From Psammoneis japonica (Eukaryota): DNA of 64,000 nt. Position numbers and translations under genes: made by a program. The DNA lies in assembly GCA_008632985.1 (NCBI GenBank), contig QPGO01000058.1, forward strand, positions 1 through 64,000, written 5' to 3'. Below the pieces are notes generated by a model, which did not search any database, had not been told where the DNA came from, and saw only the letters and a program-made list of their open reading frames with translations. This document shows positions 1 through 64,000 of the stretch, piece after piece (position 1 is the stretch's first letter; every line of letters starts with the position of its first letter).

Positions 1-106
1 GTTTGAGAGCACAAAACGCGCACCACATGGCGCACACAGTGCACAGTCGTGCACACGCTGGTTTGGCCTTTCTTGGAGATTTTTTTTTTGTTGTTTTAGG
101 CCAGGC

Positions 107-450
107 TGTTGAACAGACAAGTCAATGTCACCAAAAGGGAATCCTCTGAGGTTTCCTGTGCTGCTCATTGCACTTGTCCTGGTTGCCATTCTTGCAATGT
201 AAAAGGGCACCTCAACCTGCTGATGGTGCACCAGCTGACGCGCGTGCAACTCTCGCACAAACCAGACGCATGGCTCACTCTAAAGAGTGAGAGCCGCTGC
301 AAAAAGAAGGTTGGAAGGACTGGCAACAAATGCCCACTCATTTCCAATGTGTCATCCAGCTAACCATGTCAGGATCCAAAGCACCCTCTCTTCAGCAGAT
401 GTGGTGCTTCCAGGTCTCCTGTGGCTCCCACTCTCGTCCAGAGATGCTTG
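107..450. repeat. LTR-like direct repeat (left copy), similar to 6535-6885
   Basis: 107-185 'tgttgaac...agtcaatgtcaccaaaaggga.tcctc..aggtttcctgtgc..ctcattgcacttgtcctggttg' recurs at 6535-6610. 340-450 recurs at ~6783-6885. Both begin TGTTG (reads ...CAACA on the element strand). True LTR length is unresolved. Confidence 0.6.
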
Positions 451-3400
451 AACACAATCCTGCTGCTGCTGCTGTCGATGTGTCAGGGCTTGTTCCTCAC
501 ATGCTGGAGCTGTCCCATCAGGTGTCTCTGCATTGAACTCATTGACTCAATCTTTTTGTTCATCATCTTTCAACTTGGGAAAATGCGACATCTTGTTGAG
601 CACGTCTGTGACATCTCGATCACATTCCATGAACTCACAAAACGAGGATGACACACACGATGCACAGCAATTCTGTGCCACTGAGTTCTTGTCATTGCAA
701 CCAACCAATCTGCAACCACAATCCAACCATTGATCACTTTGAGATCTGACACAAAGAATCCCATCTTTGCTCTCTGGTCCACTTTAAATGGGACCTTGGC
801 TTGACAATGTCGCGACCGAAAAATGTTGCTGGCTTGCATGCATCCAAAAGACAAACCCATCTTTGTCTCACACCAGTCCATGATGGACCATGTCACACTC
901 ATTCTCCTTTGAATTGAGCTTCACAAGCAGGTCAAAAACACCCTTGCTGTTCTGCCACATTTGGGACAGCTGACTCTTGACTCATCAGCAGTGTGATGAC
1001 ATCTCATCTGCCCAGTGCAAGTTGAAGGTTCTGGATCTGGCAACGCATTGATCCAGCAAACTCATCTTGAGCTTGTCATTCTCTTCACAGTTTTAGCAAA
1101 CATGTCTGGCCTTGTAATTTTTCATCAAAACAAAACATTTGCCAGCACTCACTGGTCTTGTGCGCATTCCTTCCGTGCATCTTGGCTTCTCCCATGACAC
1201 TCTCATCATCATGTGTGGAGAACATCAGCACAGCAGCAGACACACACCTCAGCTGACTGTGTGCCCAATGCCTCACTGTGCTTTCATAAAACTCTTTCAT
1301 GGTGCAATGTGTCTTTGCCTCCACAATTCCTCCCACACTGACTCAAGTCTCTCAATCTCCACATGCAGCACATTCTCTCTGCCCATGTTCTTTCTTTTGT
1401 CTGCACCTGTCATCAATTGATGTGAGTCAGCAGCATCCCATCTTGTGTGTGGGTCAATGCATGGTGACATCCTTCTGCTTGCCAACCACTCCACATGAGC
1501 TCATCTGATGTAGAGCTGAAACCTCCTGCTGCTCTCTGCAATGGGTGCTCTGGGTGCGGGTTTGTTGCACTCAGCACCCTGCTCATTGGCGGTCCCATTG
1601 GGTGGATTCTTTGTCTCTCAAAGAACTTTGGCCAGCAGTTGCCAGGCCATTTCTGTTCCATGGGCTCAAACCATGCAGCACTGGCATGGATCTCATTGAC
1701 AATGCACTCTTCCACAATTGTTGTTCTTTTGGCACAAATTATGTGCACAGGTCTCAGGGCTCTCCTCTCACCTCATGTTTGTGTTGAATGTTGAGCTGTC
1801 AGGGATCTTTCACCCACATGCATCAGAACTCTCATTTGACATCACAAAGAGCAGGTCTCACACCTGTTGTGCTTGAAATTGGCAGCCCACAACAGCTTCT
1901 TTAAACTTTCAGAGCTTCTTTCTTTGTGATGGCTTGGTCATGAAGTCTCCTGGCATGTCATTGGCAGGACAGCATTGCACTGGCAAGTTGCCCTTCTCAA
2001 TCTCATTGGCAACAAAGAAGTGGCAAATGTTGAGTGCTTGTGATTGCTTGCCAGCACTCTTTTGTGCCCATCAGTCTCCAGTGGGATCATGGCACTCTTG
2101 TTGTCCTGGCACAGGATGTTCTTGTTGATTGGATTTTCTTGGTGCTCCATGAGCAGCTTGGTCTGCAGTGTCATGGTCATGGCATTGTCAACTCCAACAA
2201 GTTCAGCTTCTGTGCTGCTTTGGGCATTGAGCTTCTGGTGCTTCAAGGTGGCCTGCACTGCTCCGTCACCCACAGTTGTGACTCCTCCAGCAAGACTCTT
2301 GAAACTGGGATGTGCTGCAAATGATGTGTCCACATGCCACTTGACAACTCAGAGGCCCTTCATGCTCAATGCAGTGACTTTGTTTCTTGTCCAATTCAGA
2401 CACTTGAGACAATGGACGACCAGCTTCCTCCAGCCCTTGTTGGCAGGAGCTCTCACTTGTGTGCACAATGTGGTGACAGTGGGGCACATGTTTGTCTGGT
2501 CTCTCATGGACAGGAACAATCCCTTGGCCACCCATGCATGGAAGGTCTGAGCCTTTTTGTCTGATGATCTTGTTCCACAGGTGTCAAATGTCTTCTCTCC
2601 ACAGAATCCATGCTCTTTGTCTTTTCCAGAGACTCATCAATCATCTTTTGAACACAGCCTGCCATGTCAGCTTTCACTTTTTCTTTCTGACCAAAGTCCA
2701 GGGACATGCCAAGACAATCATGTCTCTTCCCTCACATGCAGCAATGGCTTCACCATGGCTGCCACACATCTTGTTTGGCCAGCTCAGGAACTCATCATTT
2801 GCTTTTGGGTTCTTGTGACTTGGCAACAGGTTGTCCACATGAAATTGAATCATGTGCTGCTTGTCATTGACAGCACAATTGGCAATGCAGGGGTTGCATG
2901 GGTCAAGATTAAATCCCATCTTCTCCAAGTCTTTTTGATGCTTGTTGCACCACAGAGCAGAGCCACAAGTGGCACGCTGCAAATGGCTCCAATGACTTGC
3001 ATGCAGGTGACTCTCTTGCCTTCTCAGGGACCACATGAGGTCTGCACAGGTTGGGATCAATGCTCACAAGCATGTCCACAATCTTTCATGGGCATCAACA
3101 ATCTCACAGTCATGAGTGTCCCCTCCTGGGATGCAGCGGGGCTGGCTGACTTGTCTTTGTCCAGCCATTCTTGGGTCAGCTTGCATCAAGGCTGCCATGG
3201 CCTTGGTCCTTTCAGTTGGGGTCATGTCCTTGACCAATGTTGGTGCAAAGCACACTTGGTCATGAATTTGTTTGATTTCTTTCTGCAAGGCATCATGCCC
3301 CTTTTGGCCAAACACTTTGAGACCTTCTTGGAGCAAATGTTTCTGGACAGAACTTGTGCTGTTTCCACTTTGGAGTGGGTCATCAATGTCACACATGAAG

Positions 3401-4253
3401 TGTGCAAGTGCCATTGCTGTCTCTGCTTTACATTCAATGTCGTCCCTCAGATTGGGGCTCATGTTGGCATGCAAATGGTGTGGCAGGACTCAAGCTTGCA
3501 TTGCTTCTTTGCCATCTTTCCAATTTCTGTCACTCCTGCAAAGCAAACTTTCTTTTCTCTGTGTCTCTGTGATGTCATGTTGAAGGATGTTTTGCTTCTT
3601 TTTGTCACTCCACCGGGCATGGCTCTTGCTTCTTCCTCCAATCATTGTCCTTCCCATTTGTTGTCATCCTGGGAATTGTTGTCTTCTCCACACTCTTCAT
3701 TGTTGCAGTTTTCATTCTGTTTGGCTTCTTGCTCCTTGTGAGCTCAGTGCTGTTGGTTGCCACTGGACCTTTCATTGGCCAGCATTTTGTTTGCTTCTTT
3801 GCATTCATCATCATCTGAGTCAGGTTTCTCCATGCAGTGTTTGGCTTCTGACTCAACTGCGCAGTTTGTGTCATTTTTGCTGTCATCATTTTTGCTTTTG
3901 CAGTCTTGTCATCTTTGTTGTTGAACTGTCACTTTCATGTTTGCTGTTGTCCACTTGCCCTGCAGTCCAATCAACATTGCGCAGCTCATCTCCACATTTC
4001 CCTGTGAACTTGAGATCCTTGATGCCTTGTTGCATGGCCATCTCCTTGACAGCCACAACATGTGTGTCAGTTGAGGGTGCCAAGGTGCACTTCTTGCACA
4101 GGTTCAATGTCTTCCCCATGCACAGGTTCGCAGCACAGCAACTGCCCTTGGGTGAGTCAAAATGTGGTTGCAAGCAGATGCTGCCTGTCAACACCATGCA
4201 CTCCCACAGTGTTCATCTCATCATTCTTGATGTGGGAAATGACAAGTTTCCCA

Positions 4254-4941
4254 AACTCAAGCTGAAAATTTTGCAGTTGCAGTTTCTTTGTTGTGCAATG
4301 GCATGTGGACTGCAAGTGTCAGAAATCTCTTCCTTTTGCAGGTGCGTGTTCAACATGACAGTGTTCTTCATCACAGCTTGTTTGCACATCAGCCTGGGTG
4401 TTGTCTTGTGCAGCATGTGATGGTGGGTGGTGGCTGAGGATTGCTTCTTGATGGTCTGCGAGCTTTGCTCAACTCTGGGAGGGAACTCAAGCTGAAAATT
4501 TTGCAGTTGCAGTTTCTTTGTTGTGCAATGGCATGTGGACTGCAAGTGTCAGAAATCTCTTCCTTTTGCAGGTGCGTGTTCAACATGACAGTGTTCTTCA
4601 TCACAGCTTGTTTGCACATCAGCCTGGGTGTTGTCTTGTGCAGCATGTGATGGTGGGTGGTGGCTGAGGATTGCTTCTTGATGGTCTGCGAGCTTTGCTC
4701 ACTCTGGGAGGGAACTCAAGCTGAAAATTTTGCAGTTGCAGTTTCTTTGTTGTGCAATGGCATGTGGACTGCAAGTGTCAGAAAAATCTCTTCCTTTTGC
4801 AGGTGTGTGTTCAACATGACAGTGTTCTTCATCACAGCTTGTTTGCACATCAGCCTGGGTGTTGTCTTGTGCAGCATGTGATGGTGGGTGGTGGCTGAGG
4901 ATTGCTTCTTGATGGTCTGGGAGCTTTGCTCAACTCTGGGA
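4254..4941. repeat. Near-perfect tandem triplication (~230 bp unit) inside the Copia integrase region
   Basis: Unit 'aactcaagctgaaaattttgcag...caactctggga' starts at 4254, 4484 and 4713. Confidence 0.95.
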
Positions 4942-6534
4942 ACATGGTCTTTGGCATTCACATGGATTGGCTCTAGATTCACACCATCCACAACTTCTGC
5001 AAGCATGTCCTTGAACTTGGGATTGCACTCAACAAAGTCTGTCTTTAACAGGGCCATGTTGTGCCATCAGAGAGTCATGTCCAAGGCTTTGCACATGTCT
5101 TCATGCTTCTTGGAATTCAGTCTCACACTCGATTGGTGCTTGATTGTTTTGTCAATTGTGCACAGTGTCTTGACACTGCACACTTCTACATTGTCAATGC
5201 AGAGGGTCATGTCTTCTCTCTGCTTCTTGCAGATCTCAGGTGGAATGGCAATGACATCATTCCTCTCACAGGAACAGTGCACATGCTTGGTCTTGCCTTT
5301 TGGTGCATCTGTCGGTGGACCTCACATGGCCACCATTCTGTCCACATCTTCAGGTGGGATGGACAGGTTTTTTGCCTGATTAGATTGCAGGAACAGCTTG
5401 AAATTCCTTTGCACTGGGTGTTCCAGCCTCTCAGTGTGGTCTCAATGCTTCCTCAGCATTCACTGCCTCTTGTTTGGAGCAGCCTTTCATGCTCTGTTTC
5501 ACAGTTGGAACAACAGTTCCTGATGCACTCCTGTGCTTCTTGTTGGTCTTCTTTGCAACCTTCTTGTCCTTCAACAGCATCATGCTCACATGTGACTCAT
5601 CTTGTTGGAGCTCTTTTGCATGATCAAAGAATTGCCAGCTTGGCACAAGTGCAAAGGCACACAGTCCAATGTCGTTGACTTTGAACACCATGACAGCATT
5701 CTTGATTAATCCAACCAACATCTTCTTGCTGTTGAGACCTTTGCTTGTTGCATCCTGTTGATTCTTAATCTGGATGGGTGGTCATTCAATGACTTGTCTT
5801 CCAATTGCTTTGCTTCCAGCATGTGGAATGGGTGTTGACCTCTCATGGAGTTAAACATGAGTGACTGGATCAGCTTCAGCAGTTTGAACAGGTCATCTCT
5901 GATCCCCGCACAACTGGGATTGGTCTGCACTCTCTGCTTCATTGGCTTGGCACAGCAATCATCTGGGATTGCTGCAAATGCAGTGCTCTTGTTCTCTTTG
6001 AGCTTCTTGATTTTCTCATTGCAGCCATGTAACTTGATCTTGCACTCTTGTTCCAGTTGCCTTTCTTCTCTTGCCCTTTTGTCTTTCAGGGTCTGGTGGT
6101 CTTTGTCTGAGCTTTCTGGTGCTTCTGTCATTGCCTTTGCTGGTGTTGGGCTCTTGCTGGCAAACTTCATGCATTTCATGTCTTCTGGGGACCTTGCCAG
6201 ATGCATGCCCTGGTCACAGTCCTTCTGTGTGTGGTTGTCAATTTTCTCCTTGACCTCTTTGAATGTTGCATTGCAGGAGTTTGCTGTTCATCAATGCATG
6301 GATGAAACCTCATTTCTGGCCTGAAGCTCTTCTTGGGGCTGGTCTTCTTGATCTTGTTTCAGCAAGACTTCTGGCCTCTGCCACCCCTGCCTTGATTGCA
6401 CAATTGCATCCTCAGCCTCCAGTGCTTCCTCCTCCTCTGCCACCAACAATGCAGGTTTTCTGTTTCTGATGATTGAACAGAGGTCAGTGCCACATCATGC
6501 ACCAAACGCAGTGAGTGTGACTCTGTGGAGTGAA

Positions 6535-6885
6535 TGTTGAACCAAGTCAATGTCACCAAAAGGGAGTCCTCCAAGGTTTCCTGTGCCACTCATTGCACTT
6601 GTCCTGGTTGATGTGGCAGCTGTGATTTACCTGGTGGAAGCTCTCAACAAGTTTGTTCTTGCAGCGCAAACAGCACTGCAGACACAGGTCTCCACAACAC
6701 AATTTGTGCAAGCCAGATGATTCACTCCAAAGAGGGAGCTAAAAACAACGTTGATGAGATTGACGACAATTGCACATTCATTTTCAAAGTGTCATCCAGC
6801 CCACTGCATCAGGATCCAAAGCATCTGCTCTTCAACAGATGTGCTTCCAGGTCCATCACATTCCCCACTGCTTGTCCAGATGCTG
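6535..6885. repeat. LTR-like direct repeat (right copy; 5' LTR end of the minus-strand Copia)
   Basis: Matches 107-450 in two blocks and lies just upstream of the gag-like region on the minus strand. Confidence 0.6.
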
Positions 6886-7661
6886 CAAGACAGGCAGGCA
6901 TGCCAGCACTGCCTGAGCCAAGGACGACTCTCCCTCTGCCATGCTGCACCCAGTCTCCTCTCAGCCATGGGCTCTTTCACTTTGAGGTGGGCATGTGCCA
7001 CACAGCACAGCACATCACAATGCAACTCTGGTGGGGGCAGGGGCCGTGGAAAAGGTGCAAGAATGTTTGACATGGGTGCACATGAGATGCTCACAAATGA
7101 ACACATGCAGCCTTTGGTCATCTCATGTGCTCTTCCTCTGGCAACAAGGTGTGTGGGGGGCAACAAGTGGGGGACAAGTCAGCTGGGCCAGATCTGCAGC
7201 TCTGTGGAGTGCTGCAACCCCGGCAAGTGCAGAGAGACATTGCTCTCCAGCACACTGTGCAAAAAACAAAGTTTTGGAGGTGGGAGGGCATTTTTGGCTT
7301 TGCAGACTGTTCCTGATTTTGGGTTGCCACAGCTGGCCACAGCATGTGCTGCAAACAGCTGTCCAGAGCGAGGCTGTCTTCCAGCTGCACCACTTCCTCT
7401 CACTGTGCCTGGGCATTCTGCCACATGTCCTGGCTCCTTGCTGAGAATTTCTCTCATGCACTTGGTGGGAAAAACAAGCTCTCCTTTGCACAGACTTTCC
7501 CACACAAATTGACATCCAGCAGAGATTTGCCAATTTTGATTGTCCATTTGAGAGAGAGAGAGGCTGCCTTGATTTGAACCCATTCAAATCAAATGGTCTG
7601 TCTGCCCCACAGCAACAAACACTCAGACGACAACACTCACCACATGTTAACAACAACATCC

Positions 7662-7707
7662 GGCCACTGTTGAAGCCACCATGAATGTCTCACTCCTGAC
7701 TTCAGCC
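7662..7707 (+). ncRNA. Highly degenerate hammerhead ribozyme copy
   Basis: GGCCA-CTGTTGA-AGCCACCAT-GAAT-GTC...GAC-TT-CAGCC; homologous position in the repeat module. Confidence 0.4.
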
Positions 7708-8230
7708 AATGTTGTTGTGCCTGCCATTGCTTCTGAATGGTTTGACAAATGTCTGAAGTGCAGCCATTCATGTGCTCAGATCCCAATGACACCAAATTAA
7801 GGATGAAACCACTGCACCTTTGACTTCTTGCCCGAGGCCACAAGCCCAGCAAACTGCAGCCACTTTTTCATAAAAAGCACATGGTCTCATCTTTGGTGAC
7901 ACTGCAAGAGCACCAACACCCCAAGACAACCCTCCAATCTTTCCACATGTGCCATTTCACCCAAATGATCTGCCATCCAGTGAATTGCAAAAACTTTGGA
8001 AGGGAACCACAACCCAGGCACCCAGCCTGCTCACCACCACTCTCCCAGCTCTGCAATCATGCCTGCCAGCACATTGGACTTGACTGCATGATCATCTGCT
8101 GCAGTCACTCATGCAACCTTGGCAACCTCTTTTGTTGTGCCACAACCTTTGCATCTCAACCCCCCCAGTTTTGTCCCACCGGATTGCAAACAGAAAGGCC
8201 GCTGAGAGAGAGAGAGAGAGAGAGAGAAAG

Positions 8231-8271
<41 letters not shown>

Positions 8272-9742
8272 CAGCAAGAGACTCCTCAGTGACTGGCTCA
8301 CTGCATGCAAAGCTTGCATCACTCCAATGGAATGTGAGCACATCAAACACTGTTTTGAACAAACTGACAAAGACCCGTTTCCTGTCTTCTGCCTCACTTT
8401 AAAGGTGCACAAGCCCCGCCACTGCAATCTTGGCCAATCGCACCCACCAGTGGCAGCCTGCTCTGTGGCTTGGGCATCTGGGTAGACAACAAGCTCCAGA
8501 AGATTGCTCACTGCCAACAATCACACTTCAAGAGCTCCCTGGACCTGAAACAAGCACTCGTCCAAATGGAAACACCACCGAATTGCCTGCTCTTTGTGTC
8601 TGATGCTGAGGCCTGTCACTTTAACATGCCCACCAACAAAGCGCTCCAACTGATTGCTTCCCATCTTCAACATCACATGAACAACTGCAATGATGTGCCA
8701 ATGGAAGCCCTCATCAAAGCACTCCAAATTGCAATGAACAACAATGCATTCACATTTGGAGACACTGCCTGGCACCAGTGCAATGGAACCGCCATCATGG
8801 GCACACCACCTGCCCCTCCATGCACCACCTTGTGCCACACACTTCACAAAGACATGCTCCTGGAGGAGTTTGGCTCCCAGCTTTTTCACTGCAAATGATT
8901 TGTTGATGACGTCTTTGGCACCTGGCACATCACCAACACCAACACCGACAATGCCACCTGGGAAGCATTCACCTCCAGGCTCAATGACTTTCACATCACC
9001 TGGATCACAAGTGCCCGAAGAGCCATCAAGTTGACTTCATGGACCTTAAAATCTCACTCCAAGGCTCCCACCTTCACACTGCCCTTTTATGAAAAAGAAA
9101 TGAATCCACACGTGCACATTCCACCCCACTCAGATCACCTGCCGGAGTGCTCACACTGGCCCAATCATGGGCATGCCCTTTTGCTTCAAAAATCTTTGCT
9201 CCAACATTGCCAACACAAAGGCAAAAATGAGACTGCTCCACCTTTGACTACAAGCTGGAGGCCACAAGCCTGGCAAACTACAACCACTCTTCCGAAAGGC
9301 ACACGACCTCATTTTTGGAAATTCTGCCAGAACAACACTGGAACACAAGTCGAATCCCATCTTCCTGCACATCCCTCATCACCCAAATGACCATCCAGTG
9401 AATTGCAGAAGATTTGGAAATGTGCAATGGCCACTCCTCCCTGCTCACAACCCCTCTCTAACCTGCAAAACTGAGCCAGACAATGCATCAGCCTTGAACG
9501 CATGATTGCGTGCCACACCAGCCACTCACACAACCTCGGAAACACCTTCTTTCTCACCGCAAACTTTGCACCTCCCAAGGCCCCCCTGTTTTGTCCTGCT
9601 GGATTGCAAACAGGGCAGCCCCTGAGAGACAAAGAGAGACAGAGAGATGGAGATTGAATTCGAATTGATCCAATCAACTTGTCCACCCTCCTTTGGATCT
9701 TTTCAATGCAACAACCCCAGCCCCATGTTAACAACAGCAGCC

Positions 9743-9790
9743 TGCCGCTGATGAAGCCACCACAAAAGTCTTGTTCTCCTGACTTTGGCC
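9743..9790 (+). ncRNA. Degenerate hammerhead ribozyme copy
   Basis: TGCCG-CTGATGA-AGCCACCAC-AAAA-GTC...GAC-TT-TGGCC. Confidence 0.5.
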
Positions 9791-10058
9791 AACACCATTG
9801 TGCCTGCCATTTGCTGAAATGGTTGGACAAACATCCAATTGAGCAGTTCCACCTCAGCCACTTGTGTCATTTGTTTGTCACATTTGATGGAAAATTGGCT
9901 TCACCAATTTTGGTTGTTTGTTCAAGAGAGAGAGACAGACAGAGAGAGAAACAGTGTGGCAAATTGATTTGAAAAAGCAATCAATCAAGTCCACCCATCT
10001 GTCCTCCACCACTTGGATTTTTTGTGCAACAACCTCAACCACGTGAACAACAACAGGC

Positions 10059-10104
10059 AGCCACTGATGAAGCCACAGCAAAAGCCTCACTCCTGACTTT
10101 GGCC
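10059..10104 (+). ncRNA. Degenerate hammerhead ribozyme copy (CGAAA>CAAAA)
   Basis: AGCCA-CTGATGA-AGCCACAGC-AAAA-GCC...GAC-TT-TGGCC. Confidence 0.5.
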
Positions 10105-10920
10105 AATGTTGTTGTGTCTGCTGTTTGTAGAAAAAGTTGAACAAATGTCCAATTAAGTGGCTCCACCTTGGCTGCTTGCATCACTTGTTTGTTGCAAATG
10201 ATTTGTTGATGACATCTTTGGCATTTGGCACATCACCAACACCGCCACCAACGCTGCCACCTGGGAAGCATTTGCCTCCAGGCTTGACAACTTTGACATT
10301 GCCTGGATCACAAGCACCACCTGAAGCTGCCAAGTTAACTGCATGGACCTCACAATCTCACTCCAAGACTCCCACCTTCACACTGCCCTTTACAAAAAAG
10401 AAATGAATCTGCACATGTGCATCCCACCTCACTCAGCCCACCCGCCTGGAGCACCCACTGGCCCAATCATGGGCATGCTCTTCCACTTCAAAAATCTTTG
10501 CTCTGACACCACCAACGCAAAAGAGGAAATGAGACTGCTCCACATTCAACTGCAAGCCCGAGGCTGCAAGCCCAGCAAACTGCAACTGCTCTTCCAAAAG
10601 GCACACGACCTCATCTTTGGAAATGGAACCAGAACAACACTGGAACACCAGTCAAATTCCATCTTCCTGCACATCCCCTGTCACCCAAATGATCCACCAT
10701 TGAGTGAATTGCAGAAGCTTTGGAAAGGTGCAATGGCCACCCCTCCCCACTCACAACCCCTCTCAAACCTTCCAAATTACGCTCAACAACGCATTGGCCT
10801 TGACCGCAGGATTGCACACCACAGCCGCTTGCACAACCTTGGAAACCTTCTTTCTTGCCACAAACTTTGCACCTCCCAAGCCCTCCAGTTCCATCCTGCC
10901 AAATTACAAACAGGGCAGCC

Positions 10921-10977
<57 letters not shown>

Positions 10978-11080
10978 GACAGAGAGATGGCAATTGAACT
11001 TGAATTGTCCCAATCAACTGGTCCATCCTCCTTTGCATCTTTTTAATGCAACAACCTCAACAATGTGAACAACAGCAGCC

Positions 11081-11128
11081 AGCCGCTGAAGAAGCCACTG
11101 CAAAAGTCTCATTTTCCTGACTTTGGCC
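11081..11128 (+). ncRNA. Degenerate hammerhead ribozyme copy (CGAAA>CAAAA)
   Basis: AGCCG-CTGAAGA-AGCCACTGC-AAAA-GTC...GAC-TT-TGGCC. Confidence 0.5.
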
Positions 11129-11254
11129 AATGTTGTTGTGCACGCCATTCACTGAAACAGTTGGATGAATGTCAGATTGAGCAGCTCTGCCTTGGCCACT
11201 TGTGTCATTTGTTTGTCACATTTGATGGAAAATTGGCTTTGCCAAGTTTGATTG

Positions 11255-11299
<45 letters not shown>

Positions 11300-11411
11300 A
11301 ACAGCACGGTGAGTTGATTTGAAAAAAGCAATCAATCAAGTCCACCTGTCTGTCCCCCACCACTTGGATCTTTTTAACACAACAACCTCAACCACATGAA
11401 CAACAACAGCC

Positions 11412-11457
11412 GGCCACTGATGAAGCAACTGGGAAAGTCTCACTCCTGACTTCAGCC
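11412..11457 (+). ncRNA. Hammerhead ribozyme motif copy (core intact, stem II mutated)
   Basis: GGCCA-CTGATGA-AGCAACTGG-GAAA-GTC...GAC-TT-CAGCC. Confidence 0.6.
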
Positions 11458-11569
11458 AGCATTGTTGTGCCTGCTGTTTGTCAAAACAGTTGGACAAATG
11501 TCCAAACCAGCAGCTTTGCCTCAGCTGCTGGTGTCATCTGTTTGTCACATTTGACAGAGAATCAGTTTG

Positions 11570-11607
<38 letters not shown>

Positions 11608-11717
11608 CAAGACATGAGCTGATTTGAAAAAACAATCAATCCAACAATCTTGCCTGTCCTCCTCCACCATTTGGATCTTTCAATGCAACAACCTCAACCA
11701 CGTTAACAACAGCAGCT

Positions 11718-11763
11718 GACCACTGATGAAGCCACTGCAAAAGTTCCACTCCTGACTTTGGCC
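11718..11763 (+). ncRNA. Degenerate hammerhead ribozyme copy (CGAAA>CAAAA)
   Basis: GACCA-CTGATGA-AGCCACTGC-AAAA-GTT...GAC-TT-TGGCC. Confidence 0.5.
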
Positions 11764-11869
11764 AATGTTGTTGTGCCTGCCATTTGCCAAATGGTTGGAC
11801 AAACATCCAAACTGGCAGCTCCTGCCTTGGCCACTTGCATTCTTGTCAGCAAAATTTGATGGAATTGTT

Positions 11870-11919
<50 letters not shown>

Positions 11920-13804
11920 ACCAAAAAACCTTCAATCATTGCTTGGTCTTGGCCTGAAGTTTGTTCCTGCACCACGATTCACCAACAATGGGAAGTCCTC
12001 CAAGATCCAAGAACAATCACTTGGATGATTCAAACAAGACCTTGACAAATGCAAACATTTTGTCAGTGCATCAATCGACAATGACGATGGAGATTACAAC
12101 CCCAGAATGTGCCTCTGGTCTAGCTGGACATCTCTCCCTTGGAAACTCACCAACATTGTCAAATGATGCCACACTGCCTTCAAGAAACAAGTCACCAACC
12201 TGCTTGTGAAATGCAGAGGCAGAACCAATCTCCTGCCCCACCAACACCATGCCCTCACTTGCCTCTGCAAGCAAGATGACTTCACAACAGCCCAATGCAA
12301 CAAGAGCCAGGGACCCACCATCGTTGAAACAACTGAACACATCTCAGAGATGGCACTCCACAGCCATTTTAACAACACCAACGCACATTGATTCTTGAGT
12401 GAATTTGAAGCCAGAATCCAAGAACGCTGCATCAAGAGACTCCTCAGTGATTGGCTCATGACGTGCAAAGCCAACCTCACTCCAATGGAACACAAGCACC
12501 TCAAACACTTTCTCAAAACTGTCAAAAACCTGTTTCCTGTCTTCTGCCTCACTTTAAAGGTGCGCATGCCCCCACCACTGTGATCTCAACTGATCATCTC
12601 TGCCAGTGGCAGCTTTCTGTGGCTTGGGCATCTGGGCAGATGACAAGCTCCAGAAGGTTGCTTGCCACCAATGATCAAACTTCAAGAGCTCCCTGGACCT
12701 GAAACAAGCACTCACTCAAATGGAAATGCCACCAAACTGCCTCCTCTTCACATCTGATGCTGAGGCCCATTGCTCTGATGAACCTGCCAACAAAGCACTT
12801 CGACTGATTGCTTCCTGTCTTTGATGTCACAAAAACAACTGCAATGATGCACCAATGAAAGCCCTTGTTAAAGCACACCAAATTGTGATGGACAATGATG
12901 TGTTCACATTTGGAGACACCACCTGGCACCAGCACAATGGAGCCACCATGGGCACACCACCTGCCCCTCTGCATGCCACCTCATGCTGCGCACTTCACAA
13001 AGACATGATCCTGGAGGAGCCCAGCTCCCAGCTGTTTTGCTGCAAATGATTTGTTGATGAAGTCTTTGGCATCTGGCACATTGCAGACACTGCCACCACC
13101 ACCACCACCACCTGGAAAGCATTTGCCTCCAGGCTCAATGACTTCAACATTGCCTGGATCACGAGCGCCTGAAGCCACCAAGCTGACTTTGTGGACCTCA
13201 CAATCTCACTCCAAGGCTCCCACCTTCACACTGCCCTCTGCAAAAAAAATGAATCCATGTGTGCACATCCCACCACACTCAGCTCACCCACCTGGAGCAC
13301 TCACCGGCCCAATCATGGGCATGCTCTTTCACTTCAAAAATCTTTGCTCCAACACCACTGATGCAAAAGCAAAAATGAGACTGCTCCACCTTCGACTGCA
13401 AGCTCAAGGCTGCAAGCCCAGCAAACTACAACCGCTCTCCCAAAAAGCACACAACCTCATCTTTGGAAATGCAACCAGAGCAACACCAGAACACCAGTCA
13501 AATCCCATCTTCCTGCACATCCCTTGTCACCCAAACAATCCACCATTGAGTGAATTGCAGCAGCTTTGGAAAGGTGCAATGGCCACTCCTCCCTGCTCAC
13601 AACCCCTCTCAAACCTTCAAAATCATGCTCAACAATGCATCAGCCTTGACCGCATGATTGCATGCTGCAGCCACTGGCACAACCTCAGAAACCTTCTTTC
13701 CTGCCGCAAACTTTGCACCTGCAAACAGGGTGGCCCCTGAGACAGAGAGACAGAGACAGAGAGACAGAGAGACAGAGCAGAGAGACAGACAGAGCGACAG
13801 ACAT

Positions 13805-13850
<46 letters not shown>

Positions 13851-13944
13851 ATGGCAACTGAACTCAAATCATCCCAATCAACTCATCTGTCCTCCTTTGG
13901 ATCTTTTTAACACAACAACTTCAACCATGTGAAGAACAGCAGCT

Positions 13945-13992
13945 GGCTGCTGATGAAGCCACTGCGAAAGTCTCACTCTCCTGACTTTGGCC
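13945..13992 (+). ncRNA. Type I hammerhead ribozyme motif (best-preserved copy) in PLE pseudo-LTR
   Basis: GGCTG-CTGATGA-A-GC(cact)GC-GAAA-GTC(tcactctcct)GAC-TT-TGGCC: intact catalytic core, 2-bp stem II, stem III GTC/GAC, stem I GGCYG/YGGCC. Confidence 0.75.
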
Positions 13993-14877
13993 AATGTTGT
14001 TGTGTCTGCCATTTGCTGAAACAGTTGGATGAATGTCCAATTGAGCAGGTCTGCCTCAGCTGCTTGCACTGTTTGTTTGTCACATTTGACAATCGTTTGA
14101 GAGAGAGAAAGAGAGAGATGGATTGTTGCAGCAATCATGCTGCCATGAAACCTGGGCATTGAACATGCCAGACAAGATGTGTCAAAACCTTTGCTGTATC
14201 TTGGGCCACAGCAGCAGCAGCTTTGAAGCCTCAGTTGTTGGATCCTTGTTGATGAACAACTTTTGCAATTGCCCAACAGAGAAAACACTTGTTTTGATGA
14301 GATGTGAAATTTTGAGCAGGTCACTGTGCTTTGTCATGGCATCCAAGGTCTGTGTGCCTGCTCCACCTCTCAACCCCATGCCAACAGCAAGGGCTGGAAA
14401 ACACAAACACACAAAATGGTGGGGGCAAGACAATCTTGCAAAGAAACTCAAATGCCAGACCACCACCTCTGCTGCATGTTCAATGAACAGTGCTTGTGCA
14501 GCTGTGGTCTTTGTTTTGGGGGGTGACAAGCACAGGCGGCGGCCTTGGAATGCAGGGCACTTGCTGGTGAAAAGAGGTGCTGGAAATCAAAAAGGCACTG
14601 ATTTTTTTTGAAGTGCCAATTTTGAAGGTGCTGAACACAACTTGATCCAAACAGCCATCAAAGGATCTTTTTTGTGGTGCAGCACAAGCTCTGTTGTCTG
14701 CTTTTCAGCTGGATGGTGAGCCATCTCCTAAAATGAGGGAGCATGACTCTTCACCACATTTTTTGCTGTGTGCATGTCTCTTGCAAGCATGACAAAGGTT
14801 TGCAAACATTTGATTTCTATGGCCTCCTAATTGTTTGTCCCACAGCCTCAAAGTTGACAAAGACAACTTGAGTGCTG

Positions 14878-15840
14878 CAACAACAATGGTTGGGAAGCAA
14901 AGGCCTTGTCTTGTGACAATGCAGCACCCTGTCTCTTTGACATGACTGGGTTCTTTGGCCCAGCCACCCACCTGCAAGGACAAGAAGACCATCTGTGTGA
15001 CAGTGCAAGTGCTCTGTTGTCTTGGGATGGCATTGGATGACTCCATTGGGGGTCCCAGAGGATGCAATGACAACAATGGTTGGGAAGCAAAGGCCTTGTC
15101 TTGTGTCAATGCAGCACCCTGTCTCTCTGACATGACTGGGTTCTTTGGCTCAGCCACCCTGCCCACAGAGACAAGAAAACCATCTGTGTGACAGTGCAAG
15201 TGCTCAGTTGTCTTGGGATGGCTTTTGGTGACTCCATTGTTTGACTCCAGAGAAGCCAACAACAACAATGGTTGGGGAGCAAATGACTTGCCTTGTGTCA
15301 ATGCAGCACCTTGTGTCACTGGCATGACTGGGTTTGGCCCAGCCAAGAACCAATTTTTGCAAGATGGACAAGGGAACCATCTGTGTGACAGCACCAGAGC
15401 ACTCAGTTGTCTTGGGCTGGCTTTTGGTCACTCCATTGGATCCCAGAGGAGCCAACAACAACAATGGCTGGGAAGAAATGGCCTTGTCTTTTGTCAATGC
15501 AGCACCTTGTCTCTATGACATGACTGGGTTTGGCCCAGCCAAGAACCAATTTGCAAGAAAGACAAGGGAACCATCTGTGTGATGACACAAGCACTCAGTT
15601 GTCTTGAGATGGGCACAAGAGACTGCCCTGAGGAGGCAAGAACAACAATGGTTGGGAAGGAAAAGCATGGTCTTGGGCCAATGCAGCTTTTTTTCTGTCT
15701 GATGTGATTGGTTTGCTTTGGCCCAGTTGCCTCACTTGCAGAGACAAGGGAGCTTTCTGTGCCATGTGACAGTGCAAGCACATGCAGTTGTCTTTGGGTG
15801 GCCTTGGGTGCCTCCATTGTGTCCCAGAGGAGCCAGCAAT
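14878..15840. repeat. Diverged tandem repeat, ~185-196 bp unit x5
   Basis: 'caacaatggttgggaagcaaaggccttgtcttgtg.caatgcagcacc' recurs at ~14881, 15071, 15263, 15459 and 15643. Confidence 0.9.
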
Positions 15841-17989
15841 GACCAGGGCAGGGAGTCACTGAGTGGAAATTCACAGTGTTGCCTGTCTCTTGTTTGGATG
15901 GAAAACCAAGAAAGAGCAGAAGAGCAAGACCCACCTTCAAGTTGCCCACTTTCTTTACAAGGTTGGTCTCCAAAGTCATCATTTCATGGGCATGAAGGGT
16001 CTGTTTCTGAGCTTTCTGGAGAGAGGTGATTGTCTTGTTGGCAGCGGCAATTTTTGAACACACCAAATGGCAAAAAGGTGTTGACTGAGGTCCCGGAGCT
16101 GGGAGTGTGCAGCATGAGTGTCAAAAATTTCAATTTCAACAAGAACACATCAATGTGACAAAATCAAACTTTTGAATGCATGTGCAACATTGACAACTGG
16201 ATGATTCATTGAGTCAGTTTCAAATCATTCAAACCATCATGTTGCAACAAAATCATTGTGATTTTTAAAACAAAGTCATTGCCAAAAAAGAGATTCCAAC
16301 AGGAATCAACTGGCAGGCAGGCTCGCATTTTGGCCAAAAACATGAATTGCTGTTGCTCCCTCACAAGACACAAAAAATGCAAACTCAAGTTGCATCTGAT
16401 GTCTGACAATGAGAGCAGTGGGAACAGGGGCAGCAGCATTGCAAGTGGAACAGAGAAAAATGCAGGACACAAGGTGAGAAAACAAGTGGCGAATGCATGG
16501 AGATCGGGCACACAATGCAAACAACTGACACTTGCGCGCATCTTTGCACACAGATGTCTGGACATGCAACCTGAGCTGCAACGGAAGACAGGCAATGGGG
16601 AAGGACACAAAGGTGAGCAGAAGCAGCACATGAGACAACATTGTAAGAAAAACAAGAAGTGCACAAAACCTGATCATTGGCACAAAGTTTTCTCTTGTTG
16701 CAGGCAACGCTTTGGCCTGCCAAACAGAAGGAACACAAGGCAGCAGATTGTTGCAGAATGATGTCATTGCCTGGTGCAAAGAACAATCATGGAGAGAGCA
16801 AGAGTTGCTGCAAGGGAGAGAACACAAGGGCCAAACAACACATTTGCTGCATGGGAACTGTGAAGGACAACAGGAACTGGTGGAATGCAGGAGAAAAGAA
16901 GAGCGGGAGAAAGGGAGCATTGTTTGGTGTGCAGTGCTGCAGAAATGACAATGTGGAACAATTGCAAATCAGATGACAAGCAGCGCACAGGCGATGTGCA
17001 ATCAGGTCAACAAGACAACTGAGCGCATCATCATTGTCAGAAATGAACAATGTCAGAAAGTTGTCATGAACACATGGTTGCCAAGACAGAAATGATGCAA
17101 GTGTCAAGTTTCATCATGTGTCATTTCCTGCTTGGAAGGTCACTTTAATTGTGGACAGATGAAAACAATGTTGAAACAAGCAGATGTGAAAAATTGACAA
17201 GAATGTGCGCACAATGTGACTGATTTACATTGGCCATGTTAAACCCCACTTGGAAGGTTCAAACAACAATTGAACTCCCTTCATTGATGATTGTTGAGGA
17301 CTTGTTAAGAACACATGATTCTGAACAAGAGAATGTGAACTCTGAACAAGAGCAAATGTGTTTTCCAGATGACCTGGACATGGCAAAGGAGAGTGTGGAA
17401 CAAGTTTGATCCACCCACAACTGTTGAGACAGCTGTTGAGGCCAGTGAATGGGTTTGCAAGGGAGCGCATGTAAACTGTGTTCCAAGGGCCAAAGGATGG
17501 CACACTCCTGGTGACACTGAGGAATGTCAGACAAGAGTGTTGCTCAAGCAAATTGCAGCTGCAAACATTGAGCTCAATGAACCATCATCCTCTCTGCAAC
17601 TGCCAAAAATGTGCAACAGGAGTGAGGTTTCACTTCTCAATTGACATCATTTGAGTGAGGACAAGCACGAAGCCATGCTTGATGCAATCCACCAGCGCAA
17701 GTCACTCAATTGTTTTGAGGAATGTCTGGACAAGGAAGAGCATGACAACAGCAAAACTGGTGAGTTTGAGGAAGAGAATGACGATGAGGAGGAAAGCATG
17801 GCAGAGGACAGTGAGGAGGAAAAGAGCACAGCAGGGGACAGAGAAAGCAATGAGTGTCAGGAACAAAATGATGAAAGGGAAAACAAACAAACACTGTGAT
17901 TGTCGCTTTACATCACATGACTGGATGAACCTTCCTGCACAAGAGCTTTCCTTTTGCCATTTGCCTGCTGTTTCACTGCCCTTGGGAAG

Positions 17990-18880
17990 TTCAAATTGGT
18001 GCACCATGGCCACTTGTTTCTGGACATTTTTTTGCCACATTCTTTGTCTCATGTTCCTTGTTTCCAAGACACCAATTCAAGCACTTGATGCCCTTTGCTG
18101 GCAATGCAAAATGGTGATTGGAGTCAAAGATCCACCCATGGTGCAAGGAAATGCAGCGGTTGTTCACCCAATGGCACAAAGTTGTGCAGCCATCATTGCA
18201 GGTCATCACATCAAATTCACCATCCACTTCCAAGGAAATGATTTGGTCAAAACTGCCACAAAATTTCATGTTTGAGTTTGTCAGTGGGAAGTTTCCCTTC
18301 AAACAGTCTTTCAGCATGTGCTTTGCAATTAACGTGCAATTGTTGTCAGTGGTGGCATGGTTGGCAGAGGTTTCAACATGAGATGCAATGCAATCTCTCA
18401 CTTCCAGGTTGCCAACACAATTAAAAACACTGGGCAGGGACAAAAACATGCAAGTCTCTTTGTGTCTTTGCAAGAATTTTGGCACGTGCTTTGCAAACAA
18501 CATGCAATTGTTGTCAGTGGTGGCATGGTTGGCAGAGGTTTCAACATGAGATGCAATGCAATCTCTCACTTCCAGGTTGCCAACACAATGAAAAACACTG
18601 GGCAGGGACAAAAACGTGCAAGTCTCTTTGTGTCTTTGCAAGAATTTTGGCATGTGCTTTGCAACAACATGCAAGTGTTGTCAGTGGTGGCATGGTTGTC
18701 AGAGGCTTCAATGTGAGATGCAATGCAATCTCTCATTTCCAGGTTGCCAGCACAATGAAGAACACTGGCCAGGGACAAAAACACACAAGTGTCTTTGTGT
18801 CCTTGCAAGAATTTCACAGGCAGGCCACTTGTCAGCAAATTGGCATCCAATGATGTCAACATGTTTCCTTCCGGCAACAT
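17990..18880 (-). pseudogene. Eroded ORF with a possible papain/C39-like cysteine-peptidase signature, probably part of an unclassified TE
   Basis: 'FLQGHKDTCVFLSLASVLH' (Q-x4-C motif) followed by 'CISLHHGWIFDSNHHFALP...LNWCLG'. Lies in CpG/TpA-eroded DNA. Confidence 0.35.
18315..18814. repeat. Tandem triplication, 168 bp (56 codon) unit
   Basis: 'caYgtgctttgcaa' at 18315, 18483 and 18651; the minus-strand translation repeats 'KFLQRHKETC.FLSLPSVF.CVGNLEVRDCIASHVETS'. Confidence 0.92.
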
Positions 18881-20923
18881 GCAAAAACCCTCCTCTGGCT
18901 TTCAATCTTTCAGGTCTCTCCAAACATCTGGAAACTGCATCTTGAAATTGCGCTCAGCCCAATCAAGGGTCGCATGTGCACTGGATGGTTGCCCTCCAGG
19001 GTGCAACCAAGAACAAAATCAGCACCCCATGCAGAAGCTTTTGCATCTCCTCCAGATGCAATCTCTTTGGTCTTGCAATTTGTGGTGGGTTGCAAATCAC
19101 GCTCACCTTGTGCCTGACCTCTTTGGTGCATTTTCGATTTAATTTCTGGGCAACGTTGGGTTTGTGTTTAACTTGTTCAATGAGGCCCACACACATGTCC
19201 ATGGGATGGTCATTCAATGAGTTGGCCCTTCAGTTGTGCCATTCTTCACACAACATGACACCCTCATTCTGCTCAGCAAAGCAGCCAAACAAGTGAGGAA
19301 CAGCTCCTGCAGAATTGCCAGGCCACAGCAGATTCCTGCTCCACGAGCTGGAATCAATCCAAGTGCTTTTTTCAACCAACAACATGACTTGAGCATTGTC
19401 GTGTGTTTGCTCAGTTGTCTCCCTCTTTTGTTGGTGACACTTGTCTTTTTGCTCAACCGACGAAACGCAGGTGCTCTTGGTGCTGTTGGTTTTGCATTTG
19501 AGCTGCAAAATCCAATGAGATCACTGCAGCTGTGGCTTTCATGAGCTCCATCTGGTGTTTGCAATGCACATTTCCCACCCTCTCTTTCTTCTTCTCTGCC
19601 TTGCCAAGTCTTCTGCATCCTTCGAGTCCCCCCTGATCCTGCTCGTCCTCTTCCCCCTGCCTCTTTCTCCTCAGTTGACTCATCCGTGCCTTGCTCTTGA
19701 TCCTCCTTTTCTTTGTTTTTGTCTTGCAGTTGCAAGCTTTTGGTGCTCTCCTGTGTGCATGTCATCCTCTTCTCTCTCTTTCTCTCTGTCTCTCTCTCCC
19801 TGTCTCTCTCTCTTCCCCCCCCCTCTCTCAAGCATTTCCTCCACCATCTCAGCACAAGTCAAGTGACGATGGTGATGCACTCTTCTGCAAAACAAATGAC
19901 ATTGCAGTTGGGGAGCCCCCTTGCACCAATCAGCAAGGTGAGCCAGTGGCTCCTTGCAATGGCCCTTCCTTCTTTCTTCATCGGAGGTGAGCTTGCAACA
20001 TGGCCCTCAATGGTCAGGGGAGCTGCCCAGTGGCACCCGCGTGTGAGGAGTTCACGCGCAATGTCACACCCAGTGGCGTGGGGGGATGGGCAGATGCAGA
20101 GCAAGGGTGGAACTGAGTCATGCAGGTGGGAAAGGCGATGGATTTCGAACTGGGGTTAGAGAGTTGGGATTGTAGTTTGGTGGAGTAGCGGGTCAATTGG
20201 TCAGCGATGTGTGTTTGTCGTTGGTGACAGTCTTCAACTGGGATTCCCAACTGCGCTGCCACGTAGAAATCACTTTCGTTTCTACTGTACTTCATACATA
20301 CGTGCGACATTTAATTGCCTTAATATCCGACACAAATGCTATCAGCAGTCATGAGGAAATATCGTTCGAGGGACAAAAAATGAGAACAACATCGAATACA
20401 AAGTCGAATAAAATTTTTCCCTTGACATGCGGTGCAGGCAGTTGCGCGCGTAAAAAGGGCGGGAAAATGAAACATTGAAGCTTTCAGGTCTGTATTGCTT
20501 AGCTCTGCGGGAATACAAAAGTCGGATAAATTTTTCCCCTATGTAGACATACCATTACGGTACTGTACTGTACAGTACAGGCAGTTTTTTCGCGCATAAA
20601 AAGGGCGGGAAAATGAAATATTTGTATCGGACTCTACATATGTACAGTATGTAAAATCGATATGAAGACAACTCGAACATTTATTGGGGATAAAAAATGC
20701 CAAAAACGTTACGACGTATATTACTTATGAGCTTACGCTTATTTATAGTTTTGAGAGTCCGCCTCTCTCAAGCCTCTTCCGATGTCACACAATTCTTTTT
20801 TAGCTGTGTATCTACCGGTACCAACAAGACTACTACTAACTCAAAAGTGATTTTCGATTTCCCTCGTGCTTGTTGCTGTAGCCAGTGTTCTCATACACAC
20901 CAGAGCAAGACCCCCAGTGACAA

Positions 20924-23900
20924 ATGGCATTGAAACGAGCCGTCAGAGGTGCAAGGTTGCTTGCCACACTCACACTTGCTTGCTGTAATTCGACTCTAGC
21001 ATCAAGCAACTTGGAAGCAATCCGAAATGACCGTTTCATGCTTCGCGGTGGCGAACCTACTTTAGTGCCAAATGGGGTGTGTCACCATGACAACAATCTC
21101 TTTTGTCACTCCAGCAACAATGGAAACGACTGCAAGATTGGCACTTGCGACAACGGAGACACACAAGTCTGCTACAACGATTCCATGTGTCCTGGAGAAA
21201 ACAAGTGTCGAAATTATCGGGCCGGAAAATGTCATACCGCTTTGGCTGATGCTTCATTGACAGCCACTGATGCAGCAACCGTGGCCAACAACGCAATCAT
21301 TACAGAGGTCCTGCCAAACCCAAAATATCCGGTCAAGGATTCAGATGGGGAGTACATTAAACGTAAGTGAAGCCGTGCTCACATGAACCAAGCATGTCGT
21401 TTGTGACGCTCATCCTTGTTTCTGTTCCACCATGTTTTGATGTGCTGCAGTATTTAATCCAACCGCCGCGTCTATTGATTTATCTGCGTACAAGGTCTGT
21501 GAGAGAAAGAAAAATCAGAGGCTTCGATGCACGAAACTTGCGTCACATCTCGCTAGCGGGTCATGTTACATGCTCTGTCGAAACAAAGCAAAAGGTCCAT
21601 ACGGCGACAACTGCGATATTGACACCAACATTGCCCTGGGAAATCGTGGGGACGAGATATGGGTAGAGGAGATAGGCAGTGGAATCGTGGTCGACCGAGT
21701 GGCGATTCCAGACTCGAGAAGAAGCAAGGCAGGAAAAGTCTATGTGAGAGGTTCAACGAAGGATGCCCATAACGCAAAATGGACCTATGTGTCGGTGACT
21801 TTTCCACCGGTCCCTTCGCCTCCAAGCAGTTCTCCGACTTCTAGCCCTCCAACACCATCGTTTATTGGACCCTTTGTAACCCCCGAAACATCGTCCGAGA
21901 TTGTCAGCATTCCCAAACCACCTCAGCCTCCCATGGGCCAGTTCAACACTGGAGGTTATCGGACGGAGTGTCCCCACCTTCAATCAGACTTGCTTGATTG
22001 GCACAGCACAACAACTTGGATGCCTGTAAGTGACTACTTGCCTTCAAATGCTCAACCATTTACGATTTTAATGATCGAAGCTCTCACTCTCGTGTATTGT
22101 TTAGAACGCTGTCCCTACAAGTGGAGACGTGACGCTGCCCTTGAATAGTAAGGTCGTTATAACCCAAAGCATCGTCGGGCAGCTTGGAGTCATTACCATC
22201 CCACAATCTTCAGAGCTCACCATAGCAGAGGATTTCGCTAATGGAATTGCCTTGGATGTCAAGGGAATAGAGGTTAAAGGCGCTCTCACAGCCGGATCGG
22301 AAACGTGCCGATACGAGACAGACCTAACCATTACTTTGCATGGTTCTCGTCCTAGTGATATTGATAGATTCGGCAAATCTCCAACGGCTACCCCAACATA
22401 CAAGGGTATCTCTGTCAGCGGCGGTATCCTCAACCTTCACGGCAAGCGATATTTTCCAACTTGGACAAGGTTGGCGCAGACGGCTCCTGTTAACCAAACC
22501 TACCTTCTCCTTCAAGATGCGGTCAACTGGCAGCCCGGGCATGAAATCGTCGTGACAACGACCGCGATTCACGATTCTCGTAACTGGCACCAGAACGAGG
22601 TTTTGACAATTGATGCCATAGACATTAATCCTGTCCCAGATGTAGGGCCGCCGTGTATCTGACAACACCTCTCAGTTATAATCACATTGCCAACAACGGC
22701 TATCAGGCTGAGGTTGGTCTGCTCACACGCAACATCCGAGTAGAAGGCGCTGCCGCCGATTCCGAGCCAGTCGACCCAGATCCGGGAACTTGTACGGGAA
22801 TATCGCATTTCGGAACCGACATGGCTCCCTGTCCAGGGACTGACAAGACTGGATTTGGAGGTCATATCATGGTCCACATGTCTGGAAAGGGATACGTTGA
22901 AGGTATCGAGCTGTTTCGAATGGGTCAGACCAATGTCCTCGGTCGTTATCCTATGCACTTCCATATACTTGGCGACTGTCCGGATTGTTACTTTCAGGAT
23001 TCTTCGATTCACAGGAGCTTCTATCGATGCATCTCCATTCACGGAAGTCACAATACGACGGTTTCCGAAAACGTCGCATACGACGTGTCCGGTTATTGCT
23101 ACTACCTGGAGGATGGGGTGGAAGAAGACAACAAGATCACCTACAACCTCGCAAGCCATATTCATCCTGTGAGCAATTACATTGCCAATAGTGGAAACGG
23201 ACAAACGATACCGGTGTTCTCTCAAAGAACTGACCTAATCCTTCCTGCAGACGTGACTGCAAGCGGATATTATTTGACGAATCTCCACAACGTCATAACC
23301 GGAAATGCCGCATCTGGCGGTTGGGCCGGTTTTGCCATGCCAGTTCTCCTCGCCCCGATCGGTCCACATAAAGACGTAAACATGCGTCCGGCAAATCGCC
23401 TGACTAAAAATTCAATGGTAATACAGCTCACAGCACCGGCTGGTGGTGGAGCCACGCTGGGGCCTTCTACTCGGGTGGATCGCTTTACTATTCTGATAGT
23501 GAACGGACACTCTTGGAATACAATGCGGGACGCGACCTGACGAACGGTCAGCGTTATCCATGCCTTGTTGACAAATGCGCAACTGTGAACAACTGCAATT
23601 CCTACTGTCAAAGTGGTGAAAGGGCGTGGTTCAAGATCAATAATTCCAAGGTCTTCCTCACTGCAAACCCCGGTTTAAATAGCTGGAGTGGCCGGATGGA
23701 AGTAACCGAGTTTGAAGCACATGACGTGGCACTAGGCCTCGAGGCCCTCGAACCGGGCATTGGCATCAAGAATTTGCTGGTTGAGTGCAGATCCGGCGAG
23801 ACATGGGTAATGCCTGGCAACGGTCCCCGCAGTGTACCAGCCAACGGTTTCTCCTGGTATGACACCGGACAAGAGCATATCGTTACGAAAGCTACATTTC

Positions 23901-25615
23901 GCAATTGTGGATACAGGAATGGCTTTCAACACAATGATGACTCCGTTACAAGAGGGTGTGACTCCAACCCTCTCAATGGATGTCACACTGACTCCACAGT
24001 CTGGCGCATACCTAGCCACAGTGATCAGTTTACGCCAGAAATCATGCAGGCCACAGCCAATATTGCCTATGAAGATTGTGGTCGTAGGTTCAAGCTACAC
24101 GATCAGAAGGATAACAATAACCCTTCAAGTGTGTCTGGTAGAACGCAAAATTGGATGGACACTGACGGAACTGCATCGGGTCTTGGAGAACCGGTGATGA
24201 TTGGTTCAGGCCTTGCGGATGCGGGACACTGGTGGAAAGTGGAGTCAGACACAGTTCATGACCCCGACGGTCCCCTGGAATTCATACGAGTCAATAATGG
24301 GCCAGAGCGTGGTCTTGGACACGTTCGCTTCAGATGGAGAGATGATATCACCAATAGCGTCGGAGTTACGACGTGCAAACATGGCAGGGGCTGCCCCACA
24401 ATCGGCCATATTCGCCACATTGGTTCCATGTTTGATGCTAGCAAAGACCCATCAGGTGGGCTTCCCATTACAGCGAACGCTGACGTTGCCGGCCCTGTTG
24501 GCGGGTTCGGATGGTTGCTATCGCTCAATGATGGACCTCCAAAAAGGCTTCTGTTGAACAAGATTGAAGTAGATTCAAGGACACCACTCATGCTGGCAAT
24601 TCAATATCCGGCGAATACATCATTTTCAATCGTCGCCCACGCTGCATATTGCTCGCCTACGAACACCCACTCCTGTCAAGAATCATTTCAACGAGTGAAC
24701 TCTGTCTCGCATGTGCGCTTCAGCCAAGGTAATACGTATTATTTTGATGCTGCAACAAGTCTCCTTTGGATACGAGTGATCCAATTCCCACAGACATACA
24801 CAGGAGATAACGTCAACAGTGAATTTGCGGAGTGGCATCTATGGAATCTTGACACGCCAGATACTCGAGGGTGGAGTCCGAATGTGTATGCTCTTGATAG
24901 ATACTCATTCAATGGCATCACGCTCCCAAAGTTAAATTCCCAGAATTACCTGGAGATCATTGCCGACTGTAATGAATCCATCCCTGGACACTGCCTCCAG
25001 CCCCCTGCCTACGTCGAACCTGAAGTGTGCTCCCCTGGATATTTTCAGGTGGCCTACGACAAGTGTTGCAATAGCACCACCTCAACCGATTGTGAGGCCC
25101 TAAAGCCGCCTCCAGCTCTATCACCAACTCCCTAACTAGCCTTTGCACAGAACTCCGACTGAGTATCCAATCCATGTTTTGAAGACGGTGGAATCCATCC
25201 ATGGTACCCATAAGTCATCCACGAAGGCGACCATCATTATCACGACCTACCATTCGAGAGAAGGTCTGCGCTTGTCAGCGATAGATCTCAATTTTGGGAA
25301 GGAATCCATCAAAATATGATTCCAGTACTTGATCTTGGAGTCACTTTTAACGTTTCATGTTGGGCGATGCTCAAGAACGCCGAGAGAGAGAGAGAGTCCT
25401 TCCATCTAACTCTCAGGATCTGGGATGACAGTGGTACAACGTATATAGGAGCTTGGGGGGCCATCACGAATTCCACATGTACCATGGTTCAGAATACCAT
25501 TACCCTGCTAGCGACGGTGACGCATTCGAAAAATCTCGTTCTCTACGCTGAGGTGCCTCCCGCTGGCGTCGAGTATTGGGTTGATGATGTGTCCGTGGTC
25601 CCTGTGTATAGCTAA
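20924..25615 (+). pseudogene. Disrupted paralog of the G8-domain / parallel beta-helix secreted protein (copy A)
   Basis: Collinear with 27058-32565. Introns 21363-21450 and 22026-22104 (GT-AG). 1-bp frameshifts at ~22646 and ~23410. In-frame TAA at 25133-25135, TGA at ~25160 and further indels in the CBM-like tail. Lacks the PT-repeat stalk. Confidence 0.75.
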
Positions 25616-27057
25616 CACAACCGACGCGGCCGTTGTGGGCACGTTTTGTTCGTGACTGAAACAGTGGTGAAGGCTACCCCAGAACTTATCCACTCGTCGT
25701 CACGCTTCCGCTCTACCATCGCTTCAAGATATCACCTTACCCAGAATCCAGAGGTGTGCACAAGCTGACGTAATGCTGTCACTCGGACTCTTCTAGTTTC
25801 GTCACAAAAAGCCAGATGGTGTGAAAAGGCCACGGTGTTGGTGGGCAGCACGAAATCTATCTTCACAAAGGAAAATGGTTCGCAATCTCCTCGAACATGA
25901 ACGAGGGGTGAAACGGCGTATCGTCAATGACTTTACAACCTTCGGCGCCGCCAGCCCAGGTCTGAAAAGCTGCAGTGGCGGGACGGCAGTAGAAGACTTT
26001 GAAGAATGCGTCTCGAATCTGACTTCGGCATGATGAATTCCCGATGGATAGAATCAACCTTTCCTGCAATCAGAAGGTGCTATGCGTAAACCTCAAGCCT
26101 TGTGGTTTTGTCACGAAAAAGGAGAGTATCATGCCCTCCGGTCTGGCATCGGTGACTGCTACACCGCAAATGATTCAATTGATCGTTAAAAACGCGCTGA
26201 TGACTTCCCAATGTTTGAACTCCACGAGCACTCCAACTCCAATGTTTGTATTTGGCTGTCGACGTCGACGTCATGACAAGTTTCGGGCCTCATAAAGCAC
26301 TACTGATATCTATCCCCCGTCAGTGCTTTCGCGTTTCCATGCGACCAACTGTGTTTTGCGTTGCTGTAAATCCCCCAATCATCATTCATTCTCATCTCTC
26401 ACCATGATAGCTTCCCCAACTGTTTTCTTGACGCCCCCATTCCCAGTCAAAGTCATGCTCCAATGGCGTTACCATTCCAACCCCTTTCGCGTTTCCACAT
26501 TACCCAACGCACCATGATACTTTTTCATCAATACGAAGATCCCCCAATTCTCTCCACGTCCATCTCTGCCATGGTGGCACCCTCAACCCTGAACTACTTT
26601 TTTGCCGCCCTCCTGATTCTTCCAACTTCCAACACGCAGCTCACGAGATTACCTTCCAACCTGGCCCTCTCTAGCTAGTATGATAGAAGTAGCTATGATA
26701 GTGGGAAATATTAATAACACTGTCGCGCTTCTTCTGCTCTCAACGGATCCAGATGTCCTTTTGAACGCAGCAGTTTTTGGCGGGAACAAGATGTGCCAAG
26801 ACTGCCACGTCATGAAATGACCATAGAACCATAACATAACTTCGTAAGCGGATGCTTGATAACAATTATGCGCATCTGCCTCGACATAAATCTCAACTTT
26901 TCAAATTTTCGTCAACCATCAAACACCCAAGAGGCAACACACACCATCGAGACGTATCCATCAGTCCATCAGGAGATTCATTCTGTTTCCAAAGATTGCA
27001 AAAAGATAGTAGTCTTATAGAAGCAGCTCGAAAGGTCTTGTTTTTGACAGCATAACG

Positions 27058-30000
27058 ATGGCGTGTTTCGCCAAAGGAACGAAGGGGCTTTTCACCCTTC
27101 TCCTTATTGCTGTTTGGGTGACTCTTCCGTCAAGCGCCGTGGAAGCAATCCGAAATGACCGTTTCATGCTACGCGGCGGCGAACCTACTTTAGTGCCGAA
27201 CGGGGTGTGTCACCATGACAACAATCTCTTTTGTCACTCCAGTAACAATGGAAACGACTGCAAGATTGGTACGTGCGATAACGGAGACGCACAAGTCTGC
27301 TACAACGATTCCATGTGTCCCGGAGAAAGCACGTGTGGGAACTACCAGGCCGGGATATGTCATTCCGCAATGGCTGATGTTTCGGCGGCAGCCATGGATG
27401 CGTCGACCGTGGCAACGAGCGTTATCATGACAGAGCTCTTTCCTAACCCGAAAAATCCAGTAAAAGATGCAGATGGGGAGTACATTAAATGTAAGTGGAG
27501 CCGCACTCGCATCAACCAAGCATATCGTTTGTGTCGCTCATCCCTGTTTCTGTTCTACCATGTTTTGATTTACTGTAGTGTTTAATCCTACTGCCGCGTC
27601 CATTGATTTATCTGTCTACAAAGTCTGCGAGACAAAGGGAAATGGAAAGCTTCGATGCACGGAACTTACGTCAAATCTCGCAAGCGGGACACACTACAAG
27701 CTTTGCCGCAATGAAGCAACAGGTCCGCACGACGATTGCGACATTGATACCAACATTGCACTGGGCAATCGGGGTGACGAGATTTGGATTGAGGATATTG
27801 ACGAAGGAATCATTGTAGACAATGTCACCATTCCAGACGCAACAGGAAGCAACGCAGGAAAAGTCTATGTAAGAGGTTCAACGAATGATGCCCTTCATGC
27901 AAACTGGAGCTTCGTGCCCGTGACATCTCCCCCAGTTACTTCGCCTCCAACAAGTTATCCGACTTCAGTGCCATCCGATGTACCAACGTTAGCTCCAGTC
28001 ACCGAGCCACCTAGCGACACGCAAAGTGATCTGCCGAGCGGTGCACCAAGCTCCGCTCCTGTCACTTCGGCGCCGAGCAATGCACCAAGTGGTCAACCAT
28101 CCAATGTACCAACGCTAGCCCCAGTCACCATGCCCCCAAGCGACACACCAAGTGATCAGCCATCCGATGTACCAACGCTAGCCCCAGTCACTACGGCACC
28201 CACTGAAGCTCCAAGTAATCAGTCATCCGATGTTCCAACGCTAGCCCCATTCACCATGCCCCCCAGCGACACACCAAGTGATCAGCCATCCGATGTGCCA
28301 ACGATAGCCCCAGTCTCTACGGCACCCACTGAAGCTCCAAGTGATCAGCCATCCGACGTACCAACGATAGCCCCAATCACCATGGCGCCCAGCGATACAC
28401 CAAGTGATCAGCCATCCGATGTACCAACGCTAGCCCCAGTCACCATGCCCCCCAGCGACGCACCAAGTGATCAGGCATCCGATGTACCAACGCTAGCCCC
28501 AGTCACCATGCCCCCCAGCGACGCACCAAGGGATCAGCCATCCGACGTACCAACGCTGGCCCCAGTCACCATGGCGCCGAGCGACACACCAAGTGATCAG
28601 CCGTCCGACGTACCAACGCTAGCCCCAGTTACCATGGCGCCCAGCGACACACCAAGTGATCAGCCATCCGATGTACCAACGCTTGCCCCAGTCACCATGG
28701 CGCCCAGCGACACGCCAAGTAATCCTCCAAGCGATGCACCATCCTCTGTTCCCTCCACGGCTCCGAGCAATGAGCCGATAACGTTCATCGGCCCATTCGT
28801 TACTCCCGAAACATCGTCCGAGATTGTCAGCATTCCCAAACCATCTCAGCCTCCCGAGGACCAGTTCAACACTGGAGGTTTTCGGACGGATTGTCCCCAC
28901 CTTCAATCAAATTTGCTTGATTGGCACAGCCCAACAACTTGGATGCCTGTAAGTGATTACTTGCCTTCAAATGCTCAACCATTTACGATCAATAATCGAA
29001 TCTCTCACACTCGTGTATTGTTTAGAACGCTGTCCCTACAAGTGGAAATGTGACGCTGCCCTTGAGTAGCACGGTCGTTATAACCCAAAGCATCGTCGGG
29101 CAGCTTGGAGTCATTACCATCCCACAATCTTCAAAGCTCATCATAGCAGAGGATCTGGCGAATGGAATTGTCTTGAATGTCAAGGGAATAGAGGTTCAAG
29201 GCGCTCTCACCGCCGGATCGGAAACGTGCCGATACGAGACGGACCTAACCATTACTTTGCACGGTTCTCGTCCGGGTGATATTGATAGCTTTGGCAAATC
29301 TCCAACGGCTACACCAACATACAAGGGCATCTCTGTCAACGGCGGTATTCTAAACCTTCACGGGAAGCGATACTTTCCAACGTGGACAAGGTTGGCGCAG
29401 ACGGCTCCGGTTAACCAGACCTACCTCCTCCTTCAAGATGCGGTCAACTGGCAGCCCGGGCATGAAATCGTCGTGACAACGACCGCGATCCACGATTCTC
29501 GTAACTGGCACCAGAACGAGGTTTTGACAATTGATTCCCTAGACATCGACCCTGTCCCAGGTGTAGGAGCCGCCGTGTATCTGACAACACCTCTCAGTTA
29601 TAACCACATTGCCAACAACGGCTATCAGGCTGAGGTTGGTCTGCTCACACGCAACATCCGAGTAGAAGGCGCTGCTGCCGATTCCGAGCCAATCGACCCG
29701 GACCCGGGAAATTGTACGGGAATATCGCATTTCGGAACTGATATGGCTCCCTGTCCATGGACTGACATGACTGGATTTGGAGGTCATATCATGGTCCACA
29801 TGTCTGGAAAGGGATACGTTGAAGGTATCGAGCTGTTTCGAATGGGACAGACCAATGTCCTCGGTCGGTATCCGATGCACTTCCATATGCTTGGCGACTG
29901 TCCGGATTGTTACTTTCAAGATTCTTCGATTCACAGGAGCTTCTATCGATGCATCTCCATTCACGGAAGTCACAATACGACGGTTTCCGAAAACGTTGCA

Positions 30001-32565
30001 TACGACGTGTCCGGTTATTGCTACTACTTGGAGGATGGGGTGGAAGAAGACAACAAGATCACCTACAACCTCGCAAGCCATATTCATCCTGTGAGCAATT
30101 ATATTGCCAGCAACACTGGTGAACAAACGATACCGGTGTTCTCCCAAAGTGCCAACCTAATCCTACCTGCAGACGTGACTGCAAGCGGATATTATTTGAC
30201 GAATCTCCACAACGACATCATTGGTAATGCAGCATCTGGTGGTTGGGCAGGCTTTGCCATGCCAGTTCTCCTCGCCCCGATCGGTCCAAACAAGGACGTC
30301 AACATGCGCCCGGGAAATCGCCTGACTAAAACCTTTGACGGCAACACGGCTCACAGCACCGGCTGGTGGTGGAGTCACGCCGGAGCGTTCTACTCAGGTG
30401 GATCGCTCTACTATTCTGATAGTAACCAGACACTCCTGGAATACAATGCTGGACGCGACCAGACGCACGGCATGCGTTCCCCATGCCTTGTTGACAAGTG
30501 CACAAGTAAAAATAACTGCAATTCTTACTGCCACTGGGGTGAAAGGGCTTGGTTCAACATCAGTAACTCCAAAGTCTTCCTTACCGCGAGCCCCGGTCTG
30601 AATAGCTGGAGTGGTCGGATGGAAGTGACAGAGTTTGAGGCGCATGACGTGGCACTAGGCCTCGAGGCCCTTGAATCAGGCTTCGGCATCAAGAATTTGA
30701 TGGTTGAGTGTCGATCCGGCGAGACATGGGTCATGCCTGGCAACGGTCCTAAGCGCGTTCCAGGGAACGGGTTCTTCTGGTATGACACTGGGCAGGAGCA
30801 TATTATTACAGAAGCTGCATTCCGTAACTGCGGATACAAGGATGGTTTTGAACACTATGATGTCTCCGATACACGAGGGTGTGACTCCAGCGATCTCAAC
30901 GGATGTCGATCTGACTCCACAGTCTGGGGCATGCTTACCCATAGTGACCAGTTCACGCCAGAACTCATGCAGGCCACAGCCAACATCGCCTATGAAGATT
31001 GCGGGCGTAGGTTCAAGCTTCACGATTTTAAGCATGAAAATAACCCGTCAAGCGTATCGGGTCGAACGCAAAACTGGATGGACACGGATGGTACCGCATC
31101 CGGACTCGGAGAACCAGTAATGATTGGCTCAGGCCTCACGGACGCAGGACACTGGTGGAAGGTGGAGCCGGACACTGTTCACGACCCTGACGGTCCCTTG
31201 GAGTTTATTCGCATCAACAATGGACCCGAGCGAGGTCTTGGACACATTCGCTTTAGATGGAGGGATGATCTGACCAATAGCATTGGAACAACGGCCTGCA
31301 AAAATGGCGACAGGGGGCCGACAGATCCTCCTCTATCCGACAATATTCTATGTCCCACAATCGGTCATATCCGTCACATTGGTTCGATGTTTAATGCCAG
31401 TAACGACTCATCTGGTGGACTTCCCATAACAGCAAACGCCGAAGTTGCTGGACCCGTTGGAGGGTTCGGATGGATGCTTTCGCTCGATGATGGACCTCCG
31501 AAGAGGCTTCTACTTGACCAAGTTGAAGTAGATTCAACAACGCCACTCATGCTGGCCATTCAGTATCCGGCGAATACGTCGTTTGCAATTGTCGCACATG
31601 CTGCCTACTGCTCGCCTTCGAATACGCATTCATGTCAAGAAACATTCCAACAAGTAAACTCTGTCGCACATGTGCGCTTCGGACAAGGCAATGTATATTA
31701 TTTCGATGCTGCAACAAGCCTCCTATGGATCCGAGTTATCAACTTTCCTCAGACCTATACCGGAGATAACCTCCAGAGCGAATTCGCGGAGTGGCATCTG
31801 TGGAATCTTGACACGCCAGACACTCGAAGCGGGAGTCCGAATATGTATGCGCTTGATAGATATTCCTTTGATGGCGTCACCCTCCCAAAGTTCTCTGGCG
31901 GAAATTACCTGGAGATCGTAGCCGACTGTGCGGAATCCATCCCTGGACACTGTTCCCAACCCCCCACCTACATCGAACCTGACGTTTGCTCCTCTGGATA
32001 TGTTCAGGTGGCCTACGACAAGTGTTGCGTAAGCACGACCTCCACCGACTGTGAGATCCTAACCACGTTTCCGACTTTATCCCCAACGCCTGCTCCCACG
32101 TTTGCGCCGAACTCCAACCGAGTATCCAACCCAGGTTTCGAGGATGGTGTGATCGATCCGTGGTATACAAATGCGTGGGAAGCCACGACGGCGACCATCG
32201 ACACTACGACCTCCCATTCGGGGGGAAGCTCTGTGCTTGTCAGATTCAGATCCAAAACTTGGGAGGGAGTCCATCAAAATATGTTTGAGGTACTTGATCC
32301 TGGCGTCACTTACACCGTGGCATGTTGGGCAATGCTCAAGAACGCCGAAAGCGAGTTCTTCAAGCTCACTCTCAAGATCAAGGATGACAGTGGTACACGA
32401 TATCCAGGGCCAACGGAATACATCACAAATTCCACATGGACCATGGTTCAGAAAAATATTACTCTGTCAGTGACAGGGAATCTCTCGGCTCTTGATCTTT
32501 ACGCTGAGGGTCCTCCCGCTGACGTCGAGTACTGGGTCGATGATGTGTCCGTGGTCCCTGTGTAG
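27058..32565 (+). CDS. Secreted G8-domain protein (CEMIP/TMEM2/fibrocystin-like) with Cys-rich N-terminus, lamin-tail-like domain, Pro/Ser/Thr stalk, beta-helix and C-terminal CBM4/9-like domain; ~1780 aa, 3 exons (27058-27490, 27579-28948, 29026-32565)
   Basis: Hydrophobic signal peptide; 'VIMTELFPNP...DGEYIKLFNPT' (LTD-like); 'WQPGHEIVVTTT', 'AEVGLLTRNI', 'MGQTNVLGRYPMHFH', 'SFYRCISIHGSH', 'CYYLEDGVE' (G8-associated beta-helix); 'NPGFEDG...W...YWVDDVSV' (CBM4/9-like). Spliced frame stays open across both introns. Confidence 0.9.
27965..28740 (+). repeat. Coding 63-bp tandem repeat (PSDTPSDQPSDVPTLAPVTMA), mucin-like stalk
   Basis: About ten 21-aa units in exon 2 of the G8 gene. Confidence 0.9.
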
Positions 32566-33597
32566 CTAGTGCATCCGAGGCGTATGGTATGCTCTTTGGG
32601 TAAATTGGATTTTTGGCGTTTTGGCGCGCCCCTACGAACTGTGGCACTTCAGCGATCAGGATATGATGTAGAGTAAGATAGATACGATATGACTGTCGTC
32701 TGACGTAGCCTTGTCGCTTGGATTCTTCTTGGGCAATAGCTACAAAAGCGACCACCACAATCATTCTCAAAGGCACGCATAAAGAAAGTATGAACCTGTT
32801 GGTCGAGTGTCAAACCAAAGACAGTGTGGAGCGAATGTGAGAACGTAGGGCCTCTCTTGAAGCACGAACTCTCTGTGTCTTTTTTGATGTCACTCCGCTT
32901 CTACCCTCTTCTGTCTGCATCGGACGAGATCCAGCATCATTCTGCACCTATTCACAACGAGTCTACAACTCCAGCGTCATTCGAGTATGAAAAGGTTCGA
33001 AGCAAGAGTGGCTCTTTAAACACGCTGGATTCGCTGACGGCGGCCTACTTGACGCCACCAACAGAATCATCGCCAGCAACCGTGCAGATCATGGACAAGA
33101 GTGTTTCGGATCGAGGAATGCCCATTTGTGAAGAGCCGTTGTTAGACTAGAAACGCCAATCCAATGCACCTGTGCCGTCATTTCTACCGTATGGTCCCGC
33201 CGGCGGTCGGGACCGGCAGCGGCATTCATGGTTCATGGTGTCTCCAAGTACCATGCACCAGCTTTGTGTCTGTCTGTCGAGTTCTGAGTTTACATGCAAA
33301 AGAATATCTTAACCAGTCCGGTAGCTTAAATTCATACAGAAGTGGGATAGTAACCATATTTAGGTAATCATGTGAATATATATAAATTGAAATTCCAAAA
33401 ATACCCCCTTCACACACACACACCACGGGGGGTCGGCATGCTGAATGCTGATGCACCCTCGAACTTCGAACCTTCACCTTTAAAGCAAACACAATAAAAG
33501 TTGAAACACGTAACCTTCTTGTACGTCCGATCCAGGGTGCTGACCCTTTCTCATTTCTATTAGACAAAAAAAAGAGGTTTGCTGATTAAAAAGAGTC

Positions 33598-35167
33598 ATG
33601 GAACGACCGTCAGACTTGTACGAAAAGCAAACTCAACGTGTCGCAGCAGAACAAAACCTTGATGACGAGTATTTCCATCACCGCAAGCTTTCCTTTCTTC
33701 CAAAGGAATCGAGGCACAAGGCATTCTTATTCTCAGACGACAAGGACAAAAGTCGTAAAGATGAAACAGATTGGTCTCGAGAATGTGTTACAAACGCGTC
33801 GCTAGATCTTCCTCTTGGATTTAAAGACGGAAAACTGTGTGTCGAGAAAAGAATAAGGACTCAGCTCCACTGTGAAATCCCTCGTCGTGCTGACAATGGT
33901 GAATGGAGTGCATCCATAGGAGGCTCTTCCTATGTCATTGGACCCTTAGGTTACGTTACTGGTCAAATGGCGCTTGCGTACCATCTCAGCAATCGGTCCA
34001 AGCTCGTAGGTGGTATGCATGTGGGGGACCTGGCAAAGTTATACACGGGCGTGGAGACAAAAACCATGTCTTGCTCTCATTGGTCTGTGATTCTTTATAG
34101 TTTACCATATGAATCATGTGTAGGTACAACGCTCTCGTCATCACGGATATGGAATTCGCTGTTGGAAACAAGGATTTCCATGGATTGTACTTCCAACCTC
34201 CAACCCAAAGGACGAGTGTCTGTCTCTACTCGGGCCATTCACAAGACACAAATACATCTGGGCTGGAATAGTCATCGTCCGCATGTTCAGCTGCACATAT
34301 GTCCCAAGCTATCTGAACGCCTGTTTTCTGACCTCTTGTTTGGAATGGATGGTCCTAGGTGGCATTTCGGAGCAGCGCTGAAGCAAACCCTGGTTGCCAA
34401 GGTGGGGCCATCTTCGTCTCCAGTCAAATGGGCCTACAAGCAACATAACAAGGAAATTGGTACATTGGGGTTGGGCTTTAGATTCACCGCAACAAAGGGC
34501 ATAGCATGGGTTTTGTCCTGGGGTCACCGTGGTGTGTACATTCATGTGCCCATTACAATTTTTGCAAAACCGGACGGCATGGTGTATTCGCTTCAAGCAC
34601 TTTCAATTTCAGTCATTTCGACATTGATTCAAAAGGTCATCAAGAAATTTTGGAACTCGACAGTCATTCATACCACAGAGAAGCTAAGGAATGAAAAACA
34701 ACGATCGTTGCTGCAACGTCAAAAGGCCCGAAGAGATGCGGAGCAACAGCGCGATCTCATGGCGAGACAAGCGACCATTCGCAGAAAGGCAGAAGAGCAG
34801 GACAGCGGTCTTGTCATTTGGAGGCAATGTATCGAGGAAAGGAAGAAGTATGGGAGGTCACCACGCAGCTTCAATTTTGGACAACCGATGCAGCCCTCGA
34901 GCTACCGGCCAGCTCAAAGCAGCATCTATGGGATTCTACAATGTGTCGTCCGTCCGGCATGGTCAAGAAAGCGAATCACTGCCAGTGGAACCGTCTTGGT
35001 ATTCCAAGTTTTGGACCCCTTCTGAGACCCACACTGTTGCAAAGGAAGGACCAATGCCGACACTGACGGTCAAATACAAGTTTAGTGGCGACGTGTACCA
35101 GATTTCTGTAAAGGACGATGAGAGCCTTTCGCTCCCTAGCGCAAAGGCTATACCAGTAAATGAATAA
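33598..35167 (+). CDS. DNAJC11-like protein with C-terminal DUF3395-type domain but no J domain; two apparent 1-bp deletions (~34818, ~34928)
   Basis: 'ARRDAEQQRDLM...GLVI|EAMY...EVTTQLQFW...LPASSKQHL|MGFY...LTVKYKFSGDVYQISVKDDESLSLP' parallels the C-terminus of 42761-44791 when read across three frames. Confidence 0.7.
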
Positions 35168-35234
35168 TCCAGACGCCTGTAGCTATTCCAGTCGCCTTCA
35201 CTACTGAGTTTTCAAAATGCCGAGATTCTGAAAG

Positions 35235-36515
35235 TTACCTGCGTTGTCTTTTCTTCTTCCACTGACCTGGTGTCTGTCTCTGCGTTGCCCAGCCTTGACT
35301 CTTGTCTCCTCGTTGTTTATCCCAGGCTGGCAATTGGTTCTTGGTTGTTTCAAATGCATTCGCCTCTTCTTCGTCGTCAACGGGGACAAGAAAGTCATCC
35401 TCCTCCTCTTCTTCTTCTTCTTCTTCAGCTTCTTGACTCTCCGTCGGCATGGATCGTTTGAGGCTGCTTTTAGTCTCCGTGTCGTCGTCTGAGCTCTCGT
35501 CACTACTGGTGCTACTGGTTGAACTGCTGTCGTCACTGTCGCTGCTACTGCTGTCATCCTGCGGGGGTGTAATGGCTGGTTTCTGGGACGGTTGTCGCTG
35601 CAAAGGATCGGCAACATCTTCATCACTATCACTACTGGATGAGGACGACTCCTTATCATCAGATTCACTCTCGTTCCGAAAGTGTACCCTGCTCTCTTCG
35701 TCATCCGTTCCATCTCCACTTTCTTCTTTCTCCTCGTCCTCACATTCAACCTCCTGTTCTTCTTTATCCAACTTTGACTCCAACTTTTCAGCAGCTTCCA
35801 ACAAAGCAGAGTGTTGCTGGTTCAGAGCGAATCGGTCGTCAGACGTGGTCGTCTCGTCACCGGCCGGTCCTGTTTCATTTGCTCTGCACCCAAACAGCGA
35901 CGTCTCCATGTCGACTGTCCAGTCCTCCGGCACGCGCTTGTACTGATCGGTGCTTATCCAATTTACAGTTGTCACTTGCTTATTTGCCAATTGTTCAAGT
36001 ATTCGTTTCCTTACAGCTGCTCGTTTGTGAGCCGCCTTTATCGAATCTACATTTCGAACACCCTTTCGAAAGAGTGGTTGGTATTTCACATCGTGGGGGT
36101 AATGGGCAACATAGACTTGATCTAACGCGACCAGAAGCAGTTCCTTTTCAAACTTTTCTTCGTTCTCGCCGCTTTCTAGATGCTTTCTAACCGTCCTTTC
36201 CATTCGAGTAAGTCGTTGCCGTTCGAGAAAACGAGTTCCATGCGAATCTGCTGCGTTCTTTCGATGCCTCTCCTTTTCTGTATTTTTCGAAATCTCTTCT
36301 CTGAGTTCTTTTATAGCTGATTCGAGATCCGCTCGTCTTGATTCGTAATCTTTATCATCCTTTGATAATTTCGCCAAGAGCCGCTCCTTTCCACGCAATT
36401 GATTCTTTAGGGAACTCTTGGGCTTGTTGTTTGTAGTTCCGCCCTTTTTCGACATTCCACGACGCCACGGCTTGTATTTGCGTTCAAGGCCATGTTTCGA
36501 CGGAGGTTTTGGCAT
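35235..36515 (-). CDS. EFG1: rRNA-processing protein Efg1-like with acidic C-terminal tail
   Basis: 'SLKNQLRGKERLLAKL...KNAADSHGTRFLERQRLTR...LDQVYVAHYPHDVKYQPLF' matches the Efg1 family pattern; ATG at 36515. Confidence 0.8.
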   Translation of the reverse strand: MPKPPSKHGLERKYKPWRRGMSKKGGTTNNKPKSSLKNQLRGKERLLAKLSKDDKDYESRRADLESAIKELREEISKNTEKERHRKNAADSHGTRFLERQRLTRMERTVRKHLESGENEEKFEKELLLVALDQVYVAHYPHDVKYQPLFRKGVRNVDSIKAAHKRAAVRKRILEQLANKQVTTVNWISTDQYKRVPEDWTVDMETSLFGCRANETGPAGDETTTSDDRFALNQQHSALLEAAEKLESKLDKEEQEVECEDEEKEESGDGTDDEESRVHFRNESESDDKESSSSSSDSDEDVADPLQRQPSQKPAITPPQDDSSSSDSDDSSSTSSTSSDESSDDDTETKSSLKRSMPTESQEAEEEEEEEEEDDFLVPVDDEEEANAFETTKNQLPAWDKQRGDKSQGWATQRQTPGQWKKKRQRR

Positions 36516-36973
36516 GTTGGCAAGAGCAATCAATAGCGAACGATACAAGTTAAGTAGCAGGGAGGACTTGAGAGGAAATCCAAAATAGGTAGCGCTCCAG
36601 GAACTTTGTGCTGTTGGGTGGAGGTTGGCGAATTCAAATCGCGCGATTTTCACGTGGCAGTTGATGCGGACCGCACGAGCACGCACCGCGAGCACGACGA
36701 GGATCAAAACCATGCCTGTTCAGCTTCGACATTCGACACGTGAGCATCTCGCAGCACGAAGACTGAGTCAAGTAGACAGGAGCGCACTGTGGCCTTTCTA
36801 GGGAGAGTTTTCCATTGAATGTAGTTGATTTCAAGAATCAGAGACAATACTTTAGCATAATCTTTTTTTAACCCTCTTGCTGTAGCACGCGTCATGCAAG
36901 TACGGGACTACTTGTTCCGACAAGAACGTTTCCCACCACTGTGCGTAAGTGCACCATACCAAGAATATTCCAA

Positions 36974-38580
36974 TTACGACCCAGAGAATCGAAGACAGTC
37001 CCCGTCTTCATAAACACCCAATACCCTAACTCCATCAGCCCAATAAACCTTTCCCCCGCCGGCAGGGCTCTTGCGATCACGCAGTGTGCGTAACTCCTGC
37101 TTAAGGGATGGTGGGATCATCAAACAGTATCCACACAAATGGTTGCTTGCCATGTTTTGGGCAGCCTGATACAATCCTTGAAGTTTGGCAGGATAATACG
37201 TGGATCCTCTGGCACGGTGACGCGGCGGTAGCGCGGCGCAGTGCCGGCAACGGATGCCCACCTGCTTTGGCACAATCGGCTTATTCCTCCCCTGAGCGTT
37301 TGTCTCGATGTCCACATCTTGAACTTCAAACACTTCAATCTGCTTCCTCACCAGACACTGATAGTCTGAAAGAATCTCGTCGTCACAGACCATGTGCAAA
37401 ATATGAGATCTAGTCTGGGTTGAAGCTGACGGATGCTGTTGCTGATGTGGCGGAACGTGACTATCTAGCTGCGGAGGAGGAGGAGCAACCCTGGGTAACA
37501 TTGGTACACCAACTCCTTGTGGAGGGGGTCCTCCTCTGGCGAACGTGGGAGGTTGACTGGGACCGGAAGCTCCAAACATTGGCATTGGGAGGGCGTTATG
37601 CATGTGCGAAGGCATGTTGTGAACGGGATATCCATGGTTTACAACCATTCCCGTGTTGGCACCGGGTTGCCGCCAAGCTGTTGCCTGGAGATCGTCACTG
37701 CTTGTACCAGCAGATGAGTGTCCGCTCCTTGTGTTGCTATGACCACCAACATTATCGCCCGTTGTGAAAGGCTGTTGCTGCTCTCGCGGTGGTAAAGGCA
37801 TTGGATAATAGGGATAATTCTGTTGCTGAGGTCCATAGGGTGGCATTCCGGGTACGCCCCTGCCAGCAGAAATATTGTTCCCGGACATGAGTGAAAAGGC
37901 CACGGACCTTGGGACCACTATTGGCATCCCATTGGCATCGTGACCGATTGTTATCGGAGGCTCTGCTACAGATGTTGCAATCCCCTGTGGCAATTCTCCT
38001 CCGTCTGCTTTGCCCTGTTGATTTTGAGATGCCGTACGAGGGTCTTGCTGGTTGACGAAGTTATAACTTGAAAACATGTTTTGTCTGTTGTCTTTTGGTC
38101 ATCGGAACAACAGCAAAGGAAGAATTGAGAAGGACTATACATATCAATGCACGACAACCTGACTGAACGCTGAAGATGGGACGCACCATTGTTCATGACA
38201 AAGTTTGGATTAGCTCTTGCACCTCCAGCATCCGCCGCGTCATTGCCGACCGCCTCACGGCCCAACTTTGGATCTTGTCCAACCGGAAGAAAATTGTTCG
38301 GGATCAACTGGGAGGCACCATCTCTACCCACCAGAGAGGAGTTATTCGAGGTCTGGGGAAAGATGCTGGAAGCGGCCCCACTATATACACCGCCGCCTCC
38401 CAAAACCGGATTTGGTTGGTTAGATTCGTCAAGAGACGGGCTGGGAAGAACTGACTGAGAAGTTGGCGTGGTGCGAGGTCCCTGATGGTCTCTGATATCA
38501 ACGTCCTGCTCTCTTGAGCGTTTATTTGGAGTGTTTGATGAATCTTTTGCATCTTGACTGCTGCTCCTGCCTCGCTTCAT
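36974..38580 (-). CDS. Diatom-type uncharacterised protein: P/Q-rich N-terminus plus C-terminal Cys/His domain; probable intron ~38067-38160
   Basis: 'LSDYQCLVRKQIEVF...VGIRCRHCA...YYPAKLQGLYQAAQNMASNHL...GGGKVYW' motif; two ORFs joinable by a short intron. Donor position uncertain. Confidence 0.7.
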
Positions 38581-39337
38581 GTCGCTGTTCGCAGTTTCCC
38601 AGAGCACTGTCACTGTCTTGTAGCCACACGCAATAAGGAGTATGTACTCCTATCAGATGCCACCTGGCTCGTATGTTGAATGAAATGCTTTCTTGGACCT
38701 TATTCTCATGAAATATTGTTTCAATAATAAGAGTTTATCGTACGTGCTGTTTATTGCGAGAACAATTCTTCTCGCGTTTTTTGAGGCCGTTTATGCATCG
38801 GATTCGATGAGGCACATTGCTCGTGCGACTCGTGGGCAAAACCCAACGCTTCATCACAAGTCACAAGACAGTGTGAGCCGCGCACGTTGAACATGGATGA
38901 CATTTTTGAGTATTACTAACGAGGGTACGATGAAAACAAATAATTGATTCACAATTTCCAATATCAATAAACAAAATCTTCCTATATATCAGTTTTGATG
39001 TACTTTCAGTAGACGTTGTCAGCCCGTTCGTGCGTAACAGAAAACGTGTATTTATCATTATATCATTCAATCTTGAATAAAAATTACATTTGATTAAAAA
39101 TTTAGAGTTGAATATTAGGTTAAAAATCGAGTCTTATAACTGATTTGTCTTTCGCTTCTGTCACGCCAACAAGCTTCTTGTACAATCTACGTGCTTGCGT
39201 ACGAATCGTGACCAATCGTGTCCTCGATAAAATATTTATGAGTCATGCGTTGGAGACTCTCGACACCAACCTTGTAATCCTTGATGATACGGAGGCGTTT
39301 CGAGTTTCGATGCTGACTCGCAGCTAAGATCTTTGAA

Positions 39338-40525
39338 ATGAACCGGTTTGACGTAATTGTGGTTGGTTTAGGTGGCGTGGGTTCCTTTGCTCTTCGGAGT
39401 TTGACTCGTCATCATCGCGGCACGAAGGTGCTAGGCCTTGATCGCTTTTCACGAGGCCACGAGTTTGGATCGTCACACGGCGGAAGTCGGTTGTATCGGC
39501 ACGCATATTTCGAGGACTCCAAATATGTCCCACTAATTCGATACTCGACAAACGAGTTCAAAGAGCTTCAGGACACGTCAGGCGTCAAGTTGGTGGAGGA
39601 GTGTGGTACACTCATTGTCGAGAACAAGAATGGACCAGTGATTACGGCTTGCAAATCATCAGCGGAACAACACGGAATCCAAGTGGAACATATTCCTAAC
39701 TATGCGTTAAGAGATCAATTTCCTCAGTTTGTCTATGACAAAGAAATGGTAGGACTTCTGGAGAGCAACAGTGGCTTTGTTCGTCCAGAGAAAGTCATTG
39801 TTGCTGCCTTGAATGATGCAGAACGTCATGGAGCAACAGTTTGGGAGAACACCACCGTTCATTCAGTTAACGAAGTCGATCATGACGGAACGGGGCATGT
39901 CAAAGTAGTCGTGCGGAGAGAGAACGACGAAAAACAGGTGCTGAAAGCTGGCAGCGTTGTGATATCTGCCGGTTCTTGGACATCTTCAATAATTCCCTAT
40001 TGGGCGCCTAAGTTGCGAGTGACTCGACAAGTGCAAGCCTGGATCGACGTTTCTTCCGCTAGCAATTCCAACATTTACAACTCAAAAAACATGCCCACTT
40101 GGCTGCTGGCACAATCCAACACCGCGACTCCTTTGTACGGGGTCCCGGTGGACCCTGAGAGCAATGAAAATTGGATAAAAGTGGCCTTGCATGGACGAGA
40201 CGTTCCTACTAGCCCAGAAGATTCGAATTCCGAAGTATCTAGTGCTGAGTTGAAAGAGCTTCAAAATGCTGCTAGCCTGTTTGTAAAAGGCAGCGACGCC
40301 CTCCAGTGGCCAAAAGCAAAATCGTGCATGTACACAATGACGCCTGACGAGAACTTTTTAGTCGGAAGACCATCTGGTTACAAGCGTACTTTTGCTGCTG
40401 CAGGTTTATCCGGACATGGCTTCAAAATGACACCGGCAATAGGAAGAATTCTCGCGGATATGTCTACAACTGGATCAAGCCTCTTGGATGCAGAGTTCTT
40501 GTCGCCATCTAGGTTCAACGTTTAG
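39338..40525 (+). CDS. solA: FAD-dependent monomeric sarcosine / N-methyltryptophan / pipecolate oxidase family protein
   Basis: 'VIVVGLGGVGS' Rossmann motif, 'GSSHGGSRLYR', 'CMYTMTPDENFLVG' (flavinylation Cys), 'GLSGHGFK'; single exon, 395 aa. Confidence 0.88.
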   Translation: MNRFDVIVVGLGGVGSFALRSLTRHHRGTKVLGLDRFSRGHEFGSSHGGSRLYRHAYFEDSKYVPLIRYSTNEFKELQDTSGVKLVEECGTLIVENKNGPVITACKSSAEQHGIQVEHIPNYALRDQFPQFVYDKEMVGLLESNSGFVRPEKVIVAALNDAERHGATVWENTTVHSVNEVDHDGTGHVKVVVRRENDEKQVLKAGSVVISAGSWTSSIIPYWAPKLRVTRQVQAWIDVSSASNSNIYNSKNMPTWLLAQSNTATPLYGVPVDPESNENWIKVALHGRDVPTSPEDSNSEVSSAELKELQNAASLFVKGSDALQWPKAKSCMYTMTPDENFLVGRPSGYKRTFAAAGLSGHGFKMTPAIGRILADMSTTGSSLLDAEFLSPSRFNV

Positions 40526-40592
40526 TTGGCACGTCCATAGGCGTCAGTCAAAGCGCTGGTATATCGACCTACCTGAAAGAAGGTAGATTGAT

Positions 40593-42347
40593 TTACACAA
40601 TCAATTGGAATGCAAAAGCCATACCCACAACCATCAGTGACAGCGTGATCCGAATCCGTGAGAGTGCCGAGCTCTCTCCGGAGACCCTAGTTATAAGGGA
40701 CACGTTTGGTCTGTAGCTTGGTACCAATGAAACAGTTGGACTCGTACTGGGCACAAGTGATACACTTGGTCTAATGCTTGGCATGAGCGAAACACTGGGA
40801 GACAAACTCGGAGATGAGCTGGGAAGGGCGGATACGGATGGTTCTTGAGACACCGATGGCATGAAACTTGGTGTCAGACTTGGCTTCGCAGATGTGCTTG
40901 GAAACGAACTGGGATACAGAGATGAACTCGGAGCCATTGACGGTGCGGGTGACAGTGTTGGATTTTTTGCTGCTCTAGCTTTGCTTGACTGGTAGACATT
41001 CACTGGAACAATCACAGACAGCGAAGCGACCCCAATAAGACCGAACACAACATACACGACACGATTATTCCCATTTCTTCCCACCGTTGCTCTTTCTGGC
41101 CTCTGTGCTTTCTTTGGTGTCTTTCGGGGGATTTTGTTCCTTCCTTGCGCCTTCTTCCCTGCTACATATATTTGTGCACTCATTAGCGTCTCCCGTGGTG
41201 TATCATCTTGCCCCACTTCTCTCGATTGGCTTTCTAATGAAATTTCACATGAACCGTCGGTGCGGGTATGAGAATTCTCGCCACTATTCTCTTCATACAT
41301 TGCTGCGCCGTCCCGGTTTCCATTTCTCTCGTCACATTTTTCTTCTTCAGACGATTGAACACTTCTCGGAGGAGGGAGAATTGGTACTGAAGGCGTTATG
41401 ACAGTGTCGAAACCATCATCGTCCACATCTAACCTTCGTGAATCTGACAAATCATCATCTTCTCCATATGAATAATCATTTGACTCTCGTACCTCGCTAT
41501 CTTCGTGTCTTATTCTCCACGGAGCGGTTGCGTTGTGCGAAGGACCATAATCATTTCTGGGTGCGTCATTTCGAGAATACTGATGGGACCGTCCCTCTGA
41601 AGATGTAGTTGATGAATGCCTTTGATATTGTGCGTGGTTGTTTGAATGAATTTCCGACGTGGAGGCCTTGTGACGTGTCGACCTCGATGGTGCATTATCA
41701 ACACGGTGACTACTGGTCTCGACTCGACTGTGCTTTTTCCTTGCCGGGGATTTACGCTTTCTACTTGTCGGAGAATGCCGATATCTTGAAGCAGCGGTTT
41801 CAGTATTTACAACCTCTCCAGTCTCATCACATAAAACATCTCGTCGATATTGATGCTTTGCTCTGTCCTTTTGCTCACCGCTACGAACATGTTGCGCTTC
41901 TTGCTCAAACATTCTGATTTTTCTCGAGACATTCCCCACGTTCGAGAAGCGATCATTCACGCCACCAGAACCCTTTACCAAGAGCTTAGTTCGTCTGTAT
42001 TCCCTATCCCCTTCTCCATATGCATTGACCGAGTCTTGAAACGATGGATGTCTGCTGCTATTGTTGTTTGCAGGATGGATAGGAGATGAAGAAGCGTATT
42101 CATTCGCATCGTTTTCATCAGTTTCGTGAATCGGCGCCATGCTTGGAGTGGTAATTGTGGCCTTGACAATCTTACGGCGGTGCTTTGACTTTCGAGAAGC
42201 GATTTTACTTGCTGACCTTTTCTTTGGGGGTTTGCTCTGCGATTGCGGTACTCTTGTTCTTGTTCGGCGAGGTCCGTAGTCGTCAGTCGACTCGACATCA
42301 CCGCTGTTGCGGTCTGATCGTTCGATGTTTCCTCCTCTATCACTCAT
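40593..42347 (-). CDS. Low-complexity membrane protein with TM helix, PS repeats and hydrophobic C-terminus
   Basis: 584-aa ATG-initiated ORF; 'VVYVVFGLIGVASLSVIVPV' TM, (PSxxPS)n, terminal 'ITLSLMVVGMAFAFQLIV'. Confidence 0.75.
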   Translation of the reverse strand: MSDRGGNIERSDRNSGDVESTDDYGPRRTRTRVPQSQSKPPKKRSASKIASRKSKHRRKIVKATITTPSMAPIHETDENDANEYASSSPIHPANNNSSRHPSFQDSVNAYGEGDREYRRTKLLVKGSGGVNDRFSNVGNVSRKIRMFEQEAQHVRSGEQKDRAKHQYRRDVLCDETGEVVNTETAASRYRHSPTSRKRKSPARKKHSRVETSSHRVDNAPSRSTRHKASTSEIHSNNHAQYQRHSSTTSSEGRSHQYSRNDAPRNDYGPSHNATAPWRIRHEDSEVRESNDYSYGEDDDLSDSRRLDVDDDGFDTVITPSVPILPPPRSVQSSEEEKCDERNGNRDGAAMYEENSGENSHTRTDGSCEISLESQSREVGQDDTPRETLMSAQIYVAGKKAQGRNKIPRKTPKKAQRPERATVGRNGNNRVVYVVFGLIGVASLSVIVPVNVYQSSKARAAKNPTLSPAPSMAPSSSLYPSSFPSTSAKPSLTPSFMPSVSQEPSVSALPSSSPSLSPSVSLMPSIRPSVSLVPSTSPTVSLVPSYRPNVSLITRVSGESSALSRIRITLSLMVVGMAFAFQLIV

Positions 42348-42760
42348 ATTGTTGCAATTTATAAGTCAATCTCTCCTTGAATGCATACTGCTGTTACGCA
42401 ACGACAGCATCGACCATCGTCGGCAACACCCCAGCCAGCCACAGGACGGTGATGTTTCGCACAACGCACAACATGAAAGATGAGAGACGGAAGGAGCAAC
42501 GGTCAAACGAACGAACGCGCGGCAACTGGCGTTTGTGGCGCGGTGGTCGCGCGCGCAATATGCGCGTATGGAAGCGTCCGTCCTCCTTCCGCCCGTGCCG
42601 ATGAGTTATTTTCTGTCGACGATGACATGGGAGGGACAATGTGGAAATGATGGACGCCCAGAGGCGAAGGGACCAGTGACGATACCGAATTGATGTTTGT
42701 AACGATGCCTTTGTTGCCTAATGAATTGAAATCTGATTACTGCTACTGATAACTGAAAAA

Positions 42761-44791
42761 ATGAAGCAAGAAGAAGGAAATCAACATGATGACGAGCACG
42801 ATGCTGCTGACGAACCGACAACTTCGAAAACGTTGAGTGATCCGTACGCTATTCTTAATGTGGAACGAGATGCCGATGATGAAACAATTCAGCGTTCTTA
42901 TAAGCGCTTATCACGAACATTTCACCCTGACAAACAACCACCAGGTCCAGCTCGTGATGCAGCCCAGGAATCCTTTTTGGCCTTCAAGAATGCGTGTGAG
43001 TGCAATCCGTTTTCGTTTTCGTTGGAACAAGTCGTAAAAGCTGACAGGTTATTATTCATTTCTTTACATCATAGACGATTCGCTGACCGATCCAGTTCAG
43101 CGACAAGCATTTGATGACCACGGTTTACGAGCTCTTGAGGTTGTGAAGCATAGCAGCATTTCGGAGAAGAACCCCGATGCCCTCTACGCCACACTCTTGC
43201 GACTTCACCAGTCGGGTCAACGCCAACAGGCCCAGCTGGTGCTAAAAGAAGCGCTGCAGTACATGGAGATTGACGCATCTGATCGGGACTTGTCCTTTTC
43301 TGCCGATATGGAATTCCAGTGCACAACTGTATCGACAAACTTCTTGAACGAGGGAGACGAGCGACTAAGTGTACCAGAGTTGCAGGGCGGACATGTATCG
43401 TTTTCCATCACATCCTCATCACAAGCAGACAGCAAATGGAGTGTTACAATGGGAGGAGCATCCAATGTTATTAATGGAAAAGCTGAAGCGTCCGGGCAAG
43501 TGTCAGTCGGGTACAAACCAGTCCCAGACACTCATGTGAATGCTGACATTGATGTCAGTGATCCTTACAAGGTATGCCATTTTCTACGATTGCAGCGATC
43601 TATAATCAGATGTCAAATCTGATTTCTTACGCAATATCCAATGATTTTCTGTATGTGCAGGTGTCAGTAGGAACGACTCGGGCCTTCACAAACGGAACAG
43701 TGGTAACTTCCAAAATGAGTACCATGCCCAACTCGAGACACCTCAGTCTCCTGGTCATGTCGCAACGGCCCTTGATGGAAAACAAATGCATCGGTACTTG
43801 CGCCTTTGGTTTTGGAACAGATCTTTCTCTTCAACTGTATCAGCTCTCCTTCATGACACTCTGGAAAGACTGGCCACGAATGACGGTGAAGTTGAATCTA
43901 CTCAACGAACATCAGGTCAAGGTATCCGCCAAGAAGAGTTTTGGTGGTCTTCAACACAAGCACACCGCAAATATTTCTTGCGATATTGGGTTCTCGTCCA
44001 TGGTGATTAGGACTGTAGTTGATCATGCTGTTTCGTCCTACGCATCTTGGAGCATTGGGCTCGAACACGCCAGTATGACGGGTCTTACTTGGGTTTTGGG
44101 CGTGAGGCGCGGCGAGATTTCATTCCGTGTGCCCATTTACGTCAGCTCAATTCACAGCCCCGGTTACTCTTACAAAGCAATCATGATGGGCATTATCTCT
44201 GTCTTGTGGCACTCTGCCATTCGCGAAAAGGTCGAGGATGCTTCCGTGGGTGCTGTCATAGATCCTCAGGCAACCACAGCAAGGAAAAAGTCTCTGACCA
44301 GAGAATCTTCCTGGATCGCCCTTGACAAATCAAAGAGGGACGCAGAACAACAAACTGCCCTAATGAAAGCGACTGCCGAAATGTCACGAGAAACGGAAAA
44401 GTCGCTAGCAACGGGTTTGGTCATTTTACACGCAACATACTTTGTGGACGGCGGCGAAACAATGGATGCCACAATCCAGTTACAGTTCTGGGTCAAGGAA
44501 TCAAGGCTCCAGCTACCACCAACCCCAAAGAGCTATTTGCTTGGTTTCTATAGTCTTACAGCTACGCATGATATAAATGAGATGGAAAGAGAACTGAATT
44601 GGTGGAAACCATTGAGACGGCTCGTTTTTCGTCGAGAGGCTCACACGGAATCGAGTCACCCAGTCCCCAAGTTGAAAGTAAGGTACGAGTCCAGTGGACG
44701 TGTGTACGAGATTACTGTAAATGACGACGAGGAGTTGGTGCTTCCAAACTCCTCTGCGTTGTGCTTGGGCAGTAGTGGAGAAGTAGCGTGA
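42761..44791 (+). CDS. DNAJC11: DnaJ homolog subfamily C member 11-like (J domain + DUF3395); exons 42761-42995, 43075-43571, 43661-44791
   Basis: 'DPYAILNV...YKRLSRTFHPDK...AYDSLTDPVQRQAFDDHG' across intron 1; C-terminal 'GLVILHATY...DATIQLQFWV...KSYLLGFY...LKVRY'. Confidence 0.88.
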
Positions 44792-45154
44792 ATCGTTTCT
44801 TGCCAGTCGAATAGTTCAAAACCTACTCTCTAGAGATGTTGAGTGTCGTAGGCCCTCTACTACGGTAGGCAATATACTCTGCTAACTGTTCTCTGCCCGT
44901 ACTACTCACTAGCTCGCTAGAGAGAGCTCTAAAAAGAGAGGCCCGCCGATGCGCTATCCACTTCACTCCCTCTAGAGAGATTATTACTTCAACGTCGTTA
45001 TTTCCGAATTCGTATAAGTCGTAGGTCTGATTTTGTTGCGTATTGCGGTATGCACTGGTGGCATGGTATCTTTTGGTGTTGAGTTAAGGCAACGATAGAA
45101 CGCCCTTTCTGCCAGGTGCTTCTTGCGCGACACAGTTGTACACCAGGTGTGTCT

Positions 45155-45832
45155 TTACACCGGTTGCCTAGAGCTACTGCTAGCAATCAAATACAGCTCC
45201 TCCACCACATGTTTAGTCTCAACTTCTTTTTTCTTCATAGTACGGTACCCCCTAACGGAAAAGAACAATGCCAAAGGCAGAACGATGTAGGCCTCCCAAT
45301 CGCCAGTCTGGTGCAAGATTGCAAGCACATTTAAGACGACTAAAGCCATACCGAATACAAAATTGCGGGTTCGTTGTTTCAGACGTCGCTCGAGCTTTGC
45401 ATGCGATCGAACATACTCTGCGGGAGATATTGATGACTCGAGTCTTTTCAGAGCCAGCTGTGCATAGGCCCCCGCTACCGAGAACAATACTTTATCATCA
45501 GAACCAGTCTTGGCTAGATTCTCCAATGCTAGCTTGGCTTGTTCTGGATCACCGGTATCACTGGCACACGCTAGATGGGCAGCCTCGGAGAGCGTTTCAG
45601 CCGCTGCTTGCATGCGTTGCTTGTCAGACTTTTTCGAGGGCTTGTTGGCACCGAAGTCTTGCACCAATCGACGTCGAACATTGCCATCGTTGGCGTACTT
45701 GACTTGCAAATCCAGCAAAACATCGCCGTGTGATCCCACTGGAGCATGAATGGGCAATCGGTGCGTCTGCGTCAAAGGCTCGTGCTCTTGATTCTGACTG
45801 GACTGCGTGCTGCTTCCGGTAGTCGTCATCAT
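45155..45832 (-). CDS. Hypothetical protein with two C-terminal TM segments
   Basis: ~225-aa ORF with normal composition; 'FVFGMALVVLNVLAIL' and 'YIVLPLALFFSV'. Confidence 0.6.
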   Translation of the reverse strand: MMTTTGSSTQSSQNQEHEPLTQTHRLPIHAPVGSHGDVLLDLQVKYANDGNVRRRLVQDFGANKPSKKSDKQRMQAAAETLSEAAHLACASDTGDPEQAKLALENLAKTGSDDKVLFSVAGAYAQLALKRLESSISPAEYVRSHAKLERRLKQRTRNFVFGMALVVLNVLAILHQTGDWEAYIVLPLALFFSVRGYRTMKKKEVETKHVVEELYLIASSSSRQPV

Positions 45833-45949
45833 GGTTGTTGCACTTTTCGGGAATAAATTCCACACCGCTTATTTCACCAATAAACCCTCTAGAGATGACA
45901 AGACACAATGCGACGACTCAAGAAACCCTGTCACGACCTGACTGACCTC

Positions 45950-48900
45950 GCGCAATGAACCGCACGATCGATTGCGTGAGCGAGCATGCATGTCATTCAC
46001 CCGGGAGGAGTCTCTTGTGACGCACTGCAAGCACGGCCAGAGTTGTGTTTGGCTTCTTCGTGGTCTATGCTGCCGGTAGAGAGTCCTTTGGGTGGCGGCG
46101 TGAAGGTGGGTGCACAACAGCTGCAGGCATGATTTGTGATGTGACACTGGATGCACGCAGCTGAGTTTTGAGCAGCCCAGCATGTGGCTTGGGTGGTGTG
46201 GTGCTGAGCCCCAGCCAGACACCCCGCCCCTCTGCCAGCTCTTGCCGGTGCTCCCAGCACAGTTCACTGGTTCAAGCCATGCCACGCTGATCCAGAGGCT
46301 GCATTTGGGGTGGGCCAGGGACCAGGGAGAAGAAAAAACTTGTCAGCTCAACCACCACTTGCCATTTCAGACCTTGCGTCAGGCCGCCGCGCCTGCTCCA
46401 GCTCCAGGTGAGGCGCACAGGCTCGATTCCCATCACTGGCCCATTTTTTCATTTGGCACAACTTTTCCAAATCAAAGGGTGAGTGCACACAAAACTTTTG
46501 TTTTTTTTGTGTGCACTCGCCTTTCGGTTTTTGAAACGATTAAATTTGAAGGAGTTCAGTGTGCCAAACTGCACAGAAAATCGGCCTCTCGCATGATGGA
46601 CTGCTCATCACCTGGGGCTGGAACAGTCCATCCTGAGGGGAGCTGGCTTTTGTGCAAAAGAAAGAACAAGAGGCAACACAATGTGCTCCCACTGCTGTCT
46701 CACCCAAGTTTCTGGTTGTGCTCTCGTCATGCTGCCTTGACAACTCTTGGGCCAAACCTTGCTCAGAGCTGCCTTGCTCTTTGACACACACCTGCGACCA
46801 TTCTTCATCTCATGGGGTGGCTCTCACAGTCAAAAGACAGCCAGCTGGGGGTTCTTGTTGGCTGCACTGATGTGTTGAACTGTCAAGCCAATGTTGCCAA
46901 AAGGGAATCTTGTGAAGCTTCCTGCACCACTTCAACCTTGAAATTGCGGTTGAACAATGGCACCAACTTCCTGGCATCACAAACCATGCCATTTGCACCT
47001 CAAACTGGATGATGGCAATTCACAGCAATGCTTGCTGGTCTCATTCTGCTGTGTGCTGCAGCATGCATTGGCAGCATGGTGTCTTTTATGTTGAGAAAAG
47101 GCAATGACAGAATGGCCTTTCTGCCAGGTCCTTCTTGCAAAAACAGCTGTGGACTGGATGTGTCAAACCTGTTGTCCACGGCCAGAAGATGATTGCTGCA
47201 GGTTTTCATTGACTGCACCACCATCATCATCTGTCTGCAAAGCATTGGCTCATTCTGCCTGTTGCTCTGGCATTTGTTTGCTTTGTCCAAGTCATTCTCA
47301 TCTGTCAAAGTGCTGATTGAAATCATCTTGTCATTGCACAAACCCCATGTTCTCCAACCACAAAAGCTTGGCACATCAAGGGAGCTGTTGAGGTGTGAAG
47401 CTCCAGTGGAATTTGTGTTGATGCTCAGGAGGAACACATGTGTCAGTTGGCTTTGGATGGCTGCACACATGTGGCCAGGACAACCAATGGGTGTTTTGCA
47501 CATTGAAGGAGTGACACCTTTTTGGTGCACATTGTCAACATGTGGCAGCAAGATTGGCATGGATTGAGCCAGCATTTGATGACATGGAGAACAGATGAGA
47601 GGAACACTTTGTTGGGTGTGGTGGTCAAATCATTGCTGGCTGCAACAAGTGGGGTGAGTCAAGTGCAAGCATGCTTGCTTGTCCATGAGCAAATGACAGG
47701 GAGGCAGACTTTTGCAGCCACCAAAATCACTGCAGCATCTTTGGCAGTGACAAGAAAGTTAAAGCATGCTCTGTGGAAAAGAAAAGAGAGTTGTCAGAAG
47801 CTTTTGCTGCCAGCAGTTTGGCTGCTTTCAACCCTGAAAAGATGATCACTCTGATGAGAATGAGAGAAAAGCAAGATCTTGCAGCACAAAAAGTCATTCT
47901 TTTGCCTGTGCAACCCTCAAAGGCATGTTCATGTAGAAGCAAACTGAAAGAAAAGCACCCAGCCCACCACATTTTCAGTCCTGCCCCTGTTTTGAGGTTC
48001 CCTGTCAGTGGAGCTCTCATTTGGGTGAGCACAATGATCTCAGGTGGTTGTCGTGACCAGCTGAGCACCAGACTTTGCAGAAGTGGAGGTGGTGGTGAAC
48101 CCACCCCAACCCACACCTCCTTTGCCTTCTTGTGTGACAACAACACAGGAGCAAGAACACCAATTTGTTGTCTCTGGGTTTGGACATGGTTGGAGCTCCA
48201 CCACTCTGTACACAATGGTCTTGTCATGGTCATGGTGAGGGGCAAAATTCTTGAATGGTCAAGGGCGCATGTCAAGGCAACAACAAGTTGACATGACCAA
48301 TGCCACACATGTGTGCAATGGGCTGTGCCTGTCACAACTTGGAGTCATTGTCATGGCAAGGACACTCACACCACAAGCAAGCCTCTGCTGTTGCAATGAG
48401 CTGCTGCTGCACTGCAAAAGGTCATGAAGCAACCACCGGCTGAGGAGAGACTGGCAGTGGGTTTCTTGGAAGGTTTGCTGTCATCAACATGGTCCTTTGG
48501 ACAATCTCCAGCAGATCTTGCTTCAACAATCAATGTCACTGGCTTTGTTGGGCATGCAACCTCTCATGCATTAAAGTCACAGCAGCTTGGGCAGAAGCAT
48601 GTCCAACATGAATTTTGCCAGAGGGCATTCTGCAGGTGTCACTTGATGATGTGCACAAAGATTGCAGTGGATGCTGCACTGCTTGCTGAGGTTTTTGCCA
48701 TTGAAGGTCTCCAGTGGCAAAATGCTCAGATGACCACTGGATCAGCAGTGGTGCCATGTGCCTCCCAAGACTGCCAAAATTTGCAGCTCCTCTGTTCTTT
48801 CAAAACAAAGTTTTCAAAAATGCAAAGACCTAGAATTGGTCCATCATTTGGCTGCATTCTTGGGCCAGCAGCTCCAGTTTTGGTGTTCATCAGTGCCCTT

Positions 48901-50800
48901 GATGTTGCCATGCTTGGGAGTCCTGACTTTGGCACTCTTTGTCTCAGTCTTTTCTGGGCAAGTTGCCACTTTTCCTGTTCATGATGCAGCATGCTCCCCC
49001 AATTTGTGCAAAGAAAAGGGTTGATGGAAGAGTGGACAGGCTCCAAAGCACAGCCATCACTTCCTCATGGTGCTGGTCTGACCTGAGATGAGTTGTGGTG
49101 CAAGACCTTGCCATCTTCTCCTGGATGTTTTTTCTTGCCACCAAAAAGGCAGTTGTGTGTGGCTGAGATGGCGTGTGTGAGTGTGTGTGTGTTGTTCTAA
49201 CTCCTGGGTGCAATTTCTGTGTCAGCACCATCAGAACTGTTCTTTTTGGCATCAGCTCTGTGCCAGTCTCCAGTGGCACAATGGAGCTGTTGGCAGCTGC
49301 ACCAATGGCAGAGATGCCATTGGTGTTGAAGGGGACACTCTGCCATGCCAGTGGTTGGAGGTGTGGCTCCAGCATGGTGACCTGCCTTTTTGTGCTCCCC
49401 CCCCCCAAATGCCAGCACATTTCCTGTGTCAAATTCTGCACGAGACACTTCAGTGTCACCTCACAGATTGTTGGCTGTTGTTTTCACTTGTTGCAATCTT
49501 TTTCAGGCTCAATTGTCAATGCTGCTCCTCAGCAAAGCACTGCTGATGCTTGCGTTGCATCAAGAGCATCTTCCTCTCTGTTTCTGTGTTGACATTGACA
49601 CTTTCTCTCTGAACACCAGACAACTGCCAACCAACCCCCTTGTTTCTGAGTCTTTTTGAATCATGAATTTATGAACATTTTCCTTCCTTTTGCATCTGCA
49701 TTGAATCCTTGCTCTGCTTTCTCCAAGTGAAACTCACATGTTGACAAATGGCTGCAAAGACAGACACATGTTGTGTTTTTGACATTTTGTTTTTGGTGTC
49801 TCCCACTGGGTGTGATGGGTTTTGGGCTTTTGACCTTCCATTCTTCCAACACAACACACTGTGCAAAGAACATCCAGTTGATTTCCTGTTTGACTCAAAA
49901 CAAAACAGATTGACTGCAAAACAAACAATCCTTTCACACCAGTCAGTGCACTGGGAGTGTGGGTCAATGAGATGCAACAGCACTTAAAATGCAGATTTCA
50001 CTTTTTTTGTTCTGTCTCCTGGGTTCAAGAAGGTCTTGTCATCAAAAACATCAAGGATCTTTGGCACCTCTAAAAGGGTGTGATGAGATCTTGATGAGAA
50101 AAGTGCAACAAAAGTGTGAGGTTGCAACAAATCAGACCAAGCAGCAAACTCAAAATTAAGAGATGCCAACATTTGACTCTGTCTGGACACTGGATCTTCC
50201 GGAGATCTTCCACACTTTTTTCTAGCCACAACAACACAACATGAAAGATTGTGGTGGAGAATTGCAAATTGTCACTCAATCAGATTGCACCACAGCAAAA
50301 TGAGAAAGCAGTTGACAGAACCAACTTGCGTGGCTCTGTCCTCTGTCATTGGACACTCTGGCCCCAAAGTTCATGAGAGCAATGATGAGGAACTGATGTC
50401 TGTGCTGGCACAGGAGGCCCGACAAATTCCACAACAGATCTTGTTGCTGGTGCTGTGGATTCTGTCTTCATTGCCACAGGAGGTTGCTGCCATTGCAGTC
50501 TCTCCCTTTGTTGGCAGAGAGGGAGAAATTGTCCAAGGGTGCCTCAATGTTTCTGGTGTGGGATGGTTTCAGAGCAGTGGCATGATGGAGCAGTTCTTCT
50601 TTGCTTGTGTTTCACCTTTGAGGCTTTGCTGCTGTTTGGGTTTGTTGGTCTCATGGACTGGCATTGAAAGCCACAAAAGGTCCTTTTTGTGTGCCATCCA
50701 CCAAAATCAAAGCCTTTTGCCTTGTGACTTTTCTTGTCACAATCCATGCACATGAGGACAACTCAAAAGTGGCTGCCACCACTTCAAACAGCACAGCCAA
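45950..50800. mobile_element. Unclassified, heavily eroded repeat-derived DNA
   Basis: Same CpG/TpA-depleted composition as the identified TEs; no motif I can assign. Confidence 0.4.
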
Positions 50801-51182
50801 CGTCCTTCAACTGTCTGGGGTTGTTGTTGCAACAATGACAAACAGAATGTTCACAAGGTCTCAGTTGCAGTTGTTTGTGTGCATTGAGTGGTCTCTGGTG
50901 CAGGCAGCTTGCAATGTCCATCTGCAAGAGGGACAGACTCCTCAAGCTGATCAACAGCCCTTCCATTGTCCTTCCTGTGCTGCAGCAGCTGTTGCTGCTT
51001 TAAACAATGAAGCTGACTCCAGTGCCAACATGGGTTGGTGACTGAGGCCCATTTGCAGAGCTCAAGCTTCAGACCACTCACCAGGACCTGGCCCCAAGTT
51101 GCCAGCTCCTGGGCCACTTGTTTGGTGTGACAGAACGTGGGCCAATGACTTTGGGTGGGAGCCCAGTGAGGGAGGAATGCAG

Positions 51183-52140
51183 TCAACATGGAGGGACTTC
51201 ATGGTTTGGGAGGAGAACACACAAGCCACCAGAGAGCATTGGGAATGATGAATTTTGTGTGGTTGGCTCAGCTTGGATGTGAAGGCAGCAGAGTGTTTTG
51301 TCAGAGCACCAGCTTCCAATGAGGTGAACAATGTCAGCATCAATGTGCATGCACAGGAGAGCCATGGCACTGCCAGCATGAAGAGAGTGAGCACAAATGC
51401 CTTTTGGCAAGAACCTGCAGGTGTGGCTAAAAGTGGCAGCAACCAGGCAAAGTGTGCAGCTGATGTCAGGTTGTTTGACTGGTTTGAAGACATTGCCTTG
51501 ATGACAGGCAGCAAGGGGTGTGGTTGGCAGGGTGCCATTTTGGCACCAATGAAGCACACATCAAGCTGTTGCCAACACCAGGCAGAATTGACTGTCACCA
51601 CTTTGGGGCAAGCCAATGACTTTGCCTTGGACACCATTCTTTTGGGTGACAAATTTGAGGGTGGTGAAGGTGGCAGCCCACAGTTCTGCATTGGTGCCTG
51701 TTTGTGAGTTGAGTTGACTGGGGCTGATGAACAGCTGCATGTCATTGAGCTGGAAAGAGGTGGTGTTGGGCAGAGCAGCTGTGCATTTGCCTGGCTGCAG
51801 CAAGTGGAAGAAGGCAAGGGCAACCACATCTGCAACGCACATGGCCGAGGTGGTGGCAGCTGGTGCAGCAGTTCCCATGATGTGTCAGAGTGCCAGCACT
51901 GGTGTCTTGCTTTGTGGCATGCCAACTGGCATCAGCAGCAAAAGTCATTGTCATCATGGATGGTTTTGTGAGGATCTGGGGACCCCACTGTTGCAAATGC
52001 TTGGCCAATGCTGCACAGGGCATCTTCCATGGTGCAAGATTGGATGTGGTGACCACCGGGGCAAGATTTCCTCATTGGCAGTGCCAGGTGAAGACTTGGG
52101 GGGACAGGCATGGGGTCTTCATGACAGCCAACCAAGTCAT
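51183..52140 (-). mobile_element. Tyrosine recombinase of a DIRS/Ngaro-like retrotransposon (degenerate)
   Basis: 'SCTMEDALCSIGQAF...PDPH', 'LAFFHLLQPGKCT', 'TLKFVTQKNGVQGKVIG', 'AHSLHAGSAMALL...IGSWCSDKTLCCLHIQA' correspond to the YR motifs LLRPGEYT / QKNG / SLRAGGA / GRWRSDxMLRYLH. Confidence 0.85.
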
Positions 52141-52559
52141 GAGTTGTGAGTCATGTGTGCCAGTGATGCACATCAGTTGTGTCTCACAGTCACACATGCA
52201 GTGGACAGACACTGAGACATCCAGATGGCAAAACATCTCTTTGGACCTCTCTTCTGCTCACTTTCTTTCCAACTGGCACCATGTTGTCATCACTGTCCCA
52301 GCACACATTGGTTTGTGCTGATGGACCCTTGTCTGCTCTGGGTTGTGAGCACCATTGCACTTTTCCTCTGTCATCAGAGTGCCCACACAAACCAGACTTT
52401 GTGCCATCATGGAGCCCCCTTTTTGTCAAGAAAATGCCATCTCTGTCTCACCAACTTTCCTGCCAACTGTGCCAACAGGCCCATCATGCCAGAGCACATG
52501 CCAGAGCCCCATGCAGCATTTTTTGTGCACTGTCATGACCAACAAGCAACCAAACAAAT

Positions 52560-55500
52560 CAAGAATGCAGTCTACATTCTTTGAATTTGGGGCCAACTCC
52601 AAACACAAAAATGCCCACACTCACCCAAAGAGCCTGTTTTCTAATGCCCTCCAGGATGCATTGGTTGTTCTGGACAGATTTGCACCACCCCGTCTCCACA
52701 ACAATGTCCCTGCAATCTGCCTCACACCAACAACTTGTTGATGAGACCATCAAACCCCAGGCAACAACTGCAACACAGACCTCAAACACATTGGACCCAT
52801 CACAGATCAAGTCACTCTCCAAGTCCATGCCCCTGGAACCTGCAAGCAAGACCCATCTGAATCAACGCGCACTTCTGAAAGTGATGACCGCAGCTGTCAA
52901 AGCTGGAGAAGACACAATCAGCATCACTGTTGGCACCCACCACCTCCATTTCCACCCAGGAAGTGGACTTGCATGAAAAAACTGAGACCATGTTGATGCC
53001 ACCCCATTCAAAACAGATGCTGAGACCCCTGACAAGGACACCAAGACATCTGCAGTGGTTCACTTGCAACAACAGCTGGAAAATTGCTGAGACCCTTGCC
53101 AAACACATCTCAGGCCTCAAGCTGTGCAAAGAAGCAATCAATCATGCTGTCAAGAAGATGCCAACAAATGATGTGGCTGCCTCAACAACCACATCCAGCA
53201 GATCCACCCTTGTGTTTGCATTCAACCCCACCAGTCTGCCCTCCAATGTCAAAGATCAATGCAAACACAAACACAGAGGACTTGCCACCCCATCAAGCAA
53301 CCCAGTGCCCTGCAGCCAGTGCTGGCCACATGCACAACATTGATGGCAGCAACTGCATCATCTCTGCTCTTGGTGTGCCATGCTCACCAAAGTCACATGA
53401 CCCATGGCACACACATCCATCCACTGTGGTGCTCCACAAAAGACAATGAAGACTGGGGACTTGCTGCTGGCAATGCCAAAACTGACAACCTGCTGCTCCA
53501 CATGCTCACCCAACTTGACCAGACAAAAACTGTGACACAGCAGTGCCTGCAAGAAAAGGATGCTTTTTCCCATCCAGCTCCAAGTTCCCAGACATCATCT
53601 GTCAATGCTCTGGAAACAGATGCTTGGCCCTGAAGATGACAATCTTTGATTGCCACATCCAACATGGCATGAACGTCCCAGCAAGATGATCAGGACCTGC
53701 CCAAAGCAGGACAACCTGATGCTCCTGAGCTGCCATGCAGAAATTCAAGTTTTTCTCCAGCTCAAGGATGCAATTGAAAATGCAGATGGCACTTTGGACA
53801 ATCCAGGCATCCTTGACATCTTTGTCAGCAATGCATGACACAGCAAGTGCCTGCAACACACCAAGACCACTGAGGCACACAAAGACATGAACAAAGTGCA
53901 CCTCTGCAAGTGGAGGTCATGGAGACCCTTGCTTTCACACTCAAAGAACCTTGCAGCCCTGAACTGCTACAAGGACCTCCACAGTGCCCCCAACAACACC
54001 TGTTTGTTTGCACACTGTGTCATCAACCACAACAGCAGCCAGCCAGTGTGCCTCTCAACAAACTTGACTCCACACCCTCTGATGCTCCAGCACCAGAAAA
54101 ACTGCACCTCCTGCTGTTGAGATCAAGGAAGAAACTGTGACAGCACCAATGAACAAGGTGTCTGCTGTGCATGTTCCAGCAGACAATGAAGCTCAAGAAC
54201 TGCACAGCATTTGCAAGGCCTCTGTCTGCAGCATCAAGGCATCACCAAATGAAGCCCAGGCACGTCCATGCTCATTTTGTTGCAAACAACACCAATGCAT
54301 GCAACACTGTGCCAGAAAGCTGTGCCAGGATGACCAATCAAATTTTCAAACAGGCCATCACCAGGCTTGGACAAGCAATGCCACCAACTCTGTCAAGCTC
54401 TCCAATGAAGACCAATGCCCACTCACCACCTCTTGCTCCACCCACTCTTTCTCCCACTGACAAGGCCAGCAATGATGCACATGACACACACACACACACA
54501 AACATCCCTGATCCCAGCACCACCCTTGCTGACAATGATCCTGTGAGCGCAGATCAGGGGAGGGACCCCAACACAGTGGAGAAAGCCATTGAGCCACCCA
54601 AAGACCCTCTGGAGCCAAGGTTGGTTGATGAATCATTTGAACATCTGGATGTGCAAGAGCAGATGAACACAGCACACCCACTGAGCTCCATCTGTGTCTC
54701 ACCTTTTTTCCACCCACCAACATGACTGATGTGCATTTGCAGAGCTGAACACTCCTGTCATCCCTGTCAACCATCTTGTGTCTGACTCAATTGTCTGCAG
54801 AGCTCAGATTGACATGGGTGCATGGTTGTTGTGCGCAGGGCACCAACACCTTCTCCATGGTTTGGCCAACTTTTTTTTACCATTTCATCCACATCAAGAA
54901 TGCCGCAGCACCCCAAGACCAAGAAGCTGCCCCCATCACCAAGGCTGCTGGCATGATGCAACAAAACTTCTCAGCACTGCACACTTTGGGATGCCAAGTG
55001 TGGACATGCCCACCTGGCCTCTGAGCAGCCAAGCTCAGACCATCTCACAGATGGGCACTCTGCTTGCTGCTCGGATGCACCCCTGGCCACTGCCACAAAG
55101 AACGTCTTCTTGAGGCAGGACCCAGCAACCAATGAAGTCAAACAATCAAAGTGTGTGCACTGCAGCAATGAAGGTGTGAATGACCTGCCCCACAATGATC
55201 TCCCTCTGAAGATCATCAACCTTCAACAAGTTGAGCAAGGTGCAGCATTCCTTGCCAAAATGGAAGAAAATGTTGCACCACAGTTTCACTCACATGCTCA
55301 CCCCTTTGCTTCTGCAAACACTTGCACCATGAAGCACCACCCACCAAGCAACTGGACCTGTGGATTCAACCCATTGAGTTGTGATCTGATGAACAGATTG
55401 CATGCATCTGAAATCAAGGCTTGTTCTCCTGCTGCATCCCTTTTTGCCACTCCTTGAGCACAAGGAACAAGCTCACAGGCACACACAGCCCAGCAGCTCC

Positions 55501-57240
55501 CAAAAGCCTGCCCAACACAGAGGCCTGCAGACTTGCACCAGATTTTCATCAAAAGTCTGCCCATTTGGAATGCAGCTCCCACACAATTTTTGCACTGGTG
55601 CATCTCATGAATCATGGGCTTTTCCAGGTGGTTTTGCATGCAGAACTTTTGGGAACAAAACTGAACATCTCATTGGCCAGCAGATTCTCACATGTGCATG
55701 CAAACGCAGAAAATAAAAACAAACACACTGGAAACTTCTGTGAGGTTCTATGCAGCTGGACAGACTTTTGCAGCAGGCAGACTTTTGGGAGCTGCTGGCA
55801 TTGTCTCCATCAGCAAGCACAAAGCACTTGCTGCAGATGACACTGAAGGTGCCCTCCGCCAAGTCTTCCAGGAAAAGATCCCAGCTTTTGAGATCATCTT
55901 TGCTCCCAATCACCAGCTGGACTCCCAACAATTGGAAGATCATGCAATGGATGAACACCAGAGACTCATGCCCAAGGCCAACTCACCTGATGAGCACACA
56001 CCCAAAATCTCCCTTGTCAGCCGTGCAAAAAATGGCACCCATCATCTGCCCCAAGGATGAGTTTTTGGAGGAAGCAATTCCAACAGACACATTCCATGCA
56101 CACCTCAGTGCAATGTCATGTGCCACCATGACCAATGAAGAGGCAGAGCTTGACTGCTTCACTTGCAGCTGATTGCAGAAACTGTCCACTTGGCCAGAAT
56201 GGGAAGCAGACAAGCATGAGCAGCTCAATCAACTCCACAGACTCAGAATGTACAGACCCCACAATCTTGCCCAAAAAGTGCCACCATCACATGCCCCCAC
56301 TGGCAATGCCAAATGAACATGACCAGCAAACAACACTCCAGACAATGTGGTGATGGATCCTGGAAAGCCATGCCTGCACTGTGCAAACTCACCTCAACTC
56401 ACTTTTCAACAGTGGAGCAGGCAATGCAACAGCTGTTCATTGCTCTCAGCACTGGTGCGTGTCATCAAATCTGCAACGGCAATGCCCAGGATGCCAGTGC
56501 CCACTCAACCCATCCAACTCATCCAGCACTTGCATCCACCAATGCTGTGCATTGTGAATGGCACCACAAATGTTTTGAAAAGGATGTCAACCCATCCCAC
56601 CATGTCTCCTCTCACTCCTCCACACCTTCCAAGGTCATCCAGAAAGTGGCCTGCTGTGGGAGAAGCACATCAATGACATGCTTGCCAACACTGAGCTCCT
56701 CTTTTTAAACACTGTACATGACAAATGCATCTGCTCCAGCACCTGCAAAGGAATCAAGGCACTGCTCCTCCACCAAGTTGATGACTTTGCCCTTTCAACG
56801 CCAACCAAAGACATTGCTGTCAAAATTTGTGATCACATTGGCAAGCAACTTTGACTTGCAAATGAAACATCCCCTCCATTCAAGCACCTTGACCCATGCA
56901 CAAGTTTTGTTGGTCTTGATGTCATGCAGAACAACAGCTCCATCATCACAAACTGACTGGGCACATGTCAAATGTGTGTGTTTTGAAGACCTGCAGATGG
57001 GAATCTCCCTCACCCAAGGAAAGCAACACCAACTGCAAAGCTGCCTCAATTCTGGTTAATTGCACTGAAGAATTGCTCCATGCCACCAGCCCTGCAAAAG
57101 GAAGAAGGTGCACCTGAAGCTGCCAACCTTGCCAAGAAGCACAAGTTTGGATGCCACAATGTCCTTGGTGAATGGATGGGCACACATGGCCTGGCATCTT
57201 GACACCAGGCACCCCACCACAACTCTCTCAAAATTTTCCA
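52560..57240 (+). mobile_element. Degenerate CoDi-type Copia fragment (gag, integrase C-part, RT) nested in the YR element; 3' end missing
   Basis: 'WPTFFYHFIHIKNA...LHTLGCQVWTCPPG', 'NEGVNDLP', 'LSTWPEWEADKHEQLNQ', 'CGDGS...STVEQAMQQLFIAL...GNAQDASAHS', 'FQGHPESG'. Confidence 0.8.
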
Positions 57241-57249
57241 CCACCCTCA

Positions 57250-59400
57250 CTGCACCAGCAGCCTTTGGCAGTGCTGGCTCCAGAAGGTGCAACTCCAGCC
57301 TTGGCATCTTGTTGAGCAGTGAAGAGGTCATGTCAAAAAGCATCTGCCATGGTGGTGTCTGTGAGTGCCATGGCTTGGTCTGTGGACAAACAGCATTGAC
57401 ACAAGTGAGAAGTTCATGAGTGTTTGAATTGAAAAGGTGAGAGGCATTGTCTGTCATCATGTTGGGTTGATCCCGGCATGCAGTCCATGAGGGCCAAACA
57501 GTGGTGTGATGTCATTGATGGATGGTTCTCATGCAGAGGAGGGGTGCAGTGGCAGATTTGGCAGTGGTGGACCCCTTCCAGTGCCAGCACATGGCTGCAA
57601 TGTCATCCACATTGTTCTTCATGAGGCATTCTTGTGCAAGACAAAACAATGGGCACTTGCATCCTGGTGCATCAGGGCACCGGCTAGCTCCAGATCAGAG
57701 TTTGTGATGGAATGCTGGGGATTGGAAACTGATGATGGCAGATGATCATGGGGACAGGATTGCTGGGCATCATTGACACCAGTTTGCCTTGGTGTCACAT
57801 TGTGAGTTGGGTGTCACAATGCATGGTGGTGGGATTTGGCAGCCAAACTCCTCCTGCACTGTCACCAGATGTGTCATGTGACCCCAAAAGCACAGGATTG
57901 AGGGGCACTCCTGATTCACAGAGGTGTGCGCAGCAACTGTGGAGGTCCCAATGAAGCCATTGGAAATCATTCATGGCCTGGTGGATGCCCCAGTGAAAAC
58001 AAAGGCACTGGCTCTTGTGGCCCCACTGGATGGTGGCTTGGAGATTGCTGAACAAGCTTCAAGCTCCTGGCATTGCCAAGGCCATCAAGCACAACTCACC
58101 CAGGAGGCTGTGCAATTTGTCAAGGGACAATTGCTTTTTAGCAGGAGGTGTGCTGGCAAGCAGTTCAACAAGGCACTGCAGATGGCAGGGTGAGAGTGTG
58201 AGTGTCATGGCCACCATGTCAATGACCCAGCCTGGAACTGTTTTGCACATTTCCCATGAGGTGTCCCCCCATTGAGCAACTTCTCAACCAAAATGGGATT
58301 GCATCAGCAATGTGGGTCAGAAGCACAATCCAAAGGGTGCAAAACATGGTGTGGACAGAGGTTCTCCAAGGCTTCTTGCTTGGCCAACAAACTGCATGGC
58401 ATTTGTCGTGGAGTGGCGCAATGTCTGCTGGTTGAGTTTGTGGCATGAGCAGTCCACTGTGGTTTGTGGATGCCAATCACATTGTGGGATGACACCAATG
58501 GGGCTGATGCAACCATGCAGAAGGCCTTGTGGACCATGTTTGTCATCTCTCCAGAAATCAAGATGCTTGTGCTGGGCTGACTCACAGGGCCACAAGCCAC
58601 CACTGCATCCTTGCAGGCAAGACTCCATGGAGCCATTTGAGTCATGACTGGGGCACCCTGGCCTCCCAGTCATTGAATCAAGTTTCATGCCGGGTGCTTC
58701 CCATGGTGTTCTTGGCAGTTTGTTAAATCACTTCATTCATCAAGCAGGCCAATGTTGCTTCCTGCAGTCTTGCCTGGTGTGTTTGTGGTCACCAACGCTG
58801 GTTTTGTCAAAGGTGAAGTGACACTGTCAGCCTTTTGGGCACATGCACCTCCACCACCAGCTGTGCCAGCAGGTGCCACAGTTGCTTCACTTCACAATTG
58901 AATGGCTGTGGCAGAGGTTGCTCCCAAGTCCGGAAACTTGGGAAAGAGATTGTTCCATTTGTGCTTGTGTCTGCTGAGACATCTCCAAGCAGCATGATGG
59001 GAAGGCTGGCACCCAACCCTTTTTGCTTGTTGCCATTGTTGAATGCTCCAGTGAAGTCAGGGGGGCAGCATGGCCAGATCAGCCCATTCTTGGCAACAAA
59101 GACAGAGTTGTCAGTTGGCAACTGCATCTCATGCACCAGCAACAATGGTGTGAGGCAATGGAGCTTTGGGTCTCAGGGTGGATGCACACCAGCTCTGCTT
59201 CACAGATGATGAACTCCTCACAGAGCCTTTGGTGTCCCAAAGATGTGGGATGTCCGGCCCCTGGCAGGGTGACCCACACAGTGTGCGAGCTTCTTGCTGG
59301 TGTGTGATCTTAGCTTGGTTTGCCCAGAGTGGGATCACCACATTGTTGCAAGCAGGGCTTGGGTGTTGGCAATGCTCCAGGCCAACAAATTTTGACTGAT
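57250..59400 (-). mobile_element. RT/RNase H region of the DIRS/Ngaro-like retrotransposon (degenerate)
   Basis: 'KTVPGWVIDMVAMTLTL...LLGELCLMALAMPGA', 'GSHDTSGDSAGGVW' (DAS motif), 'MTDNASHLF...CPQTKPW'; same strand as the YR. Right boundary approximate. Confidence 0.75.
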
Positions 59401-61529
59401 CACATCTGACTGTGCATTTGGCATGTGCTGGGAGGCTGCCACTTCCTCCAAGATTTAGCCCACCAAATGCAGGTTGATGCCTTCTGACAAATTCTCCATT
59501 GGTGCAAAGCTGGATGAGTGGCGAGCCTCAGCAACCTTCTTGGACAAGGAGGACAAGATGTTGATGGCAAAGTGCAAGCAACCAAGCTGCTCGCATGTGT
59601 CTTGGATGTGCAACTGCATCATGGTGCAGACACCCCCCTTCTTTGCTCATTCAATGGAGGTGCAAGGTGATGGGAGATCTCACTCCCTTGCCACCTGGCA
59701 ATGCTGCACAGCTTCTACAAATTTGCACCAAAGTGGTCCAAAGGCACGTGACCAGACTCATGATCATGCCACTGCTGATCTTCTTGCCTGTGTGCATGCT
59801 GAGTTTCTGTTGCAGTGCATTCAGGCCCAGCGCTGTCTGCTGAGATGCAAAAGTCACAAACAAATTTGTGAAGACAAATGGCTTGTATTTTTTCATGATG
59901 AAAACACATGCGAGGTCTTAGAGCACTTCATCTTTCGCTTCGAATGAGCCAACACTGCTGTTTCAACAACCACAGGTCTGCAAGTGACATGAAACAATGC
60001 ACCAATCAGATTGTCATCATTGCAAGGAGCTGCACGATGTTTTGTTTGTGAGGAAAGGTGGTGCAATTGTCCAAAAAGGTCATTTTGTTGAAATTTTGCA
60101 ATGCATCGGCATGAGCTGCAGTCACCAGAAGGCAGTTTCCTTTGAAAATGATGATTTCTTGTCCTTTCTTCTCATGCATCATGTCTTTTCTCAATCAAAG
60201 TGGAAAGAATGCCTGCACCTTGAATGGCACCAGAGGATGTTGCCTGCATCACAAAGACAATCTTTGAGGGTGTCAAGGGTCATTTCTCGACTCGCCATGC
60301 ATGGCAATTGTGCGGGGATTTGGGATTTGTCAAAAATTTTGCAGTGTCACAAATCTTTTGATTCAGCAGCTGTGATCTGTTGTGCGCTGGTGGCCAATGG
60401 GTGGCAGTGAGGTTGAGCAAGTTCCACAAGATCAGTGCATGTCAGTGTGCCTGGAAGAGCTGAGCATCGTGTGGTGTGACAAAAGGTGCTGGCAGTTAAG
60501 GTGGTGGGGCCAGCAACCATGATGGCAAGTTCAGGCCACATCATGTGAGTGCCAGACAGAGCCAGCCAACAAAGGGCTGACAATTGGGGCAGCCTCACCG
60601 CCTTTGTTCTCTGTGGTGCCCTGGATCCTTTCCCAGGTGCCTCGCAGTGCAAGGCTTGCCCCAAATGCTGTCAAACAGCACTTGTTGGCACCAAAGATGG
60701 CTCAAAAGAAGTGAACAACCTTTTGCACCCTGGTCTTTCTCAGGTCAAATGGCCCTGTCATCTGTGCAGCAGGGTCTTGTGCCTGTGGCTGATTTGGCAG
60801 CTGTGGCAAGGAGGGCACATGCATGGCACCTGCAGCAGGGCATGCATCTCAGGGCCAGGAGACGGGTTGGATCACTTTGCCACTGTGGGCACCCCCCACA
60901 AATGTGCGGGCATTGCCATCAAAAGGCAAAAGAGCTGGGCACTATGCCAAGTCATGCAGGATGGTGGGCTGCATGGTGGCAGCCCCACACCATGCCAGGA
61001 TGATCAGCCAGCATGCTCAACTCCTCTGCTAAGAGGACTTGATGCATGAGCATGTCAGTGTTGCTTGCATTGCATGCCATGGCTGATGATGGCTCCATGG
61101 GAGTGTGTAACATGCTCCCTTGCACCGGTGCAACACAAGAGGTGTGCACTGCTGTGCATTGTCCATGGAAGGGGTTCTTGGTGGTGGCATCAGCAAAATG
61201 CTGGCAACAAGGTGCAACCTTTGACCCACAAATTGGAACCGCCGGCGTCAACAAAAATCGCGGCGTGGCGTCCCGTCAATTTCTTGCGAAATTTAGGAGT
61301 CGATCCAGTTGCAAAATGGATCACCCATCCTGTTTTGGAATAACTGTTGGACAAGATCTTCCGGTTGGATCAGCGACCTTACTTCCGCAGTCGGGCTTCG
61401 GGAGTAGACCAATGAACCCATAATAAATTATGTGGATGCCCGATTTTGTGCGGGTTCACACGAAAACCTGGATTTTGGTGACCATTCATCCTCACCTCGC
61501 TGAAAAACAAAAACGCGGAAACATACCGT

Positions 61530-62921
61530 ATGGTCTATCCATATCAGACCATGAGCTTTCTTGGGCGATTTGGATCGTTGCGGTCCGCCCCACCTTCACT
61601 GGCCATAGCCGCCTTTGTCCACGGGTACACCGAGGATGAAGTCAGACAACTGATCCGAGAAGGTGGAGACGGAAGCAAAGAAGAAGAATGGATTTCAGAA
61701 ATGCGTAACATCGGCTGCTTTGGCGGTGCTTCAACGACTGCGTCGTTAGTCGAAGATGATGAAGAAGTGTCCGACGCACGAAGTAGTCGGGAAGAGGGCG
61801 TCGATGCTGGTACATTGCTTTGGAACCGGCTTCTGAAAGCCCTCGAAGAGGACGAAGCCGACTTCAAACATCGAATTGCGATTGTTGATGCCTGCATCAA
61901 GAACAATGGCTACTTTAGCGACGAAGACCTTGGTGAATTGAATACCAAAACCGCCCGCCAGCATATTCCCTTTTCGCCATATGGGATCAGTGAAGACAGT
62001 TTTCCCTGGAACGGTTGCAAATTTGTGAATATGGCAGTTCTTCATCTCATATCCAAGCCCGACGCCGAATCCAAGAGGAACGCTGTCCGTTCGGTGAGCC
62101 GATCGTTAGGTGGGTTTCAACTTCCATCTTCGGGTAAAGTCGCTCGCACCCGTTGGCCAGGGAAGCTGTCCGAGGTAATGTCTTTGGCAATGGACAAGGC
62201 CAGAGAAGCTGGTATCTGCACCGCAGTTCAAGTGAACCTTACCGATGTAGAAATCATGAGAAACCCCAGCAAAGGTTTGTTTCGAACTCGTCCTGGTACG
62301 TACGCCCACAATTTCGTCTCCACCATCTCCCCTGATGGAGTCTATTTCTATCAAGGTTACGGTCCCCGTGGGTACACCCTACTGCAGAACATGCAGTCGC
62401 ATAACGTTGATGGTGAAGGCACTCGCTATCCTCTTTCGTTCGAGGATGCAAAGGTTTGGTTGCAGCACTTTGAAGACTTAGCTTACGAAGCAAGCGGGAA
62501 ATGGACGGTGGAGGTAAACGCCGCGTATAAGTTTTGTTTTGATGTGGACTTAGCGAAACTCGGGTGCATGAAGATTGGAAACCAGCTGGATCTCTACTAC
62601 AAAGTCGATATCATTGAGTTTGATGTTGATCGGATCGAGAAAAACTTTGCCCTCCTTCCTGCTAAGTCTCCTTCCAAGTACCCGCCTTGCAAGGATGGTG
62701 ATATTGCCAAGGCGGCCAGCCCCCCTCCAGAATACACCCCCGATGGAGGCGTGCCGCACTACTACACTCCCGAACTGAAATGCTGTGTTCGCTGTGGAAA
62801 GGAACCGGTCTCAGTCAAGCGTTGCGCAAAATGTCGCAAAGTGACTTACTGCTCCAAAGAGTGTCAAGTTGCAGATTGGAAACAACGACACAAGTACGCC
62901 TGCAAGCATTTGCGCAAATAG
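61530..62921 (+). CDS. Protein with C-terminal MYND zinc finger and uncharacterised N-terminal domain
   Basis: 'CVRCGKEPVSVKRCAKCRKVTYCSKECQVADWKQRHKYAC'; 463-aa ORF. Confidence 0.85.
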   Translation: MVYPYQTMSFLGRFGSLRSAPPSLAIAAFVHGYTEDEVRQLIREGGDGSKEEEWISEMRNIGCFGGASTTASLVEDDEEVSDARSSREEGVDAGTLLWNRLLKALEEDEADFKHRIAIVDACIKNNGYFSDEDLGELNTKTARQHIPFSPYGISEDSFPWNGCKFVNMAVLHLISKPDAESKRNAVRSVSRSLGGFQLPSSGKVARTRWPGKLSEVMSLAMDKAREAGICTAVQVNLTDVEIMRNPSKGLFRTRPGTYAHNFVSTISPDGVYFYQGYGPRGYTLLQNMQSHNVDGEGTRYPLSFEDAKVWLQHFEDLAYEASGKWTVEVNAAYKFCFDVDLAKLGCMKIGNQLDLYYKVDIIEFDVDRIEKNFALLPAKSPSKYPPCKDGDIAKAASPPPEYTPDGGVPHYYTPELKCCVRCGKEPVSVKRCAKCRKVTYCSKECQVADWKQRHKYACKHLRK

Positions 62922-63633
62922 AAAGCAAACTTAGTCTTCTCGTACCCCTTCTCCCGTGTAGTTTTGTTATGTCGATCAAAACAGACTGCTACACAATAAC
63001 CCGCTTCTCTGTTCCCCAGACACGAGCATCTAGTCGTACCGTATGCTACATGTGAAGCAGTAGCACACGCCTACCTGCAGCTCACCTTCGCGCATTAGAG
63101 ATGCCGTAGAACGTAATAGAAGGCCTTTCTTCGCTAAACGAGTCGCTCATCTACGGATATTTCACTTTTGCCAATCCCAGAGAACAACACACCAGTTCTC
63201 CGCATTAGAGCATAATTGTTGTCACCCGAGGCGGGCTTGGCAACTGACAGAGCATGGACGAAGAAGCATTGTAACCTGTTTTCTGGGGGACTTGCACGAA
63301 GGGACAACCGATGGGAATGATGCTGCTCGAGTGTGAGCCATTTGTGTGGCATTTTTGATGGATTTTTGTGTGGCAGTCTGAGGCATTCCTCGTGGAGTTT
63401 TGCAGCTCAGCCGACCAAAAGTCCGTAAAGGCAGTATATATAGTGCTAACTCGTGGCAATCGTTGAGTTGATTGATTAATTTCTAAACGAAAATACGATT
63501 AATTTCTCCCACAGATCCCGAACCATTCGCCCGTCACCGTAGCTAGCCGCCAACTCACCAGCAAACCTGGTACACCTCAAGATTCGATAGATTAGCAATA
63601 TCATACCCGCCCGACTTGCACAGTATGCAGCTG

Positions 63634-64000
63634 TTACTGTTTCTCGTCTCTCCTCTCACTGCACTCACGTTTTTGTCCCTTGAGCCATCCCTTTCGTTGA
63701 CATTCTTGAGAACAATAAAATTTCTGTTTGCATCGACTGCATCGCTTTAGTTTGTACCCAAGTGCGCATTTTCCGCAAACGTCGCAAGGCTCCACGGCGT
63801 CACCAAGGCGTCGTCCTCGAAAGCCATCAAGAAGTTCATCGACCTTTTTCTCCAGCAATCTCCATGGTGACGTCCTCGAGAGCTCCTTCTGGCTTTTCCG
63901 GAAGACAAGCATAAAAGGTCCAACAGCGGACAAAAGCTTCGAACAATCTCTTTTCTTCTTCTTCCGGAACTGGCTCATCTTTGTTGTCATTCATGAATCC
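63634..64000 (-). CDS. 3' part of a MYND zinc-finger protein (probably continues beyond the window)
   Basis: 'CDVCGK...LKRCSRCKQKFYCSQECQRKGWLKGQKREC'. Confidence 0.75.

Follow-up and report, generated by a model that had tools for sequence, protein, structure and literature searches.

TpA and CpG loss from retrotransposon blocks in a probable diatom

Why have two stretches of retrotransposon DNA lost nearly all of their TpA and most of their CpG dinucleotides, while the genes lying between them have not? We addressed this question in a 64-kb stretch of DNA from a probable diatom (hereafter the window). Our combined analyses suggest that two separate mutational processes, one at TpA and the other at CpG, would act in place on silenced retrotransposons. 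We assign this overall explanation, with the enzyme and the methylation that it presumes, a probability of about 0.6, and consider the two-process mutational reading taken by itself to be very likely.

Composition and content of the depleted blocks

Over both blocks together (Table 1), 106 TpA were found where gene-region frequencies predict ~1390, and 251 CpG where they predict ~1985, with TpG plus CpA about doubled and the intervening genes normal. The counts, with observed/expected ratios (o/e) in brackets, were TA 69 (0.05), CG 161 (0.14), TG 2158 (1.83) and CA 2349 (1.76) in block 1, and TA 37 (0.04), CG 90 (0.10), TG 1762 (1.95) and CA 1865 (1.87) in block 2. TpA is thus down ~13-fold and CpA/TpG up 1.8-1.9-fold, the opposite of the footprint of fungal repeat-induced point mutation (RIP), as a first-pass annotation of this DNA had remarked. 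Among A:T sites in the blocks TpA alone was affected, AA/TT having an o/e of 1.15-1.19 (ApA 1.08 in genes) and AT of 0.82-0.89. Total YpR, summed from the dinucleotide counts, made up 23.5% and 24.7% of the blocks versus 24.6% of the genes, and this conservation is what interconversion by transitions predicts. In open reading frames of at least 90 aa, Tyr accounted for 0.08% of residues in the blocks versus 2.46% in the gene region, whereas Cys (6.2 vs 2.8%), His (5.4 vs 3.3%) and Gln (6.0 vs 3.8%) were enriched.

These figures uphold most of what the first-pass annotation had read from the sequence: its dinucleotide counts were exact (0 TpA and 1 CpG at 2041-2340; 7 TpA and 3 CpG at 20281-20340), the motifs DPCNPC, QCCP, HMCIPP and PCHP were found as quoted, and the block reading frames are indeed almost without Tyr and rich in Cys, His and Gln. 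Its depleted stretch, 1..20150, was also recovered, but the extent had been underestimated, a second block lying at ~46080-61290.

The borders, at ~20150, 46078 and 61290, are sharp to tens of bases and adjoin intergenic DNA with normal TA, and depletion is even across the entire blocks, tandem arrays and stretches without reading frames included. Pfam matches in the gene region were CEMIP/G8, DAO, Efg1 and DnaJ-C11. The probable assignment to diatoms is based on a single gene, which shares at most 53% identity with any database protein. Within the 64-kb window the effect is confined to the retrotransposon blocks, in agreement with the restriction to transposable elements (TEs) proposed at first. 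The word TAGAGAGT occurs at two block borders; with n = 2 only and opposite orientation relative to the blocks, it was taken as chance.

Table 1 Coordinates of the features discussed in the text (positions in the window; counts expected in brackets)
Feature	Position	Strand	Remarks
Block 1, TpA- and CpG-depleted retrotransposons	1..20150		continues past the window's left end; depletion stops before the TA at 20157
TA-poor edge keeping CpG	1-820		TA 5 (32), CG 21 (46)
Copia-type pol, RT/RNase H part, degenerate	1879..3621	-	read through TGA stops; Copia protein homology reaches ~5.5 kb
RT-like element array, at least 3 copies	8272..14118	+	FVDD motif; putatively PLE-like (label of the first-pass annotation); GA-rich microsatellites between copies
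Highly repeated family	14800..17600		includes 192-bp tandem array 14878-15612 (TRF)
TA-free edge keeping CpG	20038-20150		TA 0 (4.4), CG 7 (6.3)
Unaffected host genes, internal control	20151..46079		o/e: TA 0.61, CG 0.94, TG 1.21, CA 1.20
Unmutated 135-bp homologue	45019..45153	+	normal DNA ~0.9 kb outside block 2
Block 2, second depleted block	46080..61290		bracketed by TAs at 46077 and 61294
TA-free, CpG-rich block edge	46080..46600		TA 1 (20.5), CG 17 (29.3)
Mutated 135-bp copy	47032..47164	+	homologue of 45019-45153
Copia-like RT of block 2, degenerate	56423..57319	+	BLASTP to P0273 (RVT_2): 34% identity, E = 6e-27
Right edge of block 2, TA-free	~61240-61290		CG resumes at 61240, TA at 61294

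The signature masks transposons from annotation, Pfam being blind in both blocks: searches with 93 reading frames of block 1, 75 of block 2 and three read-through translations returned no TE domain and only five weak low-complexity matches. A word-indexed protein search of two Copia pieces gave three matches, then one, and purine/pyrimidine recoding restored homology. With phmmer against representative proteins, the block 1 Copia segment reached a best E of 7e-41, with 145 matches at E <= 1e-10 and RVT_2 (PF07727) in the top ones; tblastn covered this Copia over 1.5-5.5 kb on the minus strand. Over the highly repeated family summed contig depth rose to 4385, compared with ~55-200 over genes. 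Across the ~300 aligned columns of the repeat pair 107-442 / 6535-6880 we counted 56 transitions, 35 transversions and 9 TG/CA doublets, a divergence too great for the pair to be accepted as the two LTRs of one element.

Ancestral state and mode of change

The Copia proteins indicate the direction of change. In the block 1 segment all seven consensus Tyr residues read Cys (5) or His (2) and none of seven consensus Arg was kept (three Gln and one each of Cys, stop, Met and Lys), while other consensus residues were kept at 13/15 Gly, 8/9 Ala and 6/7 Pro; with looser thresholds, 11 Tyr sites read Cys (8), His (2) and Asn (1). In the Copia-like RT of block 2, three of four aligned Tyr had become Cys and Arg had become His twice. 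The Tyr and Arg positions thus imply ancestors that carried TA and CG. Five of the seven Arg outcomes (Gln, Cys or stop) are those predicted by CGN>CAN/TGN, Met and Lys being the other two. The same polarity was found at the DNA level in the 135-bp homologues, which are 92.6% identical in purine/pyrimidine coding (bit score 172; noise <=80). Every one of the six CG of the normal copy is TG (4) or CA (2) in the mutated copy, and of its seven TA five are TG (3) or CA (2) and two show transversions, leaving zero TA or CG at aligned positions. That TpA and CpG had both turned into TpG/CpA, as originally claimed, is borne out by both comparisons.

The loss of TA and CG was mutational and occurred independently in each copy. 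Pairs of RT-like paralogs, compared over ~1.1-1.3 kb, differed by 28-48 TG<->CA doublets each, in both directions (29 and 19), and an alignment of three copies held 47 mixed versus 118 uniform TG/CA columns, with CG paired with TG/CA in some columns. By our arithmetic, the mixed and uniform columns mean that each kb-scale copy had ~60-90 ancestral TA/CG sites, so that composition was still normal at the time the copies diverged from one another. Paralog identity was 80.9% in nucleotides but 94.8% in purine/pyrimidine coding (78-82% versus 94-97% across self-BLAST pairs), so that the changes were nearly all transitions. Each tested element had both Cys and His outcomes (8 + 2 in the window, 3 + 3 and 1 + 6 in the metagenomic loci L064 and L044 described below), and both strands were therefore mutated. 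The TA component is, as had been proposed, a near-saturating A:T>G:C change on both strands.

Duplication was not the trigger, since duplicated genes were left untouched. Over 3818 columns, the two copies of a 3.8-kb gene duplication (21859-25628 / 28782-32582; 85% identical) differ by 292 transitions and 222 transversions but by just 6 TG<->CA doublets, and a 0.85-kb duplication in the gene region has normal TA/CG and 2 TG/CA doublets.

Could the copies have arrived already mutated, their RNA having been edited by an ADAR-like enzyme or their cDNA by an APOBEC-like one? Those elements that can be recognised are retrotransposons, and ADARs prefer U as the 5' neighbour of the edited A, a point made in the Discussion of a preprint on Bigelowiella natans (bioRxiv 10.64898/2026.01.13.699255). 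Against such editing stand the TG and CA products within one element (Tyr>Cys 8, Tyr>His 2), which point to both strands, the uniform depletion blockwide, and the integrated DNA viruses of B. natans, which according to the same source mutate in place. We consider editing before integration highly improbable.

Flanking bases, block edges and metagenomic relatives

We estimated flank rates by approximating the ancestral TE composition with host-gene tetranucleotide frequencies. Fitted T>C hits at TA ranked by 5' base as A (2.95) > G (2.0) > C (1.28) >> T (0.16), an order equivalent to A>G at 5'-T-A-Y, with T > C > G >> A as the ranking of the base that follows the mutated A, so that TTAA is refractory. 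In line with this, 40 TTAA sites were found against 46 expected unmutated, an agreement that is partly an equilibrium coincidence, whereas the remaining NTAN contexts had 66 against ~1345 (Fisher odds ratio 17.8, p = 1.5e-25). None of the four alignable TTAA columns was TTAA in all three RT-like copies, and many TTAA sites would thus be new and persisting rather than ancestral and spared. An additive per-strand model fitted all 16 NTAN contexts. For the direction of the products, a model tied to the flank gave a chi-square of 191, which rose to 313 with the products split 50:50 and to 412 with the direction reversed, although the model misfits some contexts (e.g., GYRC, 558 observed vs 393 predicted).

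In addition to the window we analyzed 80 metagenomic Copia relatives. Four had a TA o/e of 0.16-0.30 together with a CA/TG of 1.57-1.69, whereas the other 76 had a TA o/e of 0.45-1.02. In the four depleted loci only 6-28% of aligned pairs kept Tyr and 37-62% had Cys/His in its place, against medians of 53% and 5% across the 80 loci plus the window's Copia segment. Arg was kept despite the Tyr loss in L064 (7/10), L044 (7/8) and L024 (6/6), and L064 and L044 combine TA loss with little CpG loss. The order of flanks was the same in three depleted loci, with ATAT 0 of 24.9 expected, GTAC 0 of 14.7, CTAC 14 of 28 and TTAA 9 of 16.7 (Spearman 0.75, p = 0.012).

Several unrelated metagenome assemblies contain contigs with the depleted Copia signature, an observation that argues against a sequencing or assembly artefact in which modified bases were misread. 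Heavily modified DNA can mislead base callers, and the public DNA run whose short contigs agree with block 1 (895 bp with 2 differences, 766 bp with 2) may be the assembly's own source; run X3 gave no cover of the window. Strand-wise misreading, however, would be expected to produce all TG or all CA and not the mixture seen inside single elements. A TA/CG-poor composition inherent to these elements and held by selection fits poorly with the 76 of 80 related loci that retain TA and with the ancestral TA and CG at Tyr and Arg positions. The chance of either an artefact or an inherent composition is, in our estimation, close to negligible.

At all four visible block edges the TA-free domain was wider than the CpG-poor domain (Table 1). 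The flank preference at CG also differed, with rates by 5' base of T 1.39, A 1.15, C 1.04 and G 0.58. The unequal edges, the differing flank preferences and the metagenomic loci that lost Tyr but kept Arg together argue for two processes. The flank rule of the TA process, the greater width of the TA domain and the signature in 4 of 80 metagenomic Copia relatives are new.

We therefore propose that both processes would act in place after the insertion or duplication of each copy. The first would be a B. natans-type, TpA-specific A:T>G:C hypermutation of either strand, with TG or CA as the product of TA and with the change falling on the base pair beside the permissive flank. The second would convert CpG to TpG/CpA, in the manner of 5-methylcytosine (5mC) deamination, over a slightly narrower domain. 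Their combined effect would be to eliminate the two YpR dinucleotides that are self-complementary and to abolish Tyr and CGN-Arg codons, with no change in total YpR or in G+C.

Alternatively, a single machinery might read the self-complementary YpR dinucleotides TA and CG; it could be a deaminase with adenine and (methyl)cytosine activity, or an oxidase of 5-methylpyrimidines (T and 5mC) with mispairing products. Oxidised thymine and oxidised 5mC do mispair, both targets are palindromic YpR that end as TG/CA with total YpR conserved, and under the directional model the pyrimidine adjacent to the flank changes at TA and CG alike. The preprint also cites, in its available text, ADAT2 enzymes of amphioxus and Trypanosoma that deaminate A and C in DNA (bioRxiv 10.64898/2026.01.13.699255). 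Yet TA is gone at 4/4 edges where CpG is half to fully retained, a 5' T nearly blocks the change at TA but gives the fastest change at CG, three metagenomic loci have heavy Tyr loss with Arg mostly kept, and 230 of 231 mutations in the B. natans viral regions are A:T>G:C, without a C>T component (same source). These observations make a single machinery unlikely, and with it the one "dual" system of the first-pass annotation: TA-free edges retain CpG, the flanks differ, and three of the four TA-depleted relatives keep most Arg.

A further candidate is error-prone patch repair, in which Pol-eta-like synthesis at WA motifs would be recruited by the repair of deaminated 5mC. Pol-eta has a hotspot for A>G changes at TA, and such repair would link the TA changes to methylated DNA. 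It accords badly, however, with the ApA retained in the blocks (o/e 1.15-1.19, against 1.08 in genes), with changes that are almost exclusively transitions, and with TA loss that exceeds the CpG-poor domain and, in L064 and L044, occurs with little CpG loss. This candidate, also raised in the first-pass annotation, has in our view only a very slight chance of being correct.

Precedents and candidate enzyme

The TA component appears to be the kind of targeted hypermutation reported once before, here combined with CpG loss. As described in the available part of the 2026 preprint (bioRxiv 10.64898/2026.01.13.699255), integrated viral DNA in mutation-accumulation lines of B. natans, a chlorarachniophyte (Rhizaria), undergoes A>G/T>C hypermutation that is restricted to TpA and lies ~1000-fold over background. 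Of 231 mutations in two viral regions 230 were A>G or T>C, all of those at TpA; the signature arose in 11 of 15 lines, in these two regions only, at ~6e-7 per site per generation. TpA-depleted coding sequences in that genome were enriched for RT/DDE domains, and the authors proposed an ADAT2-like deaminase. The earlier statement that no described pathway does this is thus outdated. A word search of the available preprint text returned no CpG, trinucleotide, flanking, TTAA or diatoms.

Similar to B. natans, A:T>G:C change in our window occurs, among A:T sites, only at TpA, giving TpG/CpA on either strand; it is found in foreign or selfish DNA that has sharp limits and adjoins normal genes, independently of copy number (here in one 64-kb window); and its long-term footprint is TpA-poor and CpA+TpG-rich, RT/DDE-type coding sequences being included there. 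The host here is a probable diatom, however, and the B. natans targets, a giant virus and a virophage, still hold 3.3% and 9.2% TpA, whereas the retrotransposons here are saturated, at 0.3%. The rate was measured directly in B. natans and is known here only from a sequence estimate: 66 non-TTAA TA versus 8134 TG+CA would mean, by our arithmetic, removal ~100 times faster than background transitions recreate TA. A literature search found no description of a TpA/CpG signature for diatoms, and a term search of the available parts of PMC2806351 and 10.1101/2025.10.24.684338 found no hypermutation, deamination or TpA.

The estimated rate of TA removal is difficult to reconcile with damage without an enzyme, in which a TpA-specific lesion or spontaneous change would accumulate in silent repeats that lack transcription-coupled repair. 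The UV TA photoproduct is a lesion of this kind. Neighbouring pyrimidines competing for dimers might explain why T-T-A and C-T-A react poorly, and a background divergence between paralogs of ~7-8% (our arithmetic) would make slow long-term accumulation sufficient. Nonetheless, the borders are sharp to tens of bases beside intergenic DNA with normal TA, and the B. natans signature arises in the laboratory, in 11/15 lines and two viral regions, and looks regulated (bioRxiv 10.64898/2026.01.13.699255, available part). Damage is therefore very unlikely in our judgement.

With RIP of ascomycete fungi the blocks share the exclusive use of transitions, the inactivation of repeats and a dinucleotide footprint. 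RIP targets sequence that has been duplicated, yet the 3.8-kb duplication in the window was left untouched. Its C:G>T:A changes fall mainly at CpA and raise TpA (PMC2621366, available part); here TpA is removed and CpA/TpG raised. Decay of CpG through 5mC deamination, as in vertebrates, plants and some fungi, likewise yields TpG/CpA in silenced repeats with mild flank dependence, but alone it leaves TpA, which is lost here as well. The average CpG depletion of vertebrate genomes is weaker than the o/e of 0.10-0.14 in our blocks. Diatom LTR retrotransposons are CpG-methylated, as known from Phaeodactylum (PMC2806351 and PMC4504042, available parts), and by analogy cytosine methylation may lie behind the second process in the blocks.

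Hypermutation of selfish nucleic acids is also carried out in animals by APOBEC3 and ADAR, and is there driven by deaminases. Their substrates are RNA or single-stranded cDNA and their signature is found on one strand, whereas both strands of integrated DNA are changed here. The tRNA adenosine deaminases TadA/ADAT, of which TadA is the parent of adenine base editors, naturally target A34 after the invariant U33, in bacterial tRNA-Arg in the context U-A-C, a T-A-Y type that would resemble the context found here. The substrate range of eukaryotic ADAT2/3 differs from our 3'-base order, and we know of no natural TadA/ADAT member that edits chromosomal DNA as a defence. Our leading candidate for the enzyme of the first process, suggested at somewhat less than even odds, is a TadA/ADAT-type adenine deaminase of nucleic acids, which would be guided by small RNA or silent chromatin and not by duplication. 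One could go further and envisage a single ancient machinery of stramenopiles and rhizarians, perhaps of a wider group: a chromatin-guided, TadA/ADAT-like DNA deaminase complex acting on A at R-T-A-Y and on 5mC at CpG, as a general eukaryotic defence comparable to RIP but chemically opposite to it. This we regard as quite unlikely.

A chlorarachniophyte is the sole host of TpA-specific hypermutation of selfish DNA reported so far. The signature now seen at saturation in retrotransposons of a probable diatom, and also in several assemblies from the environment, suggests a process that occurs widely across stramenopiles and rhizarians, organisms of great ecological importance. As a fingerprint, the flank rule (R-T-A-Y fast, C-T-A slow, T-T-A nearly immune) can be compared with the B. 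natans mutations and used on candidate deaminases. A DNA mutator that occurs naturally, targets adenine and has a defined context would be of interest to research on both genome defence and base editing.

The sense strands of the elements have a 1.2-1.5-fold excess of CA over TG, compared with ~1.13-fold in host genes, and the strand trend of Tyr>Cys versus Tyr>His runs opposite to this excess in the window and varies between loci.

Composition and direction of change in the two blocks

A per-kilobase dinucleotide count of the window confirmed and extended the observation made in the first-pass annotation, whose numbers all proved exact on recount, those for the near-absence of Tyr and the surplus of Cys, His and Gln among them. 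Two depleted blocks were found (see table), with observed/expected ratios of 0.02-0.10 for TpA, 0.00-0.37 for CpG and 1.4-2.7 for TpG and CpA; in the genes that lie between the blocks or follow them, the ratios are about 0.6 for TA and about 0.9 for CG. Summed over both blocks, 106 TA and 251 CG are present versus about 1390 and about 1985 expected, the expectations being scaled from the gene region between the blocks. Total YpR (pyrimidine-purine dinucleotides, summed from the dinucleotide counts) is 23.5% and 24.7% in the blocks versus 24.6% in the genes, and G+C is unchanged (47.9-49.8% versus 48.9%), as predicted if transitions interconvert YpR dinucleotides. Tyr makes up 0.08% in the blocks versus 2.46% in the genes, with Cys, His and Gln in excess. 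Counting stop triplets on both strands of the blocks gave 121 TAA and 43 TAG versus 1764 TGA, and this near-absence of TAA and TAG results in long meaningless open reading frames in every frame.

Block 1 is closely matched by short contigs from public DNA sequencing that may be the assembly's own data, for example by one of 895 bp with 2 differences. Within 14000-20000 a few block sites differ between contigs of run X1 and the window, such as a TA at 14828 that is CA in X1; these differences could be alleles or paralogs.

Features of the two blocks, their edges and the intervening genes
Feature	Position	Strand	Details
Block 1	1 to about 20150		TA 69, CG 161, TG 2158, CA 2349
Block 2	about 46080 to 61290		TA 37, CG 90, TG 1762, CA 1865
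Copia-type pol frame	1879-3621	minus	profile-free protein search, read-through
RT-like element, FVDD motif, at least 3 copies	8.3-14.1 kb		block 1
Family of very high genomic abundance	14.8-17.6 kb		summed contig depth
GA/TC-rich microsatellites	about 8190-8280, 10920-10960, 11250-11310, 11570-11610, 11860-11920, 13800-13855, 19760-19840
RVT_2-protein match, block 2	56423-57319	plus	pairwise comparison, E = 6e-27
CEMIP/G8 beta-helix gene segmental duplication	21859-25628 and 28782-32582		85% identity, normal TA/CG; internal control
Companion duplicated segment pair	20992-21841 and 27120-27966		part of CEMIP/G8 segmental duplication
Block edge	1-820		TA 5 vs 32 expected; CG 21 vs 46 expected
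Block edge	20038-20150		TA 0 vs 4.4 expected; CG 7 vs 6.3 expected
Block edge	46080-46600		TA 1 vs 20.5 expected; CG 17 vs 29.3 expected
Block 2 right edge	61240, 61294		CG resumes at 61240; TA resumes at 61294

To polarize the changes, we stacked 206 local BLASTP alignments (E <= 1e-5) of 152 Copia homologues on the window's Copia frame, a consensus Tyr position being one with Tyr in at least half of the homologues. All seven consensus Tyr are Cys (5) or His (2) in the frame and none of seven consensus Arg is kept (three read Gln, and one each Cys, stop, Met and Lys); other consensus residues are kept at 13/15 (Gly), 8/9 (Ala), 6/7 (Pro), 3/3 (Cys) and 2/2 (Trp) positions. A second tally with other thresholds gave Cys 8, His 2 and Asn 1 at 11 Tyr sites, with Arg kept at 1 of 11, and in the Copia-like RT of block 2 three of four aligned Tyr have become Cys and Arg has twice become His. 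Along the minus-strand frame at 1879-3621, consensus Asp also reads as Asn (GAY>AAY) at 5 of 10 positions, which would fit CpG loss across the codon boundary (NNC GAY).

A purine/pyrimidine recoding of the window, blind to transitions, exposed hidden homology over 135 bp between normal DNA (45019-45153) and block 2 (47032-47164), with a bit score of 172 against noise of at most 80. The normal copy carries 7 TA and 6 CG. In the block copy all six CG sites are changed, to TG (4) or CA (2), as are five of the seven TA sites, to TG (3) or CA (2); the remaining two TA, one within TTAA, differ by transversions, and both dinucleotides are absent from every aligned position. This pair and the Tyr and Arg tallies give the polarity and show that TpA and CpG were converted to TpG/CpA; the dinucleotide loss is mutational, with a known direction.

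Flank dependence of TA loss and its probable separation from CpG loss

TA survival depends strongly on the neighbouring bases (tetranucleotide contexts, both blocks). Survival is nil for ATAT (0 of ~131 expected), 0.01 for ATAC/GTAT, 0.03 for GTAC, 0.08 for CTAG, 0.18 for CTAA/TTAG and 0.88 for TTAA (40 sites, 46 expected), and TTAA differs from all other TA with a Fisher odds ratio of 17.8 (p = 1.5e-25). A four-parameter model, in which the per-strand rate is set by the base 5' of the T, fits all 16 contexts with rates of 2.95 (A), 2.0 (G), 1.28 (C) and 0.16 (T), host genes standing in for the ancestral composition. The fitted rates also predict the product (TTAC should become TTGC, not TCAC, for example), and the tetranucleotide excesses agree, the chi-square being 191 with the directional model, in which some contexts show misfit, 313 with a 50:50 split and 412 with the direction reversed. 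The T of TA changes to C where a purine precedes it, less where C does and hardly at all where T does; read from the opposite strand, the change is A>G at 5'-T-A-Y. In a three-copy alignment, TTAA is present in all three copies at 0 of 4 alignable TTAA columns, so many TTAA are persisting new sites rather than spared old ones. Whether its sites are new or old, TTAA is refractory.

CpG loss is very probably a second process, separable from TA loss. CpG survival shows a mild flank effect (fitted rates of 1.39 for T, 1.15 for A, 1.04 for C and 0.58 for G; GCGC retained most), and at all visible block edges the TA-free zone extends past the CpG-poor zone. The CpG>TpG/CpA changes would be the decay expected from CpG methylation, which is documented in LTR retrotransposons of the diatom Phaeodactylum (PMC2806351, PMC4504042). 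The dual hypermutation claimed earlier therefore holds as to what both dinucleotides become, but the data do not favour a single process, since the domains and flank rates of the two differ. A dual-activity enzyme making both TA and CG changes stays among the rivals.

Targeting and history of the copies

Pfam recognised nothing in either block. Copia-type proteins with RVT_2 (PF07727) match the read-through frame in block 1 (best E = 7e-41; 145 hits with E <= 1e-10). A short LTR-like segment of this Copia element (107-166, 6541-6591) is found again in block 2 (46873-46932) as a third copy, a homology that shows only after purine/pyrimidine recoding, at 95-98% identity over 51-60 bases. For the RT-like element, the PLE of the first-pass annotation is a candidate label. 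GA/TC-rich microsatellites (ERER runs when translated) lie between the RT-like copies and appear once more towards the right-hand limit of block 1.

The genes between the blocks, with long unbroken ORFs, encode CEMIP/G8 proteins, a sarcosine-oxidase-like DAO, Efg1 and DnaJ-C11. Because the five named best matches of the DAO are all diatoms (39-46% identity; the best unnamed matches reach only 53%), the host is probably a diatom without a close database relative, with this one gene as the basis. Ahead of the second CEMIP/G8 copy, a 63-bp coding unit (Pfam PT repeat; 27970-28724) is present in twelve tandem copies.

The duplicated gene segments of 3.8 kb and 0.85 kb are unaffected by TA/CG loss, and an unmutated homologue of block 2 sequence lies about 0.9 kb outside that block. 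Targeting is therefore by domain or element identity, not by repetition as such.

Pairs of RT-like elements differ by 28-48 adjacent TG<->CA double transitions per 1.1-1.3 kb, compared with 6 such doublets in the 3.8-kb gene duplication of similar overall identity (85%), and for one pair the identity is 80.9% at the nucleotide level versus 94.8% in purine/pyrimidine coding. Of the YpR columns in the three-copy alignment, 47 hold a mixture of TG and CA and 118 are uniform; ~30 more columns have CG or TA in one copy. Given an independent choice of TG or CA in each copy, the mixed and uniform columns put the number of ancestral TA/CG sites at about 60-90 per ~1 kb; this is normal density, and thus the family had ordinary composition when its copies separated. 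The RT-like copies were mutated separately and on both strands. TG and CA products both occur inside single elements, which rules out one-strand editing of RNA or cDNA as the sole cause.

Paralogs still differ by about 7-8% (calculated) once YpR-type changes are removed; hence, the copies are old. The blocks hold 66 non-TTAA TA versus 8134 TG+CA. Since C>T constantly regenerates TA from TG+CA, so few TA suggest removal at about 100 times background, by a process that may be active still or have stopped only recently. Within the Copia element, three copies of a 230-bp unit (4254-4941; 98% identity) have identical TG/CA states, and this array therefore arose after hypermutation had exhausted its targets.

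Candidate chemistry, known systems and environmental counterparts

The blocks record a TA-specific, transition-only, two-strand, domain-limited and flank-dependent mutator of integrated DNA, plus CpG decay. For the TA process, adenine deamination would be the simplest chemistry, A being converted to inosine and read as G. TadA targets U33-A34-C35, which the T-A-Y context resembles. On the 3' side of the mutated A, the preference runs T > C > G >> A, which differs from the known substrate range of eukaryotic ADAT2/3. Deamination competes with a thymine-centred route to the TA changes and with TpA-specific damage left unrepaired within silent DNA. Pol-eta-type repair is a further rival, but a weakened one, as ApA is normal in the blocks and transversions are absent, the changes being nearly all transitions.

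Fungal RIP (repeat-induced point mutation) makes C>T changes at CpA and so raises TpA (PMC2621366); the process in the window, in which TpA is lost, is its reverse. The earlier interpretation was right on this contrast, as on the conversion to TpG/CpA, but its claim that no pathway had been described no longer stands, as TpA hypermutation in Bigelowiella natans is now in print (bioRxiv 10.64898/2026.01.13.699255). According to that preprint, 231 of 302 nuclear mutations in mutation-accumulation lines fell in an integrated giant virus and virophage, and 230 of these 231 were A>G or T>C, every one of those on TpA. Sites there mutated at a rate of about 6e-7 per generation, or about 1000x background, with the effect limited to 11 of 15 lines. 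The preprint further describes TpA-depleted coding sequences enriched for RT and DDE domains, and its authors propose an ADAT2-like adenine deaminase.

B. natans is a chlorarachniophyte with integrated viruses as targets, whereas the window comes from a different supergroup, has retrotransposons as targets and shows where a process of this kind ends up over the long term, combined with CpG decay. Sharp borders, copy-number independence and the silent target in B. natans point to chromatin or small-RNA guidance in the choice of domain. A word search of the preprint's text for CpG, diatoms, trinucleotides, flanking and TTAA found all unmentioned. Relative to that text the flank rule is new, and its R-T-A-Y / TTAA fingerprint is our most useful product and is testable. 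We found no description of such hypermutation in diatoms in the literature, and this kind of TpA hypermutation is known so far from the single preprint. Our findings add evidence that the TA process occurs in the genome of a probable diatom as well as in environmental Copia contigs of several metagenome assemblies.

For the latter, 80 loci were retrieved from metagenome contigs with a Copia-region profile. TA observed/expected is 0.45-1.02 in 76 of them, so these TE lineages are not inherently TA-poor. Four loci (L064, L044, L049 and L024) have ratios of 0.16-0.30 for TA, 1.57-1.69 for CA/TG and 0.17-0.55 for CG. Tyr of the homologues is kept in 6-28% of aligned pairs at these four loci and is replaced by Cys/His in 37-62%, compared with medians of 53% and 5% and with 0% and 55% for the window's element; these tallies cover the 80 loci plus the window's own Copia segment, and the pairs aligned in them are not independent of one another as sites. 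Pooling L064, L044 and L049, survival is 0 of 24.9 expected for ATAT, 0 of 14.7 for GTAC, 2 of 34 for ATAC, 14 of 28 for CTAC, 11 of 20 for CTAA and 9 of 16.7 for TTAA, which repeats the flank order of the window (Spearman 0.75, p = 0.012). Arg is kept in 7/10 (L064), 7/8 (L044) and 6/6 (L024) cases and Tyr is mostly lost in all three, which argues that the TA and CG processes are separate, although some of these Arg codons may be AGR. Tyr>Cys/His is 22-25% at three intermediate loci (L005, L071 and L031). The signature is thus seen at intermediate stages, across the whole of the first four loci and part of these three, and its presence in several different assemblies argues against an artefact of a single data set.

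What the first reader, a model, noticed from the sequence alone, without database searches (positions are those of the whole stretch)
7850..13740. PLE paralogs record the TpA>TpG/CpA changes independently in each copy
Seen at homologous sites: TAT at 9088 and TAC at 10391 versus TGC at 13239 (LYEK motif). 'aatTACGct' at 10775-10783 versus 'aatCATGct' at 13621-13629, where TA>CA and CG>TG both occur in one 4-mer. CAC at 10748 versus TGC at 9442 and 13594 (two outcomes of one ancestral TAC or CGC). 'aaactAcaa' at ~9274 and ~13424 versus 'aaactGcaa' at ~7851 and ~10577. Inference: mutation happened after insertion, copy by copy, on either strand, so it is a host process and not the elements' own codon bias.
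Basis: partly seen in the sequence, partly recalled or inferred. Interest (0 to 1): 0.75.

Follow-up and report, generated by a model that had tools for sequence, protein, structure and literature searches.

The report
Repeat blocks purged of TA, CG
In this diatom-like genome, repeat-rich blocks have had almost every TA and CG step rewritten to TG or CA, separately in each copy of a dead retroelement, which points to a host DNA-editing process reported so far only once, in an unrelated alga.

Summary
All quoted coordinates are correct. Four 5'-truncated copies of an RT-only retroelement and seven ~280-bp modules lie head to tail at 7600-14100. Between copies A and B, 55 adjacent TG-versus-CA double differences make up 110 of the 241 differing positions (7.0 expected). 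A gene duplicate of similar divergence in the same window has 6 in 514. Intact homologs fix the direction. Of 41 conserved-Tyr codon sites, 19 are now TGY, 12 CAY and 2 TAY. Of 31 conserved-Arg sites, 19 are TGN or CAN. So TA and CG are ancestral, and each copy resolved them independently on either strand. The process covers whole blocks (1-~20150 and ~46080-61290): TA falls from 39.5 to 3.0 per kb and CG from 56.0 to 6.3. Edges are sharp, and the YpR total and base composition are unchanged. TTAA is spared. Best reading: a host, DNA-level, domain-targeted A:T>G:C change at TpA plus CpG decay. The closest precedent is the TpA hypermutation described for Bigelowiella natans in a 2026 preprint. 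The PLE label is only partly supported.

The parts
1..20150 (.). TA- and CG-depleted block 1. It runs off the window's left end. CG becomes dense from about 19982 and TA from 20157.
   Evidence: 0-6 TA and 0-21 CG per kb, against 28-59 TA and 43-75 CG per kb in 20001-46000.
7600..7800 (+). Repeat module m1 (partial)
   Evidence: blastn; MAFFT
7803..8156 (+). RT copy D, the most 5'-truncated (C-terminal ~120 codons)
8204..8271 (.). (GA)n microsatellite between copies D and B
8272..9573 (+). RT copy B, 5'-truncated, with frameshifts and in-frame TGA
   Evidence: HMMER query
9646..9925 (+). Repeat module m2
9960..10192 (+). Repeat module m3, abutting copy C
10188..10874 (+). RT copy C, 5'-truncated. 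It keeps TAC at 10391 and TACG at 10778.
10986..11262 (+). Repeat module m4
11310..11562 (+). Repeat module m5
11615..11864 (+). Repeat module m6
11901..13740 (+). RT copy A, the longest. It starts about 20 codons into the RT ORF, directly after (GA)n.
13850..14095 (+). Repeat module m7
18314..18814 (.). 168-bp x3 tandem repeat inside block 1. Its unit differences are largely of the same YpR class.
   Evidence: 4 of 6, 8 of 18 and 8 of 17 differing positions
20157..46080 (.). Normal-composition gene block: CEMIP-like paralogs, Efg1-like, sarcosine-oxidase-like and DnaJ-C11-like ORFs
21859..25628 (+). Gene paralog used as internal control. It pairs with 28782-32582 at 84.8% identity.
   Evidence: 6 TG/CA doubles in 514 differences
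46080..61290 (.). TA- and CG-depleted block 2. TA is gone from about 46080, and CG declines gradually to about 46590.

Best explanation
The host genome carries sharply bounded, repeat-rich domains in which two context-specific transitions have run almost to completion on the chromosomal DNA. A:T>G:C at TpA gives TpG or CpA, depending on which strand is hit. C:G>T:A at CpG also gives TpG or CpA. The four dead RT copies and seven modules at 7600-14100 are 5'-truncated, head-to-tail insertions of one RT-only retroelement family. Each was rewritten separately, site by site and on either strand, after the copies had separated. This is shown. Also shown: the TpA process depends strongly on the base 5' of the T (A > G > C >> T), so TTAA is nearly immune. 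It is more complete than CpG loss and reaches 50-500 bp further toward the genes. Inferred: the CpG part is ordinary deamination of 5-methylcytosine in methylated transposon DNA. The TpA part is an enzymatic, chromatin-targeted base editing, most simply deamination of adenine to inosine in double-stranded or transiently opened DNA. It would be the same kind of process that mutation-accumulation lines revealed in Bigelowiella natans. The effect is permanent inactivation of the elements (Tyr>Cys/His, Arg>stop/Cys/His/Gln), with no change in overall base composition.
For: Direction comes from the codon table against 45 intact homologs. Tyr is kept at 2 of 41 sites (19 TGY, 12 CAY) and Arg CGN at 8 of 31 (11 CAN, 8 TGN, of which 5 are TGA). 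Summed, the 15 residue types other than Tyr, Arg, Val, Ile and Leu are kept at 243 of 326 sites. Independence: there are 55 TG/CA doubles in A-B against 7.0 simulated. Six of 10 multi-copy Tyr columns are discordant. The modules give 207 against 39.8. Both strands are hit and there are no tracts: 19 TGY vs 12 CAY, and the runs test on 55 A-B sites gives 28 runs against 27.8 expected. The process is domain-wide with conserved mass. TA goes from 39.5 to 3.0, CG from 56.0 to 6.3, TG from 72.6 to 111.2 and CA from 76.5 to 119.6 per kb. The YpR sum is 244.7 vs 240.1, and base composition is equal to within 0.01. Edges are sharp. It is not repeat-induced in general, because the gene paralogs show 6 doubles in 514 differences. 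It is not the element's own bias, because 79 intact relatives have TA o/e of at least 0.45. Context: TTAA 39 in the depleted blocks vs 37 in the normal blocks (survival 0.85), ATAT 0 vs 106, ATAC 2 vs 167. It is not a base-calling artefact: Logan contigs of run X1, at word depth of about 55, reproduce the depleted sequence. One example is a 1129-bp contig over 6581-7709 with 5 differences. Precedent: hypermutation confined to TpA>TpG/CpA in integrated viral DNA of B. natans (bioRxiv 10.64898/2026.01.13.699255; Results and Discussion read). CG methylation of TEs in diatoms is reported in PMC9998398 (abstract and passages).
Against: No methylation, chromatin, mutation-rate or enzyme data exist for this organism, and no whole genome is held. 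The enzyme and the targeting signal are therefore pure inference. Editing during retrotransposition cannot be formally excluded for the RT copies themselves. Outside the RT array nothing in the depleted blocks could be identified: 95 ORFs gave no credible Pfam family. So it is not shown that non-mobile DNA is affected. Variant contigs give no contrast: 14 of 30 listed differences in the depleted part are among TA/CG/TG/CA, but so are 7 of 10 in the normal part (40 of 259 rows were shown). The control gene paralogs are under selection, which would also remove such changes. The expected ~56 discordant sites assume that the ancestral element had the TA+CG density of the normal block.
Confidence: 0.8

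Rival explanations
1. Editing happens before integration. The element's RNA or first-strand cDNA is deaminated during each retrotransposition, as with ADAR or APOBEC editing of retroelements, so every new copy arrives already mutated in its own pattern.
For: The copies are separate 5'-truncated insertions with a common 3' end. Independence between copies is predicted equally well by this model.
Against: RNA-only or cDNA-only editing should hit one strand, yet conserved Tyr gives 19 TGY and 12 CAY, and Arg gives 8 TGN and 11 CAN. Depletion is uniform across 15-20 kb blocks, including tandem repeats and unidentifiable sequence, with edges that do not follow element ends. Units of the 168-bp tandem repeat differ mainly by the same class of change. 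CpG loss needs DNA methylation.
Confidence: 0.07
2. One bifunctional system edits both pyrimidine-purine steps. A single deaminase acting on both A and C, or one oxidase family acting on T and 5mC, is recruited to the same chromatin and drives TA and CG alike to TG/CA.
For: The two depletions share the same blocks, and their edges coincide within 50-500 bp. Their losses are of similar size and cancel in base composition. The B. natans preprint cites an amphioxus ADAT2 reported to edit both A and C in DNA (secondary citation, not read).
Against: The two are separable. At all three edges there are zones that lack TA but keep CG (19982-20157, 46080-46590, 61240-61294). TA is more fully erased than CG (2 of 41 Tyr kept vs 8 of 31 Arg). 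Flank dependence differs: about 100-fold for TA and about 6-fold for CG. The B. natans text read does not mention CpG at all. 5mC deamination alone explains the CpG part.
Confidence: 0.12
3. There is no dedicated enzyme. The TpA bias is a passive property of late-replicating or poorly repaired heterochromatin, for example an error-prone polymerase or a repair bias.
For: The pattern is domain-wide and symmetric between strands, with no clustering of outcomes.
Against: TpA loss has outrun methyl-CpG decay, the fastest common spontaneous change. Strict dinucleotide specificity, a roughly 100-fold flank effect and near-immunity of TTAA look like a recognition motif. In B. natans the same signature reached about 6e-7 per site per generation, and only in some lines.
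Confidence: 0.08
4. It is an artefact or the intrinsic composition of the DNA. Either modified bases are miscalled in the assembly, or the blocks are foreign DNA, or element codon usage, that never contained TA or CG.
For: Runs X1-X3 come from one sample and may be the assembly's own data, so they are not independent.
Against: Contigs at k-mer depth of about 55 reproduce the sequence. Catalytic Tyr and Arg are replaced and the frames are broken. Paralogs are discordant TG vs CA. Intact relatives have normal TA and CG.
Confidence: 0.02

Closest known systems
TpA-restricted hypermutation of integrated NCLDV and virophage DNA in Bigelowiella natans (Mettrop et al., bioRxiv 10.64898/2026.01.13.699255; Results and Discussion read)
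   Same: Only A:T>G:C at TpA, giving TpG or CpA according to strand. It is confined to foreign or silent DNA with sharp regional limits. TpA-poor, CpA+TpG-rich clusters are enriched for RT and transposase domains. An adenine deaminase is proposed.
   Different: The host here is diatom-like (all named homologs of two genes are diatoms), not a chlorarachniophyte. The targets are retroelement-rich blocks, not viral inserts. Depletion is near saturation (TA o/e 0.02-0.1, against 0.45 reported there). CpG is lost in parallel, whereas that text contains no occurrence of 'CpG', 'TTAA' or 'flanking'. Flank dependence and TTAA immunity are seen here. No direct rate measurement exists here.
Repeat-induced point mutation (RIP) of fungi
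   Same: Irreversible transition hypermutation that kills transposons and leaves dinucleotide-skewed, gene-poor blocks next to normal gene blocks.
   Different: RIP changes C to T, mostly at CpA, and so creates TpA, whereas here TpA is destroyed. GC content is unchanged here. A 3.8-kb duplicated gene pair is untouched, so duplication as such is not the trigger. The host is not a fungus.
CpG decay through 5-methylcytosine deamination in methylated transposons (TE CG-methylation in diatoms: PMC9998398, abstract and passages)
   Same: CpG>TpG/CpA, restricted to repeat DNA, with CpG o/e of 0.0-0.24 in the blocks.
   Different: It explains only about half of the lost steps (49.7 of 86.2 per kb). 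It has no bearing on TpA.
ADAR or APOBEC editing of retroelements before integration (PMC4866542, search listing only)
   Same: Copy-by-copy transition hypermutation of retroelements. ADAR prefers a 5' U.
   Different: Both strands are hit equally and whole domains are affected. C>T is confined to CpG.
Endonuclease-deficient Penelope-like elements (Athena, Coprina; Craig et al. 2021, PMC8557442, passages read)
   Same: RT-only ORF2 of about 650 aa with an invariant DK motif upstream of the RT core, and a separate ORF1 in intact relatives. Copies are 5'-truncated in head-to-tail partial tandems, with insertion next to microsatellites.
   Different: Rfam finds no hammerhead ribozyme in the window array or in 16 intact relatives. 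There are no telomeric repeats, only (GA)n. There is no Pfam or PDB link beyond a weak RVT_1 match and a group-II-like RT at E 0.41.

Membership tests
TpA>TpG/CpA hypermutation of foreign DNA (B. natans type) | Changes are A:T>G:C and fall on TpA, giving TpG or CpA | tested here: met
   Of 41 conserved-Tyr sites, 19 are TGY, 12 CAY and 2 TAY. Val>GCA at 5 of 15 sites and Leu>CCA at 4 of 95 fit TpA>CpA. TA falls from 39.5 to 3.0 per kb while TG and CA rise.
TpA>TpG/CpA hypermutation of foreign DNA (B. natans type) | Confined to particular foreign or silent regions, with the rest of the nuclear DNA normal | tested here: met
   The 1-kb profile shows edges at about 20157, 46080 and 61290. Gene paralogs are unaffected.
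TpA>TpG/CpA hypermutation of foreign DNA (B. natans type) | Directly measured, about 1000-fold raised de novo rate in those regions | not testable with these tools
   Needs mutation-accumulation lines or pedigrees. The variant contigs gave no contrast.
Fungal RIP | C>T at CpA (or another CpN), producing a TpA excess and AT enrichment | tested here: not met
   TpA is almost absent and base composition is unchanged.
Fungal RIP | Any duplicated sequence above a length and identity threshold is hit | tested here: not met
   The 3818-bp paralog pair at 84.8% identity has 6 TG/CA doubles in 514 differences and normal TA and CG. Selection on these genes is a caveat.
Methyl-CpG decay | CpG depleted with matching TpG/CpA gain in repeat DNA | tested here: met
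   CG falls from 56.0 to 6.3 per kb. Of 31 conserved-Arg sites, 19 are TGN or CAN and 8 still CGN.
Methyl-CpG decay | The DNA is 5mC-methylated at CpG | not testable with these tools
   No bisulfite or native-read data are available. Known for TEs of other diatoms (PMC9998398).
Pre-integration RNA or cDNA editing (ADAR/APOBEC type) | Strand-asymmetric changes relative to the element's sense strand | tested here: not met
   TGY 19 vs CAY 12, and TGN 8 vs CAN 11.
Penelope-like elements | RT with the PLE-specific DKG motif upstream of the core RT motifs | tested here: inconclusive
   D173, K174 and G177 are invariant in 37 homologs (CDKNLGP). Craig et al. note DK with a variable third residue in some clades. 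No PLE reference sequences were available for a direct comparison.
Penelope-like elements | GIY-YIG endonuclease (EN+ clades) | tested here: not met
   No such Pfam hit in 10 full-length homologs. The ORF ends soon after NLGNLLSYRKL. If it is a PLE, it is EN-deficient.
Penelope-like elements | Hammerhead ribozyme motif in the terminal repeat (all EN- PLEs, per PMC8557442) | tested here: not met
   Rfam at E<=1 on window 7000-14500 and at E<=0.1 on 16 of 79 relatives' loci gave no hammerhead. Many contigs end close to the ORF, so 3' ends may be missing.
Penelope-like elements | Partial head-to-tail tandems (pseudo-LTR) and 5' truncation | tested here: met
   The window array is D-B-C-A with a common 3' end. 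Locus L011 has a 3' RT fragment, then ORF1, then a full RT.

The most novel reading that the evidence does not exclude
Diatom-like algae possess an active, chromatin-guided DNA base-editing defence. It recognises 5'-VTA-3' (TTAA exempt) and converts the adenine on either strand. It works alongside CpG methylation and erases transposons to saturation without changing GC content. Together with Bigelowiella, this would make TpA editing an ancient genome-immunity system across the SAR group, with a defined sequence motif that could lead to the enzyme.
Probability: 0.45. Interest if true: 0.85.

Novelty: new variant of a known kind. Interest (0 to 1): 0.72.

Why it matters
Outside fungal RIP and methyl-CpG decay, programmed hypermutation of genomic parasites is almost unknown. 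TpA-directed A:T>G:C change was first reported in one 2026 preprint on a chlorarachniophyte, from a small number of new mutations. This window shows the long-term end state of the same signature in a different lineage. Whole repeat domains have lost about 92% of TA and about 89% of CG. The borders are knife-sharp, there is an internal control, and the polarity is read from protein homologs. It also shows a flank rule (VTA, with TTAA immune) that any candidate enzyme must reproduce. It shows as well that such domains can hide from GC-based scans, because the two losses cancel. And Pfam-based TE annotation fails on them, finding no RT in the window's broken copies and only one weak RVT_1 match among 10 intact homologs.

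Tried and rejected
Several steps led nowhere or were set aside.

- No whole genome is held, so no search for deaminase, TET/JBP or DNMT genes and no genome-wide map was possible.
- Pfam on the degenerate RT translations gave no RT.
- Pfam on 95 ORFs of at least 110 aa from the depleted blocks gave nothing credible, only two sub-threshold hits on one ORF. These were 95 of the 106 such ORFs. The 11 left out lie in the RT array.
- Rfam found no hammerhead in the window array or in 16 of 79 related loci. A first Rfam call exceeded the size limit.
- A PDB profile search gave only a group-II-like RT at E 0.41.
- The ESM Atlas gave leads only: clusters carrying DUF8422, HTH_animal and RVT_1, commonest in rotifers and arthropods.
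- ORF1 of intact relatives has no Pfam family and no match in the window.
- Cluster look-up gave no organism names.
- I tested for strand-coherent tracts of TG vs CA outcomes and found none (z 0.07 for A-B; z 2.29 for B-C, towards alternation).
- Sequencing runs: no RNA holder is listed. Run X2 has no cover over 5001-20600, and X3 laid nothing. These blanks are not used as evidence.
- Variants between X1 contigs and the window showed no contrast between the depleted part (14 of 30) and the normal part (7 of 10), so they were dropped as evidence for ongoing change in place.
- None of the 150 listed homologs is Tyr-poor (minimum 1.3% Tyr). No hypermutated relatives were therefore found, but the search patterns contained Tyr and so favour intact copies.
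- Earlier notes of this scan held nothing on this genome or on a similar eukaryotic case.
- Literature searches for such a process in diatoms or other algae found only the B. natans preprint. bioRxiv supplements are closed, so its mutation tables could not be checked for flank effects.
- Biased gene conversion was rejected, because it favours W>S changes and cannot give CG>TG/CA.

Full report
WHAT THE WINDOW IS. The window is eukaryotic. A 26-kb block (about 20157-46080) carries long ORFs for CEMIP/G8/CBM-like proteins, an Efg1-like protein, an FAD oxidase and DnaJ-C11-like proteins. For the oxidase (39317-40525), every organism-named hit among the 120 listed is a diatom: Thalassiosira, Seminavis, Nitzschia, Mayamaea and a truncated 'Pseud...' label I read as Pseudo-nitzschia, at 39-46% identity. 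The best unnamed hit is 53%. For the DnaJ-C11-like ORF (43562-44791), the named hits are Fragilaria and Cylindrotheca. I therefore call the host diatom-like. Its own proteome is not in the collection, and no whole genome is held.

THE OBSERVATION. blastn with the longest copy finds four RT-like copies on the + strand: A 11901-13740, B 8272-9573 (81%), C 10188-10874 (86%) and D 7803-8156 (67.5%). All share a 3' end and are truncated at different 5' points. Seven modules of about 200-280 bp, separated by (GA)n, fill the gaps.

In the MAFFT alignment the commonest difference between copies is a two-base swap, TG in one copy and CA in the other. A-B has 1303 aligned columns and 241 differing positions. 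Of these, 55 TG/CA swaps account for 110 positions, and 138 of 241 lie in changes among TA, CG, TG and CA. Simulations that place each pair's own substitutions at random give 7.0 swaps on average, with a maximum of 14 in 500. The other five pairs behave alike: 15-24 observed against 2.4-3.1 simulated. The 21 module pairs give 207 against 39.8.

A built-in control lies in the gene block. Two CEMIP-like paralogs (21859-25628 and 28782-32582) are 84.8% identical over 3818 bp. They have 514 differences and only 6 swaps. A second pair has 3 swaps in 151 differences. By the same HSP-based count, A-B has 48 swaps in 220 differences.

DIRECTION. A HMMER search of 1.84 billion representatives with the RT core of copy B (TGA read as X) gave 1761 hits at E<=1e-3 and 28 at E<=1e-30. 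Full-length relatives are proteins of about 620-700 aa. I aligned 45 of them and mapped window codons onto the 221 columns with at least 60% consensus by tblastn.
- Conserved Tyr, 41 copy-sites: 19 TGY, 12 CAY, 2 TAY, 8 other.
- Conserved Arg, 31 copy-sites: 11 CAN, 8 TGN (5 of them TGA), 8 CGN, 4 other.
- Trp is kept at 14 of 14, Asn at 22 of 26, His at 13 of 17 and Phe at 22 of 32.
- Summed from the same table, the 15 residue types other than Tyr, Arg, Val, Ile and Leu are kept at 243 of 326 sites.
- Val is GCA at 5 of 15 sites and Leu is CCA at 4 of 95, as expected from GTA and CTA.

So TA and CG are the ancestral states and TG/CA the derived ones. Some copy B assignments near its frameshifts are imprecise.

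INDEPENDENCE. At conserved-Tyr columns where two or more copies are mutated, 6 of 10 show TG in one copy and CA in another. For Arg the figure is 2 of 6. The blocks have lost 86.2 TA+CG per kb. If each copy resolved every such site on its own with equal strand odds, A-B should show about 56 discordant sites in 1303 columns; 55 are seen. A-D, B-D and C-D also match (16, 15 and 19 seen, about 16 expected). A-C and B-C fall somewhat short (20 and 24, about 30 expected), which suggests some shared history. The order of outcomes along the alignment is random (A-B: 28 runs, 27.8 expected). Sites were therefore hit one by one, not in strand-coherent tracts.

IT IS A PROPERTY OF DOMAINS, NOT OF THE ELEMENT. 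The whole window splits into two states. Positions 1-~20150 and ~46080-61290 have 0-6 TA per kb. CG there is 0-13 per kb, except for 21-25 in the two edge kilobases (1-1000 and 46001-47000). The remainder has 28-59 TA and 43-75 CG per kb, with one intermediate kilobase (61001-62000) that spans the third edge. Pooled counts per kb, normal against depleted:

| Step | Normal | Depleted |
|---|---|---|
| TA | 39.5 | 3.0 |
| CG | 56.0 | 6.3 |
| TG | 72.6 | 111.2 |
| CA | 76.5 | 119.6 |
| Sum of the four | 244.7 | 240.1 |

The four base frequencies agree within 0.01, because the GC gained at TA offsets the GC lost at CG.

The edges are sharp. At all three, the TA-free state reaches further toward the genes than the CG-poor state: 19982-20157, 46080-~46590 and 61240-61294. 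Intact relatives of the element in 79 metagenome loci have TA o/e of median 0.65 (minimum 0.45) and CG o/e of median 0.89. That search favoured intact copies, because its patterns contain Tyr. Units of a 168-bp tandem repeat inside block 1 differ mainly by the same class of change (4 of 6, 8 of 18 and 8 of 17 positions). A 98%-identical 230-bp repeat shows almost none, so it arose after depletion.

A FLANK RULE. The surviving TA are not random. TTAA occurs 39 times in 34.6 kb of depleted DNA against 37 times in 28.3 kb of normal DNA (survival 0.85), and is scattered over both blocks. ATAT is 0 against 106, ATAC/GTAT 2 against 167, GTAC 3 against 86, CTAG 5 against 51 and CTAA/TTAG 18 against 78. 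An additive reading fits: each strand contributes according to the base 5' of the T, with A > G > C >> T. Both Tyr codons that survive in the RT copies are preceded by T. Surviving CG depends much less on flanks, ranging from 0.055 to 0.34, highest in GCGC.

ARTEFACT CHECK. One sample's runs hold the stretch. Contigs of run X1, at k-mer depth of about 45-73 in both the depleted and the normal parts, reproduce the depleted sequence. One example is 1129 bp over 6581-7709 with 5 differences. Another is 895 bp over 14012-14905 with 2 differences and 1 gap. Noisy long reads would not give such contigs, and modified bases do not alter accurate-read base calls. The run may be the assembly's own data, so this excludes miscalling but is not independent replication. 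Differences between these contigs and the window are of the TA/CG/TG/CA class in 14 of 30 listed places in the depleted part. They are also of that class in 7 of 10 places in the normal part (40 of 259 rows were shown). I draw nothing from them.

MECHANISM.

Shown:
- Two transition processes act, limited to TpA and CpG.
- They act on both strands and site by site.
- They acted after the copies separated.
- They are confined to bounded domains.
- TpA loss is more complete and more flank-dependent than CpG loss.

Inferred:
- The CpG part is deamination of 5-methylcytosine. Transposons of other diatoms are CG-methylated (PMC9998398, abstract and passages).
- The TpA part needs A>G on one or the other strand. 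The simplest chemistry is adenine deamination to inosine.
- It has outrun methyl-CpG decay and obeys a motif, so an enzyme is more likely than passive decay.

Exactly this signature was found by mutation accumulation in Bigelowiella natans. There, 230 of 231 new mutations in the two integrated viral regions were A>G or T>C (210 of 211 and 20 of 20), all of them on TpA. The rate was about 6e-7 per site per generation, and an ADAT2-like deaminase was proposed. That text does not mention CpG, flanks, TTAA or diatoms.

Editing before integration is disfavoured by the two-strand outcomes and the block-wide extent, but it is not excluded for the RT copies themselves. A single bifunctional system is disfavoured by the separable edges and the different completeness of the two losses. 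RIP is excluded by direction, and by the untouched gene duplicates, with the caveat that selection acts on those genes.

THE ELEMENT. Intact relatives are two-ORF units of about 3.5-4 kb. ORF1 is about 390-470 aa and has no Pfam family. ORF2 is an RT-only protein of about 640-670 aa. L011 shows a partial head-to-tail tandem. The profile has an invariant DK..G upstream of the RT core. This fits the PLE 'DKG/DK' motif described in PMC8557442 (passages). There is no GIY-YIG domain and no Rfam hammerhead. Pfam sees at most a weak RVT_1 match (E 0.0042 in 1 of 10). 'EN-deficient PLE-like' is plausible but unproven. The window array looks like repeated insertion of 5'-truncated copies into the (GA)n tails of earlier copies, with the modules as the 3' untranslated part. 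This last point is inference.

VERDICT. Relative to what is in print, this is a new variant of a process known from one preprint in another lineage.

Noticed in passing
window 19982-20157, 46080-46590, 61240-61294: At all three domain edges there is a strip that already lacks TA but still has near-normal CG. The TpA process therefore reaches 50-500 bp further toward the genes than CpG loss does.
   Followed up: partly
window 1-19980 and 46600-61200: TTAA is almost exempt from TA loss (39 in depleted vs 37 in normal DNA), while ATAT is gone (0 vs 106). Survival follows the base 5' of the T, in the order A < G < C << T.
   Followed up: yes
window 7600-14095 (modules m1-m7): The modules keep a near-invariant CTGATGAAGCCAC...AAAG string. 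It is followed by GTC...GAC and bracketed by complementary CAACAACA / TGTTGTTG and GGCC arms. The layout recalls a hammerhead ribozyme, but Rfam reports none at E<=1 and helix II would be only about 2 bp.
   Followed up: partly
window 20992-25628 and 27120-32582: A tandem duplication of a CEMIP/G8/CBM_4_9-like gene with its upstream part (82-85% identity). The two copies are separated by a 63-bp x12 PT-rich coding repeat at 27970-28724.
   Followed up: partly
window 39317-44791; proteins P0001-P0003, P0006 and P0293, P0296, P0297, P0300: Relatives of the sarcosine-oxidase-like ORF and of the DnaJ-C11-like ORF come from contigs of identical lengths (15033, 449239, 26684 and 15354 bp). The two genes are therefore probably neighbours in several related organisms as well.
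   Followed up: no
window 4254-4941: A 230-bp x3 tandem repeat, 98% identical, lies inside the depleted block and is itself free of TA. The duplication is younger than the depletion. The 168-bp repeat at 18314-18814 is older and carries TG/CA swaps.
   Followed up: yes
L011 1-5007; L002 111-3481; L006 331-3770: Intact metagenomic relatives of the RT carry an upstream ORF1 of 390-470 aa with no Pfam family. The ORF1s are 25-28% identical to each other. L011 holds a 3' RT fragment directly upstream of a full unit.
   Followed up: partly
window 1-20150 and 46080-61290: TA loss raises GC and CG loss lowers it by nearly the same amount, so the blocks are invisible to GC-content or GC-skew scans (GC 0.47-0.51 throughout). 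Because TAA and TAG are absent, the blocks also produce many long spurious ORFs in all six frames.
   Followed up: yes
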